Positions 1-32,590 of a DNA stretch of 32,590 nt are shown here, in pieces. Source of the stretch: a virus (taxonomy: Duplodnaviria; Caudoviricetes); IMG/VR virus record IMGVR_UViG_3300020043_001384, positions 1 to 32,590 of that record; one strand, given 5' to 3'. The translations under genes were made by a program, and so were the position numbers. Position 1 is the first letter of the stretch, and every line of letters begins with the position of its first letter. The notes under the pieces are model-generated. The model was not told the DNA's origin. It ran no database searches and saw only the letters and a list, made by a program, of their open reading frames with translations.

Positions 1-117
1 AGAGTAAAATCTTTACCTAATTACAAATCTATTCCCGAAGGTTTTTGGTTGCTAGGTGTAAGGTCAAATGAAGACCTACCTAACGTCTTTGATGATAAGG
101 TATATCTATTTAAAGGC
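1..117. repeat. Exact inverted copy of 2356-2472 (internal part of endolysin gene); probable chimeric contig end
   Basis: Reverse complement of 1-117 equals 2356-2472 (gcctttaaatag...gattttactct). Confidence 0.95.
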
Positions 118-168
118 TCTTTCGTGTAGCCTTTTCATTTCTTTGATTTCGTTAATTCTTGTTTTCAT
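113..168 (-). repeat. Exact direct copy of 31927-31982 (5' end of the 81-aa early gene), indicating a circular/permuted genome join
   Basis: 56-nt identity aaggctctttcg...cttgttttcat; sequences diverge immediately upstream of the ATG. Confidence 0.92.
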
Positions 169-192
169 CGTTTTTGTGTTTTGATTATGAAG

Positions 193-223
193 CAAAGTAA
201 AGTAGAAGTTTTGACGTGGCAAA
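193..223 (-). promoter_or_regulatory. Early host-sigma promoter, TTTG-N19-TTACTTTG
   Basis: Near match to Bacteroidota -33/-7 consensus (TTTG-N19-21-TAnnTTTG); homologous copy at 32438-32468. Confidence 0.6.
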
Positions 224-295
224 ATTTTTTTTAACTTTTTTGTAAATAAATTCTGAAACACTTGATTTTACTAGGGTTTTAACTGCAAAAAAAAA

Positions 296-550
296 ATAGG
301 ATTCCGGAATAACATAGGGGAAATTCCTAATTAACATTACTTTATTACAGAATATTTCAGCTTTTAACCTTACTTTCTTACAATTTATTACGGCTTAAAC
401 CTTAAAAAATAGGGTTTATCTTTGCTAAGAATGTATACTTAACTATGCAATAGTGTATAAAAAACCACGAAATGTATACTTAAATATGCAAAAGCATATA
501 AAACAGACATAATGCTAAATATTATATGCAAAATCGTATAAAAAAAGGAG
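296..550. repeat. Non-coding array of three families of imperfect tandem repeats
   Basis: A: atagg..attcc..taacat x2 (296-337). B: tatt.c.gctt..aacctta x2 (353-372, 386-404). C: three ~40-nt units starting aatg with TATGCA and TATAAAA in register (430, 471, 511). Confidence 0.75.
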
Positions 551-564
551 GCTTTTACACCTCC
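540..564 (-). terminator. Rho-independent terminator at end of late/lysis operon
   Basis: Minus strand GGAGGT-gtaaaa-GCCTCC followed by T7. Confidence 0.85.
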
Positions 565-598
565 CTCTTAACCTAACTATGAAAAACAAGACATTTAA
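540..598 (-). ncRNA. Putative ~55-nt small RNA antisense to early-gene start regions
   Basis: TATATTTG -7 box at 604-611, terminator at 540-564, body CUUGUUUUUCAUAGUUA complementary to AACTATGAAAA(G)CAAG at starts 31982 and 25978. Confidence 0.45.
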
Positions 599-611
599 CT
601 TGTCAAATATA

Positions 612-1391
612 CTAATTTATTCCTGCTTTCGATTTGAATTTCAGAAATTCTTGGTAAGTTTTATTGTTAATCTGCCACTGCTTACCGCAACCTTTACGAT
701 CTGAACACTGCATTCTGTGTTGAATTGTTCCGTGTGCAGTAACTCTCATTTGTTTGTAGTTGCCTAGTCGTGAGCATTCAGGACAACAGAATTTCTCTTC
801 GCCAGTTAAAACAGCGTAGTTAACTTTTGCTTTAGTGTATGGGTTTAACTTCTGATGAACGGCCTTTAATACCTTAACATCCATTTCGCAGTATTCAACC
901 ATTTGTTTAAGTGAATCTTCACACTTCTCTAGGCAAACTTTCTTCCATAAATCCAACCCAGTAGGCAGCTTTGCACCTACACCTAGAAACTTTGCAATAT
1001 AGTCTAGTTTATTAGAGTTGAAATAGAAGCCACTTTTAGCTAGTTTAAGCGTGTCAATAGTATCATATGAATGATTCATTTGTACACCGTGGTATAAAGC
1101 ACGGGTGCGCAACCATTTGAGGTCGAACCTATCTCCGTTATGGAATACAAGTTCCGTCGCTTTGTTCATCTCTTTTACGAACTTCTTGATTAGCTTCTTG
1201 TCGCAGCGGTTTTTGTCCCACGTTAAAGAGTGCGATTCATCTGAGCCTTCCCACTCCCAAGACACGCAAATAATAGCACGCTCTTGTATAATGCTTTCAG
1301 GCGTTACCGTCATATTGAAACCTGACCTCCAAAATATTCCTATGTTCGGAGAAGTTTCAATGTCTAGGTAGAGTCGTTTTCTTGTTATCAT
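612..1391 (-). CDS. DnaQ/RNase H-like (YprB-type) 3'-5' exonuclease with C-terminal Zn ribbon
   Basis: LYLDIET, HNGDRFD, YCEMDV DEDD motifs; CPEC...C..C C-terminus. Confidence 0.85.
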   Translation of the reverse strand: MITRKRLYLDIETSPNIGIFWRSGFNMTVTPESIIQERAIICVSWEWEGSDESHSLTWDKNRCDKKLIKKFVKEMNKATELVFHNGDRFDLKWLRTRALYHGVQMNHSYDTIDTLKLAKSGFYFNSNKLDYIAKFLGVGAKLPTGLDLWKKVCLEKCEDSLKQMVEYCEMDVKVLKAVHQKLNPYTKAKVNYAVLTGEEKFCCPECSRLGNYKQMRVTAHGTIQHRMQCSDRKGCGKQWQINNKTYQEFLKFKSKAGIN

Positions 1392-1418
1392 ATAATAGCC
1401 TTTTAAATTTCGGCTAAT

Positions 1419-1940
1419 TTACGATTTTTTAAGCCAGTTAAGTGCTAAGAACAAAATAAGTAGTACAACACCCCAAACAATTAAGGCTTTAAGTTGGTTT
1501 AGTGGCGAACCTTGTTTCTTAATTCTAGCCATTCTAACGGCTTCTTTTCTGCTTTGTGATACGATATATCTATTATGCTTCAAAAGTGTCTGTAATCGCT
1601 TCCTATCGTGCTTATATTCGATTCTAGTCTGCCATTTAGTTTTAGGAACGTAGGAGGTTTTGTATTTTATGATAGTGTCGTGCTTTGTAATATAGTACCG
1701 CCAAACGATAGTGTCATTTTGTAAGATAGGGAATGAATCTATTTTTTCTATAGTGATAGTGTCAGAAGTAGTGTCGCATCTGTAACCATACTTAACTGCC
1801 TTTTTGTAGTGCTTCTGCGCTAGTCTAGCATCTGAACAAGACTGCAAACTAAATACCCACATTAAAAGGATAAATGAAAGTAGCCACATAAAGCCGACTA
1901 CTAGCATATGTCTAAAGTCTACCTTCATTTTAAAACTCAT
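1419..1940 (-). CDS. Putative unimolecular spanin (lipoprotein with C-terminal TM helix)
   Basis: Hydrophobic N-terminus ending in lipobox-like LQSC; C-terminal TM LIVWGVVLLILFLAL; directly after endolysin. Confidence 0.6.
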   Translation of the reverse strand: MSFKMKVDFRHMLVVGFMWLLSFILLMWVFSLQSCSDARLAQKHYKKAVKYGYRCDTTSDTITIEKIDSFPILQNDTIVWRYYITKHDTIIKYKTSYVPKTKWQTRIEYKHDRKRLQTLLKHNRYIVSQSRKEAVRMARIKKQGSPLNQLKALIVWGVVLLILFLALNWLKKS

Positions 1941-2514
1941 TTAATAGACAATAAGAAACCTTAACACCTGAAGGTATTAACTCCATTATCTTTCTATACT
2001 TATCCATATTGTTCACCACTTGACAGCCTGCACTCCATCCATTTATAAGCGTGCCTGTAGTCTTTGCATTTATGTCTCTTGTATTAGGATGGAAGTTTAT
2101 ACCGAAATAGCCCTCTTGTACAAGATCGGTATGTTCTGACTTTTCGTCTTTGTCTCCATCTCTATAAACTCTTACTTTGTTTCCTGTCTGAACAAGTGCC
2201 GTGGTTTTACCTAGATGTTTACCCTTTAGCCATATATTGTGATGCCATTCATCTGCAACTAGAACGGCTGCACCTTTAGCGTTGAAGTTCTCGTATTTTT
2301 TTAGTACAGTTGTTCCCGGGTTCGTAGTACAACTTGAAACCAAAATAAACTCTTCGCCTTTAAATAGATATACCTTATCATCAAAGACGTTAGGTAGGTC
2401 TTCATTTGACCTTACACCTAGCAACCAAAAACCTTCGGGAATAGATTTGTAATTAGGTAAAGATTTTACTCTTGACAGGAGTTGGTCTGAGGTGTAGTTT
2501 TTTACTGAACTCAT
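1930..2514 (-). CDS. Putative endolysin, L,D-transpeptidase/YkuD-like Cys-His peptidase
   Basis: GINFH...WSAGCQV motif; lies between holin-like and spanin-like genes. Confidence 0.65.
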   Translation of the reverse strand: MSSVKNYTSDQLLSRVKSLPNYKSIPEGFWLLGVRSNEDLPNVFDDKVYLFKGEEFILVSSCTTNPGTTVLKKYENFNAKGAAVLVADEWHHNIWLKGKHLGKTTALVQTGNKVRVYRDGDKDEKSEHTDLVQEGYFGINFHPNTRDINAKTTGTLINGWSAGCQVVNNMDKYRKIMELIPSGVKVSYCLLNEF

Positions 2515-2762
2515 ATACTTGGTTTTACTTTTTTACTGAATGCATCCGCTATCTTTATTCCACTAGCTAGACCTACAAAAGCAAAGAATACCTCACCATT
2601 GAATCCGTGAAGTATAAAGTCTACCCATCCATAAAGTAAGGTAGATGCCGAAAAGACGAACATTGTAATTAACGTAGAGGAGTATTTTCCGTCACGCTTG
2701 AATGTATCGTTTAATACGTTTCCTATTAAATGGTAAAATGCCGACGTTTTGCTCTCTGACAT
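2511..2762 (-). CDS. Putative holin (2 TM)
   Basis: Two hydrophobic helices, basic C-terminus, overlaps endolysin start. Confidence 0.6.
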   Translation of the reverse strand: MSESKTSAFYHLIGNVLNDTFKRDGKYSSTLITMFVFSASTLLYGWVDFILHGFNGEVFFAFVGLASGIKIADAFSKKVKPSI

Positions 2763-2928
2763 AGGCTTGTTTTCTAGCTGATGAATTAATAACTCTCATT
2801 GTGTAGCAGTTGTATAGCTTATCTTCTACGGTGTTTAGTCTTGATTCGTTTCGAATATATAAAATAACTATAATGGCTGTTATTCCGTGCTTCTTAATTG
2901 CGTCAAGTATTTGTGTCAAGTCCATCAA
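2692..2928 (-). CDS. Small membrane protein (holin/antiholin-like)
   Basis: Single TM GITAIIVILYI then coiled segment; in lysis cassette; coupled to upstream gene. Confidence 0.5.
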   Translation of the reverse strand: MMDLTQILDAIKKHGITAIIVILYIRNESRLNTVEDKLYNCYTMRVINSSARKQAYVREQNVGILPFNRKRIKRYIQA

Positions 2929-3371
2929 CTAATCTGTTTAAAAGGTATTTCGCATTCTGTATGACCTTCTACCTCAAAAGTAAAAGCACCAACCCACCCT
3001 GCTACATAGTCAAGGTCATAGTTGTTTAAAGGTGTAAAACTTGGCTCTGTAATTACGTCTATAGTCAAGTCAGTACCATCGTGAAAGTATAAATACATAT
3101 CTCTCAGGATCAAGTGGCAATCTGAAAGGATAGTGTTTAAGTTCGCTCTGTCTTTTTGGATAATGTCAACACAATAAACATTAACAGAAAACTGAGTTAA
3201 CTCCAAACCGTCTACACTACTGACAGGTTCTACAAAGATAATCGGATATTTTTCGTTTTGCGTAGCGAAATTTGGCATCTGCTCTTTAAACTCACCGCCA
3301 AACTTTTGTATCTGTATATGATTGTTACAGAATAGTTCTATCTTATCTAATAACTGAATGTAGCTTGTCAT
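2925..3371 (-). CDS. Putative tail terminator/tail completion protein
   Basis: 148 aa, acidic, KYPIIFV and VAGW motifs typical of this class; adjacent to tape measure. Confidence 0.55.
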   Translation of the reverse strand: MTSYIQLLDKIELFCNNHIQIQKFGGEFKEQMPNFATQNEKYPIIFVEPVSSVDGLELTQFSVNVYCVDIIQKDRANLNTILSDCHLILRDMYLYFHDGTDLTIDVITEPSFTPLNNYDLDYVAGWVGAFTFEVEGHTECEIPFKQIS

Positions 3372-5311
3372 AGTTCTGCCATTGTTTTGAATTTGTTAGC
3401 TTGATTCTGAGCATTCGTTATGTCACTTTCTACTACTACTGCCTTGACAACCATTTCACCGCCTCCGTTAGCCTCTTGAGATGGTGTAGAACTAAGGTTA
3501 TTAGCGTTATTATTCTGACCGAACAGCGAAACATTAGGAGTTGCAGCCTGAGTTGATGTAGCAGAAGGTGCTGAAGGTGCGCCACCGCTAACAGAACCGC
3601 CAAGCGGAGGGGCTTTCTTTAGTGCAGCATATGCGGACGCAACCGCACTTAATACCGTTCCAATACCGGATGCAATATATCCTGCAATCAAGAAAGGTGC
3701 AGCAGGACCACCCGCAGCAGCAGCAGCCGTAGCACCCGCGATTACAGATGAAATAGCTTTAGCCGTGTCCGTTGCAATCTGAACAAGTGCAATAGTCTTT
3801 TGAAGTCCTGCCGTCTTAACCCCTGCCTGTGCAAGTAGCTGCTCAAGTCCTTGCAATCCTTTAACCAAGTCAGCACCTAGATTCAAACGTGCTTCTTTAA
3901 ATGCTTTTTCTTGGGCTAGTCTGTCAGCGTTTTCTTTTTCTCGCCTTGCTTTTTCAGCGGCAGCAGCCTCTTCGTTACGGGCCAAAAACTCAGCACGCTC
4001 AGCCTCTTCCCTTTCTTTTCTTGCAGCTTTGTCAGCTTCTAATATAGCGTTAGCCTCTTCAAGCTGCTTTTGATTTATAGCGTTTGCATCTTCAAACTCT
4101 TGCTGTTTAAGGAGTTCTATTAGCTTTATCTTTTCAGAACTTAGTAACTTCTCATTTGCTAAAGTGTCCTCAATTAGACGTTTATATTTTAGCTTATTTG
4201 CAGCGAGCTCCTTCTCTGCTCCATCATCCATTAATTCAATTTGCATATCTTCAATGGAGCGAAGTGCAGCAAGTCTTTCTTTAGCTTCTTCTTCTTGGGC
4301 TTTTTTAGAGTTTTCCCAAACTTTCTTTCTGTTTTCTTCGACTTTCTTAGCGTTCTCTTCTACTTTCTTTTTGTTCTCTTCTCGTAACGCTTCGAAGTCT
4401 TGTCCTGCTTCTCTGAGTGCTTTCTTTTGTTCGCTTAATGAATCCTTAAGTTTCTTTAAATCTTCATCTTCAAGGTCTCCTAATCTTTCGTGTATCTTTA
4501 TCTGCTTAGATAATTCATCTATACGAACCTGAGTAGTCTCAATTATATACTTCTGCTTTTGAGCCTCTGCGATTGCTACGTCTTTTCCTTGAATCTTAGC
4601 GAGTCTAATCTCGTGATCCATAGCATCAATCTTGCTTTCGCTAGTTTTTTCTAATGCCGCTAAAGTATCTTCACTCGCTTTGATTTGTCGTGCAGCAGAT
4701 TCTTCAGCAGCGTGTGCTGTAAGACCTAGCCAGTCCGTAAGCATCTTGAACCCTTCCACTACGGCATCAATAATTACCATTATAGCTTTAAATACCTTAC
4801 CGATAGCATCTAAAATCGGCTTAAGTATTCCTAGCTTATTCATTAGTAGAACAATGATAGCTACGATAGCAGCAATAGCAGCAGCAATTAGGAATATAGG
4901 GTTTGTAAGTAGGGATAGGCCTACCGACATAAACGCTTTGCCAACTTGAACTACTACAGTACCAAGCCCTTTTAAAGACTTCGCAATTACATCTCCGTTA
5001 ATTCCTTTGGCAGCAGAAGCAAATAACTTAGAACTTTCCGCAGCACCTTCAAAGTCAAGTGACATCAACTGACTACCCATTAAGCCTAAAGCGTTGTTAG
5101 TCTGCTCAAATGGCGAACCCGAAGCAAAGACCGCTACTCTTTCGTTAGCATCTTTTAATTGGTCAGATAATTCCCCTGCCTTAGCAGCAAGTTCCGCCAT
5201 TTGTTTAGGGTCAGTAGCCGAAGCAAGTTCTCCTTTAAGTTCTCGGAGTTCTTTCTTAATTTGGGCTATGCCGTTAACCTTTAACTCTATCGTAGATGTG
5301 TTCCCTGCCAT
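3368..5311 (-). CDS. Tape measure protein
   Basis: 647 aa Ala/Glu/Lys-rich helical protein with TNPIFLIAAAIAAIVA hydrophobic segment. Confidence 0.8.
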   Translation of the reverse strand: MAGNTSTIELKVNGIAQIKKELRELKGELASATDPKQMAELAAKAGELSDQLKDANERVAVFASGSPFEQTNNALGLMGSQLMSLDFEGAAESSKLFASAAKGINGDVIAKSLKGLGTVVVQVGKAFMSVGLSLLTNPIFLIAAAIAAIVAIIVLLMNKLGILKPILDAIGKVFKAIMVIIDAVVEGFKMLTDWLGLTAHAAEESAARQIKASEDTLAALEKTSESKIDAMDHEIRLAKIQGKDVAIAEAQKQKYIIETTQVRIDELSKQIKIHERLGDLEDEDLKKLKDSLSEQKKALREAGQDFEALREENKKKVEENAKKVEENRKKVWENSKKAQEEEAKERLAALRSIEDMQIELMDDGAEKELAANKLKYKRLIEDTLANEKLLSSEKIKLIELLKQQEFEDANAINQKQLEEANAILEADKAARKEREEAERAEFLARNEEAAAAEKARREKENADRLAQEKAFKEARLNLGADLVKGLQGLEQLLAQAGVKTAGLQKTIALVQIATDTAKAISSVIAGATAAAAAGGPAAPFLIAGYIASGIGTVLSAVASAYAALKKAPPLGGSVSGGAPSAPSATSTQAATPNVSLFGQNNNANNLSSTPSQEANGGGEMVVKAVVVESDITNAQNQANKFKTMAEL

Positions 5312-5826
5312 TAGATAACCATCATTGTATTATCGTAGTTTCCTGAACCTGTGCAATCGTCAACAGGCTTAATGTCTGAGTCCGTGTTTAGGGTGCTTGT
5401 GAACTGAGGGAATAGGTCTTTATTCTCTAGAATGTAGTTAATTAAACGCTTCTCAAAGAATGCAGCCATTTGTCCGTAGTGATCCATAACAAAAGCTACC
5501 TCTCCTTGACTTACATTCTGAGAGTAGTCTCCGAACTGAACTTGTACCCCCTTGTTTTTAAGTTGGTAGGATAAACCGAACGCTGCATTTTCTGCTGCCC
5601 TCCACGCTACTACTGGCTGTATCTTTTCTACTAGCGTCTCCTCGTCATTATTTAAGGTTTGAGCGTTGTACTCAGCTAGTAAATAATTATAAAAGTAACT
5701 ACCTAGAATACTCTGAACTCTCATATCTGAACTAGGTCTGATATAAGGCACAACGTCCTTAACGTCTACGTTAGCAGTTATAGGAGTGTTATTTTTTAGA
5801 TAGGTTTCTGTGACAAAGTATATCAT
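5311..5826 (-). CDS. Putative head-tail adaptor
   Basis: 171 aa helical protein directly after portal. Confidence 0.55.
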   Translation of the reverse strand: MIYFVTETYLKNNTPITANVDVKDVVPYIRPSSDMRVQSILGSYFYNYLLAEYNAQTLNNDEETLVEKIQPVVAWRAAENAAFGLSYQLKNKGVQVQFGDYSQNVSQGEVAFVMDHYGQMAAFFEKRLINYILENKDLFPQFTSTLNTDSDIKPVDDCTGSGNYDNTMMVI

Positions 5827-7142
5827 AGCTGTGGAGTATTTTGAGCCTGTGCCTGTGAATTAGTAACGTCTCCACCTTCGACAGGAGGCAGACCTGCTAA
5901 CTGACGAACCTCGTTAATAGTCATCATTTCAAGAACCTTTGTAGCAACAAGCGGAGACATAGAGTTAAGCGCATCCATTGTAGCAGAACCTTCGTCTTCT
6001 ACTACCGTGATAGTCTCATTGATAATCTGATAGTTAGTAATATCTATCTTCGTGTCAATATCTGCTATCTTTAAAATGCCATTCATTATATCCGTAACCG
6101 ACTCACGAAGTGGAGACACTACATTCTTTTCAAAAATAACATAAGCCTGTTTAATGTCTGAGCCACTACCCAAAGAACCAGTAGTACGAACCCCCAAAAG
6201 GATAGGGTCAATAGTGTGAGCAAAGCATATCTGTTCTGTGATTAGTTCAGAAGTGCTTTTAAATAACTCATCATTTGAATTAGTCGGTACGTTTACCAGT
6301 TCAGGTAGGCTCTCTTTATTGTTAGCGAAGAAAGCCACCGCTTTGCCTGCGTTCTCTGCTCCTTTTAACTTGTTAACCGTATCACGTATTAACTGCATCT
6401 CCTCTTTTCCCTGTGGTTTTTTCGGGAACATCATAGCGAAAGAAGGGAAGATAGAGTTTTGTATTGAGGCCTTCTGCAAATATGACATTTCGCCTGACAA
6501 GAAAGCGAAGTTTAAAGCAGAAGTGTACTGAGGTATTGGATAAATGTCTTGACCTACAGACTCTAGTTCGTAGATGTAAAGGTATTCTCCATCTGTACAA
6601 TTAGGATGGTAAGGAGTTAATGACTTAATGTTACCTGAATACTGCCAATCGTCATTAACAGAGTAGATAGTTTTGTCTTTATTCGTTCGAACCTTTTCAG
6701 CACCTACTCTTTTTATCTTAGTAAGTTGCTTATTCTTTAGAGTCAGTATGAAATAAACTCTTTCGTGCAGGATCAAGTCCTTAGTGATAGCGTTAAGAGT
6801 CTTCTTAATTCCTATCTTCTTTGTGAAAGCGAACAGGTTAACCTTGTCTTTTGCAGTTAGTTTGGTTTCATCAAAAGAATATCCTCCACCTACTACAGCA
6901 TTGGTCTTATAGTTCACTATTGCTCCGTGTAACGGAGAAGAATAGTAAAGCTGATTCCATAACTGAGGTGCTAAGTTGTCCTCACCAAAAGGAACGTAGC
7001 CTCTATTTTGATAACGTGAATCAATGTAAGGTAGCGACAAGTTTCCGCCAGGTACTTTCAAGAATGGAGTAGAGAAAGACTGATAGCCTTCTACTTCTAC
7101 TTGAGGTGCATCCTCTTTTTTAAATTTTCCAAATAAACCCAT
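5823..7142 (-). CDS. Portal protein
   Basis: 439 aa; FGEDN, SPLHGAI, GAENAGK, HTIDPILLG, MTINEVRQLAGLPP motifs of phage portals. Confidence 0.88.
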   Translation of the reverse strand: MGLFGKFKKEDAPQVEVEGYQSFSTPFLKVPGGNLSLPYIDSRYQNRGYVPFGEDNLAPQLWNQLYYSSPLHGAIVNYKTNAVVGGGYSFDETKLTAKDKVNLFAFTKKIGIKKTLNAITKDLILHERVYFILTLKNKQLTKIKRVGAEKVRTNKDKTIYSVNDDWQYSGNIKSLTPYHPNCTDGEYLYIYELESVGQDIYPIPQYTSALNFAFLSGEMSYLQKASIQNSIFPSFAMMFPKKPQGKEEMQLIRDTVNKLKGAENAGKAVAFFANNKESLPELVNVPTNSNDELFKSTSELITEQICFAHTIDPILLGVRTTGSLGSGSDIKQAYVIFEKNVVSPLRESVTDIMNGILKIADIDTKIDITNYQIINETITVVEDEGSATMDALNSMSPLVATKVLEMMTINEVRQLAGLPPVEGGDVTNSQAQAQNTPQL

Positions 7143-7489
7143 TAGTCATATATTGTATTACCATCCCCTTCTACTACCATTCTACCCTCTTCTATTTTAT
7201 TTAGTCCTGTTTCGTCCGTGTTTTCGTCAACTATTATATCTATCGGACTTTCGTAAACTTCATATCTGTATTGACCTTGTCTAAAGTCTACGTCGATAGG
7301 CTCGTTTAAATAAAACAAATTATACCGGTCAGGATATAGAGAATAGTCAGTGCCTACCCAATAAGCAGAAGGTAGGTCTTCGTTATATTCCCACACGAAC
7401 TTAAACAAGAAATAAGGGTTGCTTATCGTTGTGCTTTCTGTCAACGTAAGAGCGAACTCGTTTGTGTTATTCTTGGTAATGTAAATCAT
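7142..7489 (-). CDS. Virion structural protein (head closure/neck candidate)
   Basis: 115 aa beta-rich, GQYRYEVYE...IEEG; first gene after a late promoter. Confidence 0.5.
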   Translation of the reverse strand: MIYITKNNTNEFALTLTESTTISNPYFLFKFVWEYNEDLPSAYWVGTDYSLYPDRYNLFYLNEPIDVDFRQGQYRYEVYESPIDIIVDENTDETGLNKIEEGRMVVEGDGNTIYD

Positions 7490-7495
7490 TTGATT

Positions 7496-7522
7496 TAATT
7501 GTATTAAATAAACGGATTTGTT
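7496..7522 (-). promoter_or_regulatory. Late promoter AACAAA-N13-TACAATTA (copy 1)
   Basis: Same boxes and spacing as 10060-10086 and 18977-19003; immediately downstream of a terminator. Confidence 0.8.
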
Positions 7523-7530
7523 TACTAAAC

Positions 7531-7559
7531 AAAAAAAGGGCAGCCGTTAAGCCACCCTT
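7531..7559 (-). terminator. Rho-independent terminator after tail tube gene
   Basis: AAGGGTGGC-ttaacg-GCTGCCCTT plus T-tract on minus strand (G-U pairs only on minus). Confidence 0.85.
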
Positions 7560-7578
7560 CCCAACCAGGTTAAGTTGA

Positions 7579-8100
7579 TTAAGAGATAGGAGTAGTCAAT
7601 CCTGCGATGATTGCAGAATCAACCTCGTAAGCTAGATGCTCAGACTCAGCAACAAAAGTAACTGAGTATTTAGAACCATCAGCCTTAGCCGTTCCCGAAC
7701 CTTCAGCAACCGCAGAAAGTTGAGCGTTTTCAAAGTACCAATACTTTCCGTTCGCATCTCCTACTACTAGAGCCAAATCTCTTTGGCCTTCGCCAAGGAT
7801 TTTGATAGCCTTAGATTTAGATGCTTCTCTTCTGTGGAACATTAGAGTAATTGTCTGAGTGTAGAACTGCGACCCGTTGATAAAGTCGTTAGCTAGTTCT
7901 TCTGTAAAGTTTCCTGTGTTTCTACGGAACTCAAAAGATACGAACTCATCTACTAACGTACCGAAAGAAGTTACCTCCCAGTTGTTAGTATCTACGGTAA
8001 CCGTACCAAGATTATCCATATCGTTGATAAGGATAGAAGTGATACCGCCCATATTGTTATCGCAGCCTTTGAGGATTGTAGTTAATGTAGTACAAGCCAT
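7579..8100 (-). CDS. Major tail (tube) protein
   Basis: 173 aa; MAC...C...GGI N-terminus, DANGKYW and SGTAKADGSKYSVTF motifs; follows capsid. Confidence 0.7.
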   Translation of the reverse strand: MACTTLTTILKGCDNNMGGITSILINDMDNLGTVTVDTNNWEVTSFGTLVDEFVSFEFRRNTGNFTEELANDFINGSQFYTQTITLMFHRREASKSKAIKILGEGQRDLALVVGDANGKYWYFENAQLSAVAEGSGTAKADGSKYSVTFVAESEHLAYEVDSAIIAGLTTPIS

Positions 8101-8124
8101 TTTTTTTCTGTGTTTAAATGTTAT

Positions 8125-8155
8125 AAAAAAGGGAGGGAAGTAGAACCGCCCTCCC
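8125..8155 (-). terminator. Rho-independent terminator after major capsid gene
   Basis: GGGAGGG/CCCTCCC stem plus T6 on minus strand. Confidence 0.8.
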
Positions 8156-8176
8156 CGCCTTTAATTAGTAGTCAGA

Positions 8177-9103
8177 TTAGGAAGCTACACACGCACCCCA
8201 GAATACAATCTGAGTAGGGTTAGTGATGAAGAATCCAACTTTATAGTCTGCTCTTGCTCCGATAGTACGGTCAAGTGTAGTCTTAGAGAAGTCAACAATC
8301 TGCAAAGAATCGATGTCACCTTCAGCATCCAAAGCGTAGATGAAGTTGTTAGGGTCTGACAACAAGATAGTGTCATTAGGTAGACCATATTCAACATCCA
8401 TAGGAATATCCAAGAACGTCAAGTTCAAAGCTGCTGTAGTGTAGTTGATAGTGTTAGCAGAAGCTGTAGCAATACGGTAAGCAGTAGCTACATTCTGAGA
8501 TACCTTAAAGCGTACAGAAGTTGTAGGAACTTCATTTGGCAACAAAGAAAGAACGTCTCCAAGATCGTCAACAACCGTAGAAGCTGTAACGCTACCACCT
8601 GCTGCACGGATAACTCCGTTCAATCCACAAAGACGCTTTAACCATCCGTCACACTTGTCTAGAAGAGTATCCTCAGAATCTGTGTCACCTTGCCACATCA
8701 ACTTAGCTAGTTCTTCGTGCGCTTTGTTAGCCATCTGCTCGTAGAAGTAAGCCATAAAAGAAGCTACCGTAAAATCAGAGTTAGACCCTTTAGCCATTTG
8801 GTCAGCTAACCAAGTCTGCTCTAGTTGGTACTGACATACTGAAGTTTGAACAGACAACGGACATACGTCGATTTCGATTGCAGAAACCGTAGAATCTGTA
8901 GGAGTGAATGCACAATCAGCAGTTTGAGTAAGCTGAGAGAACAATACGTTTGCAATCTTTGTCTTGTTTTTTACACCTGCAAGAACTCGGTAAGAACCTG
9001 CTGCGTTTTCCATTCCGTAAAGTCTTGCGTAGAACTCTATCGGGTTTGCCTGAAGTAGAGCAGAGCTGTCTACGTTAAGGTCAAATTTGTACTTTTTAGC
9101 CAT
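8177..9103 (-). CDS. Major capsid protein
   Basis: 308 aa after protease/scaffold, WQGD...DGWLK motif, followed by terminator. Confidence 0.85.
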   Translation of the reverse strand: MAKKYKFDLNVDSSALLQANPIEFYARLYGMENAAGSYRVLAGVKNKTKIANVLFSQLTQTADCAFTPTDSTVSAIEIDVCPLSVQTSVCQYQLEQTWLADQMAKGSNSDFTVASFMAYFYEQMANKAHEELAKLMWQGDTDSEDTLLDKCDGWLKRLCGLNGVIRAAGGSVTASTVVDDLGDVLSLLPNEVPTTSVRFKVSQNVATAYRIATASANTINYTTAALNLTFLDIPMDVEYGLPNDTILLSDPNNFIYALDAEGDIDSLQIVDFSKTTLDRTIGARADYKVGFFITNPTQIVFWGACVAS

Positions 9104-10053
9104 TACTTTAAAAAATTAATTACGTTGTTAAACTTTTGTTGAGACGACATTTTCATTTCTACTTCTTCAGCAGGCTCAACCTCTGCTGTTTCAGCTAGTT
9201 CATTCTTTAGGTCAGCTATAACTTGCAAAACCTCAGCTATCTTTTCGTCAATCATAGGAGTAACAATAGCCATAATTGCCTCTGCATCAGCAGCAGGGTC
9301 AACAGCCATTTCTGTAGCGGGAGTCTCTTCAGCCATTGCGACCTCTTCTTCTACTACTACTTCTTCTACAACTTCAGTTTCTACTGGAGTTTCTTCAGCC
9401 ATAGCTACCTCTTCAGCTTCTTTCACTTCGATAACTTCTCCGTCTTTTACGACATAGATTTTACCTTCGATCAGATGCTCTCCGTCAGGTAGTTGCATAT
9501 ATTTGTATTTATGGTTGCTTAGTTTCAGACCTAAAAACCCTTCAATAGAAAATCCAACAGCGTTGTTTTCTACTAGGGAATTATAATAGTCTGTATCGGT
9601 TACCTGTGCTGTAACCATTAATGTACCTTTAGGCACGTCAATACCAAAGGTTGTTTTAGCTTTGTCTGTGTTTGGGTTGTCTACTAGCCAGGCCTCAAGC
9701 AAGTAAGCCGGTACTATCTTCTCTCCTTCGTGTTCAAGATTGAATAAGTCCCTATTATTAAGGTCTTGCATAAAGTCTTTGAAGATCGTGTCAATCTCCT
9801 GCTCTGTAAACTCTACATAGTACTCACCCATCTCATCATCTCTACGATAAATCTCCATAGGAATCATAGCAGGCGCAGTAATACGATACTTTTTATCGTC
9901 TGCGAAAGCTAGTTTTTTCTGAGATGAGAAAGCAACACCCTTAACCATTACGGCAGGGTTCGCAGTAAATGCAATAGCGTCTATCCCGAGTGGCTCTGTG
10001 CCATCGTTATAGTCTTCGTCTATTGTTATTTTGTAGGTTGGAAGTTCCTCCAT
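9103..10053 (-). CDS. Prohead protease (XkdF-like) fused to acidic scaffold
   Basis: PAMIP, NLEH, ESW-like EAW, GFSIEG protease motifs; Glu-rich C-terminal half. Confidence 0.82.
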   Translation of the reverse strand: MEELPTYKITIDEDYNDGTEPLGIDAIAFTANPAVMVKGVAFSSQKKLAFADDKKYRITAPAMIPMEIYRRDDEMGEYYVEFTEQEIDTIFKDFMQDLNNRDLFNLEHEGEKIVPAYLLEAWLVDNPNTDKAKTTFGIDVPKGTLMVTAQVTDTDYYNSLVENNAVGFSIEGFLGLKLSNHKYKYMQLPDGEHLIEGKIYVVKDGEVIEVKEAEEVAMAEETPVETEVVEEVVVEEEVAMAEETPATEMAVDPAADAEAIMAIVTPMIDEKIAEVLQVIADLKNELAETAEVEPAEEVEMKMSSQQKFNNVINFLK

Positions 10054-10059
10054 TTAAAC

Positions 10060-10086
10060 TAATTGTAATTCGTTTAATATTTTGTT
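10060..10086 (-). promoter_or_regulatory. Late promoter AACAAA-N13-TACAATTA (copy 2)
   Basis: Exact motif 6 nt upstream of protease ATG. Confidence 0.8.
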
Positions 10087-10108
10087 AGTTTTTTAACGAA
10101 TATTTTTT

Positions 10109-10116
10109 TATCTTTG
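10109..10116 (+). promoter_or_regulatory. Host-type -7 box TATCTTTG for the plus-strand gene pair
   Basis: Matches TAnnTTTG, 17 nt upstream of ATG 10134. Confidence 0.55.
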
Positions 10117-10133
10117 GGTAAAATTTTATAATT

Positions 10134-10691
10134 ATGGTAAATATTGCAGGGTATGATATACCAAATGAACCGCACGAATTGACCGTTGAGCAGTTCGATA
10201 AGATTAACTTTATCACATCTAACCAGGAACTAGATGAGATAGAAAAGTGGATAGAGAAATTCAAGTACTTAGGAGTAGACGAATCCGTGTTTGATGATAT
10301 GCAAATGGAAGAATTTTACCAACTTATCGCAGACTGGAATGATCAACCGCCACACCCTAAAGACAAAGTGCTTAACATAGAGATAGAAGGCTATACTTAC
10401 GAGGCTAAAGAGTCTATAGGAGTTCGTGACTTAGGAATGATAGAGAAAGTGTGGAAACAGAATAACGGAAACTTCGCAGCTGAGACGTTGGCAATTATCT
10501 ATAAGCGTGCTGACCTTAGTAAAACAGAACACTACGCACCCGCTCACATTAAACATAAAACAGCTTTGTTTAAGAAACAACCTTCATCGCTAGTGATTCC
10601 GTTTATCATCGAAGTACTTGAGAAGCTAACCAAAACAACACAACAGATTAAAGATGCAGTTACCGAAGAACTGGAACAGCCTAACAACTAG
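10134..10691 (+). CDS. Hypothetical protein, possible tail assembly chaperone
   Basis: 185 aa acidic ORF with A-rich start region; IPNEPHELTVEQF resembles N-terminus of next ORF. Confidence 0.6.
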   Translation: MVNIAGYDIPNEPHELTVEQFDKINFITSNQELDEIEKWIEKFKYLGVDESVFDDMQMEEFYQLIADWNDQPPHPKDKVLNIEIEGYTYEAKESIGVRDLGMIEKVWKQNNGNFAAETLAIIYKRADLSKTEHYAPAHIKHKTALFKKQPSSLVIPFIIEVLEKLTKTTQQIKDAVTEELEQPNN

Positions 10692-11382
10692 TCAATTTAT
10701 TGAGTTGAAAGCATTGAAAGAAGAGGACTTTGGTTCTCTTTTTTTATATAACATTGAGGTGCTTAGTATCGTAACAGATACCGACCCCGAAGAACTAGAA
10801 GACCTAGAGCCTGAAGAGTTGGTAGATTACATCTATCAATTAAACTTTCTGAGAAGAGAACCGTCAAAGTCAGCAACCGAAAAGATAAACGATTTACATT
10901 TTAAGCCGTTCATCCTTTTGAAGCTAGGCGAGTTCATAGATTTAGAGTATTATTTCTCTAACGACTTTGTCACAAATTTAACCAATATTTGTGCTTTATG
11001 TTATAGGAAAAAGTCAGTTAATGAATGGGGAGTAGAGACGTTTGAGCCTTATGTTTTTAATCCCTCTGATCGTGCTGACCTATTCGAACACGAAACCATA
11101 ACCAAAACCTACGGAGTAATTCCCGAGTATCTTAAATTCAGAGGTGAGTTAATGCAGTCTTACGAAAATCTATTTATGCCTGACGTTGATGAGTCCGGTG
11201 AAGACCTAGACCCCGAAGACTTGAAAGAAGAACAAGAAGAACAGAGATTTAAAAAGTGGGGTTGGGAAAAGGTTATTTATGACTTGGCAGGCGAAGACAT
11301 AACAAAGGCAGACCAAATAACTGACCTGCCTCTTATAATGGTACTCAACTTTATGAGTATGAAGTATGAGTTAAAAGTTTAA
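10654..11382 (+). CDS. Hypothetical protein, paralog-like of upstream gene, possible tail assembly chaperone
   Basis: 242 aa; LPKNWNSLTTSQF, LGEFIDLE, KWGW..IY.LA motifs. Confidence 0.6.
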   Translation: MQLPKNWNSLTTSQFIELKALKEEDFGSLFLYNIEVLSIVTDTDPEELEDLEPEELVDYIYQLNFLRREPSKSATEKINDLHFKPFILLKLGEFIDLEYYFSNDFVTNLTNICALCYRKKSVNEWGVETFEPYVFNPSDRADLFEHETITKTYGVIPEYLKFRGELMQSYENLFMPDVDESGEDLDPEDLKEEQEEQRFKKWGWEKVIYDLAGEDITKADQITDLPLIMVLNFMSMKYELKV

Positions 11383-11813
11383 AAGTCAAAGAACCCGTTC
11401 CATTTTCCTGACTCATCTCCGTAAAGGTTGTATTTAATATTTACTTTGAGTTTGTCTACTGCAATACGCCCTACGTCAAGGATTGGATAGTTTGCAAGCA
11501 TCCATTCAACATATGCGTCTACGCATTCTTTCTGAAACTGCTGACCAAGTGGAGAAGCTAGTGCATCTTGAGTAATATCGTAAGGGTCAATTATACCACC
11601 ATTCCAAAGGTCTGCACCCTTGTCTAAAAACATATAGTAATAAATAGCGTTTATGGTAACGTATAACTGATTCAAGTCACCTGTAGTAGACGATACACGC
11701 ACAGAGTCTTTTAGTGCATATGTATCTACTAGACCTTTCGCTTGAATCTGCTGTTGAATAGCACGTTGAAGTTTTGCCCTTGTCTTATATCCTACTTTAA
11801 ATTGCTTTGCCAT
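11379..11813 (-). CDS. Putative neck/tail completion protein (HK97 gp10-like)
   Basis: GLVDTYALKDSV and YYMFLDKG motifs resemble the TG.L..SI / Y..F.E.G pattern. Confidence 0.5.
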   Translation of the reverse strand: MAKQFKVGYKTRAKLQRAIQQQIQAKGLVDTYALKDSVRVSSTTGDLNQLYVTINAIYYYMFLDKGADLWNGGIIDPYDITQDALASPLGQQFQKECVDAYVEWMLANYPILDVGRIAVDKLKVNIKYNLYGDESGKWNGFFDF

Positions 11814-11822
11814 ATGTTAAAA

Positions 11823-12128
11823 TTACAAAATAATACTAGCTGAATAACCCATCTCTATGAATCTATCTTTAGTATAGTTCAAAGCTACTAACAAAGATTG
11901 CTCTTCAGTAGCTAAGATAGTAAAGCTAAACTCCATAGAATGAATCGATGTATGTACGCAGTCATTAGTTAAAAAGTGAGCGTGGTCTAAATACGTCTTG
12001 TAATTAACTGATATGGTCAAGCCGTCAGGATGTGCAACGAATTCAATGCGTGCATAAACAGAATCGAGTTCAATATCCGTTCCGTGTACTTTTATCAGTT
12101 CCGTGTTTGGTTGTAGTAGTATTCCCAT
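11823..12128 (-). CDS. Hypothetical protein, possible tail fibre chaperone
   Basis: 101 aa ORF coupled to tail fibre stop. Confidence 0.5.
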   Translation of the reverse strand: MGILLQPNTELIKVHGTDIELDSVYARIEFVAHPDGLTISVNYKTYLDHAHFLTNDCVHTSIHSMEFSFTILATEEQSLLVALNYTKDRFIEMGYSASIIL

Positions 12129-13510
12129 TAATTAATTCTTTTATATCTTAATATTGAACCCTTATTTGTTCGTGATGTTCGCCCTGCTGCTGCCGATACA
12201 TTACAAAACTGATATTTAAAGGTGGCATTTGCCGTACACGAAAAAGCAAATTGAAAACGAGGTGAATGTAAGTAATCAAAGTTTGCTGAGTTCACTCCGA
12301 ATACAAAACCACTTGAAGCAGCCGAAGCCGACACCAAAATTAAAACGGTTTGAATTGCACCTGCAGCACTCATTCCGACATATTGACCTTGTCCCTGCAT
12401 TGTTCCCCCATTTAATTGAAATCTACTTTGATAATCTCCCGTTGTGTTATTTCCAGAATAACAAAGGTCTAATTCAACCATATAATAACCTCCTGCAACA
12501 ACGGAAAATTGAAGTTCTGTATCATCTTGAAAAACCACACTATTCGTCACATCTTGATTTGCACTCTTTACAATAGTAGTCCATCCTGCTGGATCGGTTG
12601 CCGTTGGTGTTGCCCAAGTGTTATCCCCTCGCAGAAAGGTTGTCGCTGAAGGTGTACCCGTTGCACTTAATTCAGTTAGTCCGATAGTTGCAGCATCGAT
12701 ATTCCAAACCGTTCCCGAACTTGAAACGGTTATGTCTCCTTTGTCTCCGTCAGTTAGTCCTATTGGTGCATTCGTGTTTTGCCACAGACCACTAGTATTG
12801 TTATACGTTAATATCTGACCATTGGTAGGTGAAGTAATTACAACGCCTTCGTCTTTGTTTATGTTACTGCCTATAGTAGGTCTTACTTGAATAATACCAT
12901 TTGCAGCAGCGTGAATAACAATAGCTACTAGTACAATGTTATTAGGCGCAGAAGGTACGGTTGTAGTGAAGCCACCTGCTACCGTAGTAGAAGCGTAAAG
13001 AATATCTCCATCTACATAAGCTGAAGTGTTTACGTTCTTGATCTGTCCGAAGTGCATAACCATTCCGTCCGCTCCATTAAGGATAGCCTCAGATGTTACA
13101 CCCATAACATACTCTGAATCAAAAGTACCATTAGCTAAAAAAGGCGTTATAAGAATCCTGCCACTAGAGCCTAACGTACCATTAGCACGAACTACCGTTC
13201 CTTTAGGTATAGTTACCCCTGTTTGATTTTTAGCTATGTAGAATACGTCCTCCATTATTCTACCCGTAGTACCATTCATTACTAGCTGTGCAGTATTGTG
13301 GTCTACGTCCCAAGATATAGTACCTTGAGTTGTAGGTGTTCCCGTTGGTGTAGTGTCTAATCCTATGAAGCCACCGCTTAGACCATACTCACCTAAGTCT
13401 ACGTTTCCTGTTGCACCCGTATAAGGTACACCTCCACCTCCCGTGATAGTTAAATCTCCAGTCCCCTTTATGGACTGCCCGTTAATTGTCTTTAATGGTG
13501 TATAACTCAT
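12128..13510 (-). CDS. Tail fibre / receptor-binding protein
   Basis: Gly/Thr-rich; KTINGQSIKGTGDL, PYTGATGNVDLG, DGDKGDITVS, TTFLRGDNTW fibre modules. Confidence 0.8.
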   Translation of the reverse strand: MSYTPLKTINGQSIKGTGDLTITGGGGVPYTGATGNVDLGEYGLSGGFIGLDTTPTGTPTTQGTISWDVDHNTAQLVMNGTTGRIMEDVFYIAKNQTGVTIPKGTVVRANGTLGSSGRILITPFLANGTFDSEYVMGVTSEAILNGADGMVMHFGQIKNVNTSAYVDGDILYASTTVAGGFTTTVPSAPNNIVLVAIVIHAAANGIIQVRPTIGSNINKDEGVVITSPTNGQILTYNNTSGLWQNTNAPIGLTDGDKGDITVSSSGTVWNIDAATIGLTELSATGTPSATTFLRGDNTWATPTATDPAGWTTIVKSANQDVTNSVVFQDDTELQFSVVAGGYYMVELDLCYSGNNTTGDYQSRFQLNGGTMQGQGQYVGMSAAGAIQTVLILVSASAASSGFVFGVNSANFDYLHSPRFQFAFSCTANATFKYQFCNVSAAAGRTSRTNKGSILRYKRIN

Positions 13511-13511
13511 A

Positions 13512-16448
13512 TTATATTATTATCCAATTAGCACCGTCTGACGCAATATTAATAGACTCATACTGAATAAGTGTTCTAGTAGTTGCTCCGTCTATTGTCT
13601 CCGTTCCGTCTCCATCTACGGTTATAACACCACTGCCTGAGTTCTTAATTATGTACTCAAGACCTTTGTTACCTACAGCAGTAGGAAGCGTAACCGTGAA
13701 TGTGTTAGCAGTGCAGTTAACAATATGATAAGAGTTATCAAGTGTAACCAAAGAAGAGATATTGTCAACGTGCTTCTGCCTTGCTGTAAGCGTTTCAAAC
13801 CTAGTGCTTTTGGTTTGTGCGACCTTTTTAGTTAAATTCCAAAATTCTAAGCCGTTTACATTTGCCGTTACATAGTTGTCGTTGAATGCGTAAATACTAG
13901 AACTTGACCCAAAGTATATCCAACTTTGAAGGTATGCACTATTATCTGTTGTAATTGTTAGATCATACCCTGCGGTGTCGTGGTTTCTGTTCCCTGTAAA
14001 AGTTAAATCAGCATTTGCGAAGTTCTGACCGGTTGTCGTGTCGCTTGAGATTATTCCGTCTTCTTCTAGTACGTTATTGTCACCTTCTATAAATCCTCTA
14101 GTAGAAGGCAGAGTGATGTTGTTAACTCCTTTGATTAATACGTCAGACCCTTGACCATAGGTATTAGAGTTTAGCGAACGCTGTCTAAAGATTTCTCCCG
14201 TAGCTTGAGGGTACTGGCTCTTGTTTGGTTTGTACGTTACGGGCTTCTTCTTGAAAGGTGCAAAGTCAATCTCTGTGTCAATACTCATTAACTCCACCTT
14301 TGTAAGTTGTCTTACGTTCGGATCGTAGTCAATCACTCGATTTATAAACCACCAATTATTATCTATTCTAATCTTATCGTTCAGTTTCAGGCTTTGTATA
14401 TCCGCTTCGTTCAAATCGAAGTAAGCGGTCAACATCTTACCCGTATTGATTTGGTTTACCGTTCGCCTCCAGTATAGGTTATAAAGGTTATTATTGGTTG
14501 GTTCGTAACCATCGTAGTAATAGTAGTCACAAGTAGCGAAGTTAATATCAAAACTAGGGTTTAGAGGATCGTCCCAGTGGTGGATTATAGGATAGGTTGT
14601 TAGCCCTGTTTGTCCAGTTGTGCCGTAGTCATAAATATTATACGGCTGACAAGTACCCACCCCACCATCGTGTAGAATGCGAATGTTTGTTTTTGGCGAA
14701 TATCCGTAGTACATAGGAACGTAAGCACCGAACACCGTTTGCATTATCGGAGTAGGTGAGAATAATAACTCTTTTGTGTCTACTCCTTTTACATATTCGT
14801 TGTCAAATGTAAACTCAACCTGGCCGTAAGTTTCTCTAAAGGTATCTTGGTAGATTTTATTAGGTTCGTCTGCGTCAGGCTTGTAGCTTAAAACAAGTTT
14901 CTTCGCTGCTAGTTCAGGTAGGAACTGAAGCACCTGCTCTCTCTCCTTTGCTAGTTTATAAGTCCAATCTCTCTCTGCGCCTGCATCGTAGTAATCGTCT
15001 CTATGTGATAGTATTAACTTGTTCGGCTCGCTAGGGTTTATCTCAGCGTACAAGTTGTACATCGTAAAGATGGACTTGATAAAATCCTTTTGCTTTACCT
15101 TCGCAGGAACATACCTATTCACGTTGATAATTGCGCCACTTGATAAGGTGTTAGAACTGATAGAAGCCCGAAGTGTGGAAGCCGTAACATCAAGCTGTAA
15201 GTTGACACCTACATCTGCACCACCTGTAGGAGAGTTAACGCTTCTCCATAGAGGCCTGTTAATACCACTCCAAGCACTAGTTACCTGAATACCAAAATAG
15301 AAAGTCAGCACATCTGCCGCTGCAAGGTTTGAAGTAGGAATGCTAAATGATTTGGTCAGGTTGTTGAATATAGTAGAAGTACCCGCTGCAACAGATGTAC
15401 CTTCATTCAAGACCGAGGTTTGAAACAACGTGCCAGATGATATTAAGTTAGTGCCATTCTTTCTTATTTGAACGAATGGTCTTAACACATAATTTTTGGT
15501 CGCAGCAGTAGCCTGCTTATCTACTAAATAAGCTGTAGAACCTGTTGAGTTAAATGCGTTAATATCGTAGTCAACGTCAAAACTGAATGTAATACTATCC
15601 CCTCCCGTAATAGCAAAAGGAACGGTATAAGTACCCGCTGCTGCTACGAATAAGTTTTGATTATCCTGCACCTCAGTGAAGTTCGTTACCTGACTACTGA
15701 AATTTGTAGCATACGAGTCGACATATGAACTGGTAACCGTTACAGCTTTAGTCTCTTCAACTATGTAGTCTGTATAGTCGTAATTGATAATGTCCCCATT
15801 GAAAGGAATCAATAACTTATCAAAGTGTGCAGCCGTTAATGTATTCCAAGTGTATTGAAATCCTGCGCCTTCGAAGATTCTATCAAAGTACGTCTTAGCG
15901 TAGATAGCAGGTCTTAACTCTTTTAGTGGATAGTTAACATCTGTAGTCGCAGGTAGTACATACTTCCATCCATTAGCTATCGTGTGACTGAAAGAGGCTA
16001 CAACATTAGCTGCTGTGATAGTGTGGTCTAGGTCGCTGAAGTCTATATCACTTAACTCCTTGTTGTCTATCTGAGTAAAGAAGTCCGCTTGTGAATCCTT
16101 AACCATAACCTCATACTCTATCTGCTCTTCAATGCTTGCTGTGTTCTGCTTCTTGTTTACGGCTAATAGTTGAAGTATTCCGTTCTCAATGATAGGCAAT
16201 CCGTTCTGAAGTACTATACACTCTGTTATGGTGTTTAGGTTGAATGTACCTTCTTGAATGTTTACATCATAGTAGTGGTTTAGAAGATCGTGATTATTCT
16301 TCGTGCCACTTAACGTAATAGTTTTTGACGTAGTACCCGAACGCTTTGAAACGTCACGAATCTCTGCCACTCCTAAATTGATAGGAAAAGCAGAACCATC
16401 TTTTACGTCAAGATAGCCTGTAGCTAGTTGTATAGTAACATTAGACAT
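13512..16448 (-). CDS. Large tail tip/baseplate hub protein
   Basis: 978 aa; SKTITLSGT..N N-terminus, C-terminal TVTLPTA...SDGANW fibre-type domain. Confidence 0.75.
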   Translation of the reverse strand: MSNVTIQLATGYLDVKDGSAFPINLGVAEIRDVSKRSGTTSKTITLSGTKNNHDLLNHYYDVNIQEGTFNLNTITECIVLQNGLPIIENGILQLLAVNKKQNTASIEEQIEYEVMVKDSQADFFTQIDNKELSDIDFSDLDHTITAANVVASFSHTIANGWKYVLPATTDVNYPLKELRPAIYAKTYFDRIFEGAGFQYTWNTLTAAHFDKLLIPFNGDIINYDYTDYIVEETKAVTVTSSYVDSYATNFSSQVTNFTEVQDNQNLFVAAAGTYTVPFAITGGDSITFSFDVDYDINAFNSTGSTAYLVDKQATAATKNYVLRPFVQIRKNGTNLISSGTLFQTSVLNEGTSVAAGTSTIFNNLTKSFSIPTSNLAAADVLTFYFGIQVTSAWSGINRPLWRSVNSPTGGADVGVNLQLDVTASTLRASISSNTLSSGAIINVNRYVPAKVKQKDFIKSIFTMYNLYAEINPSEPNKLILSHRDDYYDAGAERDWTYKLAKEREQVLQFLPELAAKKLVLSYKPDADEPNKIYQDTFRETYGQVEFTFDNEYVKGVDTKELLFSPTPIMQTVFGAYVPMYYGYSPKTNIRILHDGGVGTCQPYNIYDYGTTGQTGLTTYPIIHHWDDPLNPSFDINFATCDYYYYDGYEPTNNNLYNLYWRRTVNQINTGKMLTAYFDLNEADIQSLKLNDKIRIDNNWWFINRVIDYDPNVRQLTKVELMSIDTEIDFAPFKKKPVTYKPNKSQYPQATGEIFRQRSLNSNTYGQGSDVLIKGVNNITLPSTRGFIEGDNNVLEEDGIISSDTTTGQNFANADLTFTGNRNHDTAGYDLTITTDNSAYLQSWIYFGSSSSIYAFNDNYVTANVNGLEFWNLTKKVAQTKSTRFETLTARQKHVDNISSLVTLDNSYHIVNCTANTFTVTLPTAVGNKGLEYIIKNSGSGVITVDGDGTETIDGATTRTLIQYESINIASDGANWIII

Positions 16449-17847
16449 TTATAGCGTCAGTGTTTGCTAGTTTAATTGTGACCGTCTTTCTAATCAGCTT
16501 CTTGTTTCTTTGCTTCTCCACCTCAAAGCTATTGTCAGTAATAAGACAAGGATAGTAGCCTGTGTTCGTAACCAAGAAAGTCATAGGTGAAGTGATTAAC
16601 TGCTCAAAGTATTCTGCCATATCTTCTGTCATCCAGTTAGTGTTTAACTCAATTGTCTTTTCAACACTAGCTTTATACACCTTCATACCTTGCTCCTGTA
16701 CTAAGTACTGCCACCTTGAACCGCTAACATAACCTTCAAGCCTTTGGTTATAGGAGTCTCTACTTATTACACCTCTTTCATAGGCTCTAAGCTGAAAGGC
16801 AAACGAACTAAACGAGCCTAACCTATCTAAAAAGATTATCTGATAGTCCTCTACTCTACAACGTCTATCAATGTAAAATCTATATTTACGAGAATGCTGA
16901 GTACCTGCTGAGTTAGTATACCAAACGTCATACCATTCTGTGGTAGGTTTAATGTGGCCGGCTGAACCACTAACCACTATCGCAGGGTTTGCTGTTGCTC
17001 CGACGTTAGCTTGAAAGACATAGCTGTTAGCATTAGCTGCATACTTCAATACGTCACCTCCGCTATTCTGAAAGACTATAAAACCCGTGGTAACTCCTGC
17101 TGTACATAGGTTAAAGAATACCTCTTGTTCGTCCGTTATGTAGAAGGTATCAGGTTGATACGTTAAAAAGAAGTCATTGTTCATTGTGAGGATGTAGTTA
17201 TCCTCTCCGTATGAAGTGAAATCATTGTGAGTAAATGCACCATTAAAGACGTACTTGTTACTCTCCGTTATAATGTTTCTAGTGATGGTCTTTCTGTTGT
17301 CTGCATACTGCACCGTCCCGTCAATGGTTGCGTTCGTTACATCTGCCCATAAAGCACTGACCGTAAAATCAGTAGTACCCGTGATGCTTATCACCGTATG
17401 CAACCCTTCAAGCTGTGGATTAGCTACACCTCCATCTGCTTGAGCAATTAACACTTGATCTCCGACTTGATAAGAATGAGTAGCTGTTATCCTTACGTTG
17501 CCTGAATTATTTGTAAGAGAAGACGTATAAGCCACTCTAACAATATACTCTTCTCCTATCTTAACATCGTACTTGTAGAAGGAGTCAGTAGCTACAGCGT
17601 CCTCTGTTCCGTATTGAAATGTAAACGTAACCTTTGAACTCAACAACGGAGATAGGTCTAGTTCACCATATCCTGAGATGTTAGGTTGTACCCTATATTC
17701 TCCTATCTTGTTAGATGTGCCACTTTCGTAAACGTCAAAGATATACCTAAAGCCGTCTTCGTTATTGTTGGTAGAATCGTAGATAAACCGCAACGGGTTG
17801 TATGCAGGACTAAAGTCAAACGGCTCGGCTATCTTGGTCATTGCCAT
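16441..17847 (-). CDS. Tail structural protein (distal tail-like)
   Basis: 468 aa; FLDRLG.F..F, LNTNW, L..SP motifs; precedes hub gene. Confidence 0.65.
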   Translation of the reverse strand: MAMTKIAEPFDFSPAYNPLRFIYDSTNNNEDGFRYIFDVYESGTSNKIGEYRVQPNISGYGELDLSPLLSSKVTFTFQYGTEDAVATDSFYKYDVKIGEEYIVRVAYTSSLTNNSGNVRITATHSYQVGDQVLIAQADGGVANPQLEGLHTVISITGTTDFTVSALWADVTNATIDGTVQYADNRKTITRNIITESNKYVFNGAFTHNDFTSYGEDNYILTMNNDFFLTYQPDTFYITDEQEVFFNLCTAGVTTGFIVFQNSGGDVLKYAANANSYVFQANVGATANPAIVVSGSAGHIKPTTEWYDVWYTNSAGTQHSRKYRFYIDRRCRVEDYQIIFLDRLGSFSSFAFQLRAYERGVISRDSYNQRLEGYVSGSRWQYLVQEQGMKVYKASVEKTIELNTNWMTEDMAEYFEQLITSPMTFLVTNTGYYPCLITDNSFEVEKQRNKKLIRKTVTIKLANTDAINV

Positions 17848-18081
17848 TTACACCAAGTATTTAGGAAGTTCTACTTTGTTTACCCAGTCTACAATGTCAG
17901 AGTCCTCCCAAGAGTCTACATAGGTAAACCCATCGAATTGAACTCCGAACTCAGCGGATGGGGTTGTTAATAGTACGGATGCTGAACAAGTCTTTGCTCC
18001 GATGTTATCCGTTACGTTTACCACCTCCACAGAAGGGTCTGTTATCGTTACGTTGAATTGTGGGAATTTATATGTTGCCAT
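17848..18081 (-). CDS. Small hypothetical virion-associated protein
   Basis: 77 aa ORF tightly packed in tail operon. Confidence 0.6.
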   Translation of the reverse strand: MATYKFPQFNVTITDPSVEVVNVTDNIGAKTCSASVLLTTPSAEFGVQFDGFTYVDSWEDSDIVDWVNKVELPKYLV

Positions 18082-18082
18082 T

Positions 18083-18694
18083 TTATGTAAGTGTTGTGCC
18101 TGAAACGGTGAATGTTCTGACTGCTAAATATTTCAAAGTATTTGCCTGATCCTGAAAGTTAATCCCAAAACCAAAGTTGAAAACATAAAACTTATTTGCC
18201 GTGCTTCCATCCAATGTGTTTGAAGTCCAAAATAAAGTATCTGCATTATTAAATGGAAAATAATTGAATGCACCTATTGTAAATGATTTTCCAAAATTAA
18301 CAATATTCTGCATTTCCCGTACGTTCGGAAGCCTCCATCCTTTTGTATAAGTTCCAATGCTGACCGCTGCTGCTCCATCTACTGCATCGTTCCAGGTTAC
18401 TGCAGTTGCGCTCGATGTACTACGATAACCGAGAACCGTGCTTCCATCGTAAGTTGACCAATCAATCACTATTTTGTTCGTGAATACTTCAGTACCGAAT
18501 TCGTCAAGAAATCTCTTTGTGTTGCCGTATGGATTATTGCCGAGCAAAGCCAAGAATGATGTTTGCCGACCTTCTTGAAGCCAACCATCATCATCATTTC
18601 GATAGGATATTGTTTGCCCCGTTTTTAAAAGTTTCGCTCCTATTGGAGTTGGTGCAGGTGCTGAACCCGACACAACGTGTCTCATCGTATACAT
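18083..18694 (-). CDS. DUF1566/Lcl-type C-type-lectin-fold protein
   Basis: KTGQT, TWNDA, GWRLPNVRE, FWTS, terminal VR motifs. Confidence 0.75.
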   Translation of the reverse strand: MYTMRHVVSGSAPAPTPIGAKLLKTGQTISYRNDDDGWLQEGRQTSFLALLGNNPYGNTKRFLDEFGTEVFTNKIVIDWSTYDGSTVLGYRSTSSATAVTWNDAVDGAAAVSIGTYTKGWRLPNVREMQNIVNFGKSFTIGAFNYFPFNNADTLFWTSNTLDGSTANKFYVFNFGFGINFQDQANTLKYLAVRTFTVSGTTLT

Positions 18695-18963
18695 TACAGA
18701 ACTAAAGCTACTGAACCACTTGTTAACTTAATCTGTACGAAAGTAGCATCTTTCAAAGGTCTAATCAATGCGCCTGCCTTAACTGCTGTCGCAGGTGTTG
18801 AAATATAAGAATCTTTAGATTCACCATTACTATCTGTCATTGTCTCAAATACCGTATCTTCAAGAATATAGATAGCATCACATTTGCCATTCCAAGCAGT
18901 AGTATCGTTTATAATATAGCTACCTTGCATAGCTGCTAAGATAGTTAACGGTTGAGTTGCCAT
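18694..18963 (-). CDS. Small beta-rich structural protein
   Basis: 89 aa, first gene after late promoter; ends IKLTSGSV. Confidence 0.6.
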   Translation of the reverse strand: MATQPLTILAAMQGSYIINDTTAWNGKCDAIYILEDTVFETMTDSNGESKDSYISTPATAVKAGALIRPLKDATFVQIKLTSGSVALVL

Positions 18964-18976
18964 AGTCTTTTATTTT

Positions 18977-19003
18977 TAATTGTATCTTATCCGTGTTTTT
19001 GTT
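18977..19003 (-). promoter_or_regulatory. Late promoter AACAAA-N13-TACAATTA (copy 3)
   Basis: Exact motif between terL stop and tail operon. Confidence 0.8.
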
Positions 19004-20154
19004 TAGAAGGCAACATAGCCGTCATCAGAATAGTACATCTCTTTAATGTAAACCGTTGCATATCGTATAGCATCCATCGCATCATCGAACAGCTTTACAG
19101 GTTCGTCTGTTATAGTATCTCCTATCTTCTTCCATTTGTAGTTATCATATTCCTTTTTGACTCTAGGATCGTCCAAACAATAAACACCAAATGTCTTTAC
19201 GTTGTCAATACCTTTCTTCACTACCTTGTTTGCGTTGCTTACGTTGTACCCTGCTATCTGAAGTTCTGCTATTATCTCAGGTCGTGCATAGTCAGCTATT
19301 ATGTCCGTGTTTTTGTCAATGTTCAACAGCTTGAACTTCTCTATCAGTTGGTTAGTGGTTAGATAGGACTCATAAATCACAGGCTCTATATAAATATCCT
19401 TTTCGTGCCAATAGATACGAACTAAGGCAGTAGGGTGGTTATAACCAAAGTCAAGTCCGTAGACGTAGTTCTGAAAGCGGATGGGTCTCTCACGCAGGAA
19501 CGTCCAGTTTGAGTAGATGTTACTCTTGCTTATAGCCTTCTCACCTAAAGCATAGATTTGATACAACGCCTCATCTGTTCGTTTAAGGTCTTCTATCTGT
19601 CTTTTAATGGATTCAGGCAGGAACGGATTGTCTTTGTATGTAGATTTGATTAGGATGGATTCCTCCTCCGGTAACTCATAAAGCCACGATGCAGACTCTG
19701 ACGGGTTGTAGTCAAAGATGAGTTTAGACTCCGTTCGCATATTAAGCTGCTGAAAGTCTTCAAACCATAACTCGTTAGCTTCGTTACACCATCCTATGTC
19801 TCGCTTTCTACCTCGTATCTTCTGCTCATCATCAACGCTAAAGAACTCTACTATACTTCCATTAGGAAACTTATAGATGTTCTCTGACATATTATGGTTC
19901 GCCTTTTCGTAGATTCCGAGGTCTCGCATTATCTCAAAGAAGTCACGCATTACCGTAGCACGCAAAGCAGGGAACGTCTTACGAACTATACTAACCACCT
20001 TGTTAGGGTTCTGTAAGCAATAGACGATAATAACCTGACATAGTGAGTAGGTCTTACTTGATCGTGAGCCTCCTTGATTAATAATGAATCTAGTCTGTCC
20101 GTTGGTTAGGCTAGTCCAGTTCTTCTCAAATATCGGTGTTGCCTTTATCTCCAT
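19003..20154 (-). CDS. terL: Terminase large subunit (PBSX/SPP1-like)
   Basis: GGSRSSKT Walker A, WCNEANE Walker B, DYNP, GLDFGY nuclease, DDAMDAIRY. Confidence 0.95.
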   Translation of the reverse strand: MEIKATPIFEKNWTSLTNGQTRFIINQGGSRSSKTYSLCQVIIVYCLQNPNKVVSIVRKTFPALRATVMRDFFEIMRDLGIYEKANHNMSENIYKFPNGSIVEFFSVDDEQKIRGRKRDIGWCNEANELWFEDFQQLNMRTESKLIFDYNPSESASWLYELPEEESILIKSTYKDNPFLPESIKRQIEDLKRTDEALYQIYALGEKAISKSNIYSNWTFLRERPIRFQNYVYGLDFGYNHPTALVRIYWHEKDIYIEPVIYESYLTTNQLIEKFKLLNIDKNTDIIADYARPEIIAELQIAGYNVSNANKVVKKGIDNVKTFGVYCLDDPRVKKEYDNYKWKKIGDTITDEPVKLFDDAMDAIRYATVYIKEMYYSDDGYVAF

Positions 20155-20554
20155 TCGTTACGATTGTAACCTTGACTTCATTCAAGTCCTTACCGTTGGT
20201 TGTTACGTCTGTCTTCTCTGTGAGTCCGTTTAACCTTTGAGTTATTGACGGGTTGTATTGTCCTACCATACCACCTTCAATTTGGTCTTGACGAATCAAT
20301 CTCTTTATGCGTGAGCAGATGTTCAGATATTCAGTATAAGCATTATCTTGATTAACAAAGTACTGATGAACGCAACCTATTACCTCTTCGCAGTAATTCT
20401 CAAATCCTTCCATTGTTAAAGGTGGTGTATGCCATTCTGACTTTACTCCGGTTGCAGTTGCCTTCTGTATCTCTCTTGGCTTTCTGTTTGCCTTGTATGC
20501 TTCGAATAGTTCGTATAGCTTTTCGGGTGTTTCTATGTATTTCTTCTTTCCCAT
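20126..20554 (-). CDS. terS: Terminase small subunit (P22 gp3-like)
   Basis: PLTMEGF, DQIEGGMVGQYNPSITQRLNGL motifs; overlaps terL. Confidence 0.85.
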   Translation of the reverse strand: MGKKKYIETPEKLYELFEAYKANRKPREIQKATATGVKSEWHTPPLTMEGFENYCEEVIGCVHQYFVNQDNAYTEYLNICSRIKRLIRQDQIEGGMVGQYNPSITQRLNGLTEKTDVTTNGKDLNEVKVTIVTNGDKGNTDI

Positions 20555-20556
20555 TG

Positions 20557-21009
20557 TTAGAATTGTTTTCCGTGTTTTCCTAGTTCTTTTACCACATCGG
20601 GGTTGTTGTCGTAATGCAAGTCGATTCCTAGTTCTAATATCTTTTCTACCTTTGCTTTGTTGCTTCCTGTTGCATATATCCTGTCTGAAGGTATTCCTAG
20701 TTCCTTCCCTTTGTTTATCATTCCGTCTTTTTCTCTCCTTGCTGAGATGATGTAAAGCGTATCGTTTAGCGACTTTGCCAATTCAGTTCCATTATTAGTG
20801 TTCAATACACCGTCATAGTCAAAACTAATCTTCCTACCTGCGAAAGAATTTATGTAGTTGCTAAATCCCGACATTTTATCCTCACTCCAATAGGAATTGC
20901 ATACAGCATACCTTTGTGATTCTTCAGGATATTCACTGAGCATATTGTCATCTGACATACATCTTTGAAGATAGTCCGTCTTTTGCTCGTTTGGGTTTGG
21001 TTTAGGCAT
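20557..21009 (-). CDS. HAD-like phosphatase domain protein with short N-terminal phage module
   Basis: SFDYDGVL (DxD), ISAR, K, HYDNN HAD motifs; N-terminal PKP...E...RCM module. Confidence 0.65.
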   Translation of the reverse strand: MPKPNPNEQKTDYLQRCMSDDNMLSEYPEESQRYAVCNSYWSEDKMSGFSNYINSFAGRKISFDYDGVLNTNNGTELAKSLNDTLYIISARREKDGMINKGKELGIPSDRIYATGSNKAKVEKILELGIDLHYDNNPDVVKELGKHGKQF

Positions 21010-21190
21010 TTGTTTTTATGTTTTTGAAGTGTTCTAGGAATGTATCTTCGTTTACTTCTTCTATTGCTAGATAGTAGGGTTCGTTTGTTAGGTAGTTAAT
21101 GTAGTGGTGTCCGTGTTTTCGTAGGTTGTCCTGAATGTAGTCAGCCATTTCTGTCATATGTTCACCACTATCTACGATATAGTACTTCAT
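21002..21190 (-). CDS. Hypothetical protein
   Basis: 62 aa, overlaps both neighbours. Confidence 0.6.
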   Translation of the reverse strand: MKYYIVDSGEHMTEMADYIQDNLRKHGHHYINYLTNEPYYLAIEEVNEDTFLEHFKNIKTNA

Positions 21191-21336
21191 TCTGCTACAC
21201 TTATCAAGTTAAACAATAAATAACTAATTAAGGCAATACCCCCAAGTCTCATCGAATACTCCACGCTGAGGTTGATCAATGCTACAGCTGCTCCAACTGC
21301 TGCGAAGTAGTATAGCATAGCCGTAAATGTCCTCAT
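21187..21336 (-). CDS. 49-aa two-TM membrane protein (not in ORF track)
   Basis: MRTFTAMLYYFAAVGAAVALINLSVEYSMRLGGIALISYLLFNLISVAE; ATGA overlaps at both ends. Confidence 0.7.
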   Translation of the reverse strand: MRTFTAMLYYFAAVGAAVALINLSVEYSMRLGGIALISYLLFNLISVAE

Positions 21337-21602
21337 ATGTTCTTCTTTTTGCGTGTCCTCTTTTTCTTAGGCTCTTCATTTAGTGCTTTTTGAATAACCG
21401 TTTCTATATCGTGCTTTTCAGGGTCGTACTCTGTGATTGGTTCGTGTTTTTCTACCTCCTCCACAAAGTAACTCAAGTCAGTGTGATGTTTAACCCTATC
21501 CATTAACTCAGGTGTGATATCACTCACTTTAATAGTGAACGTGTTTGAACCTACCCTAAACGATACTTGGCTGTTTTCAAATCCTTTTTTCGGTCTTAGC
21601 AT
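21333..21602 (-). CDS. Hypothetical protein with basic C-terminal tail
   Basis: 89 aa ending PKKKRTRKKK. Confidence 0.6.
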   Translation of the reverse strand: MLRPKKGFENSQVSFRVGSNTFTIKVSDITPELMDRVKHHTDLSYFVEEVEKHEPITEYDPEKHDIETVIQKALNEEPKKKRTRKKKNI

Positions 21603-22083
21603 ATTCTATTAATTTTTCTAGTATTTCGTTTTTATACTTCCAGGCAGAAGTCCTGTCTATCTTGAAGTGATTGCTCAAATCTCCGCTTGATCGTTTACCT
21701 CTGTCATAGTAGACCTCCCATATTATTTGTTCGTAACGGTCTAAAGTGTTTAGAAAGCCCTCCAAGAATATCTCCTTATCAACCATCTGTTCAATGTCTT
21801 GAGAGTAAGTAATGTCAGGTGCTTTCTCGTCTCCTATTGTTACGGCTTCTTTCCTTAGTGTCTGAGAATTATAAAATGAGAGTTCCGTGTTTATATAGTT
21901 AATTGCCCAAACTGGTATCTCTTGTTCTGTCTTTAAGTCCTTTCGACCTATCAGATAGAGGTAAGACGCAGACACAAGGGTCTCAGGTTCGATATTCCTA
22001 CCAAAGTAGCTTATCTTCTTTTTACTGACCTCTATTAAGAAGTCGTAATTTTCAGCGTAGAATTTATCTATTAAAGACTTCAT
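21577..22083 (-). CDS. ECF/sigma-70-like transcription factor (probable late sigma)
   Basis: Region-2-like helices (FYAENYDFL...ETLVSASYLYL) and region-4 HTH (LDRYEQIIWEVYY...LSNHFKIDRTSAWKY); likely start ATG 22083. Confidence 0.7.
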   Translation of the reverse strand: MKSLIDKFYAENYDFLIEVSKKKISYFGRNIEPETLVSASYLYLIGRKDLKTEQEIPVWAINYINTELSFYNSQTLRKEAVTIGDEKAPDITYSQDIEQMVDKEIFLEGFLNTLDRYEQIIWEVYYDRGKRSSGDLSNHFKIDRTSAWKYKNEILEKLIEYAKTEKRI

Positions 22084-22270
22084 ACCATTCGATAAACTGC
22101 TTGGCATAGATATGCCTCCTTACAGCCGTACACATACAATAGGTGACCTCGTTAGTAGGGTTGTACTTATTGTATATGTTCTTAGCCTTGATAACCGTCT
22201 TTTTAACGACTAACCCATCAGCGAACTGATCACGAAGCCTATCCATTATTATCACTTCTTCCTGCTCCAT
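22064..22270 (-). CDS. Hypothetical protein with CxC motif
   Basis: 68 aa, overlaps neighbours. Confidence 0.6.
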   Translation of the reverse strand: MEQEEVIIMDRLRDQFADGLVVKKTVIKAKNIYNKYNPTNEVTYCMCTAVRRHIYAKQFIEWYEVFNR

Positions 22271-22515
22271 ATCTCATAGATTAACTCCAAACTAAATGCC
22301 AAGAAAGAAGCAATAACCGCCTTTTCAAAAGACCAAGTAACAGCCAATGCACTCCAAAAGGTTAAACACTTAACACAATCAAAAGCGTTAAGTAGATAAT
22401 CAGCCGTTTCAGTATTGAATATCCTGTGTGAATTTCTTAGCCAATGCAAACCAATGTGTATCGGCTCAAATTCTCTTATCCACCACGCTAAAGCAATTAA
22501 AAATAAATACTCCAT
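22252..22515 (-). CDS. Membrane protein with CxxC..FW motif (DUF1360-like)
   Basis: DCVKCLTFW plus hydrophobic helices. Confidence 0.6.
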   Translation of the reverse strand: MEYLFLIALAWWIREFEPIHIGLHWLRNSHRIFNTETADYLLNAFDCVKCLTFWSALAVTWSFEKAVIASFLAFSLELIYEIWSRKK

Positions 22516-22531
22516 CTGTTAAAATTTTAAC

Positions 22532-22539
22532 CAAATATA
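22532..22539 (-). promoter_or_regulatory. Host-type -7 box TATATTTG for sigma-terminase operon
   Basis: Consensus TAnnTTTG in 35-nt intergenic gap, 16 nt before ATG. Confidence 0.6.
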
Positions 22540-22550
22540 CAAATTTTTCG

Positions 22551-23189
22551 TTAAGTTTGGTATTTTAATCGATAAATTTCATTAGCGAGCTCTATCTGTC
22601 GGTGTTCTTTCTTTACCTCCCTGCCGTAGATAGTCTTTTCTATTGGTATAGGCTGTTGGATAATCCAATCTCCTGCGTGTCCTAAGTGGGTTATGTTAAC
22701 ACCTTGCTTTGCCGCTTCAAGACTAAAGATAATATCACTCATTAACTTGTCTTCGTGTTTCCATAGGTCAACCGGATTGAATAAATCAGTTCTCCATCCA
22801 CTTACTCCAGTACCCGCCACATCAATCAAAGCAGTCTGAGGGAAATTTCGCAAACAAGCGTAGGCTTTATGTCCTTTGTAGTAGCTTCTATTAATTCCTT
22901 GTAACTTTCTTCCGTGAAAAGTACATATCGTCCCGTGTTTTTCTACTCCATTAAGCAAAGTTTCAACGTAATCAGGTGGATAGATTAGGTCATCATCGCA
23001 GGTTAAAGCGTATATTGGCTCTTGAAAGTATTCTAAGAATCTGAATTTGCCGTTATCCGTTGCGTTGTAAGGCTCTTTCTCGTTATCGTAAACCCAAATA
23101 TCATCCACGTACTTAATAAGGCTGTCAATAGTCTTATTTAACGTCTCCTCACGCCCTGCGTGTGTAGCAATCCCTACGATAATACGCAT
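22551..23189 (-). CDS. GT-A fold (GT2-like) glycosyltransferase
   Basis: IVGIAT..R...L..TI.SL, TCDDDLIYPPDY (DxD), GTG, MSD motifs. Confidence 0.8.
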   Translation of the reverse strand: MRIIVGIATHAGREETLNKTIDSLIKYVDDIWVYDNEKEPYNATDNGKFRFLEYFQEPIYALTCDDDLIYPPDYVETLLNGVEKHGTICTFHGRKLQGINRSYYKGHKAYACLRNFPQTALIDVAGTGVSGWRTDLFNPVDLWKHEDKLMSDIIFSLEAAKQGVNITHLGHAGDWIIQQPIPIEKTIYGREVKKEHRQIELANEIYRLKYQT

Positions 23190-23725
23190 AACATATCGAA
23201 TTTAACTTGCTCACACTTATATCCAATCTTCTCTAACCTCTTTACAACGGCTTTAACTTGGTCTTGGTTGCTTAGTACGTTGGATTCAAACTGAATTGTT
23301 TTAGGTTTGATCGTGCAAGTATCTAAAAAGTCATTCAGAATGATGGTGTCGTGTCCTTCCGTGTCAATCTTTAGCGTGTCGATTTCTGTGATTCCGTGTT
23401 TTTCAAGTAGCGTTTTGATTCTAACCACTTCGACAACCTCATAACTCAAGAATTTATCCCATCCGTTACTGATAATAGTAGGATGCGGTACGCCAACCGA
23501 ATTGCAACCACGAACCCAATTAGGCAAACCCTCGCTTTGAATCACTACCGAAGGGATATAATATAAATCGATGAATCCTTCTTTATTGCTTACCGCTACG
23601 TTTTCTTTTAGGCATTTAGGTAATCGGTTGAAGTGCTCTTTTACAGGCTCAACAAATAAACCCGACCTCTTTCCTGCTTCAGTTCTAAAGTCTGACGTTC
23701 CTATTTCAACTATTTCTACTTTCAT
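23174..23725 (-). CDS. FkbM-family SAM methyltransferase
   Basis: VEIG, VEPV, NVAVS, IDTLKIDTEGHD, IQFE motifs. Confidence 0.85.
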   Translation of the reverse strand: MKVEIVEIGTSDFRTEAGKRSGLFVEPVKEHFNRLPKCLKENVAVSNKEGFIDLYYIPSVVIQSEGLPNWVRGCNSVGVPHPTIISNGWDKFLSYEVVEVVRIKTLLEKHGITEIDTLKIDTEGHDTIILNDFLDTCTIKPKTIQFESNVLSNQDQVKAVVKRLEKIGYKCEQVKFDMLCVLS

Positions 23726-24351
23726 CTGCTTATAAGTGGGGTTTTCTTTCGCTCTTCTCCGTGCATTGTGCTTTCGTGGTCTCCGTGTTTTGCTAGGCTC
23801 TTAATCGGTAAGTACATTTTTACTCCGTTCCTGTTGAATTTAAAGGTTAATTGCTGACCTACTCCGCTTGAAATGTCACGATACTTAAATCGTTTTGGGT
23901 TTACTGGGTCTATAGTGAACTCTATCCGTTCAAGTGCTTCACGATTGCAGAAGAAACCGCAATCTGTAAAGTAAACCTTTCTGACGTATTGATCGACAGG
24001 TTCAGAGGGCTTCTGAATCCAACACCACTCCCGTCCATCGTTGATTATATTGCAGAGATACGGCTTGTTTTTGTATTTCTTGTGTAGCTTCTTAACCAGG
24101 TCAAGGTCTAAATCAAGAAAGTCATTAGGCATAAACAGAAAAAAGTCATCGTCTGAGGCTTTAGCTAGTTCGAACGCTACAAACCACTTTCTCCAAAACT
24201 CTTTCTTGCCTCCGTTCTTGAACTTAATCACATTAGTGTAGTCTATAAAATAAGAAGACCCGTCGTCTAGGACAACGGGGTTCAAATGCTTTAGATGGTT
24301 TAACACCTCCTTGAACATATCTTCTCTTTCGTAGTTAAATATGAAGGTCAT
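23722..24351 (-). CDS. GT-A fold glycosyltransferase
   Basis: VLDDGS, FMPNDF, DCGF, SSGVG, SLAKHG motifs. Confidence 0.7.
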   Translation of the reverse strand: MTFIFNYEREDMFKEVLNHLKHLNPVVLDDGSSYFIDYTNVIKFKNGGKKEFWRKWFVAFELAKASDDDFFLFMPNDFLDLDLDLVKKLHKKYKNKPYLCNIINDGREWCWIQKPSEPVDQYVRKVYFTDCGFFCNREALERIEFTIDPVNPKRFKYRDISSGVGQQLTFKFNRNGVKMYLPIKSLAKHGDHESTMHGEERKKTPLISR

Positions 24352-24443
24352 TCATTTGGATTTAAGCGTTCAAAGTTACAACCTCTATAAGCCCAACTTA
24401 GCAGCCAGTCTTTAGCCTTGAATCGACGTAGGACTGACCGCAT
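24348..24443 (-). CDS. Possible 31-aa ORF (not in ORF track)
   Basis: MRSVLRRFKAKDWLLSWAYRGCNFERLNPNE; stop overlaps next start as ATGA. Confidence 0.35.
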   Translation of the reverse strand: MRSVLRRFKAKDWLLSWAYRGCNFERLNPNE

Positions 24444-24465
24444 ATCTGTTGGTTTGTGCCGTGTT

Positions 24466-24732
24466 TTAGAATGGTAGGTCATTCTCAACTTTTTCAGGTT
24501 TAGCTTCAGGCTTCTCAACGAACTCAGCTTTAACGATCTTTCCGTCAGTCCAAGTAACCTTGCCGTTACCTACATAGACCTTCTTCGCTTTTGCTTCTCG
24601 CTCTTCTTTAGTCTGTGCAATCCATACAGAGGTATTGTTACCCCAGTCGTCTTGCTTGTCGTTAATACTCATTGTGTACTTATCGTACCCACCTTGTGCA
24701 TTCTTGATACTAAAATTGATTAGTGAACTCAT
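24466..24732 (-). CDS. Putative single-stranded DNA-binding protein
   Basis: 88 aa, D.WGN, QTKEERE, YVGNGK, acidic NDLPF tail; in recombination module. Confidence 0.7.
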   Translation of the reverse strand: MSSLINFSIKNAQGGYDKYTMSINDKQDDWGNNTSVWIAQTKEEREAKAKKVYVGNGKVTWTDGKIVKAEFVEKPEAKPEKVENDLPF

Positions 24733-25427
24733 AATTTTGATTTTAATTCGTTATAATACTCTCTACAAATATACACTTTTTCCTTGATTTTTTCTATTAT
24801 TGCTTCGTCTTTTTCTATCAAGAAAGCCTTTACTCTGTTCTTCTTTTCGATGCGGTCAATGTTATGTACAGCTAAAACTTCTTCCCAAGCGTAAGACTCC
24901 TTTTCTAAAGAATCCATATCAGTGAACTGAGGGTCTGTATCTAGTTTCCAAATTAACCTCCTGACTTCGTCGTTTAGAATCACGTCAGGTGTATTGGTCA
25001 AACAATAAGCAAGGATAGCGTTATCGACTCCAGTTAACCACATATAGCCTTGCAGTTGATAAAGGTAGTCCTTGTTTGGGATCTCGCTTTGAAAAAACGG
25101 AAACGTATTCGCAGAGTAACTTGACTTCACATCTAACACAAACTTTGAAGTAACTACATCCGGTGTTCCTTTGATAAATTCGTTTTCGAAATATTCTTCG
25201 TTCTTAACTATAAACTCAAGGTCTAATACATCGGCTGCAAGTTGAATAGATTCATCTTCTACCATATTCCCTTTATCTGTGTACCGGGATGTAAAGTCCT
25301 TTCTTATTCCGTAAACATCTTCAAGTACTAACTCTTCAATGTAACTCTTAGCAGTCTGTGAAAGAACCTCGCTTTTTGAACGAGGCTCTGTTAAGATTTT
25401 TCCTAATGCTGAACATCTTATCTTCAT
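24729..25427 (-). CDS. YqaJ/lambda-exo-like exonuclease
   Basis: IRCS, GTPD, DVKSS (PD-D/ExK), YQLQGYMWL. Confidence 0.85.
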   Translation of the reverse strand: MKIRCSALGKILTEPRSKSEVLSQTAKSYIEELVLEDVYGIRKDFTSRYTDKGNMVEDESIQLAADVLDLEFIVKNEEYFENEFIKGTPDVVTSKFVLDVKSSYSANTFPFFQSEIPNKDYLYQLQGYMWLTGVDNAILAYCLTNTPDVILNDEVRRLIWKLDTDPQFTDMDSLEKESYAWEEVLAVHNIDRIEKKNRVKAFLIEKDEAIIEKIKEKVYICREYYNELKSKL

Positions 25428-25978
25428 AGTAAAGCAATTACTGATTTCTGTACTTCTGTTAATTCATATCCTTGTAAAGCCTTCTTGAAAGCCTCAGCAG
25501 TTAGTTCTCCTTTCTCTATCTTGGCAAGACCGTTTTCGAATCTGTCTTGAGGGAAAGATGGCTTCGTGTTTTTGACAGCTACTGAAGCTGTCTGTGCATC
25601 GTCATCTTCGGTCTGAAGACATAGTAAAGACTGAAGCGTGTAACGTCTGTAGTAAGTGATAGCTGAACCGATCTTCTGAGGGTCTTGGATAGCAGGTAAC
25701 TGCATTGAACTGGAGATGCTTTCTCCTGACTCCGCATCCATAATAACCGTAGATACATAGCCGTCAACGATAGGTTGCATCATTAAGAGCCCGTGTTCAA
25801 GTAGGATAGGCTCAACTTCCTTCGTCAGAGCGTTAATGTCTGCGTAGTTGTTTTTAAAGTGTGGGTTCTTTGCGTTCTTAGATACCGCACCGATCTGTTG
25901 CTTTGCTCTCCATAGTTTAAACCATAGGGTCTGAGGCTTTGGAATAGCGTCTTCGAATGAATTTTCTTGCTTTTTCAT
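25424..25978 (-). CDS. erf: ERF-family ssDNA annealing protein
   Basis: KNPHFKNNYA, GSAITYYRRY, EDDDA signature. Confidence 0.9.
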   Translation of the reverse strand: MKKQENSFEDAIPKPQTLWFKLWRAKQQIGAVSKNAKNPHFKNNYADINALTKEVEPILLEHGLLMMQPIVDGYVSTVIMDAESGESISSSMQLPAIQDPQKIGSAITYYRRYTLQSLLCLQTEDDDAQTASVAVKNTKPSFPQDRFENGLAKIEKGELTAEAFKKALQGYELTEVQKSVIALL

Positions 25979-26002
25979 AGTTAATTATTTTAATTGTTTA
26001 AG

Positions 26003-26033
26003 CGAATTTAAGTAATGTTTTTTAATTGGCAAA
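26003..26033 (-). promoter_or_regulatory. Host-type promoter TTTG-N19-TAAATTCG for recombination operon
   Basis: Consensus spacing; shares AATTTTGCCA -33 context with early promoters. Confidence 0.65.
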
Positions 26034-26414
26034 ATTTAATTCGTGTTTTCGTATTTTTTCTTTCAAAGCCTCAAGTAGTTCCTCCTTTTCGTAGGTAGTC
26101 CACTTCTTTGTTGAGTTGGCTTTTATACGTAGTTCATCCATAAATACTTCGCCATATTCTTTAACTAGCCAAAAGGTAAACTCAGTCGGTGTTTTATGTG
26201 CTGAAAAAGACGAACTAAAAGTGTGATGCGCCACACATAAACAAACACCATTACTTTCATCCCATCGAACTGATTTATTTGATCTACTAAATATATGATG
26301 GCTGTTTAGTGTTTTGGTAGTTCCGCACACTTCGCATTTATTCCCTGCTTCTAGTTTTACTAATAACGACCAAGCATCGTCTAGTTTTCCGTCTATTCCT
26401 TTTAGTTTTTTCAT
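26022..26414 (-). CDS. NinG/HNH-like endonuclease
   Basis: CEVCG, HHIFSR, RWD..N..CLC..HH. Confidence 0.8.
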   Translation of the reverse strand: MKKLKGIDGKLDDAWSLLVKLEAGNKCEVCGTTKTLNSHHIFSRSNKSVRWDESNGVCLCVAHHTFSSSFSAHKTPTEFTFWLVKEYGEVFMDELRIKANSTKKWTTYEKEELLEALKEKIRKHELNFAN

Positions 26415-27079
26415 ATCTCGAAATCAAATATAGATGTTTGTCGTTCGTCTTTCTTTCGTATTATACCTAAAGCTGTTTCAAAGATAGTTCTTCCAGCTTC
26501 ATAGTCTACTAGGTTGCGACACATTTTAACCCTATCTTGTTCGCCATTATATTTAGTAAAATCATAATCATGAAACTCTGAAAAAACTTTTACCTTATTC
26601 TTTGCCCTACTCAAATCAGGATTCTTTCTTTCACTAACAACAGTAGGTAAAATAAAGTTTGCCCAGTATAAATGTCTGTTTCTTTGTTGTGCAGGAATTA
26701 ATGGTTCATAATATGGAATTACATTTTCGATAACATATTTCCCCGTATAAAAGGTGTTAAGAAATATAATCTCTTGATACAATTTCATGTCAGGATAAGC
26801 CATTTTTCTAGTTGTTTTCATAGAGTGTTGTATCCTTGAATGTGTTGGACAAGGTGGTGAACTCCAAATAAAATCAAACTCTTTATAATGGTCAAGTAAG
26901 TATTGATGCGCATCTGCAACGATTACAATATCGTTCGGAAACCTTTCTTGGTATAATCTCGCAGCTTCAGGGTCTAATTCAACTGCGGTTACTTCAATTT
27001 CAATTCCTGCTTGTTCTGCTACTTCGTCCCATTTGTAGCGGTTACCTCCTAGACAGGCGTATAAGTTTAATACTTTCAT
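26411..27079 (-). CDS. C5-cytosine DNA methyltransferase (short, orphan)
   Basis: LNLYACLGG (motif I), SSPPC (IV), ENV (VI), R.RH (VIII), RNLV (X). Confidence 0.85.
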   Translation of the reverse strand: MKVLNLYACLGGNRYKWDEVAEQAGIEIEVTAVELDPEAARLYQERFPNDIVIVADAHQYLLDHYKEFDFIWSSPPCPTHSRIQHSMKTTRKMAYPDMKLYQEIIFLNTFYTGKYVIENVIPYYEPLIPAQQRNRHLYWANFILPTVVSERKNPDLSRAKNKVKVFSEFHDYDFTKYNGEQDRVKMCRNLVDYEAGRTIFETALGIIRKKDERQTSIFDFEI

Positions 27080-27282
27080 TCTTCCGTGTTTTTAATTAAT
27101 TCAACTTCTTCTAAATATGTGGGTACATAATCGTACTTTTCAGTCTTAAGAAATGGAGAACCATCTCTATCATCGAAGCCTTGCACCTCGTAAACACCAC
27201 CTACATACAATCCTAAGTGTTCATTATTTGATTTGTTCAATCCTTGATGTTTTACAAATCTTACTTTGTCTCCTGTCTTCAT
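27076..27282 (-). CDS. Hypothetical SH3/KOW-like small protein
   Basis: MKTGDKVRF...EVEL pattern; ATGA overlaps. Confidence 0.6.
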   Translation of the reverse strand: MKTGDKVRFVKHQGLNKSNNEHLGLYVGGVYEVQGFDDRDGSPFLKTEKYDYVPTYLEEVELIKNTEE

Positions 27283-27527
27283 TCTAACATCTTTTTATAT
27301 TCATTCAACTCTAAATTTTCTTCGTGCATCTTCCACAATTTACGCATTAATTCTTCATTTTCTGCTTTTAGTTCTTTTAAAGTCTCCTTGACTTGGTCTA
27401 GATCGCAGACTATCTGTTTTAATCCGTCTTTTTGTTGTTCGCTTTCACTCTTCTTTAACCGGAATAACATCTTATTTGCTGTTAAGTCAAGGTTGATTAG
27501 TGAGGTTGTGTATCTTGTTAAGTCCAT
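27279..27527 (-). CDS. Hypothetical coiled-coil protein
   Basis: 82 aa heptad-rich, follows helicase. Confidence 0.6.
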   Translation of the reverse strand: MDLTRYTTSLINLDLTANKMLFRLKKSESEQQKDGLKQIVCDLDQVKETLKELKAENEELMRKLWKMHEENLELNEYKKMLE

Positions 27528-27535
27528 AAAGTTAA

Positions 27536-28531
27536 TTAAAAAGGTAATCCATCGTCAAAATTATTATTAGGTTCTAGTGGTTTGTAAAACTCCTGCAATT
27601 CATTCGGTAGAATATTCCGTGTTTTCATCTCTCCTTTCGGTGCTGCATAAAGTTTATTATGTTGGTTTGGTGCAACTACATCAATGTCGTAATAGGTCAA
27701 AGTGTTTATATCGAAGTGTAGTTCACATTTTCCTATTTTACCAATCGAACGGGGCTTTATTTTGTTGAAGTGGATCTCTACCATATTGTGCATTACGTCA
27801 GGTCGATGAATAGTAATCATTGATTTTCCACTATTAAACCACTCCGAACCACCTTTTAAATCGTAAGGTGTAGGAACAGACCTTTGACCGTTTACTTTCT
27901 CTGTCAGTTTAGGGTGTATGATCGTGTGAAGATGTAGATTATTCTCCTCTGCTATATGGTTTCTATAAGGCAAACAATATTCCAAGTAAGTTGCATAACC
28001 TCCGTAAGTGTCGTAAGGATGGCTCAAGTCTTTCCAGCTATCAATCGAAGCTGTGTGAAGTCCTTCCGTCTTTTTGATGTGTGCTGCCATATCCCAAAAA
28101 TCCATTGGAGTCATCTTCGCTTTAACATCTACCTTAGTAAGCACCTTGAAATGTTTTGTAACCCATTCAATCTCCTTTTCAATATCTGCATCTGTGATCG
28201 TGTTAGGTTTTTTAGGGTCGAAAGATTTGCTCGTCTTCTTATGGATAAAGTCTGCAAGTATCTCAACATTGTTACCAACGTCAGGAAAGTAAATTAAGTG
28301 CTTCCATCCGTATAATACAGAAGTATTCATTAACAACTCCATCAACACTTGAGTCTTACCACTCATTGGAAATCCTGTCCAATCCGTACAACCTCCTAAC
28401 TGCATAGAATAATACTCATCTATCTTTTCAAATCCAAGATAAACCCCTCTTTCGTGGTAGTTATCCCTATACTCTTTTAGTTGTTTAAGAACGTCGCTAG
28501 GCTCCGTTACTTTAAATCCATTTAATCCCAC
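27536..28531 (-). CDS. DnaB/T7 gp4-like SF4 replicative helicase
   Basis: TGFPMSGKT Walker A, SIDSW, HP.K, YDLKGGS, KIKP..IG.IG. Confidence 0.8.
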   Translation of the reverse strand: MGLNGFKVTEPSDVLKQLKEYRDNYHERGVYLGFEKIDEYYSMQLGGCTDWTGFPMSGKTQVLMELLMNTSVLYGWKHLIYFPDVGNNVEILADFIHKKTSKSFDPKKPNTITDADIEKEIEWVTKHFKVLTKVDVKAKMTPMDFWDMAAHIKKTEGLHTASIDSWKDLSHPYDTYGGYATYLEYCLPYRNHIAEENNLHLHTIIHPKLTEKVNGQRSVPTPYDLKGGSEWFNSGKSMITIHRPDVMHNMVEIHFNKIKPRSIGKIGKCELHFDINTLTYYDIDVVAPNQHNKLYAAPKGEMKTRNILPNELQEFYKPLEPNNNFDDGLPF

Positions 28532-29253
28532 GGTGCTTTATATTTAGTCGGTTCATCTACTTGGTTTAAATATCTCTGAAAATTATCATTAGGTAAGAAG
28601 TGAGATGGTGCTATCATCTTGTTATCTAGTACCCATTGATTCTTACACATCATCTTGAATGCGTGTTCCCATTCGTGTGAGTGATATTTAAGTTTCTTAA
28701 GTTTCTTCAAATTATTCTTATCTGTATCTGATATAACCTTGAACTTACCTTCTATACCATTGTATTTAAGTTTCATTTGATTAAACCAAGTTAAGAAGCC
28801 ATCCACATCAATTTTCTCATCCTTTTTAGTATTAGAATCTTCTTCTTGTTCTTCTTCTTCTTCTTTTTCTTCTTGCGATAGAGTATCCATACTGTATATA
28901 TACTCTATCAATACTCTATTTTTCACTAGTTTAAGTTCTGATTCTATGCACTTTACAACTTTTGGGCTTGTAGAGTAGTTATATTTAGCCCAGTTCTTTA
29001 TTGCTATCTCATTTGTAGACTCAGAGAATCGAATTTTACCGAGTGAGGTGAAGTGTGATATTAGTTTATTCACCTTGTCTGAACTTATGTTTAAATCAAA
29101 AGCAATATGCTTCTTGCTTATCTCATAAATACCACATTGTTTAGTTCGTTCGTTTGTAAGTAGGTATAGATAAAACATCTTCTTATCACTATCCAATTCA
29201 CTAAAGAACGGATCAGACCAAATCTGTGTATGTACTTTTCTAAAAACTGCCAT
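28522..29253 (-). CDS. Replication initiator (wHTH, DnaD/replisome organiser-like)
   Basis: WSDPFF.EL, YLYLLTN, CGIYEI, NW.KYN N-terminus; acidic linker; F..YLNQ C-terminus; upstream of helicase. Confidence 0.8.
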   Translation of the reverse strand: MAVFRKVHTQIWSDPFFSELDSDKKMFYLYLLTNERTKQCGIYEISKKHIAFDLNISSDKVNKLISHFTSLGKIRFSESTNEIAIKNWAKYNYSTSPKVVKCIESELKLVKNRVLIEYIYSMDTLSQEEKEEEEEQEEDSNTKKDEKIDVDGFLTWFNQMKLKYNGIEGKFKVISDTDKNNLKKLKKLKYHSHEWEHAFKMMCKNQWVLDNKMIAPSHFLPNDNFQRYLNQVDEPTKYKAPWD

Positions 29254-29254
29254 A

Positions 29255-29461
29255 TCAATCCATTTGTGAGATTTGTTTCCTCAATTCCTTTGAAAACTTG
29301 ATAGCAGTAGATTTATCAAGAACAATAAACGCTTTTGGATAACCAAGACCTTCCTCAATGATAATTGATAATTCACCTCCAGCATTGTGAAAACACTCTA
29401 TCGTGTTTCCATCTGTTTCTGATTCTACACTTCCGCAGAACAATAATTTGACACTTGCCAT
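29255..29461 (-). CDS. Hypothetical protein
   Basis: 68 aa, LDKSTAIKFSKELR motif; between structured RNA and initiator. Confidence 0.65.
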   Translation of the reverse strand: MASVKLLFCGSVESETDGNTIECFHNAGGELSIIIEEGLGYPKAFIVLDKSTAIKFSKELRKQISQMD

Positions 29462-29502
29462 AACTTTATAAGCGTTTTAGGTCAACACATAACCTTTAAA
29501 TG

Positions 29503-29592
29503 AAAAACCCCATCTATCCACAAGGCTCCGACCTCTTGCTTCAAGACAGGGTTAATATAAATTCCTGTGGTTCTATTATGTCGGAGCGAACC
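29503..29592 (-). ncRNA. Structured RNA: two hairpins with complementary loops (kissing loop), terminator-like 3' end
   Basis: P1 GGUUC/GAACC with loop GCUCCGAC; P2 AACCCUGUCU/AGAUGGGGUU with inner CAAG/CUUG and loop GUCGGAGC; U-tract; TATATTTG box at 29599-29606. Confidence 0.7.
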
Positions 29593-29615
29593 TATACACA
29601 AATATAACGAGAATA

Positions 29616-29852
29616 TCAAGCCTTTCGTTGCATCTGTTCTGTTAATTTTCTGTTAAAAAACGAAGTAACGCTATCTAGTTTCGAATCGTTCCAGTCTTCG
29701 TCAAAGCTGATTAGTTGCATATCGTTGTACGGTGTTTTATGTTCCTGCTTCCACGCTTTTAGTTTCTCTGCTTTCTCTTGTTCGTCTTTATAACCTAGCT
29801 GAGAAGAGCAGTATCTTCCGTTGATAGTGAATACTATTTTAATCCATTTCAT
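29616..29852 (-). CDS. Hypothetical protein
   Basis: 78 aa, ATGA overlap. Confidence 0.6.
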   Translation of the reverse strand: MKWIKIVFTINGRYCSSQLGYKDEQEKAEKLKAWKQEHKTPYNDMQLISFDEDWNDSKLDSVTSFFNRKLTEQMQRKA

Positions 29853-30208
29853 TCGTTCGTGTTTTTGTCGTAAATGTTTCCTTTTATTTCAATTAACTCT
29901 TCAATGTAGTTCAAAGGATCATCACATTCGTTATCATTCCAAGCTGTAAACTCTCTCCACTCATACTTAACATCTGATTCAATATGGTTAACTTTAACAA
30001 TATCGCCCTCAAAAATTCTTGAACCTTCATTGTCAAACAACCCTGTGAACTGACCTATCGTATTACTATCAACATCGAACTGATTTCCTTTCCAATCAAC
30101 TATTAAGATTATTTGTGGTTTGTCTGGTACGAAGTATCTTAATAAACTACCTTCAACCCAATTACCATTATCAACTCTTTTTGCTCTAAATAAAATATCT
30201 CTTTTCAT
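29849..30208 (-). CDS. YopX-family protein
   Basis: ILFRAK, WVEG, GQFTGL.D..G..IFEGDIV, GNIYD. Confidence 0.9.
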   Translation of the reverse strand: MKRDILFRAKRVDNGNWVEGSLLRYFVPDKPQIILIVDWKGNQFDVDSNTIGQFTGLFDNEGSRIFEGDIVKVNHIESDVKYEWREFTAWNDNECDDPLNYIEELIEIKGNIYDKNTNE

Positions 30209-30435
30209 TGTAACGCTTTTATCAGGTTCTTAATTCTTTCTATTGTTACTTCTCCTTTGAGTTCGATAGATGCTGTGTAACCGGATTCATAAATTTCTAG
30301 TGCTACCATCTTTCCGTAGTCTGAAAATATTACATTCAAGGCACAGTTGTCTAGTTCATAAAGCCACTGCTCTGCATCGTGGTACTTGTCATCCAGTACA
30401 AATCCTAGTTCTGAAATTTCTTTTGTTGTTATCAT
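30205..30435 (-). CDS. Hypothetical protein
   Basis: 76 aa, ELGF motif, overlapping neighbours. Confidence 0.6.
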   Translation of the reverse strand: MITTKEISELGFVLDDKYHDAEQWLYELDNCALNVIFSDYGKMVALEIYESGYTASIELKGEVTIERIKNLIKALQ

Positions 30436-30800
30436 AGTTTTTCTGTAAGTTTAAAATCAATTAATCTCCTTAAATATACTTCTCCGTCTTTCACATCTTT
30501 TCCAACCGTCTTTGGATAGAGTCCGTCATTTATCCACCGCATCCAATTTTCAAACACTCTGCTATCTACATCGTTGTTTTCTCGCTTCAGAAAGTGAATA
30601 ATAGTGTCGTGCCTTTCCTTGTTTCCGTAAATAATCTTTGCAATCTCCTGAATTGTTAGACCGCTTTCTTTTAAGTAGTGACAAGCACACACCTTCATAT
30701 CAACATAGAACCTGCCTCTGTATTTCTTTTTAAAGTAGTTCTTCATCATATCACTGGTTGGTAAAAGCGTTCTGTTTATATATGCCTCAATCTCTGTCAT
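30432..30800 (-). CDS. HTH protein resembling DnaA C-terminal DNA-binding domain
   Basis: GLTIQEIAKII...RHDTIIH resembles DnaA domain IV signature (RDHTTV.H). Confidence 0.55.
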   Translation of the reverse strand: MTEIEAYINRTLLPTSDMMKNYFKKKYRGRFYVDMKVCACHYLKESGLTIQEIAKIIYGNKERHDTIIHFLKRENNDVDSRVFENWMRWINDGLYPKTVGKDVKDGEVYLRRLIDFKLTEKL

Positions 30801-31179
30801 ATTCTTGTTTTAATCGTTCAATGTAAAGTGTGGCATCCATCAACTCTTCCTGTAAGTGTGTAAGCCATTGTAAGGTGTTTAAATCGTTTCGTTCTAGCGT
30901 TGTGTTGTACTTCTCTATTCCTGCTTCTGATCGTTGTTTAAATCGGCTTAAAACGCTTTCGACTATTGAGTCCGTGTTTTCGTTGACTTGCTCTGTAAGT
31001 ATTTCAAGTTGGCAAGTAGGAATTATCCAAGTAAGCCCTATGTCATCAGTGATCTGAAAACTACCATCTCGCTCGTCTGATATTATAGTTCCCTCTAAAC
31101 AAAACATTGACGGGAAAAATGTAAGCCCGCGAACAACACCGCTCCACGGAACAACTTTTACTCTAGTTCCTTTTCTCAT
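30787..31179 (-). CDS. SH3-like N-terminus fused to MazG-like/all-alpha NTP-PPase-like domain
   Basis: RS..GI.KY.TTL, WL.HLQEELMDA.LY motif. Confidence 0.55.
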   Translation of the reverse strand: MRKGTRVKVVPWSGVVRGLTFFPSMFCLEGTIISDERDGSFQITDDIGLTWIIPTCQLEILTEQVNENTDSIVESVLSRFKQRSEAGIEKYNTTLERNDLNTLQWLTHLQEELMDATLYIERLKQEYDRD

Positions 31180-31400
31180 AACTGATTTAATTTAATCTCC
31201 CTGATTCGTTGCATCCGGTCAAGGTCGTAGTTAGTAAAAAATTGCTTTCTCTTTGCATCGTCAATCGCTAGATTAGGGCGATACTCGTTTTCTGTCTCCG
31301 TCTTTGTGACGTTTTGGTTTAGCTTTTCAACTGCTTTACTATACCAGTCTATGCATCCTTTTATCATAATAGTTCTATTTCTTTTTTTACTTGCCTCCAA
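31176..31400 (-). CDS. Hypothetical protein
   Basis: ORF in early cluster; true start may be the ATG at 31367. Confidence 0.55.
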   Translation of the reverse strand: MEASKKRNRTIMIKGCIDWYSKAVEKLNQNVTKTETENEYRPNLAIDDAKRKQFFTNYDLDRMQRIREIKLNQL

Positions 31401-31558
31401 TATTCAGTCTTGTAATTTGAAAATCTCTCTAGCATATCAATCATTTCACTGACCGCAATTAATGCACAATTCTTTGCCTTTGCGTGTCTATTTTCTGTAT
31501 CAATAACCTCGTCAAAGTACTTGCTAACAAGGTGTTCTGCTTTTTCTTTAGGTGTCAT
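31364..31558 (-). CDS. Hypothetical protein (MTPKEKA family)
   Basis: MTPKEKA..L, AK.CALIAV.E, YW..VK.EI; paralog at 31995-32234. Confidence 0.7.
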   Translation of the reverse strand: MTPKEKAEHLVSKYFDEVIDTENRHAKAKNCALIAVSEMIDMLERFSNYKTEYWRQVKKEIELL

Positions 31559-31740
31559 TTGAATAAGATTTTATGTAACAAATTAAGGTTTACTTCGTAC
31601 TTCTCAGATAGGTATCTTACCATCTCTTCGCTCATTTCGTTTCTAGGCACGAAGTCGTGATCTCTAGTTACGTCGAACATCGCTCTAACGTGGGAGCAGA
31701 TTCTTTCTACTTTGTCGCAGTATGTTTCCGTTCTCTTCAT
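31555..31740 (-). CDS. Hypothetical protein
   Basis: 61 aa, ATGA overlaps. Confidence 0.6.
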   Translation of the reverse strand: MKRTETYCDKVERICSHVRAMFDVTRDHDFVPRNEMSEEMVRYLSEKYEVNLNLLHKILFK

Positions 31741-31982
31741 TTCGTTTCGATTATTTGCATTAATACTTTGAGGTGTGAGTACATTATCCGGTCTCTACCT
31801 CTTACACTCATCTCAATAGATTTTTCAGTATGAGGTTTAAATCCGTGAGGTTCTGCAATCTCTGCATTATACTTTAATTTTGTATCAATGCGACGTTGCA
31901 TTCTCTCCGCAGCTTCTAAAAGTGCTAAGGCTCTTTCGTGTAGCCTTTTCATTTCTTTGATTTCGTTAATTCTTGTTTTCAT
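31737..31982 (-). CDS. Hypothetical early protein
   Basis: 81 aa, strong A-rich start region; 5' end duplicated at 113-168. Confidence 0.65.
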   Translation of the reverse strand: MKTRINEIKEMKRLHERALALLEAAERMQRRIDTKLKYNAEIAEPHGFKPHTEKSIEMSVRGRDRIMYSHLKVLMQIIETK

Positions 31983-31994
31983 AGTTTTTTGTTT

Positions 31995-32234
31995 TTAATT
32001 ATTTTCTCTGTAATAAATTGCTTCCTGTAACATATCATCTAACTCCTGATAAACCTCTCTGTAAAAATTCACATTATCTGCTCTTCCTTCTATAAGTGCC
32101 AACTCAATGTTAACACATATTAACTGGCAGAACTTAATACTTTCAATGTGCTTGTCAACCGAATCAGTGTAACGAAGTTGAATGTAATTACTAACTGAAT
32201 TAATTAGTTTCTCTGCTTTTTCTCTTGCTGTCAT
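31995..32234 (-). CDS. Hypothetical protein (MTAREKA, paralog of 31364-31558)
   Basis: Start revised to ATG 32234 (aaaactATG); 79 aa. Confidence 0.65.
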   Translation of the reverse strand: MTAREKAEKLINSVSNYIQLRYTDSVDKHIESIKFCQLICVNIELALIEGRADNVNFYREVYQELDDMLQEAIYYRENN

Positions 32235-32238
32235 AGTT

Positions 32239-32409
32239 TTATTTATTAGGGTAAAGACCACCATTCTCGTAAAACTCTTTAAGTCTTTCAAGGTTTGTAC
32301 CTCTTTCCTGAAGAGTCAATAGTAACTGCTCTAATTCTTCTCTCAACTGAGTAGTGTTAAATGATAAAAGAAGGTCTAGAGTTTCTTGTGTTGTGTTTCC
32401 TGTTTTCAT
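32239..32409 (-). CDS. 56-aa early protein (not in ORF track)
   Basis: MKTGNTTQETLDLLL...GGLYPNK; first ORF after the early promoter, stop 4 nt before next ATG. Confidence 0.65.
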   Translation of the reverse strand: MKTGNTTQETLDLLLSFNTTQLREELEQLLLTLQERGTNLERLKEFYENGGLYPNK

Positions 32410-32437
32410 AATTTCTTGTTTTTCTTATTTGTTTCTG

Positions 32438-32468
32438 TAAAGTAAAGTATAGTTTTTGACGTGGCAAA
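32438..32468 (-). promoter_or_regulatory. Early promoter, homolog of 193-223
   Basis: TTTG-N19-TTACTTTA; shares aaagtaaagta...ttttgacgtggcaaaatttttt with 194-230. Confidence 0.6.
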
Positions 32469-32496
32469 ATTTTTTGGAAACTTTTTTCACATTTTT

Positions 32497-32590
32497 GTTG
32501 AAATAGAAGCCACTTTTAGCTAGTTTAAGCGTGTCAATAGTATCATATGAATGATTCATTTGTACACCGTGGTATAAAGCACGGGTGCGC
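32497..32590 (+). repeat. Exact direct copy of 1017-1110 (inside exonuclease gene); probable chimeric contig end
   Basis: 94-nt identity gttgaaatagaagc...acgggtgcgc. Confidence 0.95.

Follow-up and report, generated by a model that had tools for sequence, protein, structure and literature searches.

Known phage small RNAs mostly control lysogeny or host genes. Within the part of one review that covers them (PMC12197685), none of the phage sRNAs is aimed at recombination and none comes from a Bacteroidota phage. The nearest in logic to the case described here are the c4 RNA of P1 and P7 and the sar RNA of P22, which, according to that part of the review, block translation of one of the phage's own genes at the ribosome-binding site; both target antirepressors in temperate enterobacterial phages, the specificity of c4 varies between relatives, and c4 needs a folded structure. 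The same pages describe PreS (lambda) and VpdS (VP882) as short phage RNAs that act in trans by imperfect pairing, depend on Hfq and bind mainly host RNAs. On the bacterial side, the passages on GibS and FopS of Bacteroides thetaiotaomicron in PMC7366714 and PMC11697453 report repression by pairing across start codons, with FopS targeting the first gene of operons. Initiation in Bacteroidota, in the portion of PMC6847099 that treats it, involves no Shine-Dalgarno pairing and depends on the bases just upstream of the AUG.

Here we analyze a stretch of 32,590 nucleotides, a whole IMG/VR phage record of 32.6 kb (hereafter, the window), for which the original prediction, made from the letters alone, had proposed one small RNA that masks the start codons of several early genes. 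We conclude that a family of uncultured freshwater phages keeps what is likely a tiny RNA gene in a fixed place, that this gene changes in step with the start of erf, and that its product probably blocks erf translation. A literature search, mostly of open-access papers, returned no published account of such an RNA; the FopS paper, in the portion concerned, mentions one Caudovirales phage copy (PMC11697453; Fig. 5a), which may bear on novelty.

The predicted RNA slot and its genome setting

Nearly all window genes lie on the minus strand: those for replication and recombination occupy ~24-32 kb, those for packaging and the virion come at lower coordinates, and a 3'-5' exonuclease gene is last (1391-612). 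Near-identical DNA was found in freshwater, estuary and aquaculture metagenomes, and three metagenome DNA runs carrying it were compared against the window. The best isolate match of Erf is in Nonlabens phage P12024 (47%), where the gap before the erf region shows a promoter only. This match and the promoter type lead us to infer that the host belongs to the Bacteroidota. Among 80 GTDB loci checked, we found no clear prophage of the phage family, the best match (50%) being a phage-sized MAG contig.

A box, a leader and a terminator follow the exonuclease stop on the minus strand, as had been claimed (Table 1). Boxes of the Bacteroidota -7 consensus TAnnTTTG (as given in the part of PMC7366714 on promoters) are not rare by themselves, with 40 found in the window versus 36 expected; the weight of the box at 604-611 therefore comes from its conserved position in relatives. 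No -33 box was seen at the element. The leader is U-rich and folds unpaired, and the fold of the element has an MFE of -14.6 (z ~ -2.1). Our sigma-70 and terminator scan of the window did not list the terminator at 540-569. The UUAGGU(U) motif is missing in several clades other than those aligned; depending on the phage, it either pairs with the erf UTR or forms a loop outside the duplex. The exonuclease gene has its own box-like octamer upstream, at 1421-1414.

Table 1. Coordinates of the predicted RNA element, the erf operon and the predicted target sites in the window
Feature	Position	Strand	Remarks
Consensus Bacteroidota -7 box, predicted sRNA promoter: TATATTTG	604..611	-	1 base past exonuclease stop
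Second -7-like octamer	612..619	-	Overlaps exonuclease stop; sole box in one clade of relatives
Predicted small RNA, ~59 nt	540..598	-	5' end inferred from box
Unpaired seed, complementary to erf start region	574..591	-	Opening cost 0.64 kcal/mol
UUAGGU(U) motif	570..576	-	Invariant in 17/17 aligned copies
Intrinsic terminator	540..569	-	G+C stem 564-547, extendable to 569; seven-U tract 546-540
3'-5' exonuclease gene (RNase_H_2, phrog_403)	612..1391	-	3' end marks the RNA slot
erf, single-strand annealing protein (PF04404)	25424..25978	-	First gene of overlapping erf - exonuclease - ssb-like run
RecE/YqaJ-like exonuclease and 88-aa gene (ssb-like by position only)	24466..25427	-	Each overlaps preceding stop
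-7-like octamer upstream of erf	26003..26010	-	Implies 5' UTR of ~20 nt
Main predicted target site, erf mRNA	25965..25983	-	-5 to +14 around AUG
Possible secondary target, 81-aa early gene start	31971..31986	-	11 contiguous bases, -17.4

Judged from its sequence, the promoter-leader-terminator element is real and conserved. We called elements by a position-based rule, as finders demanding CAU or UUAGGU missed true copies. A terminator lies within 200 nt past the exonuclease stop in 81 of 89 relatives (52/59 and 29/30 in two sets), compared with 81 of 1004 other stops; the 89 were selected by protein only, 59 of them being the unique, usable loci among 79 that have the gene and 30 those among 35. 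The terminator stem occurs in 31 distinct sequences in one set and 21 in the other. Ahead of the hairpin, a strict -7 box is seen in 24/52 and 3/29 relatives (controls 3-4%), and a looser box pattern, picked post hoc after data inspection, in 47/52 and 28/29 (controls 10-13%); in relatives the -7 box often starts on the exonuclease stop codon itself. Eight of the 89 loci gave no terminator call, and some relatives are clearly without the RNA unit. The 86 loci selected by pattern are biased, and we excluded them from these presence counts and retained them among the 54 RNA-erf pairs and 63 leaders described below. The distance from the slot to erf, which is downstream and on the same strand, is 1.4-7.7 kb in relatives.

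Similar layouts occur elsewhere. At one locus without an exonuclease match (L166:1136-1210), a promoter-seed-terminator unit sits directly upstream of erf, and its seed matches that locus's erf start over ~10 bases. Distant phages (L049, L053, L057, L059, L060, L066, L082 and L120) show the box-seed-terminator layout with other seeds, which likely have other targets; the L057 seed has no match by eye to its own erf. Within the window, the intergenic stretch at 29496-29552 has a plus-strand sequence like the RNA element (19/31 in register at 29500) and lies near a -7 box at 29606-29599 (-); it is possibly a second small-RNA-like unit.

The window ends deserve separate description. The first 117 bases reproduce 2356-2472 exactly in inverted orientation, and the last 94 (32497-32590) duplicate 1017-1110, within the exonuclease gene; neither junction is supported by the joints listed from the metagenome runs, and these end repeats are probably assembly chimeras. 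Although the ends look mosaic, the RNA element is spanned by one contig of an independent run (X3, 538-797). Comparison of 113-241 with 31927-32002 and 32439-32487 shows the left end as a strain variant of the early promoter fused to the 81-aa gene, without two small genes and with an identical join in run X7. The genome is probably circular; the RNA element would then directly precede the early promoter, an arrangement also seen in relatives. Just beyond the terminator, 430-543 holds three 33-base repeats at a spacing of 40-41 bases, possibly an origin or protein-binding sites; one unit is swapped in three other runs, and L065, L085 and L091 have a module of similar appearance, located between the RNA and the exonuclease stop. 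At 10134-11382 (+), two ORFs without PHROG or Pfam match run against the genome direction, an orientation we take as real because the 242-aa one is on the minority strand in 15 relatives.

Seed pairing and covariation with the erf start

The erf start (25978) has 13 contiguous bases matching the seed, the top of 896 ATG contexts in the window, the element itself aside. As background, we used 1065 called starts in 22 other phage genomes, where 13 bases occurred once (at a relative's erf), 11 bases 13 times (1.2%), and 8 bases in 122 cases (11%). By these rates, the erf match is beyond chance, the 11-base match at the 81-aa gene (31982) is uncommon, and the 8-base matches at 30435 and 32234, which had been put forward as weaker targets, are background. 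The statement that the structural gene starts then checked do not match fails in one detail: for late-region start 3371, 8 bases match and the hybrid energy is -17.8, and terL and terS reach -17.5. Pairing energies are simple hybrid folds. Pairing at 25965-25983 comprises 18 Watson-Crick pairs and 1 G-U pair (-19.8 kcal/mol), the best of 8 tested after opening cost, and 6 of 535 non-start ATG windows reach the hybrid energy of erf. By raw hybrid energy the recE start (25427) comes first in the window (-21.0); we rejected it as a direct conserved target because of its opening cost (6.9) and the lack of an own-pair advantage.

An RNA that damps many early phage genes and host mRNAs in the manner of FopS, with erf just one of its targets, would be close to what the original prediction described. 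Besides the FopS likeness, it draws on the window itself, where early starts out-pair late ones (median -12.8 vs -9.75, p=0.008; 54 starts, of which one, that of the helicase, was mis-set) and where the top-5 mean was attained by none of 500 shuffled seeds, including when UUUCAU was kept constant. However, in 10 of 17 foreign genomes, too, the window RNA pairs better with early starts than with late ones, and the bias is therefore partly generic; 8-base matches occur at the background rate, and several clades without CAU still keep their erf match. Pairing at the 81-aa start is weak in 5 homologues, and a variant copy at 168 pairs worse (-12.8). On the host side, we counted 10 exact 13-mers versus 6 control matches in 5 Bacteroidota MAGs.

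Specificity was assessed by comparing the pairing of each RNA with its own and with foreign genomes. Among 37 gene families, each present in at least 5 groups, erf was the sole clear outlier (-4.59). The 81-aa family came second (-2.52; 1/120), a result that is not significant over 37 tests and is driven by the window genome. With erf set aside, early starts still have a slight advantage in their own genome (-0.78; 138/40,320), a point for the broad RNA; it is driven by 3 of 8 genomes including that of the window. Among all starts of its own genome, erf was in the top 3 in 14 of 20 genomes and ranked 7th to 14th in 4 of 20. Among terminator leaders, the one at the slot paired best with erf in all 13 genomes where it was called; in the remaining terminator-leader scans, 3 genomes had the same kind of unit on top and 4 were missed by the scan. 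Of the claim that one RNA serves several early genes, erf as a target is supported and the part on the other genes is weakened. We regard a broadly acting RNA as improbable, and secondary early targets in the window genome as possible. In L237 (G016:13075) and L243 (G019:8965), a 146-aa gene inserted right after erf out-pairs it (-23.5 and -24.5), and this gene may be a second RNA target in that clade.

The leader differs from clade to clade, likewise the Erf N-terminus, and the leader pairs best with its own erf start; it is thus not one invariant anti-AUG stretch and tracks its own target. Where Erf starts with Met-Glu, the leader has CC opposite, and where it starts with Met-Lys, UU. Some clades have lost CAU, yet 11-12 bases still pair with erf codons 2-5. 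The sister genomes L149 and L150 carry matched changes on both sides of a 9-12 base UTR arm. Across phages, pairing is centered at -4 to +8 around the AUG.

In 20 genomes forming 8 groups, the true assignment of RNA to erf was the best of 40,320 permutations, with the erf coding part alone at 14/40,320 and the UTR alone at 354/40,320; recE, exo and terL were not significant in this test (3500, 5629 and 1497 of 5040). This first grouping was picked after data inspection. A later test applied a mechanical seed rule to 54 unique RNA-erf pairs: in 18 groups, pairing averaged -17.6 for own versus -11.2 for foreign erf, an own-pair advantage of -6.05 kcal/mol that none of 50,000 permutations equaled, and the controls were null. 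The 7 held-out groups, which were absent from the first set and whose sequences had been viewed before the test, gave an advantage of -3.72 (21/50,000), and permutations within clades gave 654/50,000. Grouping at 75% identity, 4 held-out groups gave 1/24; at 68% identity, 4 groups remain, without a held-out test. With the promoter part trimmed off, which left two seeds at 11 nt (L150 and L157, both retained), the advantage was -5.19 (0/30,000; held-out 86/30,000). The seed of held-out group L316 does not match its own erf (-7.8). Covariation between seed and early-gene starts, suggested as a check with the original prediction, is therefore strongly positive for erf.

The sites might instead be alike at the DNA level, as inverted operator copies or through repeated template switching, without RNA pairing. 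Covariation is strand-symmetric, with a nearly equal own-pair advantage on the opposite strands (-5.04), and pairs are mostly Watson-Crick (385, with 29 G-U), as this explanation would have it; because of this symmetry, covariation does not fix the strand or prove RNA action, both of which rest on the orientation of promoter and terminator. An operator, however, would be expected to keep a fixed motif, whereas here the match shifts register between clades, with bulges and 16-19 base loops, and reaches into codons, and the seed is always unpaired, between promoter box and terminator. We consider a DNA-level origin very unlikely.

Another possibility is a genuine 41-aa gene beginning at the plus-strand ATG at 579, in which case two start regions would simply resemble each other. 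The ORF is present, and in some unrelated phages the motif does begin a real gene, as seen from long ORFs among 43 matches. But CAT is missing in 19 of 63 unique leaders, and in the other 44 the ORF has 1-41 aa (median ~9), antisense of the exonuclease end; it is not conserved in relatives, has no PHROG match, and the terminator points the opposite way. This alternative, raised together with the original prediction, fails, and we give it almost no credence.

As for transcription, one metatranscriptome contains two 151-nt contigs (depth 4, unstranded) that span 550-824; one has its end within the terminator. This is a weak hint from one study. No contigs were found elsewhere on the two stretches compared, including 24400-32590, an absence that is uninformative.

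Proposed repression of the erf operon

We think it likely that a trans-acting phage RNA represses the Erf recombination operon. The element is encoded apart from erf and has imperfect complementarity over the initiation region, as expected of a trans-encoded sRNA. A loose box precedes erf in 18 of 21 genomes (15.5% of other starts), and a strict one in 8 of 21 (7%). Transcription from the -7 box at the exonuclease stop would yield an RNA of ~59 nt, which would arise as well from the exonuclease mRNA, as its 3' end. By pairing through its unpaired leader with the first 3-7 codons, the AUG and the short 5' UTR of erf, this RNA would block erf translation; in Bacteroidota, which have no Shine-Dalgarno sequences, initiation is set by that region. 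Repression would spread from erf to the whole recombination module via translational coupling, which is probable because the next two genes overlap the preceding stops. The RNA would build up during infection and would cap, then shut down, strand-annealing recombination. P22 Erf helps circularize the incoming genome and so is needed early. With a promoter of the host type, the RNA would be produced as soon as infection begins, and a gradually tightening cap would therefore fit better than a switch acting only late; of all steps in this mechanism, timing has the least support.

Pairing could be real and act differently: in cis within a read-through transcript, by stabilizing the erf mRNA, or by excluding co-infecting kin. 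The same-strand position upstream of erf in relatives speaks for this, as does the c4 RNA of P1/P7, which gives phage-specific immunity by matching its own target (PMC12197685, in the part on c4). However, the terminator is 3' of the seed, erf mostly has its own box, AUG covering represses in the tested Bacteroidota cases, and neither an integrase nor a repressor was matched in the window. We judge these modes of action distinctly unlikely, and prefer repression of erf in trans.

A wider picture is offered tentatively, and we are rather doubtful of it as a whole: a large freshwater Bacteroidota phage family may hold a fixed RNA slot, bounded by a promoter at the exonuclease stop and a terminator, whose guide is repeatedly rewritten to track the fast-changing 5' end of the erf mRNA, a lineage-specific recombination off-switch with a possible say in which co-infecting phages recombine with one another. 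For trans-acting sRNAs, such clear co-evolution of seed and target is difficult to demonstrate, and here it names the target without experiment. It also provides many natural compensatory pairs with which to probe pairing rules in Bacteroidota, without Hfq or Shine-Dalgarno sequences. If our reading is true, RNA control of a single-strand annealing protein bears on the tuning of phage mosaicism, and compact repressors for Bacteroidota genetics may be possible.

Comparison with known RNAs

By analogy, the element would work like FopS (Rfam RF04319) and GibS, without being a member of the FopS family. It shares with them an unpaired U-rich 5' seed followed by a terminator, a box of the sigma-ABfr type, and start-codon-spanning binding, predicted here, that is aimed at the first gene of an operon. 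As in FopS, a single-stranded 5' part precedes an intrinsic terminator in the window element; the canonical TAnnTTTG promoter is matched in sequence at 611-604 (predicted). Compared with the conserved R1/R1' seed at the FopS 5' end, the window seed equals consensus positions 2-11 (ten identical bases), a likeness confined to the window copy given the varying seeds of its relatives. The FopS model, however, scores 27.4 bits on the window (589-537) versus a gathering cut-off of 56, and none of 26 genomes exceeds the cut-off (best 28.7). FopS has multiple paralogues per genome, whereas the window record has one match only. We do not assign the element to FopS because both the score and the multicopy tests fail. 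FopS, whose traits include RbpB binding and repression of susC-type host genes, targets host glycan transporters; here, the carriers are freshwater phages with a variable seed that tracks the phage gene erf. Seed variability within the phage family, with CAU lost in some clades, points to convergence, and the FopS likeness of the window copy is probably convergent since both mirror A-rich starts.

Whereas PreS and VpdS act mainly on host RNAs, the target proposed here is phage-encoded, and Bacteroidota are without classical sRNA chaperones. In contrast to c4 and sar, with their antirepressor targets, the RNA here has no structure ahead of its terminator, and the gene it is predicted to hit encodes a recombinase.

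Follow-up and report, generated by a model that had tools for sequence, protein, structure and literature searches.

An uncultured aquatic phage (Caudoviricetes) carries a short word, AAA(C/G)ACG(R) on the coding strand, which is selected, acts at the DNA level, prefers one strand of the genome and co-occurs with one exonuclease subfamily. We analyzed positions 1–32,590 of IMG/VR record IMGVR_UViG_3300020043_001384, a stretch of 32,590 nt referred to as the window. In this phage and many of its relatives, AAA(C/G)ACG is about three times commoner than the encoded proteins demand, mostly in one orientation. The word is a defined, selected signal common to many uncultured phages. We tentatively propose that it may serve as a phage-private pause or stop word for Exo-Erf recombination, with the exonuclease as the candidate reader.

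The word and the genes of the window

An exact count gives 24 copies of CGTGTTT on the plus strand and none on the minus strand, confirming the absence of AAACACG from the plus strand that the first-pass annotation had noticed. All 23 positions listed there are correct, and the rule that C or T always precedes the heptamer holds for 23 of the 24 copies; the remaining copy, at 21540, is preceded by A. The proposed octamer, YCGTGTTT, proved real in its CGTGTTT part and incomplete as a whole. CGTGTTT is the complement of one variant of the word, and the other, CGTCTTT, is likewise enriched (17 copies, including a contig-end copy, versus about 6 expected). This second variant has five copies on the opposite strand, where 1.1 (plain codon null) or 2.3 (junction null) are expected. 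In total, the window holds 40 coding-strand sites of AAA(C/G)ACG, one contig-end copy excluded, and 5 reversed sites. The word density in the window is 1,166/Mb, and its spacing in these phage genomes is one per 0.5–0.8 kb.

CGTGTTT is the top 7-mer of the window against 1,000 genome-wide synonymous codon permutations (24 versus 7.2 ± 2.3, maximum 15). It also exceeds a stricter null, in which codons are grouped by the next base as well (9.4, maximum 17 in 200), so that the claimed excess beyond codon bias stands, while the rough expectation of 2–4 copies was too low. The co-orientation had been taken as evidence of a polar signal. Within the window, however, the 24:0 polarity alone proves nothing, because under the same codon null the opposite strand is expected to have just 0.7 copies, and in 49% of the shuffles it has none. 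The gap described between 12.8 and 18.9 kb is indeed nearly empty, but this is largely a matter of coding potential, with 1 site versus 1.9 expected at 12.85–18.95 kb.

The protein encoded at 24729..25427 matches PDB 3k93 (E 2.3e-29), and its model (pLDDT 87.8) finds 3k93, LHK-Exo and lambda Exo in Foldseek. The model aligns with 3k93 over its full length and shows no extra DNA-reading domain. The enzyme thus has a lambda Exo fold, from which we infer 5'-3' exonuclease activity. The helicase is 47% identical to that of Flavobacterium phage FCL-2. No primase family is matched in the window, in agreement with the first annotation, and no FtsK-type family is found among the PHROG/Pfam matches of its 53 proteins. 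We assume a replication origin in or near the initiator gene and, from the PBSX/P22-like terminase, infer headful packaging. The likely target of the sigma-like regulator is a late promoter distinct from AAA(C/G)ACG.

Table 1. Sites of the word and relevant genes in the window
Feature	Position	Strand	Details
AAACACG (CGTGTTT on +)	24 copies within 5383..30979	-	5383, 7217, 10286, 12102, 12773, 18992, 19306, 20571, 21112, 21443, 21540, 21886, 22754, 22934, 23395, 23784, 24460, 25565, 26042, 27085, 27618, 29402, 29858, 30973
AAAGACG, sibling (CGTCTTT on +)	16 copies within 2145..31305	-	2145, 4579, 9441, 12850, 16483, 20724, 20977, 22196, 24806, 26446, 27425, 28067, 29783, 30485, 30507, 31299
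CGTCTTT, 17th match	84		Contig-end copy of 2383; left out of the 16
AAAGACG, reverse orientation	5 copies within 2383..26212	+	2383, 2652, 8629, 17245, 26206
Inverted two-gene cassette	10134..11382	+	Holds site 10286; lets DNA orientation be told apart from gene orientation
Terminase large subunit	19003..20154	-	PBSX/P22-like; terminase matches PF04466, PF16677
Terminase small subunit	20126..20554	-	As above
Sigma-like regulator	21577..22107	-	PHROG 351, E 3.2e-5
Lambda-exonuclease-fold (YqaJ-like) exonuclease, candidate reader	24729..25427	-	232 aa; PHROG 5715, E 2.6e-62
Erf-family ssDNA annealing protein	25424..25978	-	PF04404, E 1.6e-23
NinG/Rap-like junction endonuclease	26022..26414	-	PHROG 5034, E 3.4e-15
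C5 DNA methyltransferase	26411..27079	-	PF00145
DnaB-type (SF4) helicase	27536..28531	-	PHROG 5482, 18375, 19
Replication initiator	28522..29253	-	PHROG 6251, E 6.8e-40
DnaA-domain-IV-like HTH protein	30432..30800	-	Atlas cluster at 0.91; PF08299 on 13% of members

Selection and orientation in related phages

Of 40 related genomes, 21, drawn from two virion families, show enrichment of the word; the 40 represent 18 lineages and omit G181, which is partial and apparently rearranged. Codon choice in 16 genomes is bent in every frame, and the word is therefore selected. For N-T after A, AAC ACG is used in 46% of cases versus 13% elsewhere. For K-T, AAG ACG is used in 37% versus 11%, and K-H before G is written AAA CAC in 73% versus 32%. 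Different base changes thus converge on one word, and nearly all of its single-base neighbors fall to about 1–2x. At orthologous free sites, the C and G variants interchange. The word is retained at 94%, 81% and 89% of amino-acid-identical sites, versus 60–74%, 23–59% and 62% for controls. We do not count this retention as separate proof of selection, because any word whose equilibrium frequency is high should be retained in this way.

The word is present in all three reading frames and in intergenic DNA, and the excess holds under both nulls. Among wholly intergenic sites of 23 genomes, 67 are forward versus 5.2 expected, and 6 are reverse versus 3.0. Within inverted genes, the word keeps the orientation of the genome (8 versus 1.4, at about 6–7 distinct positions), extending to relatives what had been pointed out for the copy at 10286. 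Together with the codon shifts, the intergenic polarity backs the original idea of a selected, polar signal at the DNA level.

The strictness of this polarity varies among clades. In G163–G165, the C variant is strictly one-stranded, with 21–26 forward and 0 reverse copies. In some clades both strands are enriched (observed/expected 47/9.8 for the C variant and 35/8.0 for the G variant). The stricter null lifts expectations and, except in two clades, leaves little of the reverse excess; under it, antisense-strand enrichment is 18/4.2 in G155 and 10/3.9 in G166. The orientation gradient flips near the initiator-helicase genes. Forward sites have an observed/expected ratio (O/E) of 3.65 downstream of the helicase gene versus 2.64 upstream (P 5e-5), and reverse sites 2.40 versus 3.63 (P 0.053).

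The strand that bears the word is the coding one, with G in excess over C (fourfold skew +0.18). Its O/E rises to 7–8 in the 36 nt around start codons, versus 2.5–3 elsewhere. Spacing in 23 genomes shows no regularity beyond random (mean z -0.15). The word is not enriched in five INPHARED phages, of which four are cultured phages of Bacteroidota and the fifth is a spring-water record. GATC, GGCC, CCGG and CTAG are depleted in the phages studied here. Matches to long contigs that appear on the plus strand only reflect how hits are listed, since a control pattern gives the same picture.

The exonuclease and other candidate readers

All 14 lineages with a core-subfamily exonuclease have a word O/E of 1.7–4.9, and the lineages in which it is missing or divergent, just four in number, have 0.9–1.4; the exonuclease tree is a quick version, and the core/divergent boundary was set after seeing the data. 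Among these motif-poor lineages, G170 and G528 have no exonuclease, that of G529/G534 is 40% identical to the window's, and that of a high-GC clade 31–32%. The helicases of motif-poor G170, G528 and G529 are 58–66% identical to the window's, and that of motif-rich G155 29%. In the G160 group, which has its own exonuclease branch, the top word is CGCACGA, again polar (44/2.6 forward, 3/1.3 reverse) and sharing a CACGA core with AAA(C/G)ACGR.

We propose that a 5'-to-3' exonuclease, chewing a genome end or a broken fork, would stall on reaching the word, so that the 3' tail left for Erf to anneal would be of limited length. A terminally redundant genome would then be circularized, or replication restarted, and the genome would not be eaten away. 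By analogy, the word would work like Chi with a reader encoded by the phage. A broader version, to which we give slightly less credence, is that widespread aquatic Bacteroidota phages co-evolved a polar word with their own lambda-type exonuclease, the word shifting from AAA(C/G)ACGR to CGCACGA as the enzyme diverged.

Several observations sit less easily with the exonuclease as reader. Enrichment is weak despite a core exonuclease in G160–162 (1.8x), G169 (1.7x) and G533 (2.1x). The exonuclease of Nonlabens phage P12024L falls, on a long branch, within the motif-rich clade, yet this phage shows no enrichment (7 versus 8). In 59 pairs, the two flanks of conserved sites do not differ consistently in identity, and the ends of identical tracts show no clear pile-up. 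Nor does the exonuclease model offer a separate domain for reading DNA. A fork-linked reader explains the turn of the gradient near the replication genes at least as well as the exonuclease does. Moreover, nearly the same covariation would be expected from a common host and a common gene pool, and this confound stands.

The main rival, possible though somewhat unlikely in our judgment, is that the word is the Chi of host AddAB, which the phages accumulate so that degradation from DNA ends is halted and recombination by the host set off. Its length, single degenerate position and density are Chi-like. Its place on the G-over-C coding strand and the helicase-gene gradient also speak for this reading, and its occurrence in two virion families is as a shared host predicts. 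Five screened genomes have no RecC and contain AddA/AddB-sized PDDEXK proteins. Known Chi words are mostly G-rich, which counts against this rival. Enrichment is seen in none of the Bacteroidota genomes screened: starting from a Chitinophagaceae MAG, the screen covered 1,377 distinct genomes, perhaps not including the host, and these peak near 150 sites/Mb/strand as read from tables, against the density of the window. This screen would miss enrichment under about 2x, and 60 kb were sampled from the last order screened. In 19 outlier genomes (15–420 kb sampled each), O/E is 0.7–1.8 under the codon null, and the 9 checked show no consistent context-dependent codon shift. Four genome-contig matches are MAG contigs of mixed taxa; the long L155 and the Chitinophagaceae L154 lack the word. 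The capsid protein has no match in INPHARED. Our literature search, with most subscription papers outside its reach, found no published Chi for Bacteroidota, and the literal words appear there only in unrelated papers. From the available text of the sources, a proven Chi may be weakly represented in its own host (PMC8022716), and LLS and P1 use RecBCD Chi in a comparable way (PMC12315714). In that text, however, Chi-rich lambdoids mostly have no Rec module (PMC12315714), whereas in the present set the word is rich in phages that have the exonuclease and poor in G170 and G528, which do not. The host Chi suggested by the first-pass annotation is thereby a possible but less favored reading.

It is rather improbable that the word is a lagging-strand priming or helicase-loading site, at which the DnaB-type helicase of the phage would recruit DnaG from the host. 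This earlier suggestion gains from a clade that has its own BT4734-like/PriCT primase and no enrichment (48/46.3), from two cultured phages with their own primase that likewise have no word, and from the gradient turn and Okazaki-sized spacing. However, three lineages of the same helicase family with no recognized primase also go without the word; this combination is seen in G170, G528, G529/G534 and FCL-2, with little or no enrichment. The random spacing, the free swapping of helicase and initiator types among motif-rich genomes, and the fact that DnaG primases read trinucleotides further count against priming.

We regard as similarly doubtful, or slightly more so, a binding or modification site of some host or phage protein, such as a nucleoid protein, an orphan methyltransferase or a defense self-mark. 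Type IIG/III or BREX motifs resemble the non-palindromic shape of the word, some clades are enriched on both strands, and G529/G534 have a different, two-strand word, CCTGGATC. Against this, intergenic polarity is 67:6, the word is not tracked by the genes for the HTH protein, the sigma-like regulator, the methylase or the glycosyltransferase, and restriction-type motifs are normally purged, as the four depleted palindromes are here.

It is very unlikely that the word marks single-strand nicks or packaging sites in the virion DNA, of the kind known from phages tf and T5: phage tf has 14 one-strand nick sites (available text of PMC3517423) and several genomes here are strictly one-stranded, but there are 40–60 sites per 30 kb, both strands are used in other clades, and the word is independent of terminase or capsid type. 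Least probable of all is that codon, codon-pair or mutational bias produces the word incidentally, or that it is an RNA or promoter element; raw strand asymmetry does largely follow gene direction, sites crowd near start codons and the stricter null trims the excess, but the excess survives both nulls in all frames and between genes, related clades have no word, and late promoters are separate from it.

Several candidates were rejected. The DnaA-domain-IV-like HTH protein, an earlier suggestion, ignores word richness, being found in 38 of 41 genomes, motif-poor ones included, and absent from motif-rich G525; its KDHAT helix is identical in the motif-rich G163 group and motif-poor G529/G534. 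The C5 methyltransferase gene occurs in only 3 of 31 genomes, and no sigma-like, methylase or glycosyltransferase gene tracks the word. The packaging or translocation signal also put forward is unlikely, as the word is no less rich in genomes whose TerL is just 31–33% identical and is absent from a clade with TerL 78–80% identical. Left-end protection at pac fails because reverse sites are lowest directly downstream of TerL. The word does not behave as a late promoter, which would keep a fixed distance to a -10 element and a start and be conserved upstream of late genes; it occupies the free spacer of late promoters, a separate element, in only some orthologues.

Implications and known systems

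If the phage exonuclease reads the word, this would give a Red-like recombinase a Chi of its own, bearing on resection limits during circularization of headful phages and on recombineering tools. The co-evolved version would amount to a sequence-controlled Exo-annealase recombination system. If host AddAB is the reader, the word would be a Chi for Bacteroidota and also a host fingerprint for these phages.

KOPS are tied in orientation to replication direction and accumulate at free or synonymous positions. Bacterial Chi behaves alike in both respects (available text of PMC8022716). Our word accumulates likewise, and its orientation may be tied to replication in the same way. Unlike either, the word is not over-represented in the sampled chromosomes, and the window has no FtsK-type match. 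The nick consensus of tf, T5 and phiKMV, in the text available, is also a repeated one-strand word in a phage genome (PMC3517423); our sites, known from assembled contigs alone, are more numerous, shorter and in some clades on both strands.

Lambda Exo pauses strand-specifically at GGCGA(TTCT) in the left cos site (PMC7496540). The window enzyme has the same fold, and in both cases 5'-to-3' resection close to the end of a genome would be slowed at a particular sequence and on one strand. As far as the available text describes it, the lambda pause is a stochastic slow-down at a single cos motif, with no selected genome-wide word (PMC7496540), and pausing of the window enzyme is putative.

A further close parallel is Chi in the lambdoids LLS and MD8 and in phage P1, as described in the available text of PMC12315714. 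The sequence of our word is unrelated and A-rich, and it is about 2–3 times denser than Chi in Chi-rich lambdoids (one per 0.5–0.8 kb versus one per 1.9 kb). It is enriched in none of the screened hosts, and its reader is only a candidate. The lambdoid rule is reversed: Chi-rich Rec-less lambdoids have no recombination module, whereas the window phage has an exonuclease, Erf and NinG, and the word occurs in phages with an Exo-Erf module and is absent from two without exonuclease. Nevertheless, in both cases a short, non-palindromic word ranks at the top, lies mostly on one strand, exceeds codon usage, and reaches a higher density near the terminase genes and upstream of them (PMC12315714).

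Identity and spread of the word

CGTGTTT occurs 24 times on the plus strand of the window and 0 times on the minus strand. Its over-representation, proposed by the first-pass annotation, is borne out: genome-wide synonymous codon permutation gives 7.2 ± 2.3 (maximum 15 in 1,000) and puts it at the head of the window's 7-mers, and a stricter null, in which codons are also grouped by the following base, expects 9.4 (maximum 17 in 200). The proposed one-strandedness stands as a count, but 24:0 alone is uninformative, because the codon null expects just 0.7 on the opposite strand. Sites are indeed few in the gap noted at 12.85–18.95 kb, but one full-word site lies there against 1.9 expected.

Among 39 dereplicated IMG/VR relatives (525 kb), AAACACG (187 vs. 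60 expected) and AAAGACG (256 vs. 108) are the two highest 7-mers. Almost all their single-base neighbors drop to about 1–2-fold, and a purine 3′ of the word or an A 5′ of it raises the excess further. These top ranks, the weak neighbors and the flanking preferences define the word, read on the coding strand, as AAA(C/G)ACG(R); the window has 40 genuine sites in genome orientation (forward) and 5 in reverse. Observed/expected (O/E) reaches at least 2 at P < 0.001 in 21 of 40 near-complete genomes, which is not a prevalence, because the genomes were hand-picked out of scans for capsid, terminase, exonuclease and helicase. They represent 18 lineages, 11 of them at 2.2–4.9-fold, and a second virion family (capsid 28–30%, TerL 31–33% identical) supplies five rich genomes.

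As a tailed-phage contig of 32.6 kb, the window has almost every gene on the minus strand and encodes portal, capsid, tape measure, PBSX/P22-like terminases, initiator, DnaB-type helicase, NinG, Erf and a lambda-type exonuclease. We infer a Bacteroidota host, because Shine-Dalgarno-like words mark only 2.3% of 731 gene starts (window and relatives), the starts are A-rich, and the top cultured matches of the helicase are Flavobacterium and Riemerella phages.

Features of the window
Feature	Position	Strand	Remark
Exonuclease gene	24729–25427	−	lambda-type
Terminal inverted copy (endolysin)	1–117 and 2356–2472		exact; likely assembly chimera at contig end
Terminal inverted copy (exonuclease gene)	32497–32590 and 1017–1110		exact; likely assembly chimera at contig end
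Similar segments	156–241 and 32397–32487		78% alike
Late-promoter-like element (example)	7490–7560		orthologues in G155–G184; variants clade-specific
Sigma-like protein	21577–22107		probably reads the late-promoter-like element
GT2 glycosyltransferase, FkbM methyltransferase, third GT-like gene	22551–24351		
Cassette joints of related contigs	25576; 27074–27278; 29846–30203; 30967		close to several word sites; confounded, because joints are also gene boundaries

Other words mark related clades. CCTGGATC is strongly enriched on both strands of G529, G534 and L617 (22 vs. 0.6, 20 vs. 3.2), whereas GATC is under-represented in the window's own family. In G157–G159, G177, G179, G180 and G182–G184, a 799-aa BT4734-like/PriCT-1 primase-helicase replaces the DnaB-type helicase, and TTGGTTG is abundant on both strands (47 vs. 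11, 64 vs. 24), under a codon null that fits this clade poorly. TTGGTTG resembles the NrS-1 primase-polymerase site.

Selection and strand preference

In 16 rich genomes, codon choice depends on the neighboring base. N-T is coded AAC ACG in 46% of cases after A vs. 13% after other bases, and K-T is coded AAG ACG in 37% vs. 11%; neither A-dependent shift is seen in the high-GC clade. K-H is coded AAA CAC in 73% before G vs. 32%, and K-D is coded AAA GAC in 70% vs. 52%. Since dissimilar base changes all yield one word, which would not be expected of a mutational bias, the word is under selection. The C and G forms interchange at orthologous free positions.

Intergenic-only sites number 67 forward (vs. 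5.2) and 6 reverse (vs. 3.0) in 23 genomes, some being common to related genomes; restricting the count to 15 representatives leaves 41 (vs. 3.6) and 5 (vs. 1.9). The inverted genes, 58 after dereplication and chiefly orthologues of one conserved cassette, carry the C form 8 times in genome orientation (vs. 1.4), at about 6–7 distinct positions, and 3 times in the sense direction (vs. 2.4); antisense read-through transcription may lie behind the genome-oriented sites. The reverse strand is also enriched in one genome set (47 vs. 9.8 and 35 vs. 8.0); under the stricter null, a clear reverse excess appears in 2 of the 12 genomes run (G155, G166). The word thus works on DNA and favors one strand, not absolutely.

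Across the 15 representatives, the half of the genome downstream of the helicase gene has a forward O/E of 3.65 and the upstream half 2.64 (P 5e-5); for reverse sites the values are 2.40 and 3.63 (P 0.053), with the flip point scanned over 12 positions. Spacing of the word is random.

Candidate readers

The word is possibly a pause or stop signal for the phage's own exonuclease, which has the lambda-Exo fold; a precedent is the pausing of lambda Exo at GGCGA (PMC7496540). A core exonuclease subfamily, delimited after the data were seen, occurs in 14 lineages, all with word O/E of 1.7–4.9. In the four lineages at 0.9–1.4, the enzyme is absent (G170, G528) or divergent (40% in G529/G534; 31–32% in the high-GC clade, which also carries its own BT4734-like/PriCT primase). 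The G160 group (G160–G162, L620–L645) forms its own well-supported branch in a quick exonuclease tree, and its top word is CGCACGA (forward 44 vs. 2.6, reverse 3 vs. 1.3; 11 distinct contexts in 9 related sequences). ACACCGA is likewise high in this group (40 vs. 7.8). Against the exonuclease, enrichment is weak in three core-enzyme lineages, and the enzyme of Nonlabens phage P12024L nests on a long branch among rich genomes, while P12024L is not enriched. Nor does a consistent recombination footprint appear across 59 genome pairs.

Chi of a host AddAB is the main rival reading and only somewhat less probable. AAASACGR was counted in 1,377 distinct genomes (gathered outward from a Chitinophagaceae MAG, by phylum, by five orders and by two families); the highest density read from tables is about 150 sites per Mb on a strand, and the forward density of the window is 1,166 per Mb. 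Nineteen outlier genomes (15–420 kb sampled) give O/E of 0.7–1.8, the top values coming from 15-kb samples. This screen lowers the probability of a host Chi, though the phage's own host may not be among those genomes, and a proven Chi can be weakly represented (PMC8022716). In five screened genomes RecC has no match, and PDDEXK proteins the size of AddA/AddB are present. In one complete 2.59-Mb genome (G056, 420 kb sampled), TCCGCCA/TGGCGGA, which may be a repeat of the host or a Chi-like word, is about 4–5-fold enriched on both strands (51 vs. 10, 56 vs. 14).

Other phage proteins fail as readers. Helicase and initiator types are exchanged among motif-rich genomes, and three motif-poor lineages have helicases 58–66% identical to that of the window. 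TerL, TerS and a sigma-like factor are also found in the motif-poor clade. The C5 methylase gene is present in just 3 of 31 related genomes, as is each of the two glycosyltransferase-like genes of the window. The DnaA-domain-IV-like HTH protein, suggested earlier as a binder, varies in its recognition helix and is found in 38 of 41 genomes, whether rich or poor; motif-rich G525 lacks it. The word is not the late promoter either: a separate element, AAC(C/A)A..N~15..TA(C/T)TTA or TATAG, is conserved 5′ of structural genes, within a few bases of the start codon, and holds the word in its spacer in some orthologues only. A priming site is unlikely, and a site for another binder or modification is no likelier; a nick site is very improbable, and an artefactual excess is the least credible explanation.

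Comparison with Chi

We infer that the word would act in a Chi-like manner, as a putative and not an established Chi. Its layout is like that of Chi in phages LLS, MD8 and P1 (PMC12315714), also in that O/E rises near the terminase genes and upstream of them. In contrast, the Chi-rich phages treated in that paper mostly lack a recombination module; this relation between Chi and the Rec module of lambdoids is reversed here, which is why we favor a pause or stop signal for the phage exonuclease.

Follow-up and report, generated by a model that had tools for sequence, protein, structure and literature searches.

A kissing-loop leader family ahead of replication genes in phages of Bacteroidota

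Described RNAs closest to the leader

The P4 CI and P1 c4 RNAs are cloverleafs with two antisense segments, c4 pairing with a1b1/a2b2, and in IncI/IncB plasmids a repZ pseudoknot activates translation and is blocked by the Inc counter-transcript. Pedo-repair RNA (RF01715), a Bacteroidota RNA of about 205 nt, starts at a TAnnTTTG-like box and has a 5' word covarying with a distal word as well as a terminal hairpin (supplement alignment). According to the sections of the source that deal with the mechanism, the kissing loop of the guanidine-IV (mepA) riboswitch hinders terminator formation, which it opposes without strand overlap, and elongation of P2 shortens the linker (PMC11611296). P4 CI, in the portion of the account cited here, pairs with an upstream seqA and a downstream seqC and stops the replication-related genes by premature termination (PMC4825925). 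Protein-free read-through control is described for HK022 put, two stem-loops directly behind an early phage promoter that suppress distant terminators via the beta-prime zinc domain, as summarized in the passages of the source on put (PMC9378689). In "tug-of-war" antitermination, as outlined in the source, an upstream structure lying immediately before an intrinsic terminator suppresses it sterically with no shared strands (bioRxiv 10.64898/2026.06.17.733018).

The leader compared here with these systems lies in a 32,590-base virus record rated complete, the whole of which was analyzed and is referred to as the window. It spans 29606-29498 on the minus strand and comprises a promoter box, a hairpin (P1), a linker, a long terminator-type hairpin (P2) and a U-tract, with complementary words, X and X', in the two hairpin loops. 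Its features, and those of the genes behind it, are as follows.

29599..29606, minus strand: Bacteroidota -7 promoter element TAnnTTTG, TATATTTG, by sequence match to the published consensus
29569..29592, minus strand: hairpin P1, 5 bp with a 14-nt loop (GGUUC 29592-29588 / GAACC 29573-29569)
29580..29587, minus strand: GCUCCGAC, the word X of loop 1 and 5' side of the kissing helix
29574..29579, minus strand: unpaired 3' part of loop 1, 6 nt, AUAAUA (A..AUA in the family)
29554..29568, minus strand: single-stranded linker, 15 nt (13-16 nt in the family), with a UUAUU-like stretch near its 3' end
29506..29553, minus strand: hairpin P2, consisting of a 10-bp stem (P2a), a 4x4 internal loop, an inner stem (P2b) and a 10-nt loop
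29525..29532, minus strand: GUCGGAGC, the word X' of loop 2 and 3' side of the kissing helix, with a 2-nt AG before it
29498..29507, minus strand: interrupted U-tract, U5-C-A-U3, of a predicted intrinsic terminator
29472..29497, minus strand: second small conserved hairpin, stem 29488-29484 / 29476-29472, before the 68-aa gene
29255..29461, minus strand: 68-aa gene, ATG at 29461, predicted PUR/PC4-like fold, optional passenger of the cassette
28522..29253, minus strand: replication initiator or replisome organizer, 243 aa (phrog_6251, E 7e-40; phrog_1701, E 2e-30)
27536..28531, minus strand: DnaB-type helicase, 331 aa (phrog_18375, E 6e-13; phrog_239, E 7e-10)

As in guanidine-IV, the loop of the first hairpin pairs with that of a second hairpin of intrinsic-terminator type, the evidence in the leader being covariation. 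However, the leader has a Bacteroidota promoter and a freely varying kiss of 6-8 bp that can occur in either order, and it precedes initiator, helicase, primase, HNH and small ORFs, whereas guanidine-IV precedes mepA and guanidine export genes. With P4 CI, as far as the cited account describes it, the leader shares a promoter, an upstream word and a complementary word in a structured RNA (PMC4825925). The likeness to seqA/CI/seqC extends, in some relatives though not in the window, to a downstream copy of X at the first gene, so that the comparison with P4 CI and P1 c4 made in a preliminary description of this DNA gains a third co-varying loop word at the start codon in those relatives only. 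Unlike P4 CI and P1 c4, the leader has a single loop word, its antisense hairpin is the intrinsic terminator itself, it does not match the C4 model (RF01695; PMC2864571), and its carriers look lytic. Its two stem-loops directly behind an early promoter recall put, from which it differs by a terminator-shaped second hairpin and by loops that pair. In contrast to the structure in the "tug-of-war" system, P1 stands 13-16 nt away from the terminator and binds its loop directly. Loop-based long-range pairing before a replication gene is shared with IncI/IncB repZ; in contrast to counter-transcript control of the IncI/IncB or pT181 type, no conserved TAnnTTTG-type antisense promoter was found, the opposite-strand box lacking a positional peak from -300 to +500 in 112 elements and being absent from the plus strand of the window between 24732 and 31875. 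The leader resembles Pedo-repair RNA in its host group, its box and the covariation of its words; in the latter, however, the published structure pairs the words in a nested multistem helix and not in a kiss, and no match was obtained even at E 10; the leader was rejected as a member.

Searches with Rfam 15 at the gathering threshold returned no matches in the window or in 36 related loci (20 + 16; cmscan), and at E<=10 only two chance matches, both outside the element, in agreement with the earlier view that the RNA is not assignable to a known family. The leader has a guanidine-IV-like topology and a partly P4 CI-like layout, and it falls outside each of these groups by the membership tests that can be run. 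No published description was found in the literature searched; motifs confined to supplements or subscription papers may overlap with the family. The leader family is real and undescribed in the sources searched, the new findings being a mirror subtype, the recurrence of the loop word at a third place, cultured carriers between which the cassette has been exchanged, and a loop code that is not fast-evolving.

The leader and its gene context in the window

The consensus of the Bacteroidota -7 element is given, in the part of the source used here, as TAnnTTTG with its G at position -5 (PMC6847099). Since the box represents this element, the RNA is a 5' leader, and the placement of the G at -5 predicts a start at about 29594-29593 and an end near 29500. 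By eye, the TAnnTTTG box also heads the element in loci picked by protein homology. The box, hairpin 1, the loop word and its complement had all been recognized in the preliminary description, and each is present in the sequence where it had been placed. The 10-bp stem with two G-U pairs (29553-29544 / 29515-29506) attributed to hairpin 2 likewise stands, but the inner stem, GCAAG/CUUGU, which had been given as 4 bp, has 5 bp counting one G-U. The internal loop between the two stems is 4x4 and purine-rich (UGAA/GGAU in the window). The U-run that had been placed ahead of the 68-aa gene, the initiator and the helicase is also there, with the U-tract at 29507-29498 and the ATG at 29461. P2 thus has a G+C-rich stem base followed by a U-tract, as intrinsic terminators do; a simple terminator scan does not call it, because the scan permits only loops of 3-8 nt and the apical part of P2 is unusually long.

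The X-X' kiss of the window has a computed free energy of -14.1 kcal/mol as a free duplex. A G+C-rich 8-nt loop match had been considered unlikely to arise by chance, and when the 104-nt stretch was shuffled 5000 times with its dinucleotides preserved, a distant perfect 8-nt complement with at least 6 G+C indeed arose only 3 times, and one of any composition 106 times; among the 12 pairs of 8-mers 40-75 nt apart in the window, only X/X' has at least 6 G+C. The pseudoknot-free fold is by itself not significant (z -1.28, 26 of 200 shuffles being equally good), and such a weak stand-alone score would suit an ordinary leaky terminator with a chance loop match. The probability of that reading is negligible, as it is refuted by covariation, along with the mirror subtype, the third copy and the shuffles. 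The window carries a single copy of the element, the next best hit of a model search having an E of 0.37, and no second copies or trans targets were found in it, the other exact GCTCCGAC, at 16997, sitting inside a gene.

All recognizable genes of the window are on the minus strand, and the order 3' of the leader is the 68-aa ORF, the replication initiator, the DnaB-type helicase and then NinG, ERF and exonuclease genes. The closest cultured relatives of the helicase are those of Flavobacterium columnare phages (47%). A co-oriented gene ends 10 nt upstream of the leader, and its transcripts could also feed through it. No integrase or repressor was recognized by eye in the ORF lists of the window, from which 15 early proteins were profile-scanned. 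No N-like gene was recognized among these 15 either, which, together with the two stem-loops right behind an early phage promoter, as in HK022 put (PMC9378689, in its section on put), would suit an RNA of the put type, which would bind RNA polymerase and let it run through terminators farther downstream. This is quite improbable, however, given that a canonical U-tract follows a G+C-rich stem base at the end of the leader, that its stems vary freely, and that the descriptions of HK022 put in that source mention no loop-loop helix (PMC9378689).

The 68-aa protein has no Pfam or PHROG match, and searches of Pfam, PDB sequences and the Atlas named no family. Its structure was modeled with a pLDDT of 94.5 (a first model was poor, pLDDT 54), and the top-ranked structures are Pur-alpha repeats and PC4, at scores below firm thresholds (Foldseek E 0.11, TM about 0.6); superposition of the model on Pur-alpha repeats, also below the firm threshold, gives Z 6.1 and rmsd 2.5 over 58 aligned residues. 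With these sub-threshold scores, the predicted resemblance to PUR/PC4 single-strand binders is a lead only. By eye, the small hairpin recurs ahead of start codons in the 68-aa family, where its stems differ in sequence yet still pair around a loop of 7-9 nt, and it is missing before initiator-first loci (0/41); considering the predicted fold of the protein, it may be an autoregulated translational operator. Since the first gene after the leader is the initiator in 51 and a small ORF, from one of several families, in 46 of 117 cases, the 68-aa gene is optional. In L121-L240, the slot between leader and initiator holds several unrelated-looking families of 55-80 aa ORFs, two of which (C5 and C12) weakly match the 68-aa profile. 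Elsewhere in the window, positions 1-115 are an exact inverted copy of 2358-2472, which lies in an endolysin-like ORF; the repeat is probably an artefact of assembly at the end of the contig. A 176-aa protein encoded at 21577-22107 (minus strand), ahead of the terminase region, has a weak sigma-factor match (phrog_351, E 3e-5) and is, from its sequence, a candidate late transcription factor.

Conservation, covariation and subtypes of the family

The decisive evidence for the leader is covariation in relatives. Conservation and loop-loop covariation had been named beforehand as the findings whose absence would count against the RNA, and both were found. Loci fetched by protein homology alone show the same upstream layout as the window, and a descriptor gave 47 matches in 45 of 120 loci as compared with 0, 0, 0, 0 and 1 in shuffled loci. 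A scan pattern that fixed the promoter, YYNAC, ANNATA, TGAA and GT and left the rest of the pairing free returned 120 of an estimated 520 viral stretches, of which 119 could be parsed into 99 distinct elements. The kiss is complete (8/8) in 90 of these 99, with 27 different loop-1 words, whereas permuted partners gave a mean of 6.5 and a maximum of 15. When two rows that are false matches (L143 and L214) are dropped, kiss positions 2-6 comprise 484 Watson-Crick pairs, 1 G-U and no mismatch in 485 cells. The inner stem P2b, unconstrained by the pattern, pairs 4/4 in 92 of the 99. All four helices covary, with a score of 0.72 vs 0.21 for shuffled and at most 0.16 for slid alignments, and both-side changes are seen at 25 of 27 pairs in a 62-row alignment whose rows were pre-selected for a 7/8 kiss. 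P1 shows both-side changes at all 5 pairs (alignment A2) and contains 552 Watson-Crick pairs, 7 G-U and 1 mismatch in 560 cells. The family is large, at about 520 viral stretches estimated for one subtype pattern, and its covariation is very strong.

Several dimensions are nearly constant in a set of 112 elements pre-selected for a 7/8 kiss. The distance from X to X' is 52-56 nt in all of them with a linker of 13-16 nt, the unpaired 3' part of loop 1 has 6 nt in 103 (a length partly fixed by the search pattern), and 6-8 U fall within 8 nt after the stem in 108. The UUAUU columns of the linker, which lie outside the search pattern, are conserved in 99-107 of 108 elements. G-U pairs are common only in the terminator stem and nearly absent from P1, P2b and the kiss; P2a contains 138 U-G, 22 G-U and 4 A-C type pairs (112 elements), a sense-strand polarity that marks an RNA on the minus strand.

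With respect to the genes behind the leader, 73 of the 77 loci with sufficient DNA have a replication-cluster gene no farther away than the fourth ORF. The first ATG lies at a median of 25 nt after the terminator stem, so that the terminator must be passed for the first gene to be made from the leader promoter. The "initiator" cluster is heterogeneous: it links to the window initiator, precedes the helicase and holds iteron-like repeats, and two of its representatives match only PHROGs of unknown function. What follows the leader in L130, L146 and L171 is not an initiator but a cluster for nucleotide metabolism, with a thymidylate synthase-like gene and its neighbors. No clear element was found before the distant initiator or helicase homologs of L049, L051, L052, L112, L119 and Riemerella phage PT33. 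A same-word metagenome scan gave 2 true relatives in 120 loci, both before HNH/NUMOD-like genes by eye.

The loop word is not hypervariable and changes no faster than the stems. In 108 elements, parsimony changes per pair amount to 8-10 for the kiss, 12-15 for P1, 13-16 for P2a and 16-18 for P2b, and between the closest pairs the kiss changes (0.28) like P2b (0.26). These rates weaken the reading of the loop words as superinfection-immunity or incompatibility codes under diversifying selection, for which the 27 words in 99 elements, whole-cassette replacement between near-identical phages and the P4/P1 precedent could be invoked. Furthermore, no lysogeny genes were seen by eye in the ORF lists of the window, none are reported for the cultured carriers in the genome descriptions consulted (PMC9304149), the leader is common, at >=99%, to 67 of the 70 records of one cultured type, and two samples of 150 near-complete genomes from the Flavobacterium group yielded no copy under strict filters that limited scoring to 26 candidates in each genome. 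An immunity code is therefore highly improbable, and the classic immunity role first envisaged is weakened by these findings as well as by the lack of a conserved antisense TAnnTTTG promoter in the 112 elements.

The kiss occurs in 6-, 7- and 8-bp variants. In the six-bp set, with 97 distinct rows from 120 loci, 41 of the 47 terminator-bearing rows are complementary. In a mirror subtype, hairpin 1 carries AA and a purine-rich word and the terminator a pyrimidine-rich word with an A-rich tail, the reverse of the window, and 9 of 9 distinct elements pair 8/8. This swap of the loops indicates that the kissing module is the conserved unit, whichever hairpin bears which loop. A loose type-B scan was mostly false and left 9 usable rows. 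The internal loop of P2 alternates between UGAA/GGAU and AGUA/GAA, the latter of which we take to be loop-E-like. The family also bears on a guanidine-IV-type ligand riboswitch, in which a metabolite or ion would stabilize the kiss. Its topology is the same, the AC/GU end of the type-A kiss is invariant and flanked by AR and A..AUA (at positions partly fixed by the pattern), and thymidylate-synthase genes follow in a few loci. Against this, kiss strength across the family is high (-9.4 to -14.1 kcal/mol), few unpaired bases are invariant across the subtypes, and the genes downstream are replication genes and not transporters or enzymes of one ligand, all of which makes a riboswitch improbable.

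A third copy of X stands 1-6 nt before the first ATG in 8 of the 41 six-bp-kiss elements, always as the element's own word, and in L420 and L423, which have the same downstream gene, the word differs at all three places together. It is also present in L097 and L103 and in 4 of 112 type-A elements, which are related and have a single word, compared with 0.18% for foreign words, and is absent from the window, from 33 of 41 six-bp elements and from 108 of 112 type-A elements. Owing to this copy at the start codon, X' has two alternative partners, as a switch would. Around type-A elements in general, neither X nor X' is clearly enriched (downstream, X occurs 7 times vs 3.6 on permutation, which is marginal).

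Variants of the leader are carried by the cultured Flavobacterium phages FCL-2, FCOV-F56 and FL-1, although the window element itself has no BLASTN match in cultured phages. In FCL-2 (9 records) a variant with a 7-bp kiss precedes the initiator gp54, the mirror type is found in FCOV-F56 and 69 further records, and in FL-1 the type of the window precedes an unnamed 183-aa gene, with the helicase about 1.7 kb further downstream. In FCL-2 and FCOV-F56 both flanks are nearly identical and about 0.8-1 kb, from the promoter to the end of the initiator, is replaced (L250:3053-3870 vs L253:1398-2390). Leader subtype and initiator type are shuffled and not fixed to each other (L117, L255), which counts against a DNA-level feature such as an origin, a single-stranded DNA fold or an initiator operator. 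While the inner P2 stem of FCL-2 resembles three iteron-like repeats inside the initiator gene, its score of 19.5 is within the non-cognate range (maximum 20), the leader-iteron match in 87 type-A loci is not beyond permutation, and the G-U pairs are strand-specific; the DNA-level reading is very remote and already largely refuted. The 9 matches obtained in GTDB all lie in MAG contigs 1.6-18 kb long, and 8 of them are also scored by the model. No RNA data are listed among sequencing runs containing the FCL-2-type stretch. The dyad of the inner P2 stem of FCL-2 (L250:3126-3150) is spaced as in the three repeats of gp54 (3491-3563), and an autorepression specific to FCL-2 is possible.

Candidate modes of action

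A cis attenuator or antiterminator had been suggested from the start and, as a reading of the sequence, would fit best. On balance, the leader is probably a transcription attenuator in which the kiss hinders closure of the terminator stem, giving read-through into the replication genes. P1 would fold first and present X, and X' would exit the polymerase about 20 nt before the U-tract and pair with X (about -12 kcal/mol as a free duplex); with X' made at this point, the kiss can form before the G+C-rich base of the stem. Because the linker has just 13-16 nt, this base could not easily zip during the kiss, which would thus be the ON state, and, if X were blocked, P2 would close and transcription would end. 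That P2 closure is sterically opposed is something we infer, and other observations count against attenuation. The kiss and the full P2 draw on separate bases, so that both could be present at once in the completed RNA, and an 8-bp G+C-rich kiss may be constitutive, in which case nothing would be left to regulate. The U-tract of the window is interrupted (U5-C-A-U3), transcripts of the gene ending 10 nt upstream could feed through, the third copy of X is missing from the window and from most relatives, and there is no universal antiterminator helix: ACAGG/CCUGU, which appears in folds of the growing chain of the window, was rejected as a conserved one, being present in 66 of 112 elements vs 50 by permutation.

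The weakest step of the attenuator proposal is its trigger, for which a P4-like feedback is put forward tentatively as first choice by analogy. Freed or trimmed P2 RNA would accumulate and cover X on new transcripts, as well as X at the start codon in relatives with a third copy, and the replication genes would then be expressed at first and turned down afterwards. Alternatively, the trigger could be a protein of the phage or host, or the speed of elongation. The pattern of the third copies suggests a repressor role for free X', the source of which could be a released and trimmed P2 hairpin; since the released RNA should kiss itself, a step in trans would need processing. For the conserved UUAUU immediately before the terminator stem, possible roles are those of a nuclease site, a pause signal or a triple-helix strand. 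It is conceivable, though doubtful, that one RNA of ~95 nt is leader, antiterminator, terminator and its own repressor, the kiss opening the operon and the P2 RNA later shutting it. If true, this would amount to a protein-free timer, built on a position-swappable kissing module, and to a word-specific phage-versus-phage exclusion signal in lytic Bacteroidota phages.

The chief rival to the attenuator is a compact, fully folded and terminated small RNA of ~93 nt acting in trans as a protein decoy, scaffold or polymerase ligand, with the replication genes made by fixed leak-through or from upstream promoters. It would be in keeping with the tight geometry, with P1, P2b and the kiss being nearly without G-U, with interchangeable non-canonical internal loops, with a two-loop module in either order and with the RNA having its own promoter and terminator. 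It is nevertheless unlikely, as the leader stays directly ahead of replication genes (73/77) and has been swapped together with the initiator between FCL-2 and FCOV-F56, and as the third copy at start codons needs a state with X' free.

The question touched upon is how lytic Bacteroidota phages, with no repressors or N-type proteins in evidence, set the timing and dosage of their replication genes. If the attenuator is true, kiss-versus-terminator control would extend from one ligand-binding riboswitch class to phage gene timing. The mechanism is directly testable, since the leader is found in cultured phages, FCL-2, the FCOV/FCV series and FL-1 being studied for phage therapy in fish farms. 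The family is also a natural source of orthogonal loop pairs from which RNA regulators for Bacteroidota could be built. In FL-1, a tRNA-like sequence with a long insert, unannotated in the record, is seen by eye between genes upstream of the helicase (L251:3000-3170).
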